DNA of 64,000 bases from Patescibacteria group bacterium (GTDB lineage Bacteria > Patescibacteriota > Minisyncoccia > UBA6257 > GWB1-50-10), in assembly GCA_024239035.1 (NCBI GenBank), contig JANBVK010000001.1, positions 171,010 through 235,009 on the forward strand. Reading direction: 5' to 3'. The stretch's first letter is position 1. The number at the start of each line of letters is the position of its first letter. The position numbers and the translations under genes were made by a program. Under the pieces are notes generated by a model, which was not told the origin of the DNA, did not search any database, and saw only the letters and a program-made list of their open reading frames with translations. Shown piece after piece: positions 1-64,000 of this stretch.

Positions 1-326
1 CAATCTTCACAATAAATTGTGTAGGGAGATTTTGAATTGTACATTGAGAGCATAGATTTTTTACACAAATCACACTGACGTTTGTAAAGTGTCCGCTCAT
101 TCCGAAACACAAGTTTCCTTTTCATCCGGCAATCAGGGCACAAACCAGGGCTCAGCACTTTCATTTTTTCATAAAACGCGAAATCATCAGGTTCAATCAT
201 GAACTCCTGTTTACAATTCTGGCAGGTCGAAGACGCTGAGCCTTGTCGAAGTGTCGAAGACGCTGAGCCTTGTCGAAGTGTCGAAGACGCTGAGCCTTGT
301 CGAAGTGTTTTATCTTCTTGATTCAT
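1..326 (-). CDS. Cys-rich zinc-ribbon array paralog (5' part only; runs off the window edge)
   Basis: Not in the ORF track. Manual translation from ATG 326: MNQEDK(TLRQGSASS)x3TCQNCKQEFMIEPDDFAFYEKMKVLSPGLCPDCRMKRKLVFRNERTLYKRQCDLC..., matching the N-termini of the other paralogs. Confidence 0.9.
   Translation of the reverse strand, partial: MNQEDKTLRQGSASSTLRQGSASSTLRQGSASSTCQNCKQEFMIEPDDFAFYEKMKVLSPGLCPDCRMKRKLVFRNERTLYKRQCDLCKKSMLSMYNSKSPYTIYCED
226..306. repeat. 27-bp tandem repeat x3 (gtcgaagacgctgagccttgtcgaagt), in frame, built from the family-A hairpin element
   Basis: Three exact copies at 226-252, 253-279 and 280-306, with no spacers; encodes TLRQGSASS x3. Confidence 0.95.
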
Positions 327-362
327 AATTCTCTATTCTAATTACCGGTCACTAATTACTAG

Positions 363-2135
363 TTACACCACCTCCGTCTGATAGCACGGTTCACAATATA
401 TAATTTCCGGTCTTTCCGGAGTGTATGTAGTATGAAACTCGTTGGAACATCTGTTCTTTAAATGATGTCTGTGTTTGGTAATATTTTTATAAACTTTATA
501 ATCACACATACACCGACGAGAATACCACCTTAACGGATTACGCATTTTTATCCTCTCCTCGTAGCGACACGCGTAACATAAACGCGGTAACGGTAAACCA
601 ATACGCTTATAAAATTGCAGTTCAGGAAGAACGATCCTGTAAGCTTTCTTGCACGATAAACATTCTATAATTTCCTTACAAATACTTCCATTAACGTCCT
701 TGATATGATCTGGCAAGTTCTCAGCAGACACTGTTATTGCAAACTCCCGAACCTCCGGCTCCCGCCAGACAAAACCTTTTTCCACCACCCCTTCCTTATC
801 CAGAGGAAGATAACTCACGGCAACGCTCTCATTATATGCCAAAGGTGAAAACTCCGGTGGAAAAAACTCCCCGTACTTGTATATCCTGTCATGAGAATTT
901 TTATACGGCATCTGGTTCATATGTTCTACAATTTTCTCGCGTAAGGTGTAAAATTCGTTTTTGGTGTACTGTTTATTCAAAATAAAATAAGATTTTTTAT
1001 TTAATCCTATGCATCCGAAAAGATTCGTTGATGAATGGCAATTCACAGAATACTCCAAATCTTCGCAGCCCGGCCAGCAATTAATGCAAAACTTTAATCT
1101 CTTACAGTCGGATCCACATACAACTGCCTCATATATCAACTCAGATTTATCACCCCAGCTTGTGTAATCATACGAATCAAAAACACGGTTAACTATATTC
1201 TGACAGTACTTTACTCTTTCAACTTCAGCGCACTGATAACAAAAGTGGGAATCTTTTGAACGGTATGCGTACTCACCACCCACAACATTAATTGTGTTAA
1301 AGCTGTGTGCGTATTTAAACGGGAATTTAGACCAAAATTTATACACTTTCTTCTTCATTTCAATCAATGAACCGTATGAACCAAGGTTAAATCCATGTAC
1401 TTTCTTATAATACTCCTCCTTAGTATAAGGAGTGTTGAATATATGATATTTCTTATGCCATAAGTTAACGCAGCCAAAACAGTTGTTACAATCCACGCAA
1501 TCCCGCGAAAACCACACATCTCTACAATCAACGCTCTCGGTGGAAAAAAAGGTCTTGTGGCAGCGGGCGCAAGAGAAAACCTCATAACAAAGTTCCAGAT
1601 GGTCACCTTGCGTAAAATCAACCGAACTTTTCGCATTTCTAAATCCTACGCCATACAAACAATCCTCCGAAGCATCACAATCAAAACAAAGATAACAATT
1701 TTTCAAAAAGCCTGCGTGATTGCAATAGTCACTATTTATAAGCTGTTTTATTTCTCGTGAAGGAAGAGGTACCTCATAGAGAAGTTCTCTGAATTGCTCA
1801 AAAAACGGGCGGGAGAAATCATAATCTCTGCCATACTCAAGCGGATCCCACTTGTCCGACCACCAGTAGTCGTGTTCGTAAATTTTAATCGGCGATGCCC
1901 TTGGATACGTAGAAAATATTTCCTTTTCCGTGCGAGCGTCTTTCTTACGAAATAGATTGTGCTCGTTCCAAAAAACAAACCGGCGAGTTGCCCGACATTC
2001 CGGACACCACGTCGGCGGCGGGACATTAATCCTTTTATAAAAACCTAAATCCCCCGGCTCAATTAAAAACTTAGCCCCGCAGTTTTGGCATGCCTGCGCT
2101 GAGCCTTGCCGAAGTGTTTTTGTTTCGTTGGGCAT
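363..2135 (-). CDS. Cys-rich zinc-ribbon array paralog (590 aa)
   Basis: CxxC modules at both ends; WWSDKWD..YGRDYDFSRPFFEQF, FGC(V/I)xL x2 and GEFFP motifs; I count 37 Cys. Confidence 0.9.
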   Translation of the reverse strand: MPNETKTLRQGSAQACQNCGAKFLIEPGDLGFYKRINVPPPTWCPECRATRRFVFWNEHNLFRKKDARTEKEIFSTYPRASPIKIYEHDYWWSDKWDPLEYGRDYDFSRPFFEQFRELLYEVPLPSREIKQLINSDYCNHAGFLKNCYLCFDCDASEDCLYGVGFRNAKSSVDFTQGDHLELCYEVFSCARCHKTFFSTESVDCRDVWFSRDCVDCNNCFGCVNLWHKKYHIFNTPYTKEEYYKKVHGFNLGSYGSLIEMKKKVYKFWSKFPFKYAHSFNTINVVGGEYAYRSKDSHFCYQCAEVERVKYCQNIVNRVFDSYDYTSWGDKSELIYEAVVCGSDCKRLKFCINCWPGCEDLEYSVNCHSSTNLFGCIGLNKKSYFILNKQYTKNEFYTLREKIVEHMNQMPYKNSHDRIYKYGEFFPPEFSPLAYNESVAVSYLPLDKEGVVEKGFVWREPEVREFAITVSAENLPDHIKDVNGSICKEIIECLSCKKAYRIVLPELQFYKRIGLPLPRLCYACRYEERIKMRNPLRWYSRRCMCDYKVYKNITKHRHHLKNRCSNEFHTTYTPERPEIIYCEPCYQTEVV

Positions 2136-2187
2136 AGGTCATTTAAAAATTAGAGGACCTTTCTTCCCTTATTATTCTACCTCAAAT

Positions 2188-3954
2188 CTATACTATCTCG
2201 CTCTGATAGCATTGCTCGCAATAAACGACCTCTTTCCTCTCTGGGGCGTAACTTGTTTCAAACTCATTGGGGCACCTCCCTTCCAGATGATGGATATGTT
2301 TCGCGGTATTTTCGCGCACTTTGTAATCACATACGCATTGTCTGTGCCAAAGTTTAAGAGGGTTTCGCATTGCAAATCGTTCCTTATAACGGCAGTTTTC
2401 GCATTTCCTAGGAAGCGCTATCTTTCTCATTCGCAGGAAATCAAGTTCTAGTTTCACTATTCGATACGCGCGTCCACAATCATTACAACCGATCACTTCT
2501 TTAATAATCGAGTCCTCTACGTCTTTTATATCCATAGGTAATTGCGATGACTGCATTGTAGGCGTATAAGGATACTTGTCTGGTTCTCGCCATGAATATC
2601 CCTTTCTTTCAGCCTGCTCTTTTGTAAGAGGCATATATTCCTGGGCAATTGTTTCGTTGTACGCATATAAGCTCAATCCAATTGGAAAAAATTCGCCGTA
2701 TTTATACACACATCCTGTTTTATCAGTATATGGCTTGTCATTCATATGCTCTTTAATTTTAGCTACGAGGGCACCATACTCTTCTTTAGAGTATTGCTTA
2801 TTAAAAATACAATATTCCTTTTTCCTCACACCCGAGCAGCCGAACATGTTGGTAGAATTAAGACACCAATACGCATAGTTACTATCCCTTGTTGCCTCAC
2901 CAAACATGGAAAAAAGAGTCTTATAGCATCCGAAGCCTCCAGCCATGAATTCGTACATTAATTCAGATGTCGCACAGCCAAACATGTCGTAAATCTCTTT
3001 AGCGCCAATTATCCTCGAACTATACTTAATGTTTTCCGATTCATACGCATCAAAAGTGAAATGGGCGTTTTTTGAATTTTCAATATTATCCCCTGTGCAA
3101 TTTATAGTTTTTGTGAAATTAGCGAACTTGTGAAGAGAAGATCTTATAAGCTTCTTGAATTCCTTTTTTAACTCTTGAAACTGGTTATGATTCCCCATGC
3201 TGATTTTATTTATCTCTTTTGAATATTCTTCTTTCGAGCACCGCCTATTTCTAAAAACATAACGTTGATTTCTCAAATTCGAGCTCATGAAACAATTTTG
3301 GCACCCCGAGCAGTCAAAAAGATATGCCGACTCGATGCATTCTCTTGAACGTAACGTAAAACTTGTCCTATTATTACGATCCCCGTCTATATTCTCGTAA
3401 ACCATTTCCGAACCTTCAATATTAAAACTATCAAAGCAGGTCTTGTCTTTGTCCATAAAGCGAGAGTAATATACGTCCTCACTTTCCAATACCGAGTACG
3501 AAAGGTATATGTTCTTGTTGTCAGCAATGAAATTTGCGTAATCTGAATTAATATTTGTATGATATTGTGCAATGGCAATTTGAGGAACTCTCACCAGCAG
3601 TTCTCTATATTGCTGAAAAAACGGCTTATCCCAATTGTATTCCACGCCATATTCAAGCGGATCCCACTTGTCGGAAAACCAACATTCACGGCAATAAACC
3701 TTATACGGTTTATCCGGCGAATACATTGAAATTATAGACTTACCACAAAGGTCACATGAGTCCTTATACAAAGTCCTCTCGTTTCTTACTGCCATACGTC
3801 TCTGTTGTCGGCAGTCCGGACAAAATGTCGGCGGTGGAACACTAATCTTCTCGTAAAACGAGAAGTCATCCGGTTCAATAGTGAACTGGTTTTTACAATT
3901 TTGACAGGTCGGAGATGCTGAGTCTTGTCGAAGTGTTTTGGTTTCGGTATTCAT
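2188..3954 (-). CDS. Cys-rich zinc-ribbon array paralog
   Basis: Same family motifs. Start moved from 3975 to ATG 3954 (MNTETK), which overlaps the upstream TGA as ATGA. Confidence 0.9.
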   Translation of the reverse strand: MNTETKTLRQDSASPTCQNCKNQFTIEPDDFSFYEKISVPPPTFCPDCRQQRRMAVRNERTLYKDSCDLCGKSIISMYSPDKPYKVYCRECWFSDKWDPLEYGVEYNWDKPFFQQYRELLVRVPQIAIAQYHTNINSDYANFIADNKNIYLSYSVLESEDVYYSRFMDKDKTCFDSFNIEGSEMVYENIDGDRNNRTSFTLRSRECIESAYLFDCSGCQNCFMSSNLRNQRYVFRNRRCSKEEYSKEINKISMGNHNQFQELKKEFKKLIRSSLHKFANFTKTINCTGDNIENSKNAHFTFDAYESENIKYSSRIIGAKEIYDMFGCATSELMYEFMAGGFGCYKTLFSMFGEATRDSNYAYWCLNSTNMFGCSGVRKKEYCIFNKQYSKEEYGALVAKIKEHMNDKPYTDKTGCVYKYGEFFPIGLSLYAYNETIAQEYMPLTKEQAERKGYSWREPDKYPYTPTMQSSQLPMDIKDVEDSIIKEVIGCNDCGRAYRIVKLELDFLRMRKIALPRKCENCRYKERFAMRNPLKLWHRQCVCDYKVRENTAKHIHHLEGRCPNEFETSYAPERKEVVYCEQCYQSEIV

Positions 3955-5651
3955 ATCACTTCCTTTTGATAACACTTCTCACAATAAACTATTTCCTTTT
4001 TCTCTGGAGCGTAACCCGTCTTAATTTCCTGACCGCATTTGGCGCATTTACGGTCCCACAGGCGCGGCGGATTGACACGACTCATCCGCTCCATGTGCCT
4101 GCAATCCGGACACTTCCTCGGTAAAGGGAATTCAAACCTGCGAAGCAGATCGAGTTCCGAACGCACTACGCGATATGCTTTTTTACAATCCATACATTCC
4201 AAAACTTCCTGAAGAATAGAATCCGTAACGTCATTGATGCTGTCGGGCATTTTTTCAGATAGTAATGTAATCTTATGCTCAGCCGGCGTTGGTTCGTGCC
4301 ACCGCCAGCCTTTCTCTAGTATCTGCTCCTTCGACAACGGGTAATACTGGTGCGCCGTGGTTTCATTATAATCGAATAAGCTTAGATCGTACGGAATAAA
4401 TTCTCCATATTTCCATACTCTGCCCTTGCTATCAACGTACGGACGCTCATTCATATCCTGAATGATTTTCCCTCTGAGCCTGCTAAAAGATTCTTTGTCG
4501 TACTGCTTGTTTAAAATACAATACCGTTTCTTCTTTACGCAGACACAGCCGAATACATTTGAAGAGGAAACCGCGAACATAGAATACTCATTCTCTAGAG
4601 CGGTATCCCACGTTCCAAAACAAAACCGTATGGTATCAGCCCCTTCTCCAACGGTGATAGAATCACACACACGCTGCACGCCATTCCCCCATTCACTGAG
4701 GTCATAAATATCCTTCGCCGGCTTCAAAGTCATAAACTGACAAAACTTCCCGTCTTCAACAAATCGAGTTTGGTACATATAGTGCGCATTCTTACACTCA
4801 TACACATAGTCTCCGGAAACGTTCACGTTATGAAACCCGTGTATAAATTTACGCGGAAATTTCTCCCAGAAAGTATGGGTTTTTTTCTTCTCTTCTATAA
4901 GAAAGGTATGTGAATCCAACTTTAATGCTTTTAATTTTTCCTCATACTCCTCTTTTGGGTACGGTTTATTGAATATATGATAGTTCTTGTTCCGCAGATT
5001 AACACAGCCAAAACAGTTGTTGCATCCAATGAGACTCTTCGAGAAATATACATCACTGCAACCACTGCAGTCTTCAGAAAAAAACGTCCGGTAACATTTC
5101 CGGCAGTTGATCACTTGATAACATAACTCTGACTCGTCAAGGATAAGCGCGTCCATGGAATCCTTGTCATAATTTACCGTCGTACCATAGAGAACGTTCT
5201 CGCAGTGGTCTGAGTTGAAAATAAGATAACAGTTTTTCGCATACCCTGCGTGGTTTACGTACTCACTATTTACGAGGGTGCTATATCCGGTGACCAAGCT
5301 CATATGCGGCACTTTTCTCTGAACTTCCTTAACCTGCTCAAAGAAATTCCGGCCGGAATCATACTCCATCGCATAATCATCAGAATCCCACTTATCAGAC
5401 CACCAGCACGGCTGGCAGTAAACCGTGTAGGGCTTATCCGGAGAAAAAATAGAAACCACGCTCTTACCGCATAAATCGCACTTACGTTTGTAAAAAACCC
5501 GTTCGTTGCGAAATATCAAACGCCGCTGAAACCTGCACTCCGGACAAAACGTCGGCGCTGGAACGTTCATTTTCTTATAAAAATCAAAATCTTCTGATTC
5601 AATCGTGAACTCCTTCTTACAATTTTGACATTTCTTAACTTCTTGATTCAT
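3951..5651 (-). CDS. Cys-rich zinc-ribbon array paralog (566 aa)
   Basis: CxxC-x24-CxxC-x18-CxxC-x17-CxxC at both termini; shared family motifs. Confidence 0.9.
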   Translation of the reverse strand: MNQEVKKCQNCKKEFTIESEDFDFYKKMNVPAPTFCPECRFQRRLIFRNERVFYKRKCDLCGKSVVSIFSPDKPYTVYCQPCWWSDKWDSDDYAMEYDSGRNFFEQVKEVQRKVPHMSLVTGYSTLVNSEYVNHAGYAKNCYLIFNSDHCENVLYGTTVNYDKDSMDALILDESELCYQVINCRKCYRTFFSEDCSGCSDVYFSKSLIGCNNCFGCVNLRNKNYHIFNKPYPKEEYEEKLKALKLDSHTFLIEEKKKTHTFWEKFPRKFIHGFHNVNVSGDYVYECKNAHYMYQTRFVEDGKFCQFMTLKPAKDIYDLSEWGNGVQRVCDSITVGEGADTIRFCFGTWDTALENEYSMFAVSSSNVFGCVCVKKKRYCILNKQYDKESFSRLRGKIIQDMNERPYVDSKGRVWKYGEFIPYDLSLFDYNETTAHQYYPLSKEQILEKGWRWHEPTPAEHKITLLSEKMPDSINDVTDSILQEVLECMDCKKAYRVVRSELDLLRRFEFPLPRKCPDCRHMERMSRVNPPRLWDRKCAKCGQEIKTGYAPEKKEIVYCEKCYQKEVI

Positions 5652-5659
5652 GGTTCATG

Positions 5660-7450
5660 CTATACCACCTCTGCGTTGTAACACTGTTCACAGTACACAA
5701 TCTCTTTCCTCTCCGGTGCATATGATGTCTCAAACTCATTGGGACACCTACTTTTACCATGGAAGTGTTCTGTGGTGTTTTCATATCTTGTAGCTTGCCC
5801 TGAGCCTGTCGAAGGGTCACACACGCACTGGCGATGCCAGAGTTTTCGCGGCGGACGCAGGGCAATTTTATTAAGGTAGCGACAGTGGGGACATAATCGG
5901 GGAATTGGTATTTTTTCCCTGCGATATAAATCAAATTCAGAACGTATAATGTTGTAATTTCTCTTGCACTTAACACACATAAGAACTTCATTCACAATAG
6001 AGTCCTCTACATCTTCTATTTTGTCAGGGATATCGTTCGGCTTCACTGTTTCCTTACCAAACGTGCCGGGAACCTGATCTTCCCATCTCCATCCCCTTTT
6101 CATTACTTCTTCTTTGCTAAGCGGCATGTAGATTTGCCCCTGTGTTTCGTTATAACCAAACGGAGAAATCTTTGCAGGGAAAAATTCCCCAAACTCTCCC
6201 GTCTCACTCATGTGCGCAATAATTTTACGTTTCAGCTCCTTATACTCCTCTTCGTTATAACGCTTGTTAAAAATTGAATATTTCCCTTGTTTCACCCCAA
6301 CACAACCGAATAAATTCTCGCTATTGTGGCAACTATCACAGTACATAATATGAGAATCATCATAACTCAGATTCGTGAACAATACGTTATAATCTCTAAT
6401 TAGTGCATGGCATTCATAAATTAATTCACAATTAAACCCAAAATGATACGAATCCATGCACTCCTTGGAATCAATGGCGACAATCAAATATTTTGCATCC
6501 TCTATTCCACTCGCATCAAAAGAATGATGAATATTCTTCGAATTGAATATCATGTTACCGGTGGCATTTGCTGACTGCAAAATTACCGCGGCACGATGTA
6601 ATACGTTATCACGAATTATCGCAAGCCACTTCTCATAAAGCTTTACCCTGCTCTCATACGAGCTCAAATTAAATTCTTCTATTTTCTTCTGGTATTCCTC
6701 TTTAGTATAGGGCTTGTTCAAAATATGATACTGCTTATTGCGGAGATTGTATGAAAGAAAACAATTTGAACAACCGCGACAATCGTAGCAATAATAACAA
6801 TTCGTGCAACCCTCCAACAAAAAACCGTACTGACTTTGATAACATTTATATGAATTAATACATTCGTAAAGAAGTTCATTGCTCTCTTTTTCAATACGAT
6901 AACAATCAATGCAATCTCGCGCAGGAAATATATTAGTGGAATACATCACGTTTTCCGACCAGCCACAACCAAAGCACAAGTAACAATTCTTGTTATCCCA
7001 CGCGTGGTTTGTATATTCTGAATTAACGCTGTTTTTTGTAAGGAGCGCGATGCGAGGCACCTGTAACTGTAGCTCCTGCCACTGCCCAAAAAATGGGCGC
7101 GAGAAATCAAAATCCCGCCCGTATTCCAGCGCATCCCATTTATCACTCCACCAACAAGGCGGGCAATACACCTTAAACGGTTTGTTTAGAGAATATATTG
7201 TTACCGTGCTTTTGCCGCATAAATCACATCTGCGGCGATAGAGCACCCGCTCATTCCGCCACGCATAACGCCTCTGCTGCCGGCAGTCAGGGCACAAAGT
7301 CGGCGGCGGGACACTTATCTTCTCATAAAACGCGAAGTCATCCGGCTTGATGGTAAATTTTTGCTCACAGCTCCGGCATACCTGCACTGAGTTTTGTTGA
7401 AGTGTCGAAGATGCTGAGTCTTCTCGAAGTATTTTAATTTGATTCTCCAT
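5660..7450 (-). CDS. Cys-rich zinc-ribbon array paralog
   Basis: Family motifs. Start moved to ATG 7450 (MENQIK), giving a TAATG overlap with the upstream stop. Carries repeat-derived peptides at both termini. Confidence 0.9.
   Translation of the reverse strand: MENQIKILREDSASSTLQQNSVQVCRSCEQKFTIKPDDFAFYEKISVPPPTLCPDCRQQRRYAWRNERVLYRRRCDLCGKSTVTIYSLNKPFKVYCPPCWWSDKWDALEYGRDFDFSRPFFGQWQELQLQVPRIALLTKNSVNSEYTNHAWDNKNCYLCFGCGWSENVMYSTNIFPARDCIDCYRIEKESNELLYECINSYKCYQSQYGFLLEGCTNCYYCYDCRGCSNCFLSYNLRNKQYHILNKPYTKEEYQKKIEEFNLSSYESRVKLYEKWLAIIRDNVLHRAAVILQSANATGNMIFNSKNIHHSFDASGIEDAKYLIVAIDSKECMDSYHFGFNCELIYECHALIRDYNVLFTNLSYDDSHIMYCDSCHNSENLFGCVGVKQGKYSIFNKRYNEEEYKELKRKIIAHMSETGEFGEFFPAKISPFGYNETQGQIYMPLSKEEVMKRGWRWEDQVPGTFGKETVKPNDIPDKIEDVEDSIVNEVLMCVKCKRNYNIIRSEFDLYRREKIPIPRLCPHCRYLNKIALRPPRKLWHRQCVCDPSTGSGQATRYENTTEHFHGKSRCPNEFETSYAPERKEIVYCEQCYNAEVV
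5783..5818. repeat. 36-bp segment containing a family-A hairpin (encodes DPSTGSGQATRY); identical copies at 12601-12636 and 16024-16059
   Basis: atatcttgtagcttgccctgagcctgtcgaagggtc occurs exactly three times, at the same protein position in three paralogs. Confidence 0.92.
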
Positions 7451-9135
7451 TATCCTACTTCTTGAAGATAACATTTATCACAGAAGATTTTATGTTCTTT
7501 CTGTTCTTCCTGCGAATAAGAGGTTTGAAAACCAGCCCCACAGTTAGCACACGTTCCCGGCCAGAGCTGCCGTACATTTCTTGAGCCCATTCTTCTTTGA
7601 TGACGGCAATTAAAACATTCTCGCGGGAGGGGAAGCCCCACTTGTTTATAGAAATTAATTTCCGGTTGAATAAAACGGTAATTTCTGCCGCAGGCATCAC
7701 ACCTCAGAACTTGTTTTATTAAATCTCCCGAATATCCTTTCGGATTCGTCGGAAGTTCATCATGCGAAATAGTTTCCTGTCCGCTAGTTATAGGAATGTC
7801 TTCTTCCCAGCGAAATCCCTGCGCGAGCGCTTCTTTTTTCGCAAGCGGCATATATTCATTAACAATTGATTCATTGTAGGCGAACGCTGAAAGTTCCGGG
7901 GGGTGATACTCCCCCCACTCCCCCGTTTTCTTCATATACTCTATAATTTTCGACTTCAAAGATTCATATTCATCTTTGGAATACTGCTTGTTTAAAATGC
8001 AGTACTCCGCGCTTTTTAAGCCTACACAGCCAAAAATATTATGAGAGTTAAAACAATCTTCCGAATAATAGGCATCTGTAGAATTCACGCAATTCCGGGT
8101 AAAAAACTGTCGCATGCCTTGACCCGCGAGAACTTCGTAACACAGCTCCAAGTCGGGCGAAAAAGAAACATCATAGTCATCAACAGCTTTTCTGAGTGTG
8201 AAAACATATTTAGAATTCTCCCCGCTTTTTACGTCAAATGAATAATGGACGTTTTTAGAATTGTAAATATGGTTGCCGGAAACATCATTATTATGAGATC
8301 CAAAAAAGTATCTCTGCGGAAGTTTTTTCCTAAGACCCTGTTGTTTATTCAAAATTAGAGATATCGTCCTTGGGTCATGTAAAGGGTGTTCGGTCAGAAA
8401 CTTTTCGTATCCCTCCTTCCCAACATTTTCATTAAAAATATGGTAGGACTTCTGCTTCAAACCAACACAGCCTATGCATTGCGTACATCCTCGGCAGTCA
8501 TACAAGCCCACACTATCAGCGCAGTCCTCACACTCTTGTGAATAAAGAAGTCGATATGAACCCAAACAATCCACGCATTCATAACAGAGTTCCCCTTTAA
8601 ACATATAAAGATTGTCAAAACAATCCTTGGAATTCCACACTATATGCCCGTATGCACAATCCTCATCATCAACACAACCAAATACCAGATAACAATTCTT
8701 ACTCTCAAATGTAAGATTCGAATAGACGCAGTTCTCACTCCTTGTGTTCATAACCGCATAATGCGGGACCACTTTTTGCAACTCGGCAAATTGCAGAGAG
8801 AAAGGACGACTAAAATTAAAATCCCGCCCGTACTCCTTCGCGTCCCAGTCATCAGCCCACCATTCCTCATGGCTCCACACCGGAAACGGAGCCTTTTCGG
8901 AATACATTGATATCACTGATTTCCCAGACTTGTCGGATTTTCGCTTGTAGAGCGTCTTAAAATTTCTAAATAATATTCTCCTTCGCTGCCGACATTGGGG
9001 ACAATTCTTCGGCGGCGGAACGCTTATCTTCTCATAAAACGCGAAGTCGTCCGGTTCAATCACGAAAGACGTCCTACAGCTCTGACAAGTCGAAGACACT
9101 GAGTCTTGCCGAAGTGCTTTAGTTTCCTTATTCAT
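7450..9135 (-). CDS. Cys-rich zinc-ribbon array paralog (561 aa)
   Basis: Family motifs; the second N-terminal CxxC pair is lost. Confidence 0.9.
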   Translation of the reverse strand: MNKETKALRQDSVSSTCQSCRTSFVIEPDDFAFYEKISVPPPKNCPQCRQRRRILFRNFKTLYKRKSDKSGKSVISMYSEKAPFPVWSHEEWWADDWDAKEYGRDFNFSRPFSLQFAELQKVVPHYAVMNTRSENCVYSNLTFESKNCYLVFGCVDDEDCAYGHIVWNSKDCFDNLYMFKGELCYECVDCLGSYRLLYSQECEDCADSVGLYDCRGCTQCIGCVGLKQKSYHIFNENVGKEGYEKFLTEHPLHDPRTISLILNKQQGLRKKLPQRYFFGSHNNDVSGNHIYNSKNVHYSFDVKSGENSKYVFTLRKAVDDYDVSFSPDLELCYEVLAGQGMRQFFTRNCVNSTDAYYSEDCFNSHNIFGCVGLKSAEYCILNKQYSKDEYESLKSKIIEYMKKTGEWGEYHPPELSAFAYNESIVNEYMPLAKKEALAQGFRWEEDIPITSGQETISHDELPTNPKGYSGDLIKQVLRCDACGRNYRFIQPEINFYKQVGLPLPRECFNCRHQRRMGSRNVRQLWPGTCANCGAGFQTSYSQEEQKEHKIFCDKCYLQEVG

Positions 9136-9152
9136 ATTCTTGGTCGCGGAGT

Positions 9153-10628
9153 TTAGAAACCTCTCAAAAATTGCACAAGAAGCGCTACCGGTGCACCGGC
9201 TGCACCTTTTGCCAAATAATCACCTTCAATTGCAGTCATCCGCGGCGCAATATCAAGATGAACCCAATTATGACCTTTGATAAACTGCCAGAGAAATGCC
9301 GCACTCGTACTAACGCCTCCGGTGCGATTCTTGCCGGTTGTAGTATTTGCTACATCCCCGAACGTCCCTTTTATGTCCTCCTCATACTCTTCCCAAAGCG
9401 GCATAGGCCAGACAAAATCACCGGTGACCTCTCCGGCTATCCGCAATTTCTCACTCACCCTATCGTCGGTAGCAAAGAGAGCCGACGCGCGCTGGCCAAG
9501 AGCAACTACCGCTGAGCCTGTAAGCGTCGCAACGTCAATAACAAGCCGCGGCTTGTACCGCTTCGCATACTCCAGCGCATCGGCAAGTATCACCCTCCCC
9601 TCGGCATCGGTGTTTAAAACTTCAATTGTCTTGCCGGACATGGTGCGGAGAACGTCACCCGGGCGATAACTTGAGCCCGAAGGCATATTCTCGACCGCCG
9701 GGACAAGACCAATAATGTTTCTCTTTGACTTAAGCTTCGCAAGTGCAGCGAGCGTATGAATCACCGCCGCTCCACCCGACATATCCATATGCATCTCATA
9801 AATTCCCTCAGTCGGCTTCAAGTTCAACCCGCCGGTGTCAAACGTCACTCCCTTACCCACTAAAACCACGGGTTTCTCACTGCGCCTGCCTTTTAGGTAC
9901 TCCATAACGATAAAGCGAGGACGCTCGTCTGACCCGCGCGACACACCGAGCACACCCCCCATTTTCAGTTTGCGGATCGCCCTCTCATCTAAAACTTTTA
10001 CTTTAAACCCTGCACTGCGGCCGGCCCGCCGCGCGGCATCAGCAAGTTTTGATGGAGTCATATCCCCACCGGGAGTATTTGAGAGAATTCTTGTGTGATT
10101 AATCTCTTCTCCTACAACTTTCCCGCGTCTAAGTGCTGCTTTAATCTTCACGCTCCTCCCGGATGAAATAATTTGGACCGCATTTACAAAAAACCAACCC
10201 TCTTTCGGTTTAGTCTTATACTTAACAAACTCAAAATTAGCGATCTCAATCTGTGTCGCAAGCATCTCAGCCACGGACTCACGTAAAATACCCGATTCTT
10301 TAACCAGAAAATCATCTAAATACAGGGCAAGATTACCAATCTTCTCGCGCCGGGCGAGTGTCACCACCTGCCGCATTGTACGCAGCGCCCTTCGGTGATT
10401 AAATCCTTCTGGGACGCTAATCACTAAAACCCGCCTCCCGCGGGACAACAAAAGCACATGACTCTCATTCCCTTCCTGCTTAGCGTTACTTTTAAGAAAG
10501 CGTAGGTTCACTTGGTCCTCTTTTGAGAGCGTTTTAAAAAACGGATGCAATTCAATTTTTTGCTTATCTCTTAAAACAAAAACAGGAGCGGTCTGCCGTG
10601 AAAATTCTTTGGTGTGTATTATTTTCAT
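9153..10628 (-). CDS. pepA: Leucyl aminopeptidase (M17 family)
   Basis: VGKGVTFDTGG, DMSGGAAV, NTDAEGR, DVATLTG and WVHLDIA motifs. Confidence 0.95.
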   Translation of the reverse strand: MKIIHTKEFSRQTAPVFVLRDKQKIELHPFFKTLSKEDQVNLRFLKSNAKQEGNESHVLLLSRGRRVLVISVPEGFNHRRALRTMRQVVTLARREKIGNLALYLDDFLVKESGILRESVAEMLATQIEIANFEFVKYKTKPKEGWFFVNAVQIISSGRSVKIKAALRRGKVVGEEINHTRILSNTPGGDMTPSKLADAARRAGRSAGFKVKVLDERAIRKLKMGGVLGVSRGSDERPRFIVMEYLKGRRSEKPVVLVGKGVTFDTGGLNLKPTEGIYEMHMDMSGGAAVIHTLAALAKLKSKRNIIGLVPAVENMPSGSSYRPGDVLRTMSGKTIEVLNTDAEGRVILADALEYAKRYKPRLVIDVATLTGSAVVALGQRASALFATDDRVSEKLRIAGEVTGDFVWPMPLWEEYEEDIKGTFGDVANTTTGKNRTGGVSTSAAFLWQFIKGHNWVHLDIAPRMTAIEGDYLAKGAAGAPVALLVQFLRGF

Positions 10629-10633
10629 AAATC

Positions 10634-12328
10634 TTAGATAACTTCAGCTTGATAACACTTCTTGCATAATATGTATTCTACTTCCTCTTTAGGGTAATTG
10701 GTCTCAAACTCACTGCCGCACTTGGAGCACACTCGTTTAAAGACTCTTAAATTCTTCACCCATTGCTTGAACTTTTCATCAATGCGGCAGAAGGGACATT
10801 CTCTGGGCAGCGGCAGGTTCATCTTCCGTAAAAATTCAAGCTCCATCTGAATAATCTTAAATCCTTTACCGCACTTTTTGCAACTAATCACCTCTTTCAA
10901 AATATCATCGGGGGTATCCCGGATATGATCAGGTAGCTTGTCATGAGTTATTGTTATCACATACTGCCTCGACTCCAGTTCTCTCCATCGGTAACCTTCT
11001 TTCTCCGTCTGTTCACGAGAAAGTGGGAAAAAGTCATTCGCAACTGTCTCATTGTACGCAAATGGACTAAACTCAATAGGAAAAAACTCACCGTATTTAT
11101 AAACTCTTCCTTTCTTATCTGTGTATGGCATCTCTTCCATGTGCGCTACAATCCTTTCTCTTAACTTTTCAAATTCCTCCTTGGAGTATCGCTTGTTTAA
11201 AATGCAGTAATCACCTTTATTTATCGACACACAACCAAAATGATTTGATCCTGCAAGAGAAAGTTTAGAATATTCAGTGTCGTACAAACCAAGGCCCGCC
11301 TCTTGAGAAAATCTTACATTTGAAGCGTCTTCCCCAACCACACAGCATTCATATGCGAGGGTAAGATTATGTCCCCAGCTTGAAATATCGTAACAGTCTT
11401 TCATCGGCGGCTCTGTGATAGAAATAAATTTACAATCTTCGGCGCCAACTACTTCAAAGCACTCTTTACAGTTTTTTGATTGAAAAACATGGCTGCCGGT
11501 AGAGTTAATCGCAAACTCGTCCATTGTTGGTTTTGGCGGAAACATTTTCCAATGCTCCTCGGCGCGTTTCTGTAACTCTTTATATGTTTTGTAAGAACCC
11601 AAGTCCCACTTTCCGATCTCCTTGAAATACTCTTCTTTGGTATACGGTTTATTGAAAATGTGGTATTTCCTGCCTCGCAGGTTAGCTGATGCAAAACAGT
11701 TCTGGCAATTCATAGAATCTTTCAAGAACACGCAGTCAAGCGACTCTGTTACCTGGCTTCTCGTTCCAACACATCGGTTATTCTTATACGAATGCATCGA
11801 ATCATAACATAGCTCAGACGAATTAATTAAAGAACAGTCAAGTACTGATCTGTTGTGAGTTACTACCACGCCATAAGCGCAATCCTCATCGACATCAGCA
11901 TGAAAAAGAAGATAGCAGTTTTTAAGATGGCCGGCATGGTTGTTGTGGGGTGAGGTTGCAAGAGTCTCCAAACCAAGCGAGAGCCCCAGCATTGGCACTT
12001 CGTGCCAGAGTTCATTGAATTGTTCAAAAAACGGCCGCGAGAAATCATAATCACGCCCATATTCAAATGCGTCCCAATTATCCGACCACCAACAACGAGG
12101 ACAATACACGCGGTACGGGCTCTCTGGCGCATACATCGAAATCACATCTTTCCTACAAAGATCACAAGGGCGCTTATAAAGATTAATTAAATTAAAAAAC
12201 GCAAGCCGCCGTTGCAGACGGCATTTTGGACAAAACGTCGGCGCCGGAACGTTAATCTTTTGGTAAAAACTCTGGTCTTCGGTTGTGACCTCAAACTGTG
12301 TTTTACAATTTTGGCATTGTTTGGTCAT
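10634..12328 (-). CDS. Cys-rich zinc-ribbon array paralog (564 aa)
   Basis: Family motifs throughout. Confidence 0.9.
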   Translation of the reverse strand: MTKQCQNCKTQFEVTTEDQSFYQKINVPAPTFCPKCRLQRRLAFFNLINLYKRPCDLCRKDVISMYAPESPYRVYCPRCWWSDNWDAFEYGRDYDFSRPFFEQFNELWHEVPMLGLSLGLETLATSPHNNHAGHLKNCYLLFHADVDEDCAYGVVVTHNRSVLDCSLINSSELCYDSMHSYKNNRCVGTRSQVTESLDCVFLKDSMNCQNCFASANLRGRKYHIFNKPYTKEEYFKEIGKWDLGSYKTYKELQKRAEEHWKMFPPKPTMDEFAINSTGSHVFQSKNCKECFEVVGAEDCKFISITEPPMKDCYDISSWGHNLTLAYECCVVGEDASNVRFSQEAGLGLYDTEYSKLSLAGSNHFGCVSINKGDYCILNKRYSKEEFEKLRERIVAHMEEMPYTDKKGRVYKYGEFFPIEFSPFAYNETVANDFFPLSREQTEKEGYRWRELESRQYVITITHDKLPDHIRDTPDDILKEVISCKKCGKGFKIIQMELEFLRKMNLPLPRECPFCRIDEKFKQWVKNLRVFKRVCSKCGSEFETNYPKEEVEYILCKKCYQAEVI

Positions 12329-12447
12329 ACGATTTTTTTGCTGTGCCCGTCCGTAGCCTTGGGCGAAGGAGGGTAAAAATCAAAATCCTCCGGTTCGATC
12401 TGAAAAACTGATTTACAATTCTGACAATTTCTAGTTTCGCTATTCAT
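12325..12447 (-). pseudogene. 40-aa truncated paralog (N-terminal CxxC knuckle only) with an in-frame hairpin insertion
   Basis: Manual translation MNSETRNCQNCKSVFQIEPEDFDFY-PPSPKATDGHS-KKIV*; its TGA overlaps the next ATG (ATGA). Confidence 0.75.
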
Positions 12448-12458
12448 AGTCTTAGTCT

Positions 12459-12486
12459 GAGGTGGTATGACATGTTATACCACCTC
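12459..12486. repeat. 28-bp near-perfect palindrome overlapping a paralog stop codon
   Basis: gaggtggtatgaca|tgttataccacctc; 13 of 14 pairs match. Confidence 0.8.
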
Positions 12487-14244
12487 CGTGTTATAGCAGG
12501 TCTCACAATACACAATCTCCTTCCTCTCCGGTGCGTATGATGTCTCAAACTCATTGGGACACCTGCCCTCTGGGTGATGAGAATGTTTTGTGGTGTTTTT
12601 ATATCTTGTAGCTTGCCCTGAGCCTGTCGAAGGGTCACAAAGGCACTGGCGGTGCCATAACCTATTCGGTCCGCGTGCATTGAATCGCCGCGCGTGCCGG
12701 CAATCGGGACAAAGACGGGGCAAAGGAATGTGCAGATTTCGGTAGAACGAAAACTCGTTTGATATAATCTTATAGTTTTTCTTGCAGTTAAGACAGACAA
12801 AAATCTCGCGCTTCACGTCCAGGTCGTGAACATCGTAAATAGAGTCAGGAACTTTATCCCACGAAATGGTTTCTTTACCAAAAGTACCTCTAGGATAATC
12901 TTCCCATTTGAATCCTTGCTTCAACGCTTCTTCTTTCAATAAAGGGAATTGTTCCTGAACGCATGCCTCATTGTATCCAAAAGTACTAAGCGGCGGCGGG
13001 AAAAATTCTCCATAAACGCCCTCTTTTTTCATATCTTCTATAATGGTTGTCTTTAGTTTCTCGAAAGTCCCTTTGTCATATTCTTTATTTAAAATGCAGT
13101 ACTGCCTCTTCCGCAAACCCGCTGAACCAAAGCAGTGCTGAGAATCATAACAGTACATGCAATATGTTAAAAAGCTGTTTCCCCAACATAAGCTGCAACA
13201 AATACATTGAGAGCTATTGAGTCCGGTATTTGTGGAATTATAGACCAATTCCGCTCCCCGACCAGCGGTGTCACAATCAACACAATCTTTGGCGTTTCGC
13301 CACACATGCACGCTGTATGCGCAATCTTCGGCGTCGTATGCGTGAAAACAGGAACGACAGTTTTTTACATTCTTGATATAATTTCCCGTTGTATTAGTTG
13401 CATTCACGATTTCAGCAAATTTTTGAGGTTGCGTAGCTGCAAATTTTTGAAATTCCTTGCGAAGTTTCTCCACACCGCTATACGTATCTAACTTTGCTGA
13501 TTCCAAAAATTCCCCGTATTCTTTCTTTGAAAGCGGTTTATTAAAAACATGATATTGCTTATTGCGAAGGTTTACGCACCCTATACAATTTGATGAACCA
13601 CGACAATCAAGGAGAAAATAACTCTCGTTTGAATCATGACAACCCTTGCTGTAGAAAAGTTTGTACGAATTATAACAATCGTCGGACTCATAAGAGAGCT
13701 CAGTTTGGTGAGCAAATGAAACGTCAACGCAACTTTTACAGACTTGTATCCAATAACAGTGGGTGCAGTCTTCGTTGTTGGAAGATTCAACAATCATGTA
13801 GCAATTCTTGTTATCCGCAGAGATATTAATGTATTCCGAATTAACGCTTCGCACATGAATGAGGGCTACTTTAGGAACGACTTTCCACAATTCATGAAAC
13901 TGCTCAAAAAAGGGCTTTCCTGAAATATAATTGCGCCCATAATCTCTTGGGTCCCAATCGTCCGAGAACCAGCAGTCATGACACCACACGGTGTATGGCT
14001 TGTTAGGATTATACATTGAGACAATATCTTTCTTACAACGATCACATGGACGTTTATAAAACACTCTCTCGTTCCGGAACGCTAAGCGCCTCTGCGCACG
14101 GCACAAGGGGCACATCTGCGGTACTAGAGTCCCTATTTTCTTATAAAACGAAAGATCATCCGGTTGGATGATGAATTGACTTCTACAGTTTTGGCAGGCC
14201 TGCGCTGAGCTTTGTCGAAGTATTTTATTTTCCGCCTTTTTCAT
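12475..14244 (-). CDS. Cys-rich zinc-ribbon array paralog (589 aa)
   Basis: Family motifs; repeat-derived peptides at both termini. Confidence 0.9.
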   Translation of the reverse strand: MKKAENKILRQSSAQACQNCRSQFIIQPDDLSFYKKIGTLVPQMCPLCRAQRRLAFRNERVFYKRPCDRCKKDIVSMYNPNKPYTVWCHDCWFSDDWDPRDYGRNYISGKPFFEQFHELWKVVPKVALIHVRSVNSEYINISADNKNCYMIVESSNNEDCTHCYWIQVCKSCVDVSFAHQTELSYESDDCYNSYKLFYSKGCHDSNESYFLLDCRGSSNCIGCVNLRNKQYHVFNKPLSKKEYGEFLESAKLDTYSGVEKLRKEFQKFAATQPQKFAEIVNATNTTGNYIKNVKNCRSCFHAYDAEDCAYSVHVWRNAKDCVDCDTAGRGAELVYNSTNTGLNSSQCICCSLCWGNSFLTYCMYCYDSQHCFGSAGLRKRQYCILNKEYDKGTFEKLKTTIIEDMKKEGVYGEFFPPPLSTFGYNEACVQEQFPLLKEEALKQGFKWEDYPRGTFGKETISWDKVPDSIYDVHDLDVKREIFVCLNCKKNYKIISNEFSFYRNLHIPLPRLCPDCRHARRFNARGPNRLWHRQCLCDPSTGSGQATRYKNTTKHSHHPEGRCPNEFETSYAPERKEIVYCETCYNTEVV

Positions 14245-14248
14245 AAAC

Positions 14249-15901
14249 TTATGATATCTGAGTTTGATAACAGTCTGTACACATAACTTTCCGGTAACCC
14301 CACTTCCGAGGATAGAAGTGATTAACTTTCCTGGAACAAAAGATGCACGATCCCCGGTAAGACTTTAACACAGTGAGCGGCTTGAACCGTTCACGTGTTC
14401 GCCAGTCAGGATGATGACGTGGAAGAGGAATTCCGTGCTCCTTATAAAAAGCGAGTTCGTGGCGAGCTATATTAAAGCGCCAGCCGGTTTCAGGACAGAT
14501 AATTGCCTGCGCAGTTATATCATCTCCTACGTTATCAATTCTATCCGGCAGGTCATCCCCGCTTATTCCCTCATAAGCTGTTTCCCGAACATCATCCCAT
14601 CGCCCTCCAATTTTCTCAATATCCTCTTTAGTTTTAGGGAAATACCATTGGGCAAGAGTTAAATTATATCCTGAATACGCAAACGAATATGGAAGAAACA
14701 ATCCCCATTCACCTCTCTGCTTCATCTGTTCTTTAATTTTTGATGTGAGTTTTGCATACTCATCTTCGGTATACTGCTTGTTTAAAATACAATGCTTTTT
14801 CTTTCTTAATCCCACACAGCCAAAACAGTTCTCACAATCCTCACAATAATCTAAATATGCCGAGTGGCGACAATTCGAGCACCACACGTTTACAATTGCA
14901 TCATAATAGGTAATCCCTATACTCATCGCACTCTTTTCTGCCCTGCCAATACCGACAGAATCAATCACATCCTTGTTTTCTAATCCCCTGAATACATATC
15001 TGCAATTCTCTGATTTTTCTAAAAAGTAACACGAGAAACAATCTTTACACTCATTGATAAAGTTTCCGATGGAATTAGTAACTTTAACGTTAAAATTTTC
15101 TCTATGTACGGCCTCTCTCGCCGTAATATCGCTGAACTCTTTCTTGAGTTCTTGAACCTTCTTATATGAATGAGTGTCAAACTTCTTAAGTTCTTCAAAA
15201 TATTTCTCCTTGGAATACGGTTTGTTGAGAATATGATATTGCTTATTTCTCAAATTCCAGCACATAAAACAGTTCTGGACATTGCGACAGTCATAAAGGA
15301 ACATACTCTCCATACAATTTCTAGCATCAAAGGCGTATTTCACCCTGTAGCACTTAAAACAGTAGAGACAATCATAAGACAACTCTGAGTCGAAACAGTA
15401 GGCAAGATCAATTGAATTTTTGCACCCAAAAGCGCGATAGCTATAGCTCAAATATTCACTGCCTATCATTGCTCGACACAAATAGCAGTCCCTACATTCC
15501 CATATGTCGTCACACCAATCACAATTTACGTTCTTTACCCCCTGCTGATGGGGGTGTGGAACACTGGAACGCAACTCCCCAAATTGTTCAAGGAAAGAAC
15601 GTGAAAAATCATATTCTTTTCCATAATCCGTCGGATCCCAGGCATCAGACACCCATTCATTCCGGGCATAAATAGGAAATCCAGCACTCTCCGGTAGTAC
15701 CGTAATTATTGTCTTCCCGCTCAAATCAGACTTTGTTTTTCGAAACTTTCCGAATGTCCAGAAAGCTAACTGATGTCTCCAGCGACACCTCCGGCACTCC
15801 TTTGAGGGAGGAGTGCCTATTTTCTTATACAGGTTAAAATCCTCCGGTCTGATAGTGAACCGCCGCTCACAACTTTTACAAGTTTTAATCTCAGCTATCA
15901 T
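14249..15901 (-). CDS. Cys-rich zinc-ribbon array paralog (550 aa)
   Basis: Family motifs, more divergent; ATGA overlap with the upstream gene. Confidence 0.88.
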   Translation of the reverse strand: MIAEIKTCKSCERRFTIRPEDFNLYKKIGTPPSKECRRCRWRHQLAFWTFGKFRKTKSDLSGKTIITVLPESAGFPIYARNEWVSDAWDPTDYGKEYDFSRSFLEQFGELRSSVPHPHQQGVKNVNCDWCDDIWECRDCYLCRAMIGSEYLSYSYRAFGCKNSIDLAYCFDSELSYDCLYCFKCYRVKYAFDARNCMESMFLYDCRNVQNCFMCWNLRNKQYHILNKPYSKEKYFEELKKFDTHSYKKVQELKKEFSDITAREAVHRENFNVKVTNSIGNFINECKDCFSCYFLEKSENCRYVFRGLENKDVIDSVGIGRAEKSAMSIGITYYDAIVNVWCSNCRHSAYLDYCEDCENCFGCVGLRKKKHCILNKQYTEDEYAKLTSKIKEQMKQRGEWGLFLPYSFAYSGYNLTLAQWYFPKTKEDIEKIGGRWDDVRETAYEGISGDDLPDRIDNVGDDITAQAIICPETGWRFNIARHELAFYKEHGIPLPRHHPDWRTRERFKPLTVLKSYRGSCIFCSRKVNHFYPRKWGYRKVMCTDCYQTQIS

Positions 15902-17694
15902 ATTACTTCACTTTGATAACATTGTTCGCAGTATACAATCTCTCTCCTTTCTGGAGCATAACTTGTCTCAAATTCATTGGGACACCTGCCTTCCAGGTGA
16001 TGATCATGCTTCGTGATATTCTTATATCTTGTAGCTTGCCCTGAGCCTGTCGAAGGGTCGCATACGCACCGGCGATGATACAACTTACTCTTATTTCTCT
16101 GGGCAACCCTCGCATTGTGCCTACAGTCCACACACGTCCGGGGCGCAGAAATCTTTTCTACACGCAGGAAATCAAGTTCCGGTTTAATGAGCCGATACGC
16201 CCTTTTACAATCACTGCACCGAATAATCTCCTTTAAAATACTATCCTGAATATCGTTTATGGAGTCGGGTATATCTTCCGATTTCATCGTAATCTCATAC
16301 TCCCGCGATGACGGTTCCTGCCATTTATATCCTTCTTCCTCTGCCTGTTCTTTCGTCAACGGAAAATGCTCGTTGGCAATGGTTTGATTGTAACCAAAAG
16401 GAGAAAGTTCTATGGGGAAAAACTCACCGTATTTATAGATCCTTCCTTTTTTATCAATATATGGCTTTTCACCCATTTGCTTCTTAATTCTCTCTACCAG
16501 CATTTCATACTCCTCTTTAGAATATTCTTTGTTTAAAATACAATGTTGCTTTTTACGCAAACCAACGCAACCGAATAAATTTGATGCCGAATGACAATAT
16601 ATACAATATTCCATATCCCGAATGTCCGTCCATGACTCGACGCAGAACTTCACGTTAAACGTCCCCATACCGGTAACAGCATTCTCATACCCCAATTGAT
16701 TGTTCTGACCCCAAACCGTCACATCATAGCAGTCTTTATTGGGTGGAAACTGGTAATATTGAACATATTTTAAGTTTTCACCTTCTCTAACTAAGTAACT
16801 TTGGCGGACATTTTTAGAGTTGGTAACGTACTCACCGCTCACGTTAGTGTTTTTAATCCCTTGTAGATACTTATTGGGAAACTTCTTCCAAAACTCACTT
16901 ACACCCCCTTTCACCGCAGTAAGGCCGTTCCACGAATGCAAATTCATCCCCTTAATCTTTCTTTCATATTCCTCCTTGGAATAAGGAGTATTATAAATAT
17001 GATACTTTTTATTGCGGAGGTTAACACACCCAAAACAATCACTGCAACCTTTGCAATTCTTTGAAAACCACACGCCGTGACAGTCCTCGCACTGTGAAGA
17101 AAAGTGCGTTTGATAACAATTCTCCAGCCAGAACGAGTCATAGCAACGCTCACACCTACCGATATGTGAATTGTCAAAACAGTTCTTACAATTATCCACT
17201 CCGTTACCATAGGCACAATCTTCGTCCTTATTTGAGTTAAACATCAAATAGCAGTTTCTCAGATAGCCGGCATTGGCGCAATATTCGCTGTTTACCATAT
17301 TAAGCACTGAAAGATTAAATCTTGGTACCACTTTAGCAAGTTCGAAAAATTGTTCAAAAAAGGTTCGTGAAAAATCGTAATCCCTTCCGTAGGAGGTTGC
17401 ATCCCAATCATCAGCCCACCACTCTTTCTCTTCATATAAAGTAACTTCTGATTCCGGAGGATAGAGAGCTAAAATTTCCTTCCCGGATTTTGCGCTCTTT
17501 GTTCTAAAGAGTTTCCGCTCGTTGCGAGACGCAATCCTTCTCTGAAATCTACACTCCGGACAAAACGTCGGCGGCGGGACGCTGATTTTCTTGTAGAAAT
17601 CAAGGTCCTCCGGTTCGATGGTGAACTCTGTTTTACAGTTCTGGCAGGTCGAAGACACTGAGTCTTGTCGAAGTGTTTTGGTTTCAGTATTCAT
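15898..17694 (-). CDS. Cys-rich zinc-ribbon array paralog
   Basis: Family motifs. Start moved to ATG 17694 (MNTETK), ATGA overlap. Confidence 0.9.
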   Translation of the reverse strand: MNTETKTLRQDSVSSTCQNCKTEFTIEPEDLDFYKKISVPPPTFCPECRFQRRIASRNERKLFRTKSAKSGKEILALYPPESEVTLYEEKEWWADDWDATSYGRDYDFSRTFFEQFFELAKVVPRFNLSVLNMVNSEYCANAGYLRNCYLMFNSNKDEDCAYGNGVDNCKNCFDNSHIGRCERCYDSFWLENCYQTHFSSQCEDCHGVWFSKNCKGCSDCFGCVNLRNKKYHIYNTPYSKEEYERKIKGMNLHSWNGLTAVKGGVSEFWKKFPNKYLQGIKNTNVSGEYVTNSKNVRQSYLVREGENLKYVQYYQFPPNKDCYDVTVWGQNNQLGYENAVTGMGTFNVKFCVESWTDIRDMEYCIYCHSASNLFGCVGLRKKQHCILNKEYSKEEYEMLVERIKKQMGEKPYIDKKGRIYKYGEFFPIELSPFGYNQTIANEHFPLTKEQAEEEGYKWQEPSSREYEITMKSEDIPDSINDIQDSILKEIIRCSDCKRAYRLIKPELDFLRVEKISAPRTCVDCRHNARVAQRNKSKLYHRRCVCDPSTGSGQATRYKNITKHDHHLEGRCPNEFETSYAPERREIVYCEQCYQSEVI

Positions 17695-19436
17695 ACCACT
17701 TCCGCCTGATAGCACTCCTCACAATAGGGCTTGTAGCCATCAGTAGATTTATAACTGGAGTAAATTTCCTTGTTACAATTGTGACACTTTTCGGGGAAAA
17801 TCCGATAGTTGTTCAAAATGGCAAATCGATCAACTATCCTTTGGTAGGGATATCTGGTTGGGATAGGCAGTTTTTTTCTTCTGTAAAACTTGAGTTCGGA
17901 AGAAATAATCCGAAAGGGATAGCCGGTCTTCTCGCAAATAAGAGCTTTATTTACAATATCATCAGTGACATCTTTAATATCTTTTGGAATATCACGAACA
18001 GAAACCGTCTCCATTCCCTTGACATCAATATTGACTTCTTCTTGCCACAGAGCACCAAACTTCTCAATTTGCTCTTTATTTAACGGAAAGATGATCTGGG
18101 CCATCGAATCATTGTAGGCGAAGGTACTAAATTTCAAGGGGAAAAATTCTCCATACTCTCCCCTTTCTAAAAGCTTTGTTTTAATGTCATCAACTATTGC
18201 CCAATATTCATCCTCCTCATACTGTTTATTAAAAATACAATACTGTTTATTCTCTACACCGACACAAGCGAAACAATTAATGCAATGGAGACAATTTATC
18301 AAGTACTCCGATTCGATAATAAACTTTGAAGCGAAAGAAAACTTGACCCTTGAACCCTCGGAACCTACTCCTACTGTCTCATATAGTAATTCCGAACCAC
18401 CCGAAATGCTGTAGTCCATTGAATCTTTATTCCTAACGGTTATTTCAGCAAATCTGAGGTTCTCTGACTTCTCAGCGTGAAAAACGTTGTCACAATTCTT
18501 GCAGCTGGCAATTTGATTCCCAAACGAATTATGTGACTTATCAATTCTAGTAGCTCTGACGGGAGACTCCTTAACCAGATTCCAAAACTTAGCTTTATAG
18601 CCCTCGAGTAATTCCCTATCACCAAGGTAAATTTTCTTTCTCTCTTTTCTATATTCTTCTTCGGATAATTGTTTATTAAAAATACAATATTTCTTATTCC
18701 GAAGGTTAACACAGCCAAAGCAGTCACTGCAGTTACGGCAATCATAAATGAAGGCGCAATCTAAGCAATCATTTGAAAAGTAAGCATAATCACATCGGTA
18801 GCATTTCTTGGTAAGAACGCTTTCATAACACTGTTCACATTTCCAAATACTATAACAATCAATGCTGTCCCTGGAGTTAAAAACTGACATGCTATAAGAT
18901 ATATTCTCGGAACGCCAGCCTCCTGAGACATAGTAGCCATTTTTCAAATCTCTCCCTCCTAGGGTGTAGTCGCTGTTTATACAATAAGGATCACGAATAA
19001 TAGTGGGTTGAGGAACAACGCTTCTCAATTTTTCATAATAAGTATCAAAAAATGGCTCGCTAACCTCATATTCCTGGCCATATTTCAGGGGATCCCAGCC
19101 GGCTGACCGATAAAATTTAAAATCATATACGGTAAAATCTTTCACGGGCGAAACAAAAGAGACAACTTGCTCATCATGCCGGGGAGCATCACAGGACCGT
19201 TTATATAATTTAATAGTGTGTCCGAAGGTCAAACGTCTCTGCCGACGGCAGTTAGGACAGAGGGTGGGCGGGGGCACGCGGAGTAAATTATAAAACTCAA
19301 TATCCCTTTCTATTATTTCAAACTCTTTCAAACAATAAGGTGATTTCCCCGACCAAGCACATTTCCTGGTATGCGGCTTGATATCCTTCAATATCTCATC
19401 AAGCGCCCTGTCAAATTGTGGCGTTTTAGATATCAT
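17691..19436 (-). CDS. Cys-rich zinc-ribbon array paralog with a divergent, extended N-terminus (581 aa)
   Basis: PPPTLCPNCR, CFGCVNLRNKKY, GEFFP and YCEECY motifs. Confidence 0.88.
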   Translation of the reverse strand: MISKTPQFDRALDEILKDIKPHTRKCAWSGKSPYCLKEFEIIERDIEFYNLLRVPPPTLCPNCRRQRRLTFGHTIKLYKRSCDAPRHDEQVVSFVSPVKDFTVYDFKFYRSAGWDPLKYGQEYEVSEPFFDTYYEKLRSVVPQPTIIRDPYCINSDYTLGGRDLKNGYYVSGGWRSENISYSMSVFNSRDSIDCYSIWKCEQCYESVLTKKCYRCDYAYFSNDCLDCAFIYDCRNCSDCFGCVNLRNKKYCIFNKQLSEEEYRKERKKIYLGDRELLEGYKAKFWNLVKESPVRATRIDKSHNSFGNQIASCKNCDNVFHAEKSENLRFAEITVRNKDSMDYSISGGSELLYETVGVGSEGSRVKFSFASKFIIESEYLINCLHCINCFACVGVENKQYCIFNKQYEEDEYWAIVDDIKTKLLERGEYGEFFPLKFSTFAYNDSMAQIIFPLNKEQIEKFGALWQEEVNIDVKGMETVSVRDIPKDIKDVTDDIVNKALICEKTGYPFRIISSELKFYRRKKLPIPTRYPYQRIVDRFAILNNYRIFPEKCHNCNKEIYSSYKSTDGYKPYCEECYQAEVV

Positions 19437-21124
19437 ACAACCTCACTTTGATAACATGGTTCGCAATATACAATTTCGGGTCTGTCAGGAGCATAGGTAG
19501 TCCTTATCTTCTTCTTGCACTTCGCGCACTCGCGGTCATAAAGCTTCATTGGATTGAGTTTCTTCACGCGCGCATAATCCCGACACAGCGGGCATTTTTG
19601 CGGAATAGGAATCTGAAATCTGCGATAGAGGTTCAATTCACCCTTTATTAACTTATAGTTCTTGCCGCATTTTTCACACTTGAGAATCCCTTTCAAAATG
19701 TCATCCGTCACGTCTCTAATATGGTCCGGTACACTCACGGTTGCATCCTGATACTCCCGTAAATCGGGGTCTCGCCACCGAAATCCCTTCTTTAAGGCCT
19801 CTTCCTTACCGAGCGGATACCATTCGTATGCGGTAGATTCATTGTATGCCCACGGGAGAAACTCCGCAGGAAACAACTCGCCATACCTATACTCTCTGCC
19901 AAGCTTATCCCGATATGGGACCTCTATCATTTGCTTTTTTATTTTCTGGACTTTATCCTGATATTCATCTTTTGAATACTGCTTATTTAAAATACAGTAT
20001 TCAGAACTTCGTATTCCAACACACCCAAAAATATTTCCGGAGCCATGGCATCCGAAACAATACTCTACATCGTGACAACGATAAACCCACTCTCCAAATT
20101 TCACATTATTAACGTTGATACCCGTCCAGGAACTCTCATAAATCCATTCCGCTTTATCCGCAAACATCGTGTAGTCATATGATTGCGCTACGGGACCATC
20201 CTTTAGCAGCTGACAATATCTGCAATTCTCACCGTTTCTGACCATAAATGAATCTTGTACGTTTTTGCAGCTAAAAATGTAATCCCCGGAAGAATTTGTG
20301 TTTTTCCTCCCATGAAATTCTTTACGAGGAAATTTTCTTATAAAATCGTTAACCTTTTTCTTGAATTCCCCAACGCTTTTCGCCGAACCGAAGTTAAATT
20401 CACCAACCAGTCGCTCGTACTCCTCTTTTGAGTAAGGTTTATTAAAAATGTGATAACTTTTATTCCTTAAATTGATACAGCCGACACAAGAAGAACACCC
20501 CATAAGATCTTGAGAAAACCATATATCGTGGCAATCCTCGCAATCCTGTGAATAAAACGTCCGGTAACATTTATTAATCGTCACCGATCCGTAGCAGAGC
20601 TCACAGTTATTAGAAAACGAAACGTCAAAACAATCCTTCATATATTGGATTGTATTCAAATATGCGCAATCCTCGCTGTGATCTGCTTTGAAACATAAAT
20701 AACAATTCTTTAACGTAGCGGCGGCATTACAGTACTCGCTGTTTATCATCGTTGTATATTCGGTGTAGAGCGCCGGGAAGGGAACCTCCTGCAACAATTC
20801 GTGGAACTGTTCAAAAAATGATCGGGAGAAATCATAATCCCGCCCATAACTTTTAGAATCCCACTTATCAGACCACCATATATCTTGGCGGTATACCTTA
20901 TGCGCCAAGTCCGGAGAATGAACGGATATCACCATATCCCCTGTGAAATCACACTTACGCTTATAGAGAACGCGGTATCCTTGTGCTGCTACTCTCCGTA
21001 TGAACCGGCACTCCGGACACCATGTCGGCGGCGGCACATGTATTGTCTCATAAAACCCAAAATCATCCGATTCAATCGTGAACTTTTGCTTACAGCTTTG
21101 ACACTGTCGAGTTTCTTGCTTCAT
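19433..21124 (-). CDS. Cys-rich zinc-ribbon array paralog, first gene of the array (563 aa)
   Basis: Family motifs throughout. Confidence 0.9.
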   Translation of the reverse strand: MKQETRQCQSCKQKFTIESDDFGFYETIHVPPPTWCPECRFIRRVAAQGYRVLYKRKCDFTGDMVISVHSPDLAHKVYRQDIWWSDKWDSKSYGRDYDFSRSFFEQFHELLQEVPFPALYTEYTTMINSEYCNAAATLKNCYLCFKADHSEDCAYLNTIQYMKDCFDVSFSNNCELCYGSVTINKCYRTFYSQDCEDCHDIWFSQDLMGCSSCVGCINLRNKSYHIFNKPYSKEEYERLVGEFNFGSAKSVGEFKKKVNDFIRKFPRKEFHGRKNTNSSGDYIFSCKNVQDSFMVRNGENCRYCQLLKDGPVAQSYDYTMFADKAEWIYESSWTGINVNNVKFGEWVYRCHDVEYCFGCHGSGNIFGCVGIRSSEYCILNKQYSKDEYQDKVQKIKKQMIEVPYRDKLGREYRYGELFPAEFLPWAYNESTAYEWYPLGKEEALKKGFRWRDPDLREYQDATVSVPDHIRDVTDDILKGILKCEKCGKNYKLIKGELNLYRRFQIPIPQKCPLCRDYARVKKLNPMKLYDRECAKCKKKIRTTYAPDRPEIVYCEPCYQSEVV

Positions 21125-21143
21125 ATGACCCTACTTTGAATCA

Positions 21144-21177
21144 TAAAGAATACTAGATTTAAATCTAGTATTCTTTA
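21144..21177. promoter_or_regulatory. Perfect 34-bp palindrome about 20 bp upstream of the array (candidate operator or attenuator)
   Basis: taaagaatactagattt|aaatctagtattcttta; 17/17 pairs, no loop. The function is inferred from position only. Confidence 0.5.
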
Positions 21178-21208
21178 AATTTCAGGAAGGTAAGAACCCT
21201 AAACCCTA

Positions 21209-22702
21209 CTAAATAAGCGGCTCCTCTAACTGAGATGCCTGCTCTTCGGCTGGGGCGCCGGCAGGCCCTCGACTGAGCTCGGTCGAAGTCCCGCCAGCAG
21301 ACGGACTACCGGTAATTGCTGCTTTTTCCTGGGCGCTCCGAATAATTGTCGCTTCCTCTTCCTCAATAAGCTTCTTGGCAGCATCGGCGGAGATAGTATA
21401 TTTCCGCCGTGACGCGGCAATGACCTCTTCCTTAAACGACCTGTGGGGCGGGGGTAATACTTTTAGCGTCTCAGCTGAGAAAGGATCATACGATTCACCA
21501 TCAATCATGAGTTTAATATAGAATTCCTGCATACCGAGGTTAATCATGTCTTTTGTCTTAAAAATCGGTGCCATCTCTGGTTCCAATGTCTTCGCATCCT
21601 CGCCGCCAACCCGGAATATAATAATACTCCCCACATTACCTAAAACCGCTGCCCGCACTCTCTCAATAAGCTGGCCGATGTATTGATGAGCAATCGTAAT
21701 ATTAAGTGCATATTTTCTAGCCTCGGACAATAAATTCTCAAACGTCTCGGTAACCAAATTATGGAACTCATCAACGTACAAGTAAAAGTCGTGGCGTTCC
21801 TTTTCAGGTAGCTTTGCCCTAGCCATTCCAGCCTGTTTAATTTTTGTAATAAACATCGAACCAAAAAAACTCGAGTTCTCCTCCCCCAGCTTTCCCTTAG
21901 AGAGGTTTATTAGAATAATTTTTTTCTCTCCCATAAGTTTTTCAAGATCTACTTTATTCTCTTTCTGACCAAAAATATTCCGCAGCATTGGGTCAGAAAG
22001 AAATTGACCAAGTTTATTCACAAGCGGAATGATAGCATCGGTATCAAACTTCTCTGACCAATCAGCAAACTCGATTGCCCAAAAGCGTTTTACCATATCG
22101 TCCTCAATATATTCCACTACTTTTTGCCGATAGTTCCTGTCGGTAAGCATGGATATCATTCCTCGCATCGTCGCATGAGGATAGTCAAGAAGAGCGAGAG
22201 AAGTAAACCGGAAGACGTGCTCAAGTCGAGGTGTCCAGTTTGCGCCAAATTGCTTCTCCATAACCTCAATCAATCCTTGAGTCAACTGGTGCTTAAATAA
22301 AGGATCTATGTTCGACAATGGATTAAATGAAACTGGATAGTCGTTATCTGAGGGGTCAATAATAACTACGTCTTCAATCCTATCCTCCGGAACAAAATCT
22401 AAAGTTTCCTCAATAACGTCTCCGTGAGGATCTATAAGACAAAGACCGTGCCCGTAAGCAATGTCCTGACGAATAAGAAGTTCCAAAAGCTTAGACTTTC
22501 CAACGCCGCTTTTCCCTATGATGTATAGATGGCGCCGTCGATCCACCCGTTTGATGCCGAAAATAAATTTTTTCTCCTCAAGAGCAGCCACATAGTTAGT
22601 GCGGCCGATAAATGAAGTTTCTTTAGGATCAATGCGCCCATACGTCGGTAGTTCCGGCGGCGGCGGCGCATATCTAATTATTTGGATTTTACTTCTAGCC
22701 AT
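21209..22702 (-). CDS. VirB4/TraG/HerA-like P-loop ATPase (CPR type IV secretion-like ATPase)
   Basis: Walker A GKSGVGKS, IDPHGD, Walker B LYVDEFH, LSEARKY and AHQY motifs. Confidence 0.85.
   Translation of the reverse strand: MARSKIQIIRYAPPPPELPTYGRIDPKETSFIGRTNYVAALEEKKFIFGIKRVDRRRHLYIIGKSGVGKSKLLELLIRQDIAYGHGLCLIDPHGDVIEETLDFVPEDRIEDVVIIDPSDNDYPVSFNPLSNIDPLFKHQLTQGLIEVMEKQFGANWTPRLEHVFRFTSLALLDYPHATMRGMISMLTDRNYRQKVVEYIEDDMVKRFWAIEFADWSEKFDTDAIIPLVNKLGQFLSDPMLRNIFGQKENKVDLEKLMGEKKIILINLSKGKLGEENSSFFGSMFITKIKQAGMARAKLPEKERHDFYLYVDEFHNLVTETFENLLSEARKYALNITIAHQYIGQLIERVRAAVLGNVGSIIIFRVGGEDAKTLEPEMAPIFKTKDMINLGMQEFYIKLMIDGESYDPFSAETLKVLPPPHRSFKEEVIAASRRKYTISADAAKKLIEEEEATIIRSAQEKAAITGSPSAGGTSTELSRGPAGAPAEEQASQLEEPLI
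21266..21307. repeat. Composite in-frame palindromic element (family A plus family B) in the ATPase tail
   Basis: Minus strand GACT-TC-GA-ccgagc-TC-AGTC next to tccgtc-tgct-ggcggg; encodes PSAGGTSTELSRG. Confidence 0.7.
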
Positions 22703-22724
22703 GCGATGTTTTAATTTTTAATTT

Positions 22725-23243
22725 TTACAGCACTCCCACCTCCTTAAGAAAGGACTCGTAACTCCTCAAAACCATCTTGGCGTCTGTCGGTGATAAAACA
22801 AAGCCGGGTGTGTGAACTAAATTATTGCGAATCTTGTGAGCCTTCCATAAACTCTCTACTGTTTTCAGGTCTCGAGTCCCTAAACGCTCCAATCGATCGG
22901 CCATGTGTTCACCTTTCAAATCCATACGTTTTAATATGTCGTCAATAAAACTATCTGCCTCAATAATACCGAGCGTTAATGACTGCGGCGGAGACCTGTG
23001 GGCTTTCTCCACAACCTGCTGCCAGCGTCCCTTCAGTACCGCATCTTTTAAAAGTAGGCCTCCTTTAGCCGGCTTAGGATTAAAAACAAATTTCGGACGA
23101 AACGGTAATGATTTAATAAAAACGAACACAAATAAGATTATTAGAACAATATCGAGAACTATAAAAACAACCCTTAAAGTAAAAAATATGTCTCTCCAAG
23201 GGATACCCGAAAACCATTGAAAAGCAGATTGGATAAAATTCAT
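22725..23243 (-). CDS. Hypothetical membrane-anchored protein
   Basis: 172 aa; one hydrophobic helix, then a helical domain (IIEAD...AHKIRNNLVH); operonic spacing. Confidence 0.75.
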   Translation of the reverse strand: MNFIQSAFQWFSGIPWRDIFFTLRVVFIVLDIVLIILFVFVFIKSLPFRPKFVFNPKPAKGGLLLKDAVLKGRWQQVVEKAHRSPPQSLTLGIIEADSFIDDILKRMDLKGEHMADRLERLGTRDLKTVESLWKAHKIRNNLVHTPGFVLSPTDAKMVLRSYESFLKEVGVL

Positions 23244-23245
23244 AT

Positions 23246-24652
23246 TTATCTAAATTTCTCTATTTCCCCTTCTTCGCCGAAAATCGCAAGTCCGGATGGT
23301 GGTCCCTTCCGGCGACTCTCCAAGTGTTTAATGTGCGGCTCTGTTAAAACTATTGAGGTCGGCGGGTGGAAAAGAGTAGCCAATCCTTCAATGTTCATAA
23401 CAAAACGGCGAGAAGCAAAGTTCCAGTTCATTAAATAAGCAAGCACAAGCCGTCCCAGCCGCGTCTCCGGCGGCATCTCTCGCCTAATGAAATTGTAGAG
23501 TACACGCTGCTTCCTGTACTCATTACGCCACTTTGGAAAAAGATGCGGCCAGTTCCAAATTAAAGCTCTGGTACTTATGGGCCAATTCTGACGAAAGAAA
23601 TTAAGATTCAGGGCGCTGTATTGATTAAAAGCGCCGGCCAAGCCGCGACGAGCAAAACTATCATAGAATATGGACTTGGGCGATAAATATATAAAGCGTA
23701 TCAACGTCTCAAAGGCGGATTTAGAAAGGTTGTTCTCAACGGCTTCCAGAATTTCAGTTTCACCCGGCGATCTCGCAATAAACTTAGCGAAACTCTCAAC
23801 TTGACCCTCAGCACCAGTTTTAGTCCCTTTTTGGGTTTTCGGTTCTTTTAATCTATTAAGCATACCATCCCATTTATTTACCCATTCGTTACCAGTAGGA
23901 GCAATCAATATCTGAATACCCACAACTTCCTCTTCTTTTAATTTACTCAACACCTCCAAAAAAGTTGATATGGGATCAATCAGTTTTTCTTCTTCTTTTT
24001 CTTGTCTTTCAAAAGCGGGGTAGGTCTTAATCGGATACAGATCTTCTCTTGCAAGAACCATCTCTGAACCCCACAAATCCATGCCTCGGCCATACATCTC
24101 TGGAACGCTTGCCGGAAACTTATCAACATAATCATCCACTTCCACTATCTCAATGTCCGGGTAATAAGAAAAGAACGCTGACTCAACTAAGTTTCTTTGT
24201 TTATGGTAAATCCTAACGTAAAAATGAACTTCTCCGCCGAAACTCACTATCTCAAGACTAAACCACCTTGTAACCTCGCCATCAAAATATTTTTCCCCGA
24301 AATTACTTGGAAGATTCCGCAGGGAATGCAGAGCAGCTAAAACTTGCTCCATTGATTGCGAGCTCTTCTGAAGTTCTCTGGGAATTATGAGTTCTAAGAG
24401 AACAGTCTTAAAATGAATTTTTTTATAAAGCTCTTGCCGCCAAAAAAGCCAAATAGACCTAAATGCAGGAAAAATAATTAGGAACAGTAAAAACGGCAAC
24501 AACAAAACCAAGACCCGAATTAAAATACCCCCCGGCAGAGCAACTACTAACGCTCCTCCGAGAAGTATAACAAATAAAAGAAACCAAATCTCTTCCTGTT
24601 TAAATAACTCCTCAATGATATCAACAAAATGGCCTAAGAGATGACGAAACAT
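23246..24652 (-). CDS. Membrane protein homologous to the N-terminal half of the ATPase at 54676-57030
   Basis: Two TM helices. EVHFYV, PIKTY, GIQILIAP and MNIEGLATLFHPP align with EIHFFI, PIRTY, ALQFIVRP and LNSEELASIFHFP. Confidence 0.78.
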   Translation of the reverse strand: MFRHLLGHFVDIIEELFKQEEIWFLLFVILLGGALVVALPGGILIRVLVLLLPFLLFLIIFPAFRSIWLFWRQELYKKIHFKTVLLELIIPRELQKSSQSMEQVLAALHSLRNLPSNFGEKYFDGEVTRWFSLEIVSFGGEVHFYVRIYHKQRNLVESAFFSYYPDIEIVEVDDYVDKFPASVPEMYGRGMDLWGSEMVLAREDLYPIKTYPAFERQEKEEEKLIDPISTFLEVLSKLKEEEVVGIQILIAPTGNEWVNKWDGMLNRLKEPKTQKGTKTGAEGQVESFAKFIARSPGETEILEAVENNLSKSAFETLIRFIYLSPKSIFYDSFARRGLAGAFNQYSALNLNFFRQNWPISTRALIWNWPHLFPKWRNEYRKQRVLYNFIRREMPPETRLGRLVLAYLMNWNFASRRFVMNIEGLATLFHPPTSIVLTEPHIKHLESRRKGPPSGLAIFGEEGEIEKFR

Positions 24653-24663
24653 ACCGTTCTAGT

Positions 24664-25686
24664 TTATGTTTCTCTAACGTGATAACGTCCATTATCCAAA
24701 CGCCTGAAGTGGCTCCGATTTTGAAGGCTGAGCAAGATAGTATTCTCTCTCAAAATTCTCTGCTCGTTGACTAAGTTAACAACCGCGCTTGAGGTTAATG
24801 GTCCTTGTTTCTTTAATAACCTCACTATCACCTCCCGAACCGTCCCCGGCTCAAAACCATGCTCCACTAAAGCGTACATTCCGCGGCCGACCAAAACAAA
24901 TCGATCATCTTTAATAAGTTCGTTATGGACGGTTTGAATGTGAGCTGGTTTCTTATCAATGCCATAGTGATTAATGTGCTTGGCAATACCACTAAAGTGA
25001 AGTGGTTCACTGTGTTTTTTTAAAACGAGATATGCCTTATCCCGAATAGTCTTGGGTTCAATTTCTGGCCAGGTTCTCAAACCAAAGTCACCAAAAACAT
25101 TCATCCCTAGATGCTTAGGAACAGAAAGGAAATGATAGAAAGAACAATTTTTACATTCCGTCAGATAACTCTTCTCACTCAACGCTTTCTGTCTATCACC
25201 GGCTTTTAGAGACTTAGTAATCTTTTTAACGAAATTTAAAAACTTATTCTTCGAGCCTTCGTCGGAATACCAAAAACCAAACATTGAATCGTCTTCTTGA
25301 AAATAAAAAGGTTCTTCGGCAACCAAGAATAAAAACCTTAATTTTTGAGCAGGGTGTTTCACTTTTTTCAAAGTCATCCCTAAAACGTACTGCAAATCAC
25401 CAACGAAATAATCGTCCCGCCGTACACCGCCAACCCTAACCAAATAAGTTCTGGCTTGATCTAGGATTTCCGCGGCCTGTTCTTTAACTCTAGACCTTAG
25501 CCGATCTACGGCTTGTGCCTCAATTTGTCTCACCCTCTCCCTGGTAATGCCCAAATCATCCCCTATTTTCTGGAGGGTTACCCGACTGCCGGACTTTAGG
25601 CCGAAACGGCCATCAATAACTCTGCGTTGTTTGGCGTTGAACTCCCGGAGCAAACTATCAATAAATTGGTCGATATTTCCAATCAT
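24664..25686 (-). CDS. Sigma70 region-4 HTH plus HARE-HTH (RNAP delta-like) domain protein
   Basis: RFGL...TLQKIGDDLGITRERVRQIE (sigma r4) and PLHF...HIQTVHNELIKDDRFVLVGRGMYAL. Confidence 0.8.
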   Translation of the reverse strand: MIGNIDQFIDSLLREFNAKQRRVIDGRFGLKSGSRVTLQKIGDDLGITRERVRQIEAQAVDRLRSRVKEQAAEILDQARTYLVRVGGVRRDDYFVGDLQYVLGMTLKKVKHPAQKLRFLFLVAEEPFYFQEDDSMFGFWYSDEGSKNKFLNFVKKITKSLKAGDRQKALSEKSYLTECKNCSFYHFLSVPKHLGMNVFGDFGLRTWPEIEPKTIRDKAYLVLKKHSEPLHFSGIAKHINHYGIDKKPAHIQTVHNELIKDDRFVLVGRGMYALVEHGFEPGTVREVIVRLLKKQGPLTSSAVVNLVNEQRILRENTILLSLQNRSHFRRLDNGRYHVRET

Positions 25687-25699
25687 AATAAGTGTTAAT

Positions 25700-25728
25700 A
25701 CTTTAGCATATTTAGTTTAAGGGGTCAA
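25700..25728 (-). promoter_or_regulatory. Sigma70-type promoter for 24664-25686
   Basis: TTGACC-N17-TAAAGT with extended TG, 13 nt upstream of the ATG. Confidence 0.55.
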
Positions 25729-25750
25729 GGTGGACGCTATAATAGTGAGG

Positions 25751-26641
25751 TTAATCCTTTTTTCCCTTCCCCCAAATATATAGTATTGGGCTTGCAACAA
25801 AAATTGATGAATAGGTGCCGACAACCGTCCCCACTAAAATAACCAAAATAAAGAAAAAGAGGGAAGGTGGACCGAAGAAAAGCAAAGCCGCCAATATAAA
25901 TATAAGAGTAAGAGACGTATTAATAGAACGGGCAAGCGTATCTCTAACGCTCTGGTTTATTATACTACTCAAGGGAACGTCCTTGCCGCGGTTAATTAAC
26001 AAATTCTCCCGAATCCGGTCAAAAACAACAATGGTATCGTGAACCGAAAATCCCATCACCACAAGAAGAGCAACAATAAAATTGGTGTCAATTTCAATTC
26101 CCTGCCACCAGCCCAAGAACGCCAGCATACCGATCGGGATACTGACATCATGAAATAGAGTTATAAGAGTGACTACGCCATATTTCCAAGACCTAACCGG
26201 CTCCGAAACTTTTCTGAAAGCCCAAGTAACAAAAATAGAAATACCAACAAGGACTAAAATCATCGCCCAGACTGACCTACGCCGAAGATCCGAACCGATG
26301 GTCGGACCGATGCTTGAAAAATTTTTTTCCTCCAGTTCTCCTAAACTCTGTTTCAAAACCACTAAATATGCCTGGTGATCCTCTTCGCTCAAGTCTGGCA
26401 ACCGAATAATGAAACTTCCATCACCAGCTGTTTTAACAGACGCCTCTAAACCAGCTATTTCTCTAAAAACCGATTTAATCTCTTCGACGCTAACAGGGTC
26501 TGCGAAAGACACCTGCCATGAGGTACCCCCTTTTAAATCGATGCCTGGTTTTACTCCTAAAAATATAACTAAAAGCCAACTCACAAGCACAAATGCTCCG
26601 GCAATACCTAAATATATTTTTCTTTTAGCTACAACATTCAT
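25751..26641 (-). CDS. secF: Protein translocase subunit SecF
   Basis: GIDLKGGT, IGPTIG, HDV, GFSVHDTIVVFDRIRE and RSINTSLT motifs. Confidence 0.95.
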   Translation of the reverse strand: MNVVAKRKIYLGIAGAFVLVSWLLVIFLGVKPGIDLKGGTSWQVSFADPVSVEEIKSVFREIAGLEASVKTAGDGSFIIRLPDLSEEDHQAYLVVLKQSLGELEEKNFSSIGPTIGSDLRRRSVWAMILVLVGISIFVTWAFRKVSEPVRSWKYGVVTLITLFHDVSIPIGMLAFLGWWQGIEIDTNFIVALLVVMGFSVHDTIVVFDRIRENLLINRGKDVPLSSIINQSVRDTLARSINTSLTLIFILAALLFFGPPSLFFFILVILVGTVVGTYSSIFVASPILYIWGKGKKD

Positions 26642-26659
26642 ATCTTTAGTAACTAGTGA

Positions 26660-27937
26660 TTAAGCGTTTCTTAAGAATACCCTCAGTAAAGTTCTGGTAA
26701 TAGTAATGGCTGAAAACATACTCACCACCACACCAATAAAAAGCGCCAGCGCGAAACCCTGAACAAAACTAGAAGTAAAATAGTAAAGTACCGCCGAGGT
26801 AATCATGGTGCTTATGTTAGAATCGCGAATTGAAGTCCATGCTCGACGAAACCCTTCCTCAATTGCTGCTGCTTTTGATAAACCTTTCTTTAACTCTTCT
26901 TTAGTCCTCTCGAAAACTAAAATATTTGCATCCACTGCCATGCCAATTGAAAGGATCACGCCAGCTATTCCAGCAAGAGTTAAAGTAATCGGAATAATTT
27001 TAAAAACAGCCAGAGTAAGAGCGATGTACATCAAAAGGGCAACGGCAGCAAAGAGACCTAAACGCCGGTAATACAGAATCATAAAGAATATTACCACCAC
27101 CGTTCCTAAGAACCCCGCTGTAACGGCTCTCTCCAAAGAATCCTTACCAAAATCCGCACTAACCGTTTGCTGGTTTACAAGCTTAATCGGCGCCGGTAGA
27201 GCACCGGCATTAAAACGCTCAACGATCTGCCGAGCTTCTTCAATGGTAAAACGGCCGGTAATCTGAGCGCTGCCGCCGGAAATTTTCCCCTGCACAATAG
27301 GACAATCATCTTCAAAACTTCTAATCTCGTTATCTAAAAATATACATAAAGGGTTACCCACATTCCGAGCAGTTACCTCCTCAAAAATTTTCGCTCCTTC
27401 TTTATTAAACTCAAGGAATATCTGCGGCTGCCGCGTAATTTGGTCAAAGGTAAGTTGAGCCCCTTTGATGTAACGACCAGTGAGATCAGTAGGAACAAAC
27501 GTAACCGTAGCGGTATCTTCCTCTGTCTCGCTTGGTGTTTCCTCCACAACGACTTCTCGAAAATCCAGAAATGGCGTAGCGCCAATCTCTTCTATAGCCT
27601 GATTTACATCTTTAATACCTGCTAATTCCACAACTAGTCGGTTCCTACCCCGGACAGTTTCTGTGTACACTTTTGGTTCACTTACTCCGAAGAGGTTAAC
27701 ACGTTTTTCAATAACGTCACGCAGACCCTTCACAACCGATTCTCTGTCTAGCCCTGATATCTGGCCTAGATCAATCTCGTAAACTAAAAAACTACCGCCG
27801 ACCAAATCTAAACCTAACCGCCAAGGCCTAAAAGAGCTAAATTTACTCCAAAACGGCTGATAATCAAAAATACCGGCAATAAGAGACAGTCCAATTAAGA
27901 TTATTAAAATAAAAACTAATCGCTTCCGATTAGGCAT
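26660..27937 (-). CDS. secD: Protein translocase subunit SecD
   Basis: LGLDLVGG, RVNLFGVSEP, AGALPAP and IGMAVDANILVFER motifs. Confidence 0.95.
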   Translation of the reverse strand: MPNRKRLVFILIILIGLSLIAGIFDYQPFWSKFSSFRPWRLGLDLVGGSFLVYEIDLGQISGLDRESVVKGLRDVIEKRVNLFGVSEPKVYTETVRGRNRLVVELAGIKDVNQAIEEIGATPFLDFREVVVEETPSETEEDTATVTFVPTDLTGRYIKGAQLTFDQITRQPQIFLEFNKEGAKIFEEVTARNVGNPLCIFLDNEIRSFEDDCPIVQGKISGGSAQITGRFTIEEARQIVERFNAGALPAPIKLVNQQTVSADFGKDSLERAVTAGFLGTVVVIFFMILYYRRLGLFAAVALLMYIALTLAVFKIIPITLTLAGIAGVILSIGMAVDANILVFERTKEELKKGLSKAAAIEEGFRRAWTSIRDSNISTMITSAVLYYFTSSFVQGFALALFIGVVVSMFSAITITRTLLRVFLRNA

Positions 27938-27949
27938 GATTAAGACAGT

Positions 27950-30634
27950 CTATTGTTTTCGCAAAAATTTGTAAAGTTCACCGAACCAAAAAACCGACGA
28001 GGTAAGGGCAATAATCATTAACCATTCACCTAAATTTAGAGGTTCAAAGCGAAAAGCTTTTTGCAAAAAAGGAATGTGAATAACCGCAACTTGAACCGCT
28101 ATCGCCGCAAGCAAAGCCAGATTAATAAACTTATTGGTGAAAAAGCCTATTTTGAACACGGAATTTCTAAGCGAGCGCATATTTAACACGTTAAAAAGCT
28201 GAAAAAATGCCATAACGGTGAAAGCGACTGTCCTCGCTTTCTCAAGCCCTTGGGGTAAATACAAAAAAAATATAACGATCGTCCCCACCACCATCAATCC
28301 CGCCATCAACAAAATATACGGTACTACTTCCTTAGATAAAATTTTCTCTTTCGCGCTACGTGGCTTCTCGCTAAGCTCGTGATGGTGTCCCCGCTCCATA
28401 GCTAAACCTATGGTTGGGATGCCGTCGGTTACCAAATTCAACCACAACAAATGAATCGGAAGTAGTGGCAATGGCAAAAATAAGAGTAGTGTACCAATAA
28501 CAGTAATGCCCTCGGCAATATTTGTAGTGATAAGATAAAAACTAGTCTGGCGAACATTAGTAAATACAATCCTGCCTTCTTCAATTGCGTCTACAATTGA
28601 AGCGAAATTATCATCAGCAAGCACTATCTCACTTGTCTCCCGCGCGACATCAGTACCAATTACGCCCATAGCAATGCCGATATCTGCCTTTTTAAGAGCT
28701 GGTGCATCATTTACGCCATCGCCGGTCATAGCCACCGTTTCCCCCTGCTTTTGAAGCGTCTCAACAATCTTCAGCTTCATCTTGGGGGATACGCGCGCAA
28801 AAATGGGAACGGTCCGAACAGCTTCCTCAAACCCTTCCTCCCCAAGCTTCAAAAGATTCGTAAGATCATCTTCGGTCAAAACAACTTTCTCCAGCTTTAC
28901 ATCAGGATCAACAAGTCCAATCTCACGTGCAATCGCAACGGCGGTTTTCTTATGATCACCGGTCTTCATAATAACCCGTAAACCGGCTTGTTTCGCTCGA
29001 GTGATTGCGTCTTTGACCTCCGGCCGCGGAGGATCAATCATACCAACAACACCAACAAAAGTAAGTTGTTTTACAAGGGTAGGCGAGATTTTCTCGGTAC
29101 GAGCCGGCACTTCTCTAAAGCCTAACGCAAGTACACGTAAGCCCTCTGCCGCCAAATTTTCAGCGCTATAGAGAATCTGCTGACGCTCGCGGTTAGTAAG
29201 GATTACTTTCTTACCACCCCGCAACGCGTGGCTGCTTAAGGTAAGTATGTTTTCAAAAGCACCGACAACGCAGATAGTTTTCCTTCTATGTTTTGTTAGT
29301 ACCGCTCTGTACTTCCTCTCCTGATCAAATGGAAGCTCATCAAGCACCTGCTCCTCCTCCAGAACAATATTTTTTCGGAGACCGGCTTTTTCCGCTAAAA
29401 CAGCAAGAGCTGCCTCAGTAGGATCGCCTATAATCTCAAAATGGTTATCCGTTTTAAACACCTTACTTTTGTTGCACACCGCCGCTATATGCAAAAGTCT
29501 TGAAAGGTCTCCATGTCTTAAAGGATGAATTGACTCATTATCTCTAAAAAAAGAGCCTGAAGGTTTCCAACCGCTGCCCGAGACAGTGATCTCATCTCCC
29601 CCGGCCATAATAATCTTCTCTACCATCATTGAATTCTGAGTAATCGTCCCTGTCTTATCGGTGGCGATCACCGTTGCAACACCTATTGTTTCCACCGCGG
29701 GTAGGTGTTTAATAATAGCTTTCTTCCTAGCCATGCGATAAGCTCCAATAGCAAGCACTATTGCCATTACCGCCGGCAATCCTTCAGGAATTACTGAAAC
29801 CAATAACGCAACAGAAAAAATAAAAATTTCAGACAGCTCCAACCCGCGAATAAAAAAACCTATAAAGAAAGTTATCGCTGCTCCGGCAACAGCAATAATC
29901 CCCATCTGAAACGCAAGTTCTTTTGTTTTTTTTTCAAAGTGGCTTTTCGGGCGTTTCACCTTAGTAATTGATTCGGCAACCTGCCCGATAGCAGTCCCCG
30001 CCCCCGTAGCGGTAACAACGGCTTTTGCTTCTCCGCCAACAACTACCGTTCCCATCCAAACCATGTTTTTTTGGTCCGCTAAGGACGTTGATTGTTCCAA
30101 TTCATTAGTGGTTTTATCAACCGGAAAAGACTCCCCTGTTAGTGATGCCTCGCTGGTACGGAGATTTTTAACGTCAATAAGTCTTGCGTCGGCCGATACT
30201 TTGTCGCCTTCTTCTAAAAAGAGAATATCACCAGGCACCACCTCGCTTGCAGGAATCCGTAACAGCTCTCCGCCGCGATATACCTTAGCAAAAAGAACTA
30301 GTATCTTCTTCAACTGTTCTATCGCATTCTCTGCTCTCAACTCCTCAAAAAAACCGATCAGGGCGTTGAAGAAAATAACGGCTAGAATAACGTAAACATC
30401 AACAATGTGATCTAAAAAGAAAGAAAGCAGAGCCGCGCCAAAAAGGATATAGATAAATGCGCTATTAAATTGTTTTAAAAAAATAAGGGCTGGGCGAATC
30501 TTCTCGGTGGGGGGTAACTCATTAAAACCTGATTCTAGGAGACGTTCACTCGCCTCTTTTTTTGAAAGACCGTCTGGATTCGAATCTAAACTTTTGAGTG
30601 TCTCTTCAACGGTTTCGGTATGAAAAATATTCAT
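27950..30634 (-). CDS. Cation-transporting P-type ATPase (type IIA, Ca2+-like)
   Basis: LTGES, IPEGLP, DKTGT, DPPR, TGD, TGDGVNDAPALK and WLNLVTDG motifs. Confidence 0.92.
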   Translation of the reverse strand: MNIFHTETVEETLKSLDSNPDGLSKKEASERLLESGFNELPPTEKIRPALIFLKQFNSAFIYILFGAALLSFFLDHIVDVYVILAVIFFNALIGFFEELRAENAIEQLKKILVLFAKVYRGGELLRIPASEVVPGDILFLEEGDKVSADARLIDVKNLRTSEASLTGESFPVDKTTNELEQSTSLADQKNMVWMGTVVVGGEAKAVVTATGAGTAIGQVAESITKVKRPKSHFEKKTKELAFQMGIIAVAGAAITFFIGFFIRGLELSEIFIFSVALLVSVIPEGLPAVMAIVLAIGAYRMARKKAIIKHLPAVETIGVATVIATDKTGTITQNSMMVEKIIMAGGDEITVSGSGWKPSGSFFRDNESIHPLRHGDLSRLLHIAAVCNKSKVFKTDNHFEIIGDPTEAALAVLAEKAGLRKNIVLEEEQVLDELPFDQERKYRAVLTKHRRKTICVVGAFENILTLSSHALRGGKKVILTNRERQQILYSAENLAAEGLRVLALGFREVPARTEKISPTLVKQLTFVGVVGMIDPPRPEVKDAITRAKQAGLRVIMKTGDHKKTAVAIAREIGLVDPDVKLEKVVLTEDDLTNLLKLGEEGFEEAVRTVPIFARVSPKMKLKIVETLQKQGETVAMTGDGVNDAPALKKADIGIAMGVIGTDVARETSEIVLADDNFASIVDAIEEGRIVFTNVRQTSFYLITTNIAEGITVIGTLLLFLPLPLLPIHLLWLNLVTDGIPTIGLAMERGHHHELSEKPRSAKEKILSKEVVPYILLMAGLMVVGTIVIFFLYLPQGLEKARTVAFTVMAFFQLFNVLNMRSLRNSVFKIGFFTNKFINLALLAAIAVQVAVIHIPFLQKAFRFEPLNLGEWLMIIALTSSVFWFGELYKFLRKQ

Positions 30635-30646
30635 GATCGAAGAACG

Positions 30647-32284
30647 TTACGACCGACTAATGTGTTCCAAAGAGTAATTGGGGTCGGCATAGACCTTCTT
30701 TCCTGGATTAAATAAGTTCTCCGGATCAAAAATATTTTTCACCTCTTCAAAAAAGCCATAAACTCTGTTCCCATACATTTTCTTTAAATAAGGACTGCGA
30801 ATTATACCGTCATTGTGTTCAGCAGTGATTGAACCGCCATATTTAATAACTAAATCGTAAATTTTATCTGCAACTTCCGGGATTTTTTTACGCTCGGATT
30901 CTTTAGTAAGATCCATTAAGGGGATTATATGGAAATTGCCGCTTCCTGCGTGCCCCGCAAGCGTCGCCTTAATATTGTAGTCCTTAAGAATCTTTTGTAC
31001 TTTGGGTAATAATTCCGGAAGTTTTGAGGGTTGAACGATAATATCATCAACAAAAGGCGCGGTTCTTTTCCCTTTCACGTGCTGACGTAAAAGATTAAAA
31101 CTTTCTCTCCTTATTACCCAATATTTTTCTGCCTCTTTCTCCGTGTGTAAAATACGTCTGTGAACTTTAAATGGTTTAAGTTTGTCTTCAAGTTGCTGTA
31201 ATTTACGTTCCGCTTCTTCATTAGAATTCTCAGCAAACTGAACTAAAACTACTAGCTTTGCAAGACGAAACATACGCAGCTGTATCAGCGCGTCAGGAAG
31301 AAATTGCCAGGCAAAGGTAATGAGGTTCTGCGATTTCACCTTTTTAGCAATAGCCGGGAAAAAACGGATTGCTAATTTTAATGTATTATCATCAAACATC
31401 TCGAGACCCTCTGGCTCAAGCGGCAAAATTGTGTTAATAATCTCAGGAAGTGATTTCAAGTCTTTTAAAAAGAGTATCGCCATTTTCCTGTGCTCTTTAG
31501 TTTTAATAAGTTGGAATTTAACCTCAGTAATAATACCCAATGTTCCTTGGGAACCCACAAATAACTGTGTTAAATCAAAACATTTTCTATCCCACACGTT
31601 CCAAAGAGCATATCCTGCAGAGTTTTTTGAAACTTTTGGTTTAGCGTCTTGAATAACATCGTAATTATCCTCAAGTAAATTGTACATTTTGCGGTATATC
31701 TCGCCTTCAAAATCAGACTGTGCCATCTTCTTTTTCAATTCTTTCTTATTAAGACTATTTAATGCATACTCGTTGCCGTCAGATAGTACAACCTTCAGTT
31801 CTTTTACGTATTTTTCTGTTTTGCCGTACCGCAACGTTTTTTCCCCACCGGCATTATTTGCCACCATCCCGCCCACCGTGCAAATCTCTCGCGAGGCGGG
31901 ATAAGTTGGCAACAAAAGACCCTCTTTTAGTGTTTCTTTCTCAAAATCACGATAAAAAACACCGGGTTCAGTCACGACAGATGAATCTTTTATTCTCTCG
32001 ATGTGATTAAAGTGCCGAACAAAATCAACGACAATTGATTCACTAAGCGGTCCGCCACTCATATCAGTTCCACCTGAACGAGCGGTAAGCGAAAGATTAC
32101 TTGAGGTTTTTTTTCTCTTCTTGATAAAACGAACTAAATTTTTAACATCTTCAACGTCTTTAGGAAAAACTACCGCCGCCGGCCTTACCTCAAAAAGACT
32201 TGCGTCGCGGCTGTATTTTGTAAGAGTTTCGTTGTCATCGGCTACTTCTCCTCTTAAAACTTCTCTTAGTTCGTTTGTTATCAC
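30647..32284 (-). CDS. FAD-binding oxidoreductase (GlcD/D-lactate dehydrogenase-like)
   Basis: RSGGTDMSG, TVGGMVANNAGG, VGSQGTLGIITE, GHAGSGNFH, AEHNDG and DPENLFNPGK motifs. Confidence 0.88.
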   Translation of the reverse strand: MITNELREVLRGEVADDNETLTKYSRDASLFEVRPAAVVFPKDVEDVKNLVRFIKKRKKTSSNLSLTARSGGTDMSGGPLSESIVVDFVRHFNHIERIKDSSVVTEPGVFYRDFEKETLKEGLLLPTYPASREICTVGGMVANNAGGEKTLRYGKTEKYVKELKVVLSDGNEYALNSLNKKELKKKMAQSDFEGEIYRKMYNLLEDNYDVIQDAKPKVSKNSAGYALWNVWDRKCFDLTQLFVGSQGTLGIITEVKFQLIKTKEHRKMAILFLKDLKSLPEIINTILPLEPEGLEMFDDNTLKLAIRFFPAIAKKVKSQNLITFAWQFLPDALIQLRMFRLAKLVVLVQFAENSNEEAERKLQQLEDKLKPFKVHRRILHTEKEAEKYWVIRRESFNLLRQHVKGKRTAPFVDDIIVQPSKLPELLPKVQKILKDYNIKATLAGHAGSGNFHIIPLMDLTKESERKKIPEVADKIYDLVIKYGGSITAEHNDGIIRSPYLKKMYGNRVYGFFEEVKNIFDPENLFNPGKKVYADPNYSLEHISRS

Positions 32285-32290
32285 GATTCC

Positions 32291-32299
32291 ATTATACCA
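32291..32299 (-). promoter_or_regulatory. Extended -10 element 6 nt before the GTG start (leaderless-type promoter)
   Basis: Minus strand TGGTATAAT-ggaatc-GTG. Confidence 0.55.
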
Positions 32300-32307
32300 C
32301 GTTATTT

Positions 32308-32404
32308 ATCCGCCTTCGGTCGCCGTAGCGACCTTCGGCGGATGAAATCCGCTTAAGAAGGTTGCGAAGGAGATCTTCTCGCCCGCCAGCGGGCTTCGGC
32401 GGGC
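32308..32404. repeat. Two GC-rich intergenic hairpins (family-B-like)
   Basis: atccgcc..ggtcgc-cgta-gcgacc..ggcggat (32308-32343) and gcccgcc...ggcgggc (32381-32404). Confidence 0.65.
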
Positions 32405-32431
32405 TCCACCTCTCTGTTTCGAAACATTACT

Positions 32432-33718
32432 TCAATTTCTTAAAAAATCACCGCTCCTTATCTTTTTATGATAAGTGTGCGCAAAACGATGAGCTTCATC
32501 ACGAATCCTAATTAAAGTATTAGTCCCCACACGCCGCGGAACAACCCCCACAAAAACATTCCTCTTTCTTTTAGGGCCTTTTGCAATACCCACCACCGGG
32601 ATTCTCAACCCAAACTCCGACAAAACATTCCTCACGGCATTAACCTGTGGTTTACCCCCATCAACTAAAATGATATCAGGTAGGGGCCAGGGGTTATTAA
32701 AACGACGACTTAGTACCTCTCTGAGCATCCCAACATCGTCTGGTTGGGTGATAGTTCTAATTTTAAATTTCCGGTACTCGCCTTTAGCCGGTTCACTATC
32801 AATAAAAACAACCATTGCTCCTACCGCCGACTGCCCTGAAATATTGGAGACATCGTACCCCTCGACCCGTACCGCAACTTGCGACCTGCGATCTGCAATC
32901 TGTGATTTACTAACTAACGAGACATCCTGAATGTGCTGTAGGGCAAAAATCTGACGACGCAGTGTCCGAGCTCTTTCAAATTCAAGGATCTCACTAGCCA
33001 GGCTCATTTCCTTCTCTAAATTCCTTAAAATCCTTTTCTTTTTTCCTTCAAAAAGAAGTTTGATATTCCTAATATTTTTCAGGTAATCCGATCGAGTCAC
33101 GCTATCAATGCAGGTCCCAGGACAAAGACCGATTTCAAAGTCGAAGCAAGCCCTTCGATGTGACTCAGGGTAAAGTCTCTTTTTTCTCGGGGGACCTGCC
33201 CTGAGCTGCGTCGAAGGGTGGATACTGTAAGGAAATATCCGGCGGATAATCTTAAGCGCCTCCCGAATGCCGGAGGCAGACGTAAACGGCCCGAACACTT
33301 CGACTCGCTTACGCTCGCCGAGCGCAAGACGTTGACCCCGCACAAGAAGCACGCGGGGAAATTTATCTTTCGTAATCTCAACATAGAGAAAGCTCTTATC
33401 ATCTTTTTCTTTAATGTTGTAAGGCGGCTGTTGTTTCTTAATGAGATCTGCTTCTAAGATTAATGCTTCAAGAGCGGTGTCCGTTTTTTTATAATTTATG
33501 CTTTTAGTTTCGTGAACTAATTTTTCAGTTCTTGAACCGTGGGTCCGCCGGCCAGCGGAGAGAAAATAACTAGAAACTCTACGCTTCAGGTTTGCAGCTT
33601 TCCCAATATAAAGAGTCTGTCCCCGACTGCCTTTCATTAAATAAACTCCCGGTGTCCCCGGCAGATTCTTATAAAGATTTCTAATTTTGACCATACGCTT
33701 ACAACACGACAATATCAT
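32432..33718 (-). CDS. uvrC: Excinuclease ABC subunit C (no C-terminal HhH; start may be 33694)
   Basis: GIY-YIG PGVY..LYIGKA, EALILEA, UVR helix, EGYDVSN, DIILVDGG and IRDEAHRFA motifs. Confidence 0.93.
   Translation of the reverse strand: MILSCCKRMVKIRNLYKNLPGTPGVYLMKGSRGQTLYIGKAANLKRRVSSYFLSAGRRTHGSRTEKLVHETKSINYKKTDTALEALILEADLIKKQQPPYNIKEKDDKSFLYVEITKDKFPRVLLVRGQRLALGERKRVEVFGPFTSASGIREALKIIRRIFPYSIHPSTQLRAGPPRKKRLYPESHRRACFDFEIGLCPGTCIDSVTRSDYLKNIRNIKLLFEGKKKRILRNLEKEMSLASEILEFERARTLRRQIFALQHIQDVSLVSKSQIADRRSQVAVRVEGYDVSNISGQSAVGAMVVFIDSEPAKGEYRKFKIRTITQPDDVGMLREVLSRRFNNPWPLPDIILVDGGKPQVNAVRNVLSEFGLRIPVVGIAKGPKRKRNVFVGVVPRRVGTNTLIRIRDEAHRFAHTYHKKIRSGDFLRN
33151..33218. repeat. Inverted doublet of family-A elements inside uvrC
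   Basis: cccttcga-tgtga-ctcaggg ... ccctgag-ctgcg-tcgaaggg. Confidence 0.8.
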
Positions 33719-33774
33719 TTTTATAGTACGATAGTATCACCTCAAAGGAAAAATAAAAAATATTCAAGTGGTAT

Positions 33775-33816
33775 AAAAAAGCAAAAGCCCCCGTTCTACA
33801 TAAAGGGGCTTTTGCT
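33775..33816 (-). terminator. Intrinsic terminator
   Basis: 12-bp stem agcaaaagcccc/ggggcttttgct with a T-run on the minus strand, just after the small ORF. Confidence 0.7.
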
Positions 33817-33844
33817 CCTGTAAATAAGACAGGTAATAACTATA

Positions 33845-34009
33845 CTAATTGCCTTCACCAGAACCGGGCTGCGCTGGTTGGTCTCCGCCTGGCTGCCCTT
33901 CACCTTCTGACGGCTGCGGTGCTGTTGGCTCAGCCGGAGTTGGTGTCTGACCTGGCTCTCCAGCTGGCGTGCCACCTGGAGCATTCGGATCTTGATTAAT
34001 AACGTCCAT
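33845..34009 (-). CDS. Small Pro/Gly/Glu-rich disordered protein (54 aa)
   Basis: MDVINQDPNAPGGTPAGEP...; bracketed by its own promoter and terminator. Confidence 0.65.
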   Translation of the reverse strand: MDVINQDPNAPGGTPAGEPGQTPTPAEPTAPQPSEGEGQPGGDQPAQPGSGEGN

Positions 34010-34102
34010 AAAACTTTTCACTCTCTGCACAGCAGTCGTGCAAAAAGCAATGTTAATCTTCTAATCTTTTCGACCTTTCATACCTGTTAAAAAGGTTTCT
34101 TA

Positions 34103-34132
34103 ATTGTATATTAAAGATAATTATTATGTCAA
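34103..34132 (-). promoter_or_regulatory. Sigma70-type promoter for the small ORF
   Basis: TTGACA-N18-TACAAT. Confidence 0.55.
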
Positions 34133-34316
34133 TCCCCCACACAAGCGCTTATATGGAGATTAACCACGTTTAATCAACTAACTCTGCCCCAAATGTAGTT
34201 CATAAACCTTTTCTGCAGTATAATTGGAGCCGGAGCAAGAGTTATATCCCCCTAACACCCATTTTCTAAAGTTTTTTGTTTCCGGAGACTTCTGCTGATG
34301 AGGAAAGCAGAAAACT

Positions 34317-36827
34317 TTATAATACTTTCCTTAAGTACTCTCCCGTAAAACTTCCGGCCCTTTTTGAAACGCTTTCCGGAGTACCAATGGCCACTACCTC
34401 ACCACCCCCATCTCCTCCTTCGGGCCCTAAATCAATAACCCAATCCGCAGTCTTTATAACATCAAGATTATGCTCAATTACAACCACCGTATTCCCGCGA
34501 CCAACCAATCGCTGAAGCACCTTAAGAAGATTTTCAACGTCAGCAAAGTGAAGTCCGGTCGTCGGCTCATCTAGCAAATAGAGAGTTCTCCTCGTATCAC
34601 GTTTCCCCAGTTCAGCTGAAATCTTAACTCGCTGAGCCTCCCCCCCCGAGAGCGTCGTTGCCGACTGGCCCAATCCTAAATATCCCAAACCAACTTCGTC
34701 TAAAATTTTTAGGCGGTCATGAAGCCACGGAATATCTTTAAAAAATCGCGCCGCCTCCTCAATAGTCATCTGCAGCACCTCATAAATATTTTTACCATTA
34801 TACTTCACCTCTAAAGTTTCCCGATCAAAACGCTTTGCCTTACACACGTCACATTCAATATAGACGGTCGGCAAAAAATGCATCTCAATCGCAATCGTCC
34901 CATGCCCTCTGCAATTTTCACATCTCCCGCCCTTCACGTTGAAACTAAATCTCCCTGGTTTATAACCGCGAACTCTGGCATTTTCTGTAGCGGCAAAGAG
35001 ATCTCGAATATATGTCCATGCCCCAACGTAGGTTGCGGGGTTTGAACGCGGCGTTCTCCCGATCGGCGATTGATTAATGTTCACCACGCGATTTACATAC
35101 TCAAGTCCTAACATCGCCTTATGCAATCCGGCTTTATAATTTGCGCCGTTCCATTTATTAGCAAGTGCTTTATAGAGAACGTCATATACGAACGTGCTCT
35201 TACCGGAGCCGGAAACGCCTGTTACCGCCGTAAGACGTCTTAGAGGAATTTGGATATCAATGTTTTTAAGATTGTTCGCCGTCATTCCTTTAATTTTTAA
35301 AAAGTCGTGATTTTTCGTAACGTTGCGACGCGTCTTCGGGACTCCTATGAATGTCTTTCCTTTTAAATAATCAATGGTTAATGAGGAAATTTTCTTATTC
35401 TCCAGGATATCAGGGATAGGGCCCGCAGCAACTATTTTCCCGCCATGCACGCCGGCTTTAGGGCCAATATCTACCAAATAATCCGCTGATCTAATTGTTT
35501 CTTCGTCGTGCTCGACAACGATGATGGTATTACCCAAATCCCGCAGATCGTGAAGCGTCTTGATAAGCTTTGCATTATCCCGTTGATGGAGACCGATAGT
35601 TGGCTCGTCTAAGATATAAATCGTGCCGGTGAGCCGCGACCCAATCTGCGATGCAAGTCTTATCCGCTGCGCCTCGCCGCCCGAGAGTGTTCTAGTCTTG
35701 CGATCAAGGGTGAGATACTCAAGCCCCACGTCATTCATAAACTTAAGACGATTTTTTATTTCTCGGATCGGAGCTTCAGCGACTACTGAGTTAAGACTTT
35801 GTGATTTCTCTAGATTATTGAAAAATTCAAATACTTCTCCGATTGATAAAGCTGTTACCGCGGCAATATTTTTACCGTCTATCAAGACGCTCAAAGCTTC
35901 TTCCTTAAGTCTTTTCCCAAAACAAGTCTTACAAATTTTTTCTGACCATGCGTGTTCGGTGCCTAATCCATGGCATTCTTCACAGGCCCCATAAGGACTA
36001 TTAAAAGAAAAGAGACGCGGCTCAATCTCGGGAAACGAAAAGCCGTCGTGAGGACAAGTAAACTTAGCTGAAAGCGATGTTTCTTTATCGGCGATAATCG
36101 TCACCACGTCGTTCCCATACTTAAGCGCCGCCTCAACCGCCTCGGCAAGCCTCAGTCGGTTATCCTTATCTTTCATAAGAAGACCGCTCGGCAAACGGTC
36201 GATAACAAGTTCAATGGTGTGTCGCCCATAACGGCTCAAATCTATCTTATCGCGAAGTGAGTAATACGTGCCGTCAATCCGAACCTCAGAAAATCCAGCA
36301 TTTAAAAAATCATATAAAAGTTGATAGTATTCTCCTTTTCTCCCCCGAACCGCCGGCGCTAAAACTACCAGATTTCCATCCGACTTCCGTCTCTTATATA
36401 ATTGCACTACCGCATCAACAATTTCTTCACTCGTCATCTTTCGAATCTCCCTACCGCACTTCGGGCAATGTGGTTTTCCTCCTCTGGCAAAAAGCACCCG
36501 CAGATAGTCGTATATCTCGGTGATGGTTGCAACTGTTGAACGGGGATTCGACGTGTGACTTTTTTGATCGATTGAAATCGCGGGTGATAAACCCTCAATT
36601 TCATCAACGTCCGGTTTATCCAGTCGCCCTAAAAACTGCCTTGCGTAGGCTGAGAGTGACTCAATATATCGCCTCTGTCCCTCGGCAAAAATCGTATCAA
36701 ACGCCAAGCTCGACTTTCCTGACCCTGAAAGCCCGGTAAACACAATCATTTTGTTCCGCGGAAGCTCTAAATTTATATTTTTTAGATTATGCTCCCTCGC
36801 TCCTTTGATACGTATAAATTCACTCAT
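34317..36827 (-). CDS. uvrA: Excinuclease ABC subunit A (short form)
   Basis: GAREHNLKN, GLSGSGKSSLAFDT, two LSGGEAQR signatures and GVSGSGKST. Confidence 0.96.
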   Translation of the reverse strand: MSEFIRIKGAREHNLKNINLELPRNKMIVFTGLSGSGKSSLAFDTIFAEGQRRYIESLSAYARQFLGRLDKPDVDEIEGLSPAISIDQKSHTSNPRSTVATITEIYDYLRVLFARGGKPHCPKCGREIRKMTSEEIVDAVVQLYKRRKSDGNLVVLAPAVRGRKGEYYQLLYDFLNAGFSEVRIDGTYYSLRDKIDLSRYGRHTIELVIDRLPSGLLMKDKDNRLRLAEAVEAALKYGNDVVTIIADKETSLSAKFTCPHDGFSFPEIEPRLFSFNSPYGACEECHGLGTEHAWSEKICKTCFGKRLKEEALSVLIDGKNIAAVTALSIGEVFEFFNNLEKSQSLNSVVAEAPIREIKNRLKFMNDVGLEYLTLDRKTRTLSGGEAQRIRLASQIGSRLTGTIYILDEPTIGLHQRDNAKLIKTLHDLRDLGNTIIVVEHDEETIRSADYLVDIGPKAGVHGGKIVAAGPIPDILENKKISSLTIDYLKGKTFIGVPKTRRNVTKNHDFLKIKGMTANNLKNIDIQIPLRRLTAVTGVSGSGKSTFVYDVLYKALANKWNGANYKAGLHKAMLGLEYVNRVVNINQSPIGRTPRSNPATYVGAWTYIRDLFAATENARVRGYKPGRFSFNVKGGRCENCRGHGTIAIEMHFLPTVYIECDVCKAKRFDRETLEVKYNGKNIYEVLQMTIEEAARFFKDIPWLHDRLKILDEVGLGYLGLGQSATTLSGGEAQRVKISAELGKRDTRRTLYLLDEPTTGLHFADVENLLKVLQRLVGRGNTVVVIEHNLDVIKTADWVIDLGPEGGDGGGEVVAIGTPESVSKRAGSFTGEYLRKVL

Positions 36828-38848
36828 GTTTTTGAAATTGCTTTGATATTAATTTTCTTGCTTAACACTCTGACTTCATCCCTCAAAATCGCTGCGAGTT
36901 CAAAATCTAAACGTTCTGCGGCCTCTTTCATCTCTTTCTCCTTTTTATTAAGAAGTTCGCGAATAGCTGTGCGCGACCTCGGCAGCGGTTTCGTCTCTAG
37001 TTCCAAAATATCCTCAACTGGAATGATGTCGCTGATTTTCTTAACAATTGTCTTTGGTGTAATTCCGTGTTTCTTATTATATGTAATCTGCAACTTACGC
37101 CGCCGATCGGTTTCATCTATTGCGCGTTTCACCGAACCGGTAATTTGGTCAGCATACATTATTACCTCACCCCGAACATTTCGTGCCGCCCGACCAATAG
37201 TTTGGACAAGAGATGTCTCACTCCTTAAAAATCCTTCTTTGTCAGCATCTAAAATCGCCACCAGAGATACTTCCGGCAAATCAAGCCCTTCCCGTAAAAG
37301 ATTTACTCCCACAAGCACGTCAAATCCGCCGGACTTAGCGGATCCTTTTCTTAAATTTGTTAAAATCTTTATGCGATCCAGAGTCTTCACATCACTGTGG
37401 AGGTAAGTAACCTTAATCTCCCGCTCCTCAAGATAGTTAGATAAATCCTCTGCCATACGTTTAGTGAGCGTTGTTACAAGCACTCTTTCTTTTATTTTCA
37501 CACGCTCTTCAATGCGCGGAATTAAATCATCAACTTGGCCGCGTGCGGGACAAATTGTTATCTTTGGGTCAACAAGGCCGGTCGGCCGAATAACCTGTTC
37601 TACAACCCCTCGACTTCGCTCAGGGTAAGTTTGCCCACTCTTCCTCAGTTCATACGGGCCGGGTGTTGCTGAGGTATAGATAACCTGCCCAATCCGATTC
37701 TCAAATTCATGAAATTTAAGTGGCCGGTTATCAGCAGCAGACGGCAATCTAAATCCATACTCAATAAGAGTTTTCTTCCGTGATGCGTCACCTTCAGACA
37801 TACCGTTCAACTGCGGAACGGTGACGTGCGACTCGTCAATCACAGTCAAGAAATCACCGTTATAGTAGTCCAGGAGCGTTGCAGGCGGTTCACCAGGGGC
37901 GCGGCCCGAGAGGTGACGTGAATAGTTCTCAATACCGTTGCAATACCCAATCTCTCGAAGCATTGAGAGATCCGCTCTTGTGCGACGCTCAAGCCGTTCA
38001 ACTTCAAGATATTTTTTTTCTTTCTCAAAATATTTCAATTGATTACTTAGTTCCTCTCTAATCACATTAAGAGCTCTTTCACGTTCTGGGCGCGGGGTTA
38101 TGAAATGTTTGGCAGGAGCAACGTAAACTTCTGAAAGTGTAGGAGTATTACCCGGTTGAAATCCCTTCACGGGATCTACTTCATAAATTTTTAGAATAGT
38201 ATCACTTCTTACCTCAAAATTATAAATAACTTCTCTATCCGGCGGCATAATTTCCCAGTTATCGCCTCGCAAGCGAAAAGTCCCTCTCTTCAAGTCAGCG
38301 TTCGTTCTTATAAATTGAAGTTCAATAAGTTTACGAGTAAATGCCTTACGATTAATAATGTCTCCTACTTTTAAGTGAAAAATATTCCGGGCATACACCT
38401 CGGGTGATCCCAAACCATAAATACATGAGACCGAGGCAACAACGATTACATCTTGACGCGTAAGTAAAGCCATTGTTGCCGCATGTCGAAGCTTGTCAAT
38501 TTCATCGTTAATCATCGCCTCCTTGCCTATGTAAGTGTCTGTATTAGGAAGATACGCCTCTGGTTGGTAATAATCATAGTAGGAAACAAAATAGTGCACG
38601 GCATTCTGAGGGAAAAGCTCACGAAATTCGTTGCAAAGTTGTGCCGCAAGAGTCTTGTTATGCGCAATAACAAGCGTAGGTTTATTCACTTTCTCAATTA
38701 CATTGGCAACCGTAAACGTCTTCCCGGAACCAGTAACCCCCAAAAGTGTCTGGTGCTTAAAGTTTTTCCCTAAACCCGAAACAAGCGCCTTTATCGCTTT
38801 AGGTTGATCCCCAGATGGTTTAAATTGAGAAGAAAGATTAAATCTCAT
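36824..38848 (-). CDS. uvrB: Excinuclease ABC subunit B
   Basis: LLGVTGSGKT, YFVSYYDYYQPEAY, DESH, QTIGRAARN and a C-terminal UVR motif. Confidence 0.97.
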   Translation of the reverse strand: MRFNLSSQFKPSGDQPKAIKALVSGLGKNFKHQTLLGVTGSGKTFTVANVIEKVNKPTLVIAHNKTLAAQLCNEFRELFPQNAVHYFVSYYDYYQPEAYLPNTDTYIGKEAMINDEIDKLRHAATMALLTRQDVIVVASVSCIYGLGSPEVYARNIFHLKVGDIINRKAFTRKLIELQFIRTNADLKRGTFRLRGDNWEIMPPDREVIYNFEVRSDTILKIYEVDPVKGFQPGNTPTLSEVYVAPAKHFITPRPERERALNVIREELSNQLKYFEKEKKYLEVERLERRTRADLSMLREIGYCNGIENYSRHLSGRAPGEPPATLLDYYNGDFLTVIDESHVTVPQLNGMSEGDASRKKTLIEYGFRLPSAADNRPLKFHEFENRIGQVIYTSATPGPYELRKSGQTYPERSRGVVEQVIRPTGLVDPKITICPARGQVDDLIPRIEERVKIKERVLVTTLTKRMAEDLSNYLEEREIKVTYLHSDVKTLDRIKILTNLRKGSAKSGGFDVLVGVNLLREGLDLPEVSLVAILDADKEGFLRSETSLVQTIGRAARNVRGEVIMYADQITGSVKRAIDETDRRRKLQITYNKKHGITPKTIVKKISDIIPVEDILELETKPLPRSRTAIRELLNKKEKEMKEAAERLDFELAAILRDEVRVLSKKINIKAISKT

Positions 38849-38964
38849 TATGTTTGAAGTAAAACTTGTAGAAATCGAGTTAAATAAATCGCAGTTCTAC
38901 TACTCGATCATGACGAACACGCAAAGACCCCCCGAAACAAGACTATAGGGGGACATATACGCCA

Positions 38965-38993
38965 AGTTTAGTTTCTAATACCCGAGAAGTCAA
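38965..38993 (-). promoter_or_regulatory. Sigma70-type promoter upstream of uvrB
   Basis: TTGACT-N17-TAAACT, about 115 nt before the uvrB ATG. Confidence 0.5.
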
Positions 38994-39045
38994 TGAAAGA
39001 AGCCCGCCAAACTTCTGACGGACTTAAAACATTAGACAAGACTGG

Positions 39046-39597
39046 TTAGCCCTCCCTAACTACTTCTGCTTTCCCTGGCATATAAGATTTCAATAAACGT
39101 CTCACAATTAAAACGGATACAAATGCTATTACCACAGCTCCTAAAATATCGCTTAGCCAATGAATACCGACAAACACTCTAGCCAAACTGTTCAAGGCTG
39201 AAAATCCTAAAAACCACCACCCCCAACGTCTTCCGTCAAAGGCGGAAAAGTAAAATATTGCTATTGATAGAGCGAAGAAAAATGCGGCATGACCCGACGG
39301 GAAAGAAGGATTAATATCCAGAATTAGTGGATTAAAATCTAAAACCTCAAAAGGTCTTGATCTATCATAAAAGAAACGGATCACCTCCGTAATAATGCCC
39401 CGCGAAAGAATAACGCTTAGCGCCAACGTTACAAAAACAAAAATTTTCTCTCTCAGGGGTTTTATGCGAAAAACAAAAATAAGAGCAACGATTACCAAAA
39501 TATATGGAAGGTGCTTAGCAAAAAAAATGGCCAAGCTGTCTAAAAAATACAACCGGCCGGCCAAAGAATGGATGATTTGAAAGAAAAAAAGATCCAT
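39046..39597 (-). CDS. PAP2-family phosphatase (undecaprenyl-diphosphatase BcrC-like)
   Basis: RSRPF, SFPSGH and ARVFVGIHWLSD motifs. ATG 39597 preferred over TTG 39627. Confidence 0.88.
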   Translation of the reverse strand: MDLFFFQIIHSLAGRLYFLDSLAIFFAKHLPYILVIVALIFVFRIKPLREKIFVFVTLALSVILSRGIITEVIRFFYDRSRPFEVLDFNPLILDINPSFPSGHAAFFFALSIAIFYFSAFDGRRWGWWFLGFSALNSLARVFVGIHWLSDILGAVVIAFVSVLIVRRLLKSYMPGKAEVVREG

Positions 39598-39647
39598 ACC
39601 AAATTTACTTGTGAGCAAAGCGAACAATCATAGATTAGACAAAACCC

Positions 39648-39848
39648 CTACTTCCTAACAAACGGTAATAGACCCATTATTCTCGCGCGCTTTATGGCTC
39701 GAGCCAGCTGGCGCTGGTGTTTTGCGCACACCCCCGTATGCCGTGGGTCAATAATCTTTGCCTGACTTGAAATATATCGTTTCAAAATATCAATGTCCCG
39801 ATAATCTATCGCTTTAACATTTTTAGAACAAAAATTACACTGTTTCAT
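39648..39848 (-). CDS. rpsR: 30S ribosomal protein S18 (zinc-binding type)
   Basis: [38 protein letters not shown]. Confidence 0.95.
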
Positions 39849-39879
39849 GCTGATAAGGTTTACTATCAGAGCAATCTCT

Positions 39880-40329
39880 TCAGAACTGTATATCCTCGGG
39901 TTTTATATCGTTATCATCAATATTAATCTCGGGTAAACTATCTTTTTCTCCGCCCTGATTTTGGGGAGAAGGAGTTCCTTGAGAAGGAATGTTCGCACCG
40001 GCCGACCGCGGCCCAAATTGAACTCGCTCGCAGATAACTTCTGTAGTTCTCCTATTTTGACCTTGATTATCCTGCCAGGTCCGGGTTTGCATTCGGCCTT
40101 CAATCATCGCCAAGCTGCCTTTTTTTAAAAACTGATTAACAATCTCTGCTTGGCGTCCCCATACCACCACATTATGAAATTGAACGTCTTCCTGGCGCTG
40201 ACCCGTTTTATTGGTCCAAACTCTGTTCGTAGCGAGCGATATAGTTGCCACTGACTGACCCGCCGGAGTAGTCCGTAGCTGCGGATCCCCCGTGAGACGC
40301 CCAATTAAAAATACTTTATTGAAATTCAT
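39880..40329 (-). CDS. ssb: Single-stranded DNA-binding protein
   Basis: [23 protein letters not shown] and acidic tail EDIQF; rpsF-ssb-rpsR synteny. Confidence 0.95.
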
Positions 40330-40334
40330 GAAAA

Positions 40335-40739
40335 CTATTGCGATATTTCTTCAATCTTCTTCTCAAGATCTTCGTTTGTTAAAACCGGCTCTAAAGACTT
40401 TCTGGTCTCAGCCTTTAGAGGTTCTCTTCTACTAATTGGTACAGCACGGGTTAATTTTCTCTCTCCTCTCTTCTCCACTTCACTGGTCTTAATCTTATTG
40501 ATCATGTAACGAATTATATTCTCTGCTAATTTCATATCAGAAAACATATTTCTTATATGTTCAGGATCAACCTTAAATCTAAAAACCCCTAAAAAACCAT
40601 AATTTTGCTTCTTTATGGGATATGATAAACGAACCTTTTTAAGTTCTTCTTCACCTACAATATCCGCTTTATTTTTTTCTAGAATCTTTCTTATCTCGGA
40701 TAAATCCTCCTGTCTCAAAACAAATGCGATCTCATACAT
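40335..40739 (-). CDS. rpsF: 30S ribosomal protein S6
   Basis: MYEIAF, LSYPIKK and IIRYMI motifs; synteny. Confidence 0.88.
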   Translation of the reverse strand: MYEIAFVLRQEDLSEIRKILEKNKADIVGEEELKKVRLSYPIKKQNYGFLGVFRFKVDPEHIRNMFSDMKLAENIIRYMINKIKTSEVEKRGERKLTRAVPISRREPLKAETRKSLEPVLTNEDLEKKIEEISQ

Positions 40740-40748
40740 AATTCCTAA

Positions 40749-40777
40749 AATCTATCAATATTTTGTTCTAAAGTCAA
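40749..40777 (-). promoter_or_regulatory. Sigma70-type promoter for rpsF-ssb-rpsR
   Basis: TTGACT-N17-TAGATT with extended TG, 9 nt before the ATG. Confidence 0.55.
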
Positions 40778-40789
40778 TTAGAAAAAATA

Positions 40790-43700
40790 TTAGGGGGTTC
40801 CTATCTCCTGAGGTTGTGGGATTAAATCGTCCTCACCCTCACTATCGGTAACTGGGGGATAAAACGTTTTCTTAAGCGTTTCCAGCTCATCCTCGGGAAT
40901 TCCCCGGTATCCGGTGCCAACAGGAATTAGTTTTCCAATGATAACGTTCTCTTTGAGCCCCCGGAGAATATCAGTCTTGCCGGCAACTGCAGCGTTCACT
41001 AACACTCTACTTGTCTCCTGAAAAGACGCCGCTGAAAGAAAACTCTCAGTGGTAAGAGATGTCCTTGTGATACCCAAAATTAATTGGGTACCTTTGGCAA
41101 CGGCTTTCCCTGTTTTTTTCACTTCTTGATTAACTTGCTTAAATTTAGATTTCTCAACCACGTCGCCAACCATAAAATCGGTATCCCCTGAGTCCTTAAT
41201 AAGTATCCGCGATAACATTTGGCGGACAATGATTTCTATGTGTTTATCGTTAATAGAAGTGCCCTCCGGAACGTAAATTTTCTGAACTTCATTTACAATA
41301 TAATGTTTCACGGCTTCAATGTCTCTATACATTAGAAGCTCCTTTAAATCCAAAGGCCCCTCACTAAGCGGCTGTCCCTTTACAACCATATCCCCTTCTT
41401 TAACATTTAAGTTAACGCCCGAGGGAACTGAATACTCGGAAATAGATTTTTTACTGTCTTTATCTTTTAGAGCAGTTTCCTTAACTTTAACAACTCGGGT
41501 AAGGCCTTGATCTTCAATAGATGCCACCCGACCATCAGCTTTGGCAATAAAAGCTTTTCCTTTAGGTGGTCTCGCTTCAAATATTTCCTCAACCCGGGGT
41601 AAACCGGCAGTAATATCAACTCCAGCTACTCCGCCTATGTGAAAAGTTCGCAGAGTAAGCTGTGTCCCCGGCTCGCCAATTGACTGGGCAGCAATGATAC
41701 CAACAGCCTCGCCTTTATTAATTAACTTTTCTGTAGAGAGATCCCAACCGTAACAAGTTGAACAAATGCCATAAAGGGTTTTACAAGTTATAGGGGAACG
41801 AACTTTTACCATCTCTATTTTTAAATCCTTTATCTCTTTAGCTTTCTCTCGACTAATAATCTCACCCGCTTTGACGATAATCTTACGACCGACTTTTACA
41901 TCTTCAAGACTGGTCCGCGAATAAAGACGTTCTCTGAAAGAATAACTGTATTCGTCTCCTTCGCTCTTTACTATTTCCATTCCTCGGCGAGTCTTGCAAT
42001 CAACCTCTTTAATAATCAAGTCTTGGGCAACATCCACTAAACGACGGGTAAGATATCCAGCCGAAGCGGTCTTTAAGGCAGTGTCAGTTGAGCCTTTCCG
42101 GGCGCCGTGAGTAGAAATAAAATATTCCAAAATTTTCAACCCCTCTTTGTATGACGACTTAATTGGCAACTCAATTGTCTCGTTCTTTGGGTTGCTCACA
42201 AGCCCTTTCATCCCCATTATCTGGTGTGATTGAGCCCAACTACCCCGAGCGCCGGAATCAATGATGGCGTATATAGGATTATAAGAATCTAATATAACCC
42301 GGTCCCCTATTTCTCCTTTAATCCTGGTCCAAACGTTAATAATGTTTTCTTTTCTCTCTTTTTCAGTTAAAAGTCCTTCATTGAACTGACTCTCAATCAA
42401 AGACACCTCCTTGTTTCCTTTCAATATTATATCTTCTTTTTCCTTGGGTGAAACAGTATCACCCATGCCCAAGCTAATTGAAGAAAGGGTAGCATAAACA
42501 AACCCAAGATCTTTCACGCGATCAAGATACCTGTGGGCGAAGTCGACCCCATATCTATTAATAACTTGAGTAACCACCGAGGAAAGTGAACCTTTATTAA
42601 GGTGCTCATTAACAAAACCGAATCCCTCGGGTAAAGACCGATTAAAGATAAGGCGGCCATAAGAAGTTTCTATAAGTTTCCCTTCCTGGAAAATTTTTAT
42701 CTCTGCATTTAAATCCAAAAGTCCCGTTTCATAAGCAAGGGTAGCTTCAGTAAAACTTGAGAGTACCATTCCTTCGCCCCGGCTACCCGGTTTTATTTGA
42801 GTCAAATAGTAACAACCGAGCACCGTGTCTTGGGTGGGAGAAACAATTGGATCGCCGCTTGCTGGTTTTAGAAGATTCCGAGCTGCATCCATCAAATTTC
42901 TGGCCTCGTATTGAGACTCCACCGTAAGCGGTAGGTGAACAGCCATCTGATCACCATCAAAATCAGCATTAAAAGCAGCACAAACCAAAGGAGGTATCCT
43001 GATGGCTAAATCTTCAATCAAGAGCGGCTTAAAAGCTTGAATACCAAGTCGGTGGAGCGTCGGAGCACGATTTAAAAGTATTTTCTTATTAGCAATAACC
43101 TCTTCAAGAATGGCCCAAATATCAGACGTGCCCTGCTCGATTAAGCGGTTTGCTTGCTTAATATTATAAGCCAAACCCCGCCCAATGATTTTATTAATAA
43201 CGAAGGGTTTAAAAAGCTCGAGAGCTAAATTTTTGGGCAAGCCGCATTCGTTAAGTTTAAGCTGCGGTCCAACTACAATCACTGACCGGCCCGAATAATC
43301 CACTCTTTTACCGAGTAAATTCTGACGAAAACGACCTTGTTTACCTTTCAGCATATCTGCCAAAGATTTTAAGGGACGCCGCCTGGTTGAAAGTATCTGC
43401 GTTCCTAAACTAGGTGAATTATCAATAAGCGCATCAACGGCTTCCTGCAACATCCTTTTTTCGTTGGTGATAATTACTTCCGGGGCTTTAAGATCAGTAA
43501 GCTTTTTTAAACGGTTATTACGATTGATGACCCGACGATAGAGATCGTTTAAGTCAGCGGTGGCATACCTACCGCCGTCTAAAGCCACCATCGGTCTGAG
43601 TTCCGGAGGTAAGATCGGCAAAACTGTGAGAATCATCCATTCTGGTCTGATACCAGCTTTAATTAAGGAACGAACAAGTCTTAGTCGCTGCAGAATGCGC

Positions 43701-44428
43701 CGTATTTTATTGGCATCTCTCAGCTTTTCTAATTCTTGATAAAGTTCCTTTACAACTTTCTCTAAATCCATCTTTTCTAAAATTTTTCGCAAAGCTTCAG
43801 CCCCCCGATCAGCCTCAAAAACGTCGCCAAACAGCTTGGCTAAAGAGTAATATTCCTGCTCAGTTAAAATAAGTCCCGGTCGGAGCACGGACAAAATTTC
43901 CTCATGCCGCTCTTTTACCTCTTCTAAATCTTGGGTATCGCCTTTTTCTTTCTTTAAAGATTTAAACTCTCGTTTGAGCTTTTCCAGAACCCGAGTCTTA
44001 CTCTCTTCATTAACCGAGGTAACAATAAATGCCGCGTAGTAGAGAACTTTTTCAAGTTTGGGGACGGAAATATCAAAAAGTAGACTAAGTTTTGAAGGAA
44101 CCGTTTTTAAAAACCAGATATGGGCAACTGGTGTCGCGAGTGTTATATGACCCATCCGCTCGCGACGGACAACGGATCGAGTTACTTCAACTCCGCACTT
44201 TTCACAAGTAATTCCTTTATACCTGACTTTCTTATACTTGCCGCAGTAACATTCATAGTCTTTGGTGGGACCGAAAATACGCTCAGAAAACAAACCATCT
44301 TTCTCTGGTCTCTGGGTTCGATAATTCAGGGTTTCCGGTTTTATCACTTCTCCGTGAGACCACTTAACAATCTCCTCGGGTGATGCCACCCGTATGGAAA
44401 TAGATTTTAAATCTAGGCTTCTATTCAT
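40790..44428 (-). CDS. rpoC: RNA polymerase beta' subunit
   Basis: Catalytic NADFDGDQM, GKRVDYSGRSVI, AAQSIGEPGTQLT and Zn-finger CYCGKYK motifs. Confidence 0.98.
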   Translation of the reverse strand: MNRSLDLKSISIRVASPEEIVKWSHGEVIKPETLNYRTQRPEKDGLFSERIFGPTKDYECYCGKYKKVRYKGITCEKCGVEVTRSVVRRERMGHITLATPVAHIWFLKTVPSKLSLLFDISVPKLEKVLYYAAFIVTSVNEESKTRVLEKLKREFKSLKKEKGDTQDLEEVKERHEEILSVLRPGLILTEQEYYSLAKLFGDVFEADRGAEALRKILEKMDLEKVVKELYQELEKLRDANKIRRILQRLRLVRSLIKAGIRPEWMILTVLPILPPELRPMVALDGGRYATADLNDLYRRVINRNNRLKKLTDLKAPEVIITNEKRMLQEAVDALIDNSPSLGTQILSTRRRPLKSLADMLKGKQGRFRQNLLGKRVDYSGRSVIVVGPQLKLNECGLPKNLALELFKPFVINKIIGRGLAYNIKQANRLIEQGTSDIWAILEEVIANKKILLNRAPTLHRLGIQAFKPLLIEDLAIRIPPLVCAAFNADFDGDQMAVHLPLTVESQYEARNLMDAARNLLKPASGDPIVSPTQDTVLGCYYLTQIKPGSRGEGMVLSSFTEATLAYETGLLDLNAEIKIFQEGKLIETSYGRLIFNRSLPEGFGFVNEHLNKGSLSSVVTQVINRYGVDFAHRYLDRVKDLGFVYATLSSISLGMGDTVSPKEKEDIILKGNKEVSLIESQFNEGLLTEKERKENIINVWTRIKGEIGDRVILDSYNPIYAIIDSGARGSWAQSHQIMGMKGLVSNPKNETIELPIKSSYKEGLKILEYFISTHGARKGSTDTALKTASAGYLTRRLVDVAQDLIIKEVDCKTRRGMEIVKSEGDEYSYSFRERLYSRTSLEDVKVGRKIIVKAGEIISREKAKEIKDLKIEMVKVRSPITCKTLYGICSTCYGWDLSTEKLINKGEAVGIIAAQSIGEPGTQLTLRTFHIGGVAGVDITAGLPRVEEIFEARPPKGKAFIAKADGRVASIEDQGLTRVVKVKETALKDKDSKKSISEYSVPSGVNLNVKEGDMVVKGQPLSEGPLDLKELLMYRDIEAVKHYIVNEVQKIYVPEGTSINDKHIEIIVRQMLSRILIKDSGDTDFMVGDVVEKSKFKQVNQEVKKTGKAVAKGTQLILGITRTSLTTESFLSAASFQETSRVLVNAAVAGKTDILRGLKENVIIGKLIPVGTGYRGIPEDELETLKKTFYPPVTDSEGEDDLIPQPQEIGTP

Positions 44429-44430
44429 AA

Positions 44431-47400
44431 TTACTCTAGTTTTTCAGCTTTTATATCATCTTCCCTACCATAATCAACGCTCAAGCCCAAGGATTTCAAT
44501 TCGCTAACTAGAACATTGAAAGATGCTGGGATGTTAGGTTTTTTGATGTCTTGACCGCGGATAATTGATTCAAAAGCAGCTGACCGCCCGATTATGTCGT
44601 CGGACTTAATAGTCAGCATTTCCTGGAGGGTGTGGGCGGCGCCATAACCTTCAAGTGCCCAAACCTCCATCTCACCAAAACGCTGACCACCAAGTTGAGC
44701 TTTCCCACCAAGCGGCTGCTGGGTAATTAAAGAATAAGGACCGGTTGAACGCATGTGAATTTTATCTTCAACTAAATGACTGAGCTTCATTATGTATATG
44801 TAGCCAACGGTAACCGGCCGATTAAAAGCTTTACCTGTTAAGCCGTCGTAGAGAGTAATCTTGCCGCTTGGAGGTAAACCAGCATTCACGAGTTCTTGTT
44901 TAATATCATCTTCAGACGCCCCAACAAAGTTGGGGACAACAGCTCTAAAACCAAGACGTTTAGCAGCAAAACCTAAGTGAGTTTCCAAAATCTGACCAAG
45001 ATTCATTCGGGAAATCACCCCCAAGGGGTTTAGAATAACGTCAACCGGCGTACCATCCTCTAAATAAGGCATGTCTTCAACGGGGCGAATTTGAGAAATG
45101 ACTCCTTTATTCCCATGGCGGCCGGTTAATTTATCACCAGCCATAATCTTTCTAATCTGGGCTACCTCAATTTGTATTTTCTTAATAATACCCGGTTCTA
45201 GTTTATCACCCTTATCCCTTGAGAAAATCTTAATACCTATAATCCTACCCTGCTTACCGTGGGGTAGAGTAAGTGAGGTATCTTTAACATCGCGGGCTTT
45301 CTCACCGAAGATAGCCCGGAGAAGCCGTTCCTCAGAATTAAGCTCAGACTCGCCTTTTGGCGAAATTTTTCCGACCAAAATATCGTTAGAGCGGACCTCA
45401 GCCCCAATCCGAACGATGCCCTCCTCATCTAAATTCCTAAGTTTTTCTTCGGCAACATTCGGGATATCCGGCGTGGTTAACTCCGGTCCCAGCTTTGTAT
45501 CCCGAACCGAACAAACCGAAGTTTCGATGTGAATAGACGTAAATAAATCATCTTTTTGAACACGCTCGGAGAGAATAATTGCATCCTCAAAATTTCCTCC
45601 ATGCCAGGGCATAAAAGCGACCAGTAGATTTTGACCCAACGCGAGTAAACCCCCTTCCGTAGCGGGACCGTCGGCTAAAAGAGTTCCTTTTTTAACCCTG
45701 TCCCCGACGCTCACTACTGGCTTCTGAGAAAGACAGGTAGATTGATTGGAACGTTTAAATTTTGAAATCGGGAAAATTTTTTCTTTAGAGTCGGCTTTAA
45801 TAACAATTGACTCTCCATCCACCAAACTAACAACTCCTTCAATATCAGAGATCACTACTTGTTTAGAGTCTCTAGCAGCTTTTTCTTCCTGACCTGTTCC
45901 AACAAGCGGCGCTTGAGGAAGAATAGACGGCACAGATTGACGTTGCATGTTCGAACCCATTAGTGCTCGGTTCGCGTCGTTGTGCTCTAGAAACGGTATA
46001 AGCGAAGTAGAGACACTGATAAACTGATCAGGTGATACATCGATGAAATCAAGTTCATCCCGCGAACAATTTCCAGGTTTCCCTTTGATCCTTGATGGAA
46101 TCCGTTTTTTTATAATAAGGTTCTTCTCGTCAGTTTTAATATCAGCTTGACCGATGTTGTATCTTTGCTCCTCTACCGCATCAAACCATACTATCTTATT
46201 CGTCACCCGGCCCTTTTCAACCTTAAAATAAGGCGCTTCCAAAAACCCCAGCTCATTAACCCTTGCATAGTTCGCTAAGTAGTTGACCAACCCAATGTTT
46301 GCTCCCTCAGGAGTCTGAATTGGACAAACACGGCCATAATAAGAAGGATGAACATCTCTAACTTCAAAGCCAGCCCGCTCGCGAGTAAGCCCTCCCGGAC
46401 CCATCGCCGACAGACGCCGCTTATGTTCGAGCTCAGCCAATGGATTTACTTGGTCCATAAACTGAGAGAGTTGAGAAGAAGTAAATAGGTCTCTTACAAC
46501 GGCTGTCAGCACTTTATAATTAACCAGTTGAGCTGGTTGAAAATTTTTTCTGTCTAATGTTGACATCCTGTCCTGAACGCCTCGGCGCATCCTCGCAAAC
46601 CCCACCCTTAATCTTGCTTGAACTAATTCACCGACGGCTCGAATGCGACGATTCCCTAAATGATCAATATCATCCGCCTCAGCATACTTATCATTGTTCA
46701 AGCGAATAATCTCTTTCACCATCGCCACTATATCCCCCAGATCTAAAACCCCTCCCTTCTTTTTCTTTAAACCAAGCCGCTGATTAAATTTAAACCTGCC
46801 CACCGCACCCAAATCATAACGATCAAAACGCTGAAACATTGGCTCAATAAGAGATCGGGCGTTATCAGCGGTTGCTAGATCTCCGGGCCTTAACCGTTTA
46901 TAAATTTCAACAAATGATTCATCAACGGTTTTCGTTTCGTCCTTATCAAGTGTCGCTTTAATATGTTCAACTTCACCGGTATCAACGCCTTTGAAAGTTC
47001 TAATTATTGCTTCGTTTGTTTCAAGCCCAAAAATTCTAAGAAGTTGTGTCACGGGCGCTTTGCGTTTCCGGTCAATTTTAACGCTGATTAAACCGCTCGC
47101 ATCGGTTTCGAGCTCAATCCACGAACCGCGGCTCGGAATAACTTTCGCGCCAAAAAGTTTCTTTCCTTTAAAAACACTAGCCGTGAAGTAAACGCCGGCA
47201 GAACGAATAAGTTGGGAAATTACCACCCGCTCAACACCGTTAATAATAAATGTTCCCCTCTCCGTCATTATTGGGAAATCTCCAAGATAGACCTCCTGAG
47301 TCCTAACTTGTTTAGCTACTTTATCAACTAACTTAAGGTTAACTCTGAGAGCGGCTTCATAAGTTTGGTCTTTCTCTTTGGCCTGATTCTCGGTGTATTT

Positions 47401-47598
47401 AGGCGAATCAAATTTATAATCCAAAAAATGAAGTTCTAATTCATTACCAGTATGATCTTTGATGGGAGATGTCTCACTAAAAAGTTCCTTCAAACCCTTT
47501 TCGCGGAACCATTTGAAAGAATTGAGCTGAACCTCAATAAGGTTGGGGCCCTTAAAAGCATGGCCTTTGTAAAATGAAAAAACTTTGGTTTTAAGCAT
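44431..47598 (-). CDS. rpoB: RNA polymerase beta subunit
   Basis: FMDQVNPLAEL.HKRRLSA, GDKLTGRHGNKG and GGQRFGEMEVWA motifs. ATG 47598 preferred as start. Confidence 0.98.
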   Translation of the reverse strand: MLKTKVFSFYKGHAFKGPNLIEVQLNSFKWFREKGLKELFSETSPIKDHTGNELELHFLDYKFDSPKYTENQAKEKDQTYEAALRVNLKLVDKVAKQVRTQEVYLGDFPIMTERGTFIINGVERVVISQLIRSAGVYFTASVFKGKKLFGAKVIPSRGSWIELETDASGLISVKIDRKRKAPVTQLLRIFGLETNEAIIRTFKGVDTGEVEHIKATLDKDETKTVDESFVEIYKRLRPGDLATADNARSLIEPMFQRFDRYDLGAVGRFKFNQRLGLKKKKGGVLDLGDIVAMVKEIIRLNNDKYAEADDIDHLGNRRIRAVGELVQARLRVGFARMRRGVQDRMSTLDRKNFQPAQLVNYKVLTAVVRDLFTSSQLSQFMDQVNPLAELEHKRRLSAMGPGGLTRERAGFEVRDVHPSYYGRVCPIQTPEGANIGLVNYLANYARVNELGFLEAPYFKVEKGRVTNKIVWFDAVEEQRYNIGQADIKTDEKNLIIKKRIPSRIKGKPGNCSRDELDFIDVSPDQFISVSTSLIPFLEHNDANRALMGSNMQRQSVPSILPQAPLVGTGQEEKAARDSKQVVISDIEGVVSLVDGESIVIKADSKEKIFPISKFKRSNQSTCLSQKPVVSVGDRVKKGTLLADGPATEGGLLALGQNLLVAFMPWHGGNFEDAIILSERVQKDDLFTSIHIETSVCSVRDTKLGPELTTPDIPNVAEEKLRNLDEEGIVRIGAEVRSNDILVGKISPKGESELNSEERLLRAIFGEKARDVKDTSLTLPHGKQGRIIGIKIFSRDKGDKLEPGIIKKIQIEVAQIRKIMAGDKLTGRHGNKGVISQIRPVEDMPYLEDGTPVDVILNPLGVISRMNLGQILETHLGFAAKRLGFRAVVPNFVGASEDDIKQELVNAGLPPSGKITLYDGLTGKAFNRPVTVGYIYIMKLSHLVEDKIHMRSTGPYSLITQQPLGGKAQLGGQRFGEMEVWALEGYGAAHTLQEMLTIKSDDIIGRSAAFESIIRGQDIKKPNIPASFNVLVSELKSLGLSVDYGREDDIKAEKLE

Positions 47599-47606
47599 AT
47601 AATGGC

Positions 47607-47671
47607 TAACCATGACAATACAGAGCAACAACGACCACTAGCAGCTTTTTAAGCTGTTATTGTTATGGTTA
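47607..47671. repeat. Inverted repeat between mltG and rpoB
   Basis: taaccatgacaata ... tattgttatggtta (13/14), with inner cagc/gctg. Confidence 0.6.
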
Positions 47672-47685
47672 TTATTATTGTAAAA

Positions 47686-48747
47686 CTAGAGGTATCTCAC
47701 CCGATTGCGATTATGCTCTTCCAGTGTTCTGGAAAATATTGTTTCTTTTGTTTCTTTTGCTGAAAGGTAATATAGGTAAGGACTTGCTTGAGAATTAAGA
47801 GCGGCGGAGATCGCGGACTGACCAGGATTTGCAATAGGCGTCGGTGTCCATCCTAGTCGCTGATAGGTATTGTAAGGGGAAGAAAGAGTCAAATCTTTCC
47901 TGGTCACTACCGCTTGGGAACACTCCTTAAGTTCACCACCGCATCTAAAGTAACTAACTGTCGCATCTACCTGTAATGGTATGCCGAGACGCAAACGCTT
48001 AAGTAAAATACCAGCCACCACCTGCCGGTCATTAAAATCAGGAACTTCTCTCTCTAAAAATGATGCAAGAATGAGAAAGTCATACCAATTCTTTTCTGTC
48101 TGAAGAAGTGACCAGGCTTTGATTTTAAAGTTATCAAGAAAACGCTCCACAACCCTATCTATTCCAGAATCAACTTCAAATCGATAAGTATCGGGAAAAA
48201 TAAAACCCTCTAAAGAAGTAACTTGGGCAAGAAATGGATAATTATCTGCAAGTTCATCAAAAGAATAATTAATTAAAGCGCCCTTTTCAATTACCCCTGC
48301 CGCTCTTAAAATACCATCAATGTCTTTAAAGGTTGTTCCCTCGGGTATAGTGACAGTAACCTCATTCTTACCTCTCGTTGTTAGTAGATTGACAACCTGA
48401 GGCACGCTCATGGTCTCTCTAAGCTCGTGAATTCCGGGTTGGAATTTCTGGGCTTTGCCAGTTAGTAATGAATATAATTTAAACACAGTAATAGATTTTA
48501 TAAGTGACTGACTAGAAAGACGAGCGCTAATTTCTTTAAGACCTTCCCCTTTGGAAATTTTGAAAATAGTCGGCTCTATATTTTGGGCTGCACCGTCCAC
48601 AACCTCCTCCGATACGTTTGGCTGCAAACCATAAAAAAAATAGGCAGTCATCAGTATCAAAAATAAAACCGCTCCCAAACTTATCAGAAGACGTAAATCT
48701 AATAAGCCTCTTTGTTTAGTATGAGGATTCAAGCTTAATTTTCTCAA
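47686..48747 (-). CDS. mltG: Endolytic transglycosylase MltG (start uncertain)
   Basis: VTIPEG, LEGFIFPDTY, ASFLERE, LQVDAT, SPYNTY and PTPIANPG motifs. Confidence 0.92.
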   Translation of the reverse strand: MRKLSLNPHTKQRGLLDLRLLISLGAVLFLILMTAYFFYGLQPNVSEEVVDGAAQNIEPTIFKISKGEGLKEISARLSSQSLIKSITVFKLYSLLTGKAQKFQPGIHELRETMSVPQVVNLLTTRGKNEVTVTIPEGTTFKDIDGILRAAGVIEKGALINYSFDELADNYPFLAQVTSLEGFIFPDTYRFEVDSGIDRVVERFLDNFKIKAWSLLQTEKNWYDFLILASFLEREVPDFNDRQVVAGILLKRLRLGIPLQVDATVSYFRCGGELKECSQAVVTRKDLTLSSPYNTYQRLGWTPTPIANPGQSAISAALNSQASPYLYYLSAKETKETIFSRTLEEHNRNRVRYL

Positions 48748-49789
48748 TTATACTTATAAGGACTGAAATCGTCAATATGCTCGACCCGCCATAGCTCAAA
48801 AAAGGAAAGTTAATCCCGGTTACGGGCAAAAACCCCAGATTTGAGCCAATATTAACAAAAAAGTGTATAACCAATATTAACCCAACGCCTAAAACAATGA
48901 ATTTCGAATCATTATTTCTGGCTTTTATGCCAATACCCACCATTCTAAAAATAATTAAAAGAAACGTCAAGACAACGAAAATTCCCCCAAATAAACCCCA
49001 CTCTTCAATAAAGGCCGCGAATAAAAAATCGGTCTGAGCTTCCGGTAAAAAATTAAGTTGAGTCTGAGTCCCCTCGCCAAATCCCTTACCCCAAAAACCG
49101 GCTGACCCTATAGCAATCTTAGATTGAATAACATTATAATTGACACCCAACGGATCCGACTCTGGAAAAATAAAACCTGTAAGGCGATCTTTTTGGTAAG
49201 GTTTAAGAAAAAACATCCAAAGCAGGGTTACCACAAGAACGGCAACAACAAGACCTAAGACTAACCTTTTTTTGTTAATACCGCTTATAAGTAAAAAACC
49301 GATCCAAATACCTAAAATTACCAGAGCCGAACCAAAATCGGGTTGTATAGCAACAAGAACGACTGGGATAAGAGTATAGAATAAAGAAAGAGCAATGTTC
49401 TTCCCTAACCACGCCGCGATGTACCGGCGCGAAAAAAAACCCGCCAAAACTATAATGAGCGCTAGTTTCGCGAGCTCCGCAGGTTCAAATTGGAGACCCC
49501 CAAATTGAAGCCAGCTTTTTACTCCGCGAACCGTCCCTGTCTGTAGATTAGATAAAACGAGAAGCAAAACACTAAACCAATATAGACCATAGCGAAACCG
49601 TGGCTGACTAATTAATCTTCTCCAATCTAGACGGCTGGCTCCCAAAATAATAATAAAACCCAAAATATACCAGACCAATTGCCGCCAGAAAAAACCTATA
49701 CTGGAACTTGCAAGAGAAACGAGGCTTGCAACCGCAAGCACTAAAAGACCAACAAATAAGACCCAATCAAAATTACGTAACGTACCCAT
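48716..49789 (-). CDS. rodA: SEDS peptidoglycan glycosyltransferase RodA/FtsW
   Basis: QFEPAELAK, QPDFGS, YNVIQSKIAIGSAG, LPEAQTDF and PFLSYGGS motifs. Confidence 0.9.
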   Translation of the reverse strand: MGTLRNFDWVLFVGLLVLAVASLVSLASSSIGFFWRQLVWYILGFIIILGASRLDWRRLISQPRFRYGLYWFSVLLLVLSNLQTGTVRGVKSWLQFGGLQFEPAELAKLALIIVLAGFFSRRYIAAWLGKNIALSLFYTLIPVVLVAIQPDFGSALVILGIWIGFLLISGINKKRLVLGLVVAVLVVTLLWMFFLKPYQKDRLTGFIFPESDPLGVNYNVIQSKIAIGSAGFWGKGFGEGTQTQLNFLPEAQTDFLFAAFIEEWGLFGGIFVVLTFLLIIFRMVGIGIKARNNDSKFIVLGVGLILVIHFFVNIGSNLGFLPVTGINFPFLSYGGSSILTISVLISIIEKIKLESSY

Positions 49790-49793
49790 TATT

Positions 49794-49952
49794 TGTAAGA
49801 AATCCTAGCATCGTTTACAATTTTTCGTTATACAAGCCGAAGTAAGTAGTTCCGATTCGCGAGGGTAAGACCGGGCTAGCGCCCTCGGAGCGCACGAGCG
49901 AGTGGAACTATTTGCTGAGGTGAAAGTGTAAACAACGCTCTATATTCTTACA
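49794..49952. repeat. About 160-bp nested imperfect inverted repeat (MITE-like or structured RNA)
   Basis: Arm pairs tgtaagaa/ttcttaca, agcatcgtttaca/tgtaaacaacgct, agtaagtagttcc/ggaactatttgct and gagggt/gccctc. Confidence 0.7.
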
Positions 49953-49954
49953 CA

Positions 49955-50722
49955 TTATTGAACGTTAAAAAACACCTTTGTTGCCTCCTCGTCAATCTGC
50001 TCACTAAAACGAGTGTCCGCTGGGAAAAAAATATTAAACGGGGCCTCTTCAAACCCACCAATTCTTGCAATAACCGTCTGCGATGCAAAGAGTTCTGCCC
50101 CGTGAACATTGTCCAAAATAACTGCCACAACGTTCACGGTTGGAGCAATAACCGGTGATCTGTTTCTCATTATCCCCGCCACTCGCACCTTCCCATCTTC
50201 CTCCACTACTGTGTCCACTTCCGATATAATAAGCGAAGGATATGGCATCTCCGAAGCAACCACCCAGTCGGGCTTACTAAAAACAAGTTCTACGTGCGAA
50301 ATGTCAGGAGTTTTCACGACAACATTCGGCTCATACATATACGTTCTCTCTGAAGGATACAAATGTTCTTCTCCTACAATAGTCTCAATAAGCGCGCCGC
50401 CCCGATTATAAAGACGAAATCGGTAATCAACTATTGCGCCGTAGGTAGAGTTAGGATTCACAATCTCAGCCAAAAGAACAGTTTGTCCTGAGGATAGACC
50501 GAACACCCGCACCGGCCCCGTTACCTTGGGCGCTTTAAGGTTTAGCTCCTCACACGATATACAAGGACCATCACAGTCTATCCCCTTCTCATCCTGGTTA
50601 ATCTTATTATCAAAACAACTGGGACTTGGTTTAAACGCCGACGAATAAATACTGAGTAAAATCAATGCAAAAATTGCCAGATAAAAAATGCCATAGACGA
50701 ATTGTTTAAGAGAACGAGACAT
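49955..50722 (-). CDS. Hypothetical membrane-anchored protein with a Cys motif (SCFD..NQDE.GIDC.GPC..C)
   Basis: N-terminal TM helix followed by a beta-rich extracellular region. Confidence 0.75.
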   Translation of the reverse strand: MSRSLKQFVYGIFYLAIFALILLSIYSSAFKPSPSCFDNKINQDEKGIDCDGPCISCEELNLKAPKVTGPVRVFGLSSGQTVLLAEIVNPNSTYGAIVDYRFRLYNRGGALIETIVGEEHLYPSERTYMYEPNVVVKTPDISHVELVFSKPDWVVASEMPYPSLIISEVDTVVEEDGKVRVAGIMRNRSPVIAPTVNVVAVILDNVHGAELFASQTVIARIGGFEEAPFNIFFPADTRFSEQIDEEATKVFFNVQ

Positions 50723-50727
50723 GATGC

Positions 50728-51495
50728 CTAGAACTTACTCGCTATTCGTACTATCTTCCTAAACTCCAGTTGCTTCAAACTCGCTCCTCCAACGAGCGCG
50801 CCGCCTATCTCATCGTGCTTTAAAAACCCCTCAGCGTTTTTTGCATCCACCGATCCTCCATATAATATCCCAGCTTCCGGCTTAACCCTGGCTTTTAGCA
50901 CTCTTTTTATAAATTGGATCATTCTGACGGCATCTTCTGGCGTATCGCTTTTTCCCCCACTGACCGAAGAAATTGCCCAAATGGGTTCATAAGTAACAAT
51001 TAACCGATTAGTGTTTAGTAGGTAACTCTTAATTCCATACAGATTCTTCGATAATTGCTGTTTAACAAACCGCTTCGCAGCGGCGAGACCTCTTCTCCGA
51101 ACCGCTGGAGGTTCGCCAACGCATAAAATTACTTTTAAGCCTGCAGTGAGAACTGCAATCACCTTTTTATTTACTTGGTTTTCTGTTTCACCGAGCGCAC
51201 GGCGTTCAGAGTGACCAACTATAACGTATTTCACCCCAAGCGATTTCAGCTGTGAGGAGGACACTTCTCCTGTATACGCTCCTCCGCCGGCTGACGGATT
51301 CTCCCAAAAAACGTCTTGAGCGCCAAGCTTAGCTTTTTTCATTACCTGATTCAAAGGCGATAAAAATGGGAATGGCGGTGCTATCACCACTTCCACACCG
51401 CGAGGAATTTCCCCATCAATTTGTCTCGCAAGACGCTCCGCTTCTTTCTCGCTGGCTGGATTCATCTTCCAGTTTGCAATAATTATCTTTTTCAC
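50728..51495 (-). CDS. tpiA: Triosephosphate isomerase
   Basis: ANWKMN, GAYTGEVS, GHSERR, YEPIWAI, LYGGSV and GALVGGASL motifs; GTG start. Confidence 0.96.
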   Translation of the reverse strand: MKKIIIANWKMNPASEKEAERLARQIDGEIPRGVEVVIAPPFPFLSPLNQVMKKAKLGAQDVFWENPSAGGGAYTGEVSSSQLKSLGVKYVIVGHSERRALGETENQVNKKVIAVLTAGLKVILCVGEPPAVRRRGLAAAKRFVKQQLSKNLYGIKSYLLNTNRLIVTYEPIWAISSVSGGKSDTPEDAVRMIQFIKRVLKARVKPEAGILYGGSVDAKNAEGFLKHDEIGGALVGGASLKQLEFRKIVRIASKF

Positions 51496-51600
51496 CCCGT
51501 TAGAAAATTAAAACCAGTGTCTTTCCGACCCAAAAGACGCTTTGTTCTTGTATGAAGCCCTGAATTAGAATAAACATTTTTGTTAATTTTCTAACGGGGT
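51494..51600. mobile_element. 107-bp MITE-like element with 18-bp perfect terminal inverted repeats and a 2-bp flanking duplication
   Basis: accccgttagaaaattaa ... ttaattttctaacggggt, flanked by tc on both sides. Confidence 0.75.
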
Positions 51601-52065
51601 TCATAAAAAGAGTAGTGTCGTCTCAGATAATGATAAAACAACTAAACCGGAAATGATAATCCCGAATGCTATTATAAATGTCGCTCGTCTCGGGGGTACT
51701 CCGAAGACGAATGCGGCCACCGTCCCGCTCCACGCACCGGTAAAAGGCAGCGGTATGGCAACAAAAAGTAAAAGCGCCAACTCTTTCCAAACCTCAAAGC
51801 GTTTTTCATGCCTCGCCCGCGTTCGCTCAAAGAGCCACGCGAAGAAACGGTTAAGAAAGTACAACCGGTGAATAAGCTTCTCATAGAGAAAATTCCAGAA
51901 AAAAAGTAGTGGAATAACCGGTAAAAAGTTCCCCACCACGCCCAAAACGTACGCCTCAAATGAAGGAATGCCAAAAGCAAAAATAGCCACCGGTATCGCC
52001 CCTCTTAACTCCAACACCGGCGAAGCAGCTATAAGAATAGTGAGTATTTCTTTAGAAAAAAACAT
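51601..52065 (-). CDS. Small multidrug-export-like membrane protein (COG2426 type)
   Basis: PVLELRGAIP, GN..P and FVAIPLPFTGAWSG motifs. Confidence 0.85.
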   Translation of the reverse strand: MFFSKEILTILIAASPVLELRGAIPVAIFAFGIPSFEAYVLGVVGNFLPVIPLLFFWNFLYEKLIHRLYFLNRFFAWLFERTRARHEKRFEVWKELALLLFVAIPLPFTGAWSGTVAAFVFGVPPRRATFIIAFGIIISGLVVLSLSETTLLFL

Positions 52066-52082
52066 AAATGTAATGTCTTAAA

Positions 52083-52191
52083 CTCTACTTTCTTTTGTTG
52101 CTGAGTATCTCGGAGTGAGGCTACAAATTACCGAAGCGAGTGAGGATAATTTGTCCGAACGAAGAGCACGAAACAACAAAAGAAAGTAGAG
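52083..52191. repeat. 109-bp element with 18-bp perfect terminal inverted repeats (MITE-like)
   Basis: ctctactttcttttgttg ... caacaaaagaaagtagag, with inner acaaatta/taatttgt. Confidence 0.72.
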
Positions 52192-52196
52192 ATAAC

Positions 52197-53192
52197 TCAC
52201 TTCTTTACCCGTAAAAGCTGTGCTGCTTCGTCCGGGTCAACTACGTTAATATCAATGCCAGTCCCCAATTCAAAACCAGCCGCAATACTTATCTTGGGTA
52301 AAATCTCAATGTGCCAATGGTAATGTTTATATCTTTTCTTGTTTAGAATAGGACTCGTATGAATGAAAAAATTATAATCAGGATCACTCAAATTCTTCTC
52401 CAGCGTTAAAAGCGATTTCTGGAGCGCTTCTACCACCCACTTTAATTCTGAACGAGAAACATCTTCAAAAAATGGCTGATGTCTCTTTGGAAAAATTCTT
52501 AGCTCAAAGGGTGCGCGCGAAACAAAAGGAGCAAATGCAATGCTTCCTCGATTTTCATAGATAACTCTGGATCGCCCTTTCTGTTCCCATTTAATCATCT
52601 CACAGTGAACGCATTTCTTATGTTTTTTAGAATAATTAAATGAACCATGAATAGAATGTTCCACGTCCGGCGGGATAATCGGAAGTGCAATCATCTGGTA
52701 GTGGGGATGATAAATTGAAGCCCCCGCGCTCGGTCCCCAATTATGAAACATGGAAATATAAGCTATACAAGCGTCATCACCAAGCATTAAATAACGCTCC
52801 TTAAAAACTTCAAAAACCTGATTAGCACGCTCGGTACTAAGATGGGGAAAATTCCTATTGTGGTCGCGTGTAACTACTAAATCCTGATGGCCAATATCCC
52901 CGACCATTGAATAGGGCCCCTTTTTAAAGATCTCTGCGCAGACTTCCTGATGAATTAAAATAGGATATTTATTCTCAAAAACCTGTACCTGCCAATCACT
53001 TCCATTTTTCTTAATAATAAAAGGTTCTCCATGGCCGGTTTTCTGGGGATTTTCAAAAGGACACCCTTTTAAAGGTGCTTTTCTCCTTTTTGCTTTTTTT
53101 TTAATGATATCGTGAGGACGTTTGCGGCGACCCGGGGCAATAACAATCCAATCACCGGAAACGGGGTCTTGCCGTAATTGTGAACGCCTCAT
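52197..53192 (-). CDS. galT: Galactose-1-phosphate uridylyltransferase family protein
   Basis: LRQDPVSGDWIVIA..R..RP, CPFE, NKYP, GASIYHPHYQ, YHWHIE and AGFELGTG motifs. Confidence 0.88.
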   Translation of the reverse strand: MRRSQLRQDPVSGDWIVIAPGRRKRPHDIIKKKAKRRKAPLKGCPFENPQKTGHGEPFIIKKNGSDWQVQVFENKYPILIHQEVCAEIFKKGPYSMVGDIGHQDLVVTRDHNRNFPHLSTERANQVFEVFKERYLMLGDDACIAYISMFHNWGPSAGASIYHPHYQMIALPIIPPDVEHSIHGSFNYSKKHKKCVHCEMIKWEQKGRSRVIYENRGSIAFAPFVSRAPFELRIFPKRHQPFFEDVSRSELKWVVEALQKSLLTLEKNLSDPDYNFFIHTSPILNKKRYKHYHWHIEILPKISIAAGFELGTGIDINVVDPDEAAQLLRVKK

Positions 53193-53920
53193 GATTTAAT
53201 ATTGTACTTTCCTCCCCATAACCACCACCGTACTCTCACCACATCCCAAAGCGTTGAAATATAACCTTTTATGCCTACGTGCGAGTACGGATCGTTAACC
53301 CACGTTACGGGAATTTCTTTAATCTTATAACCTAACTTTTTAGCCAGAGCGAGAGCTTCAACATCAAACCCCCAACGGTCAATTTTAACCAAGTTAAAAA
53401 TCTTTTTCGCAGACTCTTCAGAAAAAGACTTAAAACCGCATTGAGTATCCCAGATACCGGGTAAAACAAGCGCTTGAATAAACAAATTGCCGAGATTACC
53501 CAACAGTACTTTGTACCATGGCTGCGGCGGTACTAATTTAGCTCCTTTTATGTCCCGAGAACAAATCACCACGTCATAACCTTTTTCAAAATAAGGAATC
53601 ATTTTATTGAAATGATCAACAGACGTTGAATTATCTGCATCCGTAAACAGCCGCCAACTCCCTTTAGATTCAAGCATTCCCTGACGAACCACCCAACCCT
53701 TACCATGATTTTCTTTATTATCAATCACCCTCAAGTTTTTCATCAAATTACTAAATTTCTTCACAACTTCCACTGTGGAATCCTTAGAACCATCACTCAC
53801 CACAATAACCTCCGAAGAATACTCGGCTTTAGAAAGATGACGATTAACATCAACAAGCGTCGGGATTATCCGCTTGGCTTCATTATAGGCAGGGATAATG
53901 ACAGAAAGAAAAGGTTTCAT
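53189..53920 (-). CDS. GT2 glycosyltransferase (polyprenyl-phosphate glycosyltransferase, ALG5/GtrB-like)
   Basis: LSVIIPAYNE, DGSKD, N.GKG, FTDAD, DTQCGFK and WGFDVE motifs. Confidence 0.88.
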   Translation of the reverse strand: MKPFLSVIIPAYNEAKRIIPTLVDVNRHLSKAEYSSEVIVVSDGSKDSTVEVVKKFSNLMKNLRVIDNKENHGKGWVVRQGMLESKGSWRLFTDADNSTSVDHFNKMIPYFEKGYDVVICSRDIKGAKLVPPQPWYKVLLGNLGNLFIQALVLPGIWDTQCGFKSFSEESAKKIFNLVKIDRWGFDVEALALAKKLGYKIKEIPVTWVNDPYSHVGIKGYISTLWDVVRVRWWLWGGKYNIKS

Positions 53921-53926
53921 ATATTA

Positions 53927-54059
53927 AAATTCCAAATCACAAGTCCCAAATTATAAACAATATCAAAATTCCAAATTCAAAATTCAAGACACGTTTTGGT
54001 CATTTGAATTTCGGTCATTGGTACTTATTTGTGATTTGGTGCTTGGTGCTTGGGATTTA
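53927..54059. repeat. Pair of inverted degenerate heptamer arrays
   Basis: aaattcc-aaatcac-aagtccc-aaattat... on +, and aaatccc-aagcacc-aagcacc-aaatcac... on -. Confidence 0.7.
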
Positions 54060-54646
54060 AATACAATGTACCTGTATGCCAAAAAGTTCCATAAAAGAGA
54101 GATGACGGTAGCAATGAGTGCTCCAATATTAACCCATAGTCTTGGATCTACCTCAAAAACAGGTCCTAAGACGGTAACTATAAAAGAAGCGATACTCACG
54201 TTAATTAAAAGACCTATGATTGTAAAGAAAATAAACCGGCTGAATTCCTTCAATTTAACAGGTATTTTACTCTGGAACGTCCAGAATTTATTCCAAAAAT
54301 AGCTGTTGACCGTAGCCGCCAAAAAAGAAATGGCTTTGAAAACGCTAAAATAAATCCCGGCGTAAACACCTGTCAGTAATATCAAAAAGTTCAGTACTCC
54401 TAAATCAATCACTGTGTTCAACGCTCCCACTGCCGCGAATTTCCCAAATTGATAGAGCACCGCCCAAAAACGGCTTAAAAATTTGAGAATCAAAAGTGCG
54501 ATCGGAGCTAATACGGTAAAGCCGACAACTGAGATGAGAGCCAATTTAGGAGTAACTACAAGACCTAAATTTTTAGCCGGTAAGAGCACCAACAAACCAA
54601 ACAAAAACCCAATAAGTGATACAAGATATAAATCTTTTTTGGTCAT
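53984..54646 (-). CDS. GtrA-family membrane protein (lipid-linked sugar flippase-like)
   Basis: QFGKFAAVGALNTVIDLG, NSYFWNKFWTF and WNFLAYRYIVF motifs. Confidence 0.88.
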   Translation of the reverse strand: MTKKDLYLVSLIGFLFGLLVLLPAKNLGLVVTPKLALISVVGFTVLAPIALLILKFLSRFWAVLYQFGKFAAVGALNTVIDLGVLNFLILLTGVYAGIYFSVFKAISFLAATVNSYFWNKFWTFQSKIPVKLKEFSRFIFFTIIGLLINVSIASFIVTVLGPVFEVDPRLWVNIGALIATVISLLWNFLAYRYIVFKSQAPSTKSQISTNDRNSNDQNVS

Positions 54647-54675
54647 TTATAATTAATAATACGAGCTACTATCTG

Positions 54676-57030
54676 CTAACCTCTTAGTCTTTTATAAATT
54701 TCTTCTTCAACTTCTTTGCGGTTCCGACCATATTTCTCTCGCGAGATTGCTTTTATCTCATCTGCAACCTCTCTATTGCCTGCATGGGCTGGGATAGTTT
54801 TAATATTAAAAGGCTTAGTTGTTTCCCCTCGTATTAAAAGTTTAACATAAGCGTTGAAATTATCTATGTTGACAAGATCTTGCTCTCCGAAAACCGGTTT
54901 AAATTGTTTAACTAAAAACTCAGCATCCAGTTCACCCACTCTAAAAGCGATTGTTGAACCCACGTTACCGAATACGGCATCTCTAATTTCTTCACTAAGC
55001 TGGCCGATAAATTGGTGGGCAATGGTTAAGTTTAGGCGATACTTCCTGGCCTCAGAGAGAATAACGGCAATGGAATCGGTAGTAAAATTCTGAAATTCAT
55101 CAATATAAAGGTTAAAATCACGCCTCTCGTCCTGAGGCATGTCAACGCGTCCCAGAGCAGCCATAAGAAGCTTACCCACAATAATCATCCCCAAAAGATT
55201 AGCATTAATATCTCCAATTTTCCCTTTAGAAAGATTAACTAATAAAATTTTTCCCTCGTCCATCACAGAACGGAAATTAAAAGCAGATTTAGTCTGACTA
55301 ATAATAACCCGCATATAGTCATTGGCCGTGAAATTATTGAACTTAGAAGTAATGTAGGGAGTCATATTTGCCAATGATGCTTCCCCTCCAGCTTTTACCG
55401 CTTCTTTCTTCCAAAAATCAATAACGGCGGGATTATTAATGCGTTCCAATTTACGCTCCCTAAAATCGGCGTCGGTGAATACCCGCGACACCTCCATTAG
55501 AGTAGCGGGTTCTTCTGTAGAATCTTCCATTAAAAGCAAAAGCGCATTCCTCATATATTGTTCAAACATAGGTCCCATTGTTTCAGCGGCAAAAAGTTTG
55601 TTAAACATGTTCTGCATCTCATTTACAATAAATGTCTTCTCTTCCGGCCGTTTGAGGTCGTATTCGATTATATTCAAACCTGATGGCCTATCAATATCTC
55701 CCGGATTAAATACAATCACGTCCTTAAAACGCTTCTTCGGAATTAAACTCAAAATATCTTCCGTAAAGTCCCCGTGAGGATCGAGTACCGCTACTCCTTT
55801 GTCGTTACTAACGTCATCAATTACCATGTTAGTTAGCAAGTTAGATTTCCCGGTTCCGGTCTGGCCGACAATATAGATATGGCGCCGACGATCCTCATTG
55901 CCGACACGTATCTTTTTTACTTCACCGCGATAAACGCTCTCGCCGATCAAAACACCTTTCTCCGGCAAATTAGAAGGAGGTGGCGCTTCTTTAGATTTTA
56001 ACTCTTTAATCTTCGGAATATCTGTAAAAGGCGTCGGAAAGTGAAATATACTCGCAAGCTCTTCGCTGTTTAAAACCATTGCTTGTTTGCTGTTAAATTC
56101 ACGAAAAGAAAACCGGTGAACCAAATTCTTAACATTCCTGGATCGTACAAGTTTAAATCCGTTGCGCTCCGGCGCGCTGAACTGAGAAAAACCAGCCGCA
56201 ATGCTACCCAGAATACTATCTGCTTGACTCTGGCTTGGCGCTGAAGAAACCACACGCACGTTAACTTCAAAAAAAGGTTTTGATAATTTCAGCTCTAGTG
56301 CTTTAACGGCTTGCTCATCAACCAGTTTTTCATAACCTTCCTCTTCTTTTTTAGGTTTAGGTGAGATTGCTGCGGTAACATCAGATAAAGAAACTGATAA
56401 AGGATGACGTAGGACATAATCCAGTCTATTTCCTTTCTTTAGAAATCTTAAAGCTACTTGGGTTTCTTTTTTATAGGCGCGGGTGGCCGGGCGAACAATA
56501 AATTGAAGAGCCGCTCCTTCTCCTAGTTCGTTAATTTTTGTAAAACCTCCTAAAAGTGGCGAGAAAGTGTCTGCGTCAAACTCTTGATACGTCCGAATGG
56601 GTAAAACAAAACGTTTTTTAAGGTCTAACCAAGCGCCTAACGTTACGCCCGAATAATTAAAGATATTATAGTCCTCTACTGCTCTCACTTCAGCGTCATT
56701 CCAGAGAGATTGGACTTGACGAACAAATGATTCACTAAGAGAACTCTGAACAGCAATAAAAAAATGAATTTCCTCACCTATGTAAGGAACTGCTACCTCA
56801 AATACGAATGGTTTTTTGAAAGCGGCGAGAGCACTGAAAAGCTGTTCGGTAACGTTAATTTCTTGCTTTAAATCTTTTCCTTCTTTACTTACCCACGGCA
56901 TTCGAACTAAAAACAGTTTTAGTTGTAATGTCTCCAGGATTCTCTTTTTACGAATTATCCGTCCTACAAAGTAAAAAACAACGCCGAACCCGAGCACTAT
57001 CAAGACAATTATGAGAACAGAAAGGGGCAT
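54676..57030 (-). CDS. Membrane-anchored VirB4/TraG/HerA-like ATPase
   Basis: N-terminal TM; DRRRHIYIVGQTGTGKS, DPHGD, LYIDEFQN and LSEARKY motifs. Confidence 0.85.
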   Translation of the reverse strand: MPLSVLIIVLIVLGFGVVFYFVGRIIRKKRILETLQLKLFLVRMPWVSKEGKDLKQEINVTEQLFSALAAFKKPFVFEVAVPYIGEEIHFFIAVQSSLSESFVRQVQSLWNDAEVRAVEDYNIFNYSGVTLGAWLDLKKRFVLPIRTYQEFDADTFSPLLGGFTKINELGEGAALQFIVRPATRAYKKETQVALRFLKKGNRLDYVLRHPLSVSLSDVTAAISPKPKKEEEGYEKLVDEQAVKALELKLSKPFFEVNVRVVSSAPSQSQADSILGSIAAGFSQFSAPERNGFKLVRSRNVKNLVHRFSFREFNSKQAMVLNSEELASIFHFPTPFTDIPKIKELKSKEAPPPSNLPEKGVLIGESVYRGEVKKIRVGNEDRRRHIYIVGQTGTGKSNLLTNMVIDDVSNDKGVAVLDPHGDFTEDILSLIPKKRFKDVIVFNPGDIDRPSGLNIIEYDLKRPEEKTFIVNEMQNMFNKLFAAETMGPMFEQYMRNALLLLMEDSTEEPATLMEVSRVFTDADFRERKLERINNPAVIDFWKKEAVKAGGEASLANMTPYITSKFNNFTANDYMRVIISQTKSAFNFRSVMDEGKILLVNLSKGKIGDINANLLGMIIVGKLLMAALGRVDMPQDERRDFNLYIDEFQNFTTDSIAVILSEARKYRLNLTIAHQFIGQLSEEIRDAVFGNVGSTIAFRVGELDAEFLVKQFKPVFGEQDLVNIDNFNAYVKLLIRGETTKPFNIKTIPAHAGNREVADEIKAISREKYGRNRKEVEEEIYKRLRG

Positions 57031-57050
57031 GTGAAAATCTCTGCGAAACT

Positions 57051-57470
57051 CTATTTGAGTATTCCTTTCTTCTTTAGCTCCGGTAATAATTTATCTACCA
57101 GAGCATCATGAAATGCGTCTTCAATAAAGGGTGAATGCTTGCTAGCCTCTTTAAGAGCCTTCTCGAGGCCTTTGTGGAAGACCAAATCCACCAAGCGCTC
57201 AACCTCGAGTTTAACCCGACTATCTACGCCTTCACCTTGGAGATATGTTGGTAGTAACTCGCTTTCACCGGCCGAAGGAACGTCCTCGGGTGGCGTACCA
57301 CCGTTATCTTTAGTGGTCACTGAGCTAGAGAAGGACTTAATGGATCGCTTAACCAGTTCCCGTTCTGGAAGTGCTTTAGTCTCAGAGTGCTGTCTCTCTG
57401 TTTCAATTTGCTGCCCAAGTCTCTCTAAACTTCTCTCAAGCTCTTCGTGAAAATTTCTGACTTTAACCAT
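57051..57470 (-). CDS. Hypothetical protein
   Basis: Open frame ending DAFHDALVDKL. ATG 57470 preferred because the longer start lies inside a hairpin element. Confidence 0.7.
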   Translation of the reverse strand: MVKVRNFHEELERSLERLGQQIETERQHSETKALPERELVKRSIKSFSSSVTTKDNGGTPPEDVPSAGESELLPTYLQGEGVDSRVKLEVERLVDLVFHKGLEKALKEASKHSPFIEDAFHDALVDKLLPELKKKGILK

Positions 57471-57489
57471 GCTAATGTTGTCTAAATTT

Positions 57490-57656
57490 AAGAGTTTTGT
57501 AAATAAATTTACACCCGCCCGCCTTGACTTCGCCACGTCAAGTTCATTTTTTTGACTGACGGGAACGTTAATAAGATATAACCATTAATTTTCATTTTCA
57601 GTCAAGGCGAAGTCGGGCGTGGTCGCCTCTGGCTCGAAAATTTAAACAAAACTCTT
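57490..57656. repeat. Nested imperfect inverted repeat in the divergent intergenic region
   Basis: Arm pairs aagagttttgt/acaaaactctt, cgccc/gggcg, gacttcgcc/ggcgaagtc and ttgactga/tcagtcaa. Confidence 0.6.
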
Positions 57657-57672
57657 TATAATTATAGAGTAA

Positions 57673-59169
57673 ATGAGCCCCCATTGGAAAATAACAACTC
57701 TTGTCTTCATAATTTTTCTCGCTTTATTTTTCAGGTTGTTTGACCTAAAAAACACTCCGCCTGGTCTTTATCCCGACGAAGCGATGAACGGGAACAACGC
57801 TGTGGAAGCACTCGAGGAGACTTCGCCAACCGGCGGATTCAAGGTATTCTATCCTGAAAACAACGGCCGCGAAGGACTCTTTATGAACATCCAGGCCGGC
57901 TTTTTGAGTCTTACAAAACTTATAAGTCCCGGGGGCCTCATTAATGAGCCGTGGGCTCTAAGACTGCCAAGCGCACTTTTCGGAATACTTACGGTACTGG
58001 GAGTATTCTTTTTAACCAAAGAATTATTTGGAAATTATGAAATTGCTCTCCTTGCCTCCTTTCTAATTGCGATCTCATTCTGGCATATTAATTTCTCCCG
58101 CATTGGTTTTCGTGCCATTATGGCACCGGCGTTTCTCACATGGGCACTATATTTTCTGCTGCTCTCTCTCCGAAAAAACAGCAAGTGGTTTCTGCCAGCT
58201 CTTGGAGGACTAATCTACGGCCTTGGTATGCATTCCTACATCGCCTATCGGGCCACACCGCTTTTAATAGTCCTCGGGTTTTGGTTTTTAACTTTTAGGT
58301 ATGGCTGGAAAAGTGTTTTGAGAATAGGGGCGATATTTACTTTGGCTGCAATAATTGTCTTTCTGCCTCTTGGATTTTACTTCTTGGATAATCCTCAAGA
58401 TTTCTTCGGCAGAACAAGTCAAATTTCAATCTTCAGTTCCGCCACGCTTTTTAAAGATTTGAGTATCAACGTTCTAAAAACTGCCGGGATGTTTAATATA
58501 AGCGGCGACTGGAACTGGCGGCACAATATTGCCGGCCAACCGCTGCTCTTCTGGCCGGTAGGAATATTGTTTTTGGTCGGTGTGCTCTTCGGGTTACGAG
58601 CGGTGTTTAGGAAGGTGTCCCGCAGCGTTCCTCGAGAACAATACTTGCAATCCTATATATTGCTTTTTTCGTGGCTCATTGTTGCTGCTCTCCCGGTAGT
58701 TATCTCCAACGAAGGTCTCCCCCACGCTCTCCGCGCCATTATAATGATTCCTCCGGTTTTTATCCTCGCCGCAATCGGCGGACGCGAGGTATACAACTGG
58801 TTATCAAAAAAAATATCAAAACGAATCCTACTCAACACTACCTACACACTGCTTGCCCTACTCATCATCGAAGCCTACGTCAGCTATTTCATAATTTGGG
58901 GAAGAAACCCCGAAGTTGCCGGATCATTTAACCAAAACTATGTTGAAATTGGACGTGAATTAAACAACCTGCCTCAAGAATTACCAAAATATGTCTTAGT
59001 TGAAGCAAGAGGTACTGATGTCCGGGGGATTCCTATGCCCACCCAAACTGTAATGTTTATCACCGACACCTTCTCGCTGGAAAAACAACAAGAGAAAAAT
59101 ATTCATTACGTGCTACCTTCTGACGTTGCTACTATCCCTCCGGGAAGCTTCGTTGTAACGCTTAATTAA
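57673..59169 (+). CDS. ArnT/PMT-family (GT-C) membrane glycosyltransferase
   Basis: PPGLYPDEA, ALRLPSALFG and WHINFSR motifs; many TM helices; TATAAT at 57657-57662. Confidence 0.85.
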   Translation: MSPHWKITTLVFIIFLALFFRLFDLKNTPPGLYPDEAMNGNNAVEALEETSPTGGFKVFYPENNGREGLFMNIQAGFLSLTKLISPGGLINEPWALRLPSALFGILTVLGVFFLTKELFGNYEIALLASFLIAISFWHINFSRIGFRAIMAPAFLTWALYFLLLSLRKNSKWFLPALGGLIYGLGMHSYIAYRATPLLIVLGFWFLTFRYGWKSVLRIGAIFTLAAIIVFLPLGFYFLDNPQDFFGRTSQISIFSSATLFKDLSINVLKTAGMFNISGDWNWRHNIAGQPLLFWPVGILFLVGVLFGLRAVFRKVSRSVPREQYLQSYILLFSWLIVAALPVVISNEGLPHALRAIIMIPPVFILAAIGGREVYNWLSKKISKRILLNTTYTLLALLIIEAYVSYFIIWGRNPEVAGSFNQNYVEIGRELNNLPQELPKYVLVEARGTDVRGIPMPTQTVMFITDTFSLEKQQEKNIHYVLPSDVATIPPGSFVVTLN

Positions 59170-59193
59170 TGTGATTGTCAGATTCTATAAATA

Positions 59194-60513
59194 TTAGAGT
59201 CCTTCAATTTTTATAGAACCTACGGGATTACTTACGCCCGTCGCGCTTGAGTACTTACTACCCGGATTAGTAAGCGGCCCTTCTTCTCCCGATCCGCCGG
59301 ACCAGTCGGTTTGGTTAAAAACTCTATTACTCCAACGAGTAATGTAATCAACTATTTTAACCTGACCCACTGCGCTTCCTGCTCCTGGCCATTCAACGTA
59401 TGTGGTAATTTTCTGGGTTGAAGGATCATCGTCGCCACCCGATGCGACGATATTCCCACTGCTGTCCCGGTTCACATTTTCCAGGTTTAAGTATCTTGTA
59501 AAAACCGTACTGCCATAGAGCCGGTTTATCTCATCAGCTGAAAGGGCACGGTTGTAAACACGAACGTCGTCAATGAGGCCTTGCCACATATCGACGGAAA
59601 AATCACTTCTACCAACTCTAAAATTATTACTGTCGTCAAAAGACCCATCCACCGTCCCCGAACCATCAGTTACACCGTTCAAATACACCATCATCGTAGT
59701 ACCAGACCTCACTGCAGCAACATAGTACCACTGATTCAAACCCAGAGAAGTATTCCCGATCGTATCGTTTTGTGGGGTTAATCTGTCTCTAAATATAAGT
59801 CTCCCAGGATTGGCAGCATTAATTCCAAATCTCCAACCAGTTGTATCAACTGCACTATTGTCTTTTGCTAAAATCCAAGCCCAACCACTCACGTTAGCGC
59901 TATAAACCCACGCTGACAAAGTAAAATCATTGCTGCCGAAATCAAGCACACCGCTTGATGGATCACCTACATCAACTCCATCATTAACCCCGTCAAAATC
60001 CAAACAGTGGCTCACCTGACATGTTGACGTCGCTCTCGATGTGCCGCCGACAAGTGTCCCATTATTGCTATTACCTGAGGCATCATACGTAGTGGTACTC
60101 GCCGTACTCGTCGCCTCATCAAATTTCCAATGCCCGACCAACCCACTTGAAATATCATCACCCAAAACTCCTTCCTTCCCCTCTAGAATAATCAGTTCTG
60201 TACCGGAAGCATTTATAAAATACGCCGTACTCGTCCCTTTGGTTAGTCCGTAAACGTTCTGCCAATCAGCAGAAGAAACCGAACGTGCCCTTTCAACTAG
60301 ATCCCGCGTGAGTCCTGAGGCGCTCTGCAATTTCTGGTTCGCGGTGCTTGAGCGAAGAACAAAAGCAATGCTTAAACTTGCAGTACCAATCAAAATCGCA
60401 CCGATAGCAAGAGCAATCATAATTTCTATGAGTGATTGACCGGCTTGACCCTTGGCTGATAACCAATGACTAATGACTGTTCTCTTTTGTTGTTGTGTTT
60501 TGTTATTTGTCAT
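59194..60513 (-). CDS. Type IV pilin-like protein with an inserted LamG (ConA-like) domain
   Basis: GQSLIE plus hydrophobic helix; GLVGHWKFDE...LDFDG...FTLSAW...GLIDDVRVYNRALS. Confidence 0.82.
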   Translation of the reverse strand: MTNNKTQQQKRTVISHWLSAKGQAGQSLIEIMIALAIGAILIGTASLSIAFVLRSSTANQKLQSASGLTRDLVERARSVSSADWQNVYGLTKGTSTAYFINASGTELIILEGKEGVLGDDISSGLVGHWKFDEATSTASTTTYDASGNSNNGTLVGGTSRATSTCQVSHCLDFDGVNDGVDVGDPSSGVLDFGSNDFTLSAWVYSANVSGWAWILAKDNSAVDTTGWRFGINAANPGRLIFRDRLTPQNDTIGNTSLGLNQWYYVAAVRSGTTMMVYLNGVTDGSGTVDGSFDDSNNFRVGRSDFSVDMWQGLIDDVRVYNRALSADEINRLYGSTVFTRYLNLENVNRDSSGNIVASGGDDDPSTQKITTYVEWPGAGSAVGQVKIVDYITRWSNRVFNQTDWSGGSGEEGPLTNPGSKYSSATGVSNPVGSIKIEGL

Positions 60514-60530
60514 AAATTATCAGTCATTTG

Positions 60531-61631
60531 TTATTTTAAATCGTTGTAATGATTTAAAATCTCCTCCGCGCTAAGCGCACGATTGTAGATACGGACTTCA
60601 TCAATGCGACCGTTAAAATTCTCTGTAGCTCCTTCGCCACCAATACGTGGAGTAAATACAGAAAACGACCCACTTTTCGTTGAAGATGCCACCGCGCTGC
60701 CATCAACGTACAAGACAGCAATCGAACTATCATACGTTCCCACCACATAATGCCATGCTCCATTGATATTCGTGGTGTACGTTATCGGGTTAAAAGGATC
60801 GTTACATTGTCCACCAAAAGCAAGGTTATTATTGGAAAACCCGAACAAAACGTTTCCACAACCGCCCACCACAATGTCATCCCAATCAGAAGTTGAATTA
60901 TGGAAAACCCACGCCGAAACAGTCACAGCATCCGCATAAGGTTGAGAAGCGCCTAATTGAATATAATCATTCACCCCATCAAAACTCAAACACTCCCCAG
61001 CTTTACAATTTGAACTTGTCTGCCATGTCGGACCATTGGTTAATGTACCGGTGTTACCAAAACCCGAAGAATCATAGGATTTAGTACTCGTCGCCTCATC
61101 AAAATGCCAGTAACCGACGACACCAGTCTCCAATCTGGTCGTAATTTTACCTTGGGGGAGCATAGTAACGTCTCCCACTAAGTTATCCCGTCTCTGGCTA
61201 ACAAGGGAGATAATTCTCGTCTCCCCAAGTTTTCCGCTTATGGGATTGAAAATCGCATCCACATTTAATCCGTCACTGGGATTACCAAACGCAACACCAC
61301 GCTTTAAGGGATATAAACTATTCACCGTGCCTGAGGCATAACTCACCCCGCTAAAAACCTCATATGAATGAATAGTGCTTGTTGAGTTTATAAAACGCAG
61401 ACCCCACCGTTTACCGTCTTGTTCTGTAATTGAACGTCTCTGGACGTCTTTTATTACCGCTGCCAACTCGCTCATGGTAAGCCTAACATTCTGGCTGCCT
61501 TTATAACTTGTGAATGCAAAAAAACCGACCGTTGAGACGGTTACAAGCACAGCAATAGCGATAAGAATTTCAATTAACGTAAATGCCGATTTCTTATAAA
61601 TTTTAGAACGAAGTGATGAAAATTTATCCAT
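60531..61631 (-). CDS. Type IV pilin-like protein with a C-terminal LamG domain
   Basis: AFTLIEIL prepilin motif; GVVGYWHFDE...FNGRIDEVRIYNRALS. Confidence 0.85.
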   Translation of the reverse strand: MDKFSSLRSKIYKKSAFTLIEILIAIAVLVTVSTVGFFAFTSYKGSQNVRLTMSELAAVIKDVQRRSITEQDGKRWGLRFINSTSTIHSYEVFSGVSYASGTVNSLYPLKRGVAFGNPSDGLNVDAIFNPISGKLGETRIISLVSQRRDNLVGDVTMLPQGKITTRLETGVVGYWHFDEATSTKSYDSSGFGNTGTLTNGPTWQTSSNCKAGECLSFDGVNDYIQLGASQPYADAVTVSAWVFHNSTSDWDDIVVGGCGNVLFGFSNNNLAFGGQCNDPFNPITYTTNINGAWHYVVGTYDSSIAVLYVDGSAVASSTKSGSFSVFTPRIGGEGATENFNGRIDEVRIYNRALSAEEILNHYNDLK

Positions 61632-61660
61632 AAAAATCGAGCACCTCCCCTCCTTTCTCT

Positions 61661-62872
61661 TTAAAACTGCGTAGTCAACTGATAAATCGGGACAATAATG
61701 GCAAGCGCAATCAGACCAATCACAAGACCAATAAAGAGAAGGAGGGCCGGCTCCAAAAATGAAACCAATGTCTTTAAGGAACTGTCAATTTCGCTGGTGT
61801 AAAAGTCAGCGAGCGTGCCCAAAACTTCTTCAATATGACCCGCTTTTTCAGATATCGCCATTAAATTTACTATTGTCCTTGGGAAAAACGGCTCTTTCTT
61901 AAAAGCCTGACCCACAGTTAAACCTTTCAATAATCCCTCGCGAGAAATTCTAAGCAGGGCCCGCCTAAGCTCAACATGACCCACTGTCTCAGCAGTAATC
62001 TCAAGAGCATCTGTTAAAGGCATTCCTGCTCTAATTAAAGAGGAGAGAGTTGCAGCAAAACGCTGAAGAGCGATCTTATTAACAATGTCTTTAATAAGAG
62101 GGATTTCACTAACAATAGTAGAAATAAATCTTTTAAATAGAAGAGAGGAACGATATGCAATAAATAAAGCAATTGCTCCTACTATGGCGGCGACAAGAAT
62201 AAGGATGCCGAACTTTCCAAAAAATAATCCAACACCGAAAACAATTCTAGAAAAGAGAGGTGGTTCGAAACCCGATTCTAAAAATACGCCGGCAATCCTT
62301 GGCAAAGCGAAAGTAACCAAAAAAATCAAAATCAAAACCGAGGTAGCCAAAAGAAGAATAGGATAAACAAGTGCGCTCCGCACTTGATCTTTAAGCTTTT
62401 TCTCCTTACTCAATGAACCCGTAAGATTATCAAAAATCTTCTCTAAATTACCCGATGTCTCCCCTGCTTTAACCAAATTAATATATACCTGGCTGAAAAC
62501 CTTGGGATGACGGGCAAATGTTAAGTAAAAAGGCAGTCCTTTCTCAAGATTAGAACGAATCTCTATTAAAAATGACCGGAGAGAGGCTTTCTGGAAATCC
62601 TCAATCAAAATATTAATCGCCTGGAGAAGACTGGTGCCGATCTTCAGCATTAAAGTCAAATATTTAGAAAGGAAAATCTGATCGGTTAAATTTATCCGAC
62701 CTCCAAATAATGTGGAGAAACGTTTTTTAACATCCTTTTTTAAGGGTTTAACGCTTACTGGTTTTAAATTACGCGAAGTTAAGAAACTTAAAACCTCAGC
62801 CACGTCTTTGGCGTCCATCTCACCCTCAACAACTTTACCATCCGTTTGTGAAGCTATGTATTTAAACTGCAT
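61661..62872 (-). CDS. pilC: Type IV pilus/T2SS platform protein PilC/GspF
   Basis: AGETSGNL, SALVYP and LEP...PIY motifs; next to pilB. Confidence 0.9.
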   Translation of the reverse strand: MQFKYIASQTDGKVVEGEMDAKDVAEVLSFLTSRNLKPVSVKPLKKDVKKRFSTLFGGRINLTDQIFLSKYLTLMLKIGTSLLQAINILIEDFQKASLRSFLIEIRSNLEKGLPFYLTFARHPKVFSQVYINLVKAGETSGNLEKIFDNLTGSLSKEKKLKDQVRSALVYPILLLATSVLILIFLVTFALPRIAGVFLESGFEPPLFSRIVFGVGLFFGKFGILILVAAIVGAIALFIAYRSSLLFKRFISTIVSEIPLIKDIVNKIALQRFAATLSSLIRAGMPLTDALEITAETVGHVELRRALLRISREGLLKGLTVGQAFKKEPFFPRTIVNLMAISEKAGHIEEVLGTLADFYTSEIDSSLKTLVSFLEPALLLFIGLVIGLIALAIIVPIYQLTTQF

Positions 62873-62886
62873 ACCTAAACGTTATT

Positions 62887-64000
62887 TTACTCTCTTATCA
62901 CTCTAAACAGTTCTTCAACCGTTGTTAACCCCAGCTCGACCTTTTTTAAGCCGTCTTCAAACAAAGTTATCATCCCCTCTTGATGGGCAATTTTTTTTAA
63001 ACTATCCAAATTAAATGCCGGGTCAATAATAAGTTTCCGAATCGGCTCAGTTACATTCAAAACCTCATAAATACCCGTTCTTCCCGAATAGCCAGTGTAA
63101 TTATCAGCCGCACAGCCCTTACCCCGATAAAAGGTTTTAGGTAATTTAAAGGTTTCAGTGTTCACGCCTATCTCATTTAGCGTCTTCTTAATCGTGGAGA
63201 GTACACCCTGATCAGGAACATAAGATTCAATACAATCTAGATGGATCCGACGGGCCAAACGCTGGGAACTTACTGCATTCAAAACAGCGGCCACTAGAAA
63301 GGGTGGTATACCCATATCAATCAAACGAGGAATGGCCGTCGGTGCATCATTGGTGTGCAAACTCGATAACACTAAGTGACCCGTGAGCGCCGACTGCACT
63401 GCAATATCAGCAGTTTCTTTGTCGCGAATTTCCCCAATCATAATAATATTAGGGTCCTGCCTTAGAATTGAACGAAGACCCGTTTCAAATGTGATGCCGG
63501 CCGTTGCATTAACCTGCACTTGATTAACATAACGCATGTCATATTCAATTGGGTCCTCTATTGTAACAATATTGACCTCGGGACGATTCAAAATATTCAT
63601 AATTGAGTAAAGAGTGGTGGTTTTACCAGAGCCGGTAGGACCGCAAGCTAATACCATTCCATAACTTTTCTTAATTGCTTCCTGAATAACTTTAACCGTC
63701 CCCTCGAACATACCCAATTCAGCTAAAGAAAGTGGCTTTTGAGCGGCTGAAAGAAGTCTTAACTCTATTTTCTCGCCATAAAAAGTCGGGATTATCGAAA
63801 CCCTAATGTCAACAATGTCATCCCCAATTTTATAACGGAACCTGCCGTCTTGAGGATGGGTATGCTCATCAACCCGAAGACGGGATAATATTTTCATTCT
63901 TGCAACCACCGCCGGGTGAATCTCTTTAGGCATCCTGATAACTTCATGTAAAACGCCGTCAACACGATAACGAATTAAAATTCCGTCATCCAAAACCTCA
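62887..64000 (-). CDS. pilB: Type IV pilus assembly ATPase PilB/GspE (5' end outside the window)
   Basis: RYRVDGVL, PQDGR, GPTGSGKTTTLY, TIEDPIEY, LRQDPN..IGEIRD and TGHLV motifs; frame is open to the window edge. Confidence 0.92.
   Translation of the reverse strand, partial: EVLDDGILIRYRVDGVLHEVIRMPKEIHPAVVARMKILSRLRVDEHTHPQDGRFRYKIGDDIVDIRVSIIPTFYGEKIELRLLSAAQKPLSLAELGMFEGTVKVIQEAIKKSYGMVLACGPTGSGKTTTLYSIMNILNRPEVNIVTIEDPIEYDMRYVNQVQVNATAGITFETGLRSILRQDPNIIMIGEIRDKETADIAVQSALTGHLVLSSLHTNDAPTAIPRLIDMGIPPFLVAAVLNAVSSQRLARRIHLDCIESYVPDQGVLSTIKKTLNEIGVNTETFKLPKTFYRGKGCAADNYTGYSGRTGIYEVLNVTEPIRKLIIDPAFNLDSLKKIAHQEGMITLFEDGLKKVELGLTTVEELFRVIRE

What the first reader, a model, noticed from the sequence alone, without database searches (positions are those of the whole stretch)
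1..21124. A >21-kb operon of at least 12 divergent Cys-rich double-zinc-ribbon paralogs: candidate undescribed system
Seen: 11 complete, 1 edge-truncated and 1 remnant paralogs lie head to tail on one strand with ATGA/TAATG overlaps or short gaps (4-52 bp). They share a fixed scaffold (WWSDxWD, DFSRPFFEQF, FGCVxL..K.Y.I.N..Y.KEEY twice, GEFFP, terminal YCExCY.xEV) but differ strongly between these motifs. None has a signal peptide or TM helix, and the array continues past the left edge. Established: CPR genomes are small and usually lack amino-acid biosynthesis, so this much Cys-heavy paralogy is costly. Inference: it is a maintained repertoire of cytoplasmic metal-binding proteins with variable surfaces, such as ligand or phage sensors, subunits of a hetero-oligomeric polymer, or a metal/redox/Cys store. 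I cannot assign it to a characterised system; single homologues may already exist as hypothetical proteins.
Basis: partly seen in the sequence, partly recalled or inferred. Interest (0 to 1): 0.9.

Follow-up and report, generated by a model that had tools for sequence, protein, structure and literature searches.

The report
Zinc-solenoid partners of orphan coupling ATPase
A tiny-genome Patescibacteria bacterium carries sixteen old, intact copies of an unnamed protein predicted to have zinc fingers and two beta-coils; across relatives one secretion-type motor ATPase keeps its likely docking surfaces almost only where these genes are present, so they are likely its interchangeable partners, a lead to what this motor does.

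Summary
Observation confirmed, with corrections. The array holds 13 intact paralogs over 24.3 kb, is split by a leucyl-aminopeptidase gene, and has three more copies elsewhere (16 genes, 3.5% of a 0.79-Mb genome). The model (pLDDT 91) shows two narrow beta-solenoids between duplicated zinc-finger pairs, with no close solved fold. The copies are old and under purifying selection.

In three genome samples S stays highly conserved almost only where the family is present (12 of 12, 11 of 12 and 17 of 18 family-positive genomes). Without the family S is not found or is decayed: all-alpha domain identity falls from 94% to 40%, Walker motifs erode, and a C-terminal P-[LMIV]-[ILV] motif is usually lost. 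A tail-plus-paralog prediction gave weak support (0.59 against 0.00 for controls).

Best reading: interchangeable cytoplasmic adaptors docking on S (0.42). Main rival: exported substrates (0.30). This scan found the family and its ATPase adjacency many times before on other DNA. My paper searches found no description of the family.

The parts
3..326 (-). 5' part of a paralog cut by the window edge (complete, 580 aa, in the genome; one more paralog lies beyond it)
363..2135 (-). paralog, 590 aa; second N-terminal zinc site lost
2188..3975 (-). paralog (ORF aa; likely start is the ATG overlapping the previous stop)
3951..5651 (-). paralog, 566 aa; all four Cys4 sites; the copy that was modelled and docked
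5660..7474 (-). paralog (ORF aa)
7450..9135 (-). paralog, 561 aa
9153..10628 (-). leucyl aminopeptidase (M17) gene inside the array; also near the family or the ATPases in 3 other loci; probably a bystander
10634..12328 (-). paralog, 564 aa
12373..12447 (-). remnant: first codons of a lost paralog, followed by a dispersed repeat motif
12475..14244 (-). paralog, 589 aa; 70% identical to a copy in another family of the order
14249..15901 (-). divergent paralog, 550 aa; two zinc sites lost
15898..17715 (-). paralog (ORF aa)
17691..19436 (-). divergent paralog, 581 aa; two zinc sites lost
19433..21124 (-). first paralog of the array, 563 aa, 84 bp behind the ATPase gene
21209..22702 (-). ATPase 'S', 497 aa, VirD4/TraD/TrwB-like, soluble; the inferred partner
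21209..21226 (-). C-terminal tail motif of S (EEPLI-stop), kept with the family and usually lost without it
21989..22318 (-). all-alpha domain of S (residues 129-238, borders inferred from the alignment): 94% identical among family-positive genomes, 40% among family-negative
22725..23243 (-). 172-aa protein with a hydrophobic N-terminal segment; conserved operon member, with or without the family
23246..24652 (-). 468-aa membrane protein homologous to the N-terminal part of the longer ATPases; candidate anchor for S
24664..25686 (-). 340-aa sigma70-region-4 plus HARE-HTH protein heading the conserved operon

Best explanation
The array encodes a set of soluble proteins, predicted to be zinc-finger-capped double beta-solenoids, that likely dock one at a time on the cytoplasmic face of the coupling-type ATPase S encoded just upstream and would act as exchangeable adaptors choosing what that motor handles. 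Shown: the genes, their age and constraint, their linkage to S, and the decay of S where they are missing. Predicted: the fold, and weakly a contact between the tail of S and a paralog. Inferred: docking uses the tail motif and the all-alpha domain of S. The near-invariant last finger (CxxC-x17-CxxC, ending E-V-x) is the common docking or nucleic-acid-binding part, and the variable solenoids set specificity. The family would supply in trans the finger that the paralogous ATPase M carries in its own tail. The cargo is unknown. I put functional partnership with S at about 0.8, and this particular cytoplasmic-adaptor form at about 0.42.
For: Linkage: 33 of 78 loci hold such an ATPase against about 3.6 expected on a rough model; it is the direct same-strand neighbour in 36 of 110 family loci. 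Same family of bacteria: S is 78-86% identical in all 12 family-positive genomes of 24, and 46-66% or not found in the 12 others. Controls do not split this way: RpoB 74-82% vs 69-79%, the 784-aa ATPase 56-69% vs 49-65%. Phylum sample: S at E<=1e-140 in 11 of 12 positive and 1 of 188 negative genomes; that one hit is type M, and the missing positive has a frameshifted S with the tail intact. Class sample: 17 of 18 vs 5 of 132. Tail motif in 13 of 13, 20 of 20, 11 of 11 and 17 of 17 complete family-linked S genes (samples overlap a little; 2 cut-off genes dropped), against 2 of 12 in genomes without a full family gene; it ends 1 of 635 long ORFs of this genome. All-alpha domain 94% vs 40%. Walker B altered in 3 of 7 negatives and 0 of 26 positives. 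Last zinc site kept in 88 of 89 copies, second site in 46. M has PF23477 in its tail. Complex of S residues 430-497 with one paralog: weak support, score 0.59, best of 3 controls 0.00, partner pLDDT 39-42, runs agree in at least 25% of contacts; 116 of 157 solved and 2 of 215 mismatched pairs reached the mark, but at 0.60 or under only 18 solved and both mismatches. Precedents: TraM binds the TraD C-terminal tail (PMC3159463, passages); substrates bind the VirD4 all-alpha domain, or adaptors bind C-terminal extensions (PMC8740702, passages).
Against: No binding is shown; a pass at this score is, by the tool's own account, more often wrong than right unless the guess was likely beforehand. Exceptions: G028 and G254 have the family but no S was found (draft genomes); G371 keeps a 78% S with its tail and has no family gene; G248 keeps a 75% core without family or tail. 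Genomes are kin: in the RpoB tree the negatives of this family fall into about 3-4 groups, and the decayed S proteins cluster together, so independent losses are few. The E-value cut-offs were picked, and decayed S genes in distant genomes would fall under them unseen. All-alpha-domain binding plus a conserved C-terminal domain fits exported substrates equally well. M keeps its finger in genomes without the family, so the finger does not need S. The profile match of the family's last finger to M's is weak (probability 21%, E 0.001). No expression data.
Confidence: 0.42

Rival explanations
1. The paralogs are the cargo: a repertoire of effector-like binders that S recognises through their conserved C-terminal finger and passes to the type IV secretion system for delivery into the host cell or to the surface.
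For: The all-alpha domain, the surface most constrained here, is the one that binds effector signals in Xanthomonas VirD4 (PMC8740702, passages). The last finger and a free E-V-x end are near-invariant, and only 58 of 233 gene ends look like a ribosome-binding site, so the end is kept at protein level. The repertoire is patchy and mixed between genomes: 15 of 16 copies have their nearest relative in another genome. VirB4-like and PrgI genes are present near dnaA. No signal peptide is needed for this route.
Against: All copies keep one fold and one length (550-605 aa), with no interchangeable toxin or enzyme domain and no immunity-like neighbours. Four zinc sites would have to be unfolded. The same finger is fused to ATPase M itself. 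The array is about 230 kb from virB4. In the one tested species the coupling-protein gene was not essential while the secretion genes were (PMC12102498, text parts 1-4 of 7).
Confidence: 0.3
2. Family and S work in one pathway without direct contact, for example S imports or moves DNA and the paralogs bind or process nucleic acid through their basic zinc modules.
For: Co-retention shows a shared function, not contact. S is a distant relative of the DNA-translocating ATPases CedD and HerA (weak hits). Three of the four zinc modules are basic on average.
Against: It does not explain a five-residue terminal motif behind a disordered linker that is lost with the family, nor the weak complex pass.
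Confidence: 0.15
3. The paralogs are sensors for phage proteins or stress and switch S on as a defence effector.
For: Patchy presence, variable cores and old mixed repertoires are typical of conflict systems. HerA-type ATPases occur in defence systems (recalled; a weak NF042943 hit at E 0.07).
Against: No PADLOC match for 4 of 4 copies tested. Neighbours are housekeeping genes, not defence genes. No full-length copy in viral contigs, phages or plasmids. The S operon is conserved in place.
Confidence: 0.08
4. A metal, redox or cysteine store, or a self-assembling polymer unrelated to the ATPase.
For: 535 cysteines in 16 proteins; CutA genes neighbour the family in 9 of 110 loci; CxxC-x17-CxxC proteins bind zinc (PMC12704099, passages).
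Against: A store needs no 16 diverged copies, and gives no reason for S to decay without them. Half of the same-family genomes lack it.
Confidence: 0.05

Closest known systems
Type IV coupling proteins (VirD4, TraD, TrwB) with tail-bound adaptors, e.g. TraD-TraM
   Same: S has the same ATPase family signature (PF10412, PF02534, PF01935) and a flexible acidic tail ending in a short conserved motif, as TraD does (PMC3159463, passages).
   Different: S has no membrane anchor and lies far from virB4. The partner is a 65-kDa zinc-finger/solenoid protein in up to 16 or more versions, not a small ribbon-helix-helix DNA binder.
VirD4 with effector repertoires carrying a shared C-terminal signal domain (Xanthomonas XVIPCD; Bartonella BID, seen in a search listing only)
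   Same: Many diverged genes tied to one coupling ATPase, a conserved C-terminal domain, and a highly conserved all-alpha domain.
   Different: No such signal-domain family was matched; the whole fold is shared by all copies; no catalytic or immunity parts were found; export is untested.
zf_Tbcl (PF13451) and zf_Tbcl_2 / CxxC-x17-CxxC (PF23477, TIGR04272) zinc fingers
   Same: Both ends of each paralog carry this finger pair; some copies pass the Pfam cut-off. Zinc binding is shown for small Methanosarcina members (PMC12704099).
   Different: Known members are small or single-finger fusions; here the pair is duplicated around two solenoids. Their function is unknown too.
Narrow beta-solenoids: ryegrass ice-binding protein 3ult, hexapeptide acyltransferases, YadA heads
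   Same: General coil shape of the solenoids (best Z 6.1, rmsd 2.6, 101 residues aligned).
   Different: Identity 3-15%, Foldseek TM-scores about 0.1; these are matches of a common arrangement, with no shared sequence signature.

Membership tests
Type IV coupling protein (for ATPase S) | P-loop ATPase core with Walker A and B, matching TrwB/VirD4 profiles | tested here: met
   PF01935, PF02534, PF10412 above their cut-offs; motifs intact
Type IV coupling protein (for ATPase S) | N-terminal membrane anchor in the same chain | tested here: not met
   Maximum hydropathy 1.42; the upstream 468-aa membrane protein matches the N-terminal part of the fused ATPases and may replace it
Type IV coupling protein (for ATPase S) | Works with a VirB4 channel | tested here: inconclusive
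   VirB4-like and PrgI genes exist about 230 kb away; physical coupling cannot be tested here
Type IV coupling protein (for ATPase S) | Cognate relaxase and transfer origin (conjugative members) | not tested
   No relaxase search was run; PMC12102498 reports relaxases in only 103 of 3035 Patescibacteria genomes
zf_Tbcl / CxxC-x17-CxxC zinc fingers (domain level) | Paired CxxC motifs matching PF13451 or PF23477 | tested here: met
   Above cut-off in 2 of 11 window copies and 3 genome copies; weaker in most others
zf_Tbcl / CxxC-x17-CxxC zinc fingers (domain level) | Binds zinc | not testable with these tools
   Inferred from Cys4 patterns and from relatives (PMC12704099)
T4SS effectors with XVIPCD or BID signals | The family's own C-terminal signal domain | tested here: not met
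   No such match among Pfam or NCBIfam hits for 11 of 11 copies at E<=0.1
T4SS effectors with XVIPCD or BID signals | Translocation into a target cell | not testable with these tools
   Needs an experiment
TraM-type tail-binding adaptors | Ribbon-helix-helix DNA-binding domain and tetramerisation domain | tested here: not met
   No profile match; the predicted fold is unrelated
Hexapeptide (left-handed beta-helix) acyltransferases | Hexapeptide sequence signature | tested here: not met
   No hexapeptide profile among hits at E<=0.1
Hexapeptide (left-handed beta-helix) acyltransferases | Same coil fold | tested here: inconclusive
   Z 4-5, rmsd 2.6-3.5; Foldseek TM about 0.1
Beta-solenoid ice-binding proteins | Same coil fold with a regular ice-binding face | tested here: inconclusive
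   Z 6.1 to 3ult, Z 3.0 to 1ezg; the surface was not examined
Catalogued anti-phage systems (PADLOC 2.0) | Profile match | tested here: not met
   0 families for 4 of 4 copies at E<=0.1

The most novel reading that the evidence does not exclude
Patescibacteria have built a programmable motor: one orphan coupling-type ATPase with a terminal docking peptide, served by a swappable library of zinc-capped beta-solenoid proteins (1 to more than 16 per genome) that set which host or cellular molecules it pumps, or that are themselves the first large effector family of these epibionts. Lineages that lose the library let the motor decay in visible steps.
Probability: 0.45. Interest if true: 0.88.

Novelty: new variant of a known kind. 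Interest (0 to 1): 0.74.

Why it matters
Patescibacteria carry 5,713 VirD4-like proteins in 2,918 genomes, only 148 of them near virB4, and their role is open (PMC12102498). This finding picks out one subtype, names a partner family for it, and gives two small surfaces to test (a five-residue tail and a 110-residue domain) with soluble proteins that can be made in E. coli. A cell with 0.8 Mb spends 3.5% of its DNA on the family, so it probably bears on how these epibionts deal with hosts. Genomes that lost the family give a natural decay series.

Tried and rejected
Family libraries: no full-length hit in Pfam, NCBIfam (11 copies), PHROGs or PADLOC (4 copies); only weak finger hits and a weak match of the solenoid to phrog_15341. 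PDB by sequence: only LIM-like finger matches at E>=0.014. Fold searches of the whole model and of the last 164 residues gave no clear match (best Z 6.1 and 2.8); this does not show a new fold, and the N-terminal fingers were not searched alone. ESM Atlas returned only hypothetical Patescibacteria clusters. Mobile origin: one 42-residue fragment in viral contigs, nothing in phages or plasmids. Recent local duplication: rejected, since synonymous sites between the 16 copies are saturated and nearest relatives are in other genomes. Gene conversion: only a hint at the 3' end (84% DNA identity over 180 bases between two copies, pS 0.42). Ribosome-binding-site explanation of the E-V-V end: insufficient. 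Hairpin role for the dispersed repeat: not supported (z 0.5 to -1.1). Third component: no other neighbour above 9 of 110 loci. Expression: no RNA holder listed. The shorter-length search returned fragments, one labelled 'archaeon'; range outside Patescibacteria was not surveyed, and three of the 78 loci (L023, L034, L049) carry proteobacterial record titles that I did not check. dN/dS could not be computed for the saturated pairs (my counts give pS above 0.75). Papers: searches (listings only) showed no description of the family; the phrase 'caib baif family protein', a label I recalled, had 0 occurrences in the 15 papers listed. The 2019 survey of CPR protein families (recalled) was not read, and supplements of PMC12102498 were not opened; either may list this family as an unnamed cluster.
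Full report
Observation. The window lies at C1:171010-235009 of a 794,594-base genome. Eleven complete paralogs of 550-605 aa, an edge-cut copy and a short remnant lie on the minus strand from 3 to 21124. The genome shows 13 complete copies over C1:167812-192133 and three more at C1:65214, 126559 and 128512: 27,987 bases, 3.5% of the genome, with 24-41 cysteines each. A leucyl aminopeptidase gene interrupts the array. Named homologues are Patescibacteria. The family is large: 7378 of 8000 scored candidates and 2415 representatives at 50% clustering with E<=1e-30.

The genes are real and old. The 16 copies are 30-51% identical, and 15 have their nearest relative in another genome among 89 proteins compared. 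In 10 of 10 cross-genome pairs synonymous sites are saturated while pN is 0.17-0.28. Among the 40 differences listed (of 805) by the read tool, all from a related strain, the 33 codons inside family genes were 21 synonymous and 12 not. Depth over the array is flat in the likely source run.

The protein. AlphaFold2 with 128 sequences gave pLDDT 91 and pTM 0.90. Residues 1-82 repeat at 480-566 (profile probability 99.6), and 119-262 repeat at 266-402 (99.9). So each chain has a zf_Tbcl plus CxxC-x17-CxxC finger pair at each end and two capped beta-solenoids between. The solenoids are the least conserved parts (29-34% among the 11 window copies) and are acidic. The four Cys4 sites are kept in 83, 46, 67 and 88 of 89 copies; the last is near-invariant. 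No library or structure search found a close relative.

The partner. The gene 84 bp upstream encodes a 497-aa VirD4/TraD-like ATPase, here S. The genome has two more, M (596 aa, on C2) and L (784 aa, window 54676-57030). Such an ATPase lies in 33 of 78 family loci from other genomes, on the same strand in nearly all, against about 3.6 expected. Among 24 genomes of the same family, 12 have the paralogs (2-26 matches) and 12 have none. In all 12 positives S is 78-86% identical to this one, higher than RpoB; in the negatives it is 46-66% (six genomes) or not found (six). RpoB, ATPase L and the three operon genes upstream of S show no such split. Core identity of S is 82% among positives and 50% among negatives, against 75% and 73% for RpoB. 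Terminal branches are 0.05-0.14 vs 0.25-0.86 for S and 0.09-0.22 vs 0.14-0.37 for RpoB.

The pattern holds more widely. In 200 genomes of the phylum, 12 have the family; 11 have S at E<=1e-140, and the twelfth has a frameshifted S. One of 188 negatives passed, and it is type M. In 150 genomes of the class, 17 of 18 positives and 5 of 132 others have S at E<=1e-145. Those five form a graded series: G333 has a deletion remnant of a family gene and an intact S; G371 has an intact S and no family gene; G248, G283 and G244 have lost the tail and are 75, 65 and 55% identical. G028 and G254 have the family with no S found. Kin are not independent and the cut-offs were informed, so the counts overstate the number of events.

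Which surfaces. The all-alpha domain is 94% identical among positives, more than the nucleotide-binding core (77-82%), and 40% among negatives. Every complete family-linked S examined ends, after an acidic low-complexity linker, in P-[LMIV]-[ILV] (13 of 13, 20 of 20, 11 of 11, 17 of 17). Only 2 of 12 S genes in genomes without a full family gene do. Walker B is altered in 3 of 7 negatives. In studied coupling proteins these two surfaces recruit substrates or adaptors (PMC8740702 and PMC3159463, passages). ATPase M carries a CxxC-x17-CxxC finger in its own tail, in genomes with and without the family. A predicted complex of S 430-497 with the 566-aa paralog and four zinc ions scored 0.59 against 0.00 for three controls, with partner pLDDT 39-42: weak support, and no interface was given.

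Mechanism. I infer that the paralogs dock on S and act as exchangeable adaptors, supplying in trans the finger M has in cis, with the solenoids choosing cargo (0.42). The close rival is that they are themselves exported (0.30); a VirB4-like and PrgI cluster exists near dnaA. A shared pathway without contact (0.15), a defence sensor (0.08) and a store or polymer (0.05) remain. What S moves is unknown.

Known or new. The ATPase superfamily and the finger domains are known; most Patescibacteria VirD4-like proteins are orphans of unknown role (PMC12102498, text parts 1-4 of 7 read). My paper searches found no description of the family (listings only). Fifteen earlier scan reports on other genomes describe the family, 14 of them with its ATPase adjacency; I read them after forming my view, and they are not independent evidence. 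I file it as a new variant of a known kind: it likely works like a coupling protein with its clients, but the family is a member of no described client family.

Noticed in passing
window 240-320, 2100-2115, 3920-3935, 5800-5815, 7415-7430, 9100-9115, 12620-12635, 14205-14220, 16040-16055, 17660-17675 (minus strand): A dispersed repeat motif (CTTCG-N5-7-CTCAG) occurs 38 times in the genome; 14 copies sit in family genes or remnants, which cover 3.6% of the DNA (p about 2e-11). In the intact genes it is read in frame near the start or in a loop near the end; the edge gene has three tandem copies. No unusual folding.
   Followed up: partly
window 12373-12447; G000 C1:128369-128470; L211:1472-1620: Remnants keep only the first codons of a lost copy, or its first and last codons, which suggests loss by deletion between the similar ends of genes.
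   Followed up: partly
G000 C2:33561-35351: ATPase M carries a CxxC-x17-CxxC finger in its tail; in several relatives M closes the array, but here it lies on another contig.
   Followed up: yes
window 54676-57030: Third VirD4-like ATPase (784 aa) with an N-terminal membrane segment and a part homologous to the 468-aa protein; its conservation does not follow the family.
   Followed up: yes
L108, L161, L163, L165, L169, L170: In distant lineages S is 730-760 aa; in five of these six the extra N-terminal part matches the 468-aa protein, mostly without a membrane segment, and all keep the tail motif.
   Followed up: partly
L062:3662-3970 and 8 other loci: CutA genes are direct neighbours of family genes in 9 of 110 loci, DnaJ in 5; may be local synteny.
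   Followed up: no
window 24664-25686: Sigma70-region-4 plus HARE-HTH protein heads the conserved operon with the 468-aa, 172-aa and S genes in all 18 same-family relatives whose S locus was fetched; role unknown.
   Followed up: partly
window 59194-63999: Type IV pilus-type cluster: ATPase, PilC-like protein and two LamG-domain proteins, one with an N-methylation motif.
   Followed up: no
window 12475-14244 vs L101:1-1735: This copy is 70% identical to one in G028, a different bacterial family whose RpoB is 67% identical, hinting at exchange of single copies between lineages.
   Followed up: no
L174:631-2712 (G183): S gene with a frameshift near its end; the other frame ends in the tail motif. 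Assembly error or recent damage not resolved.
   Followed up: partly
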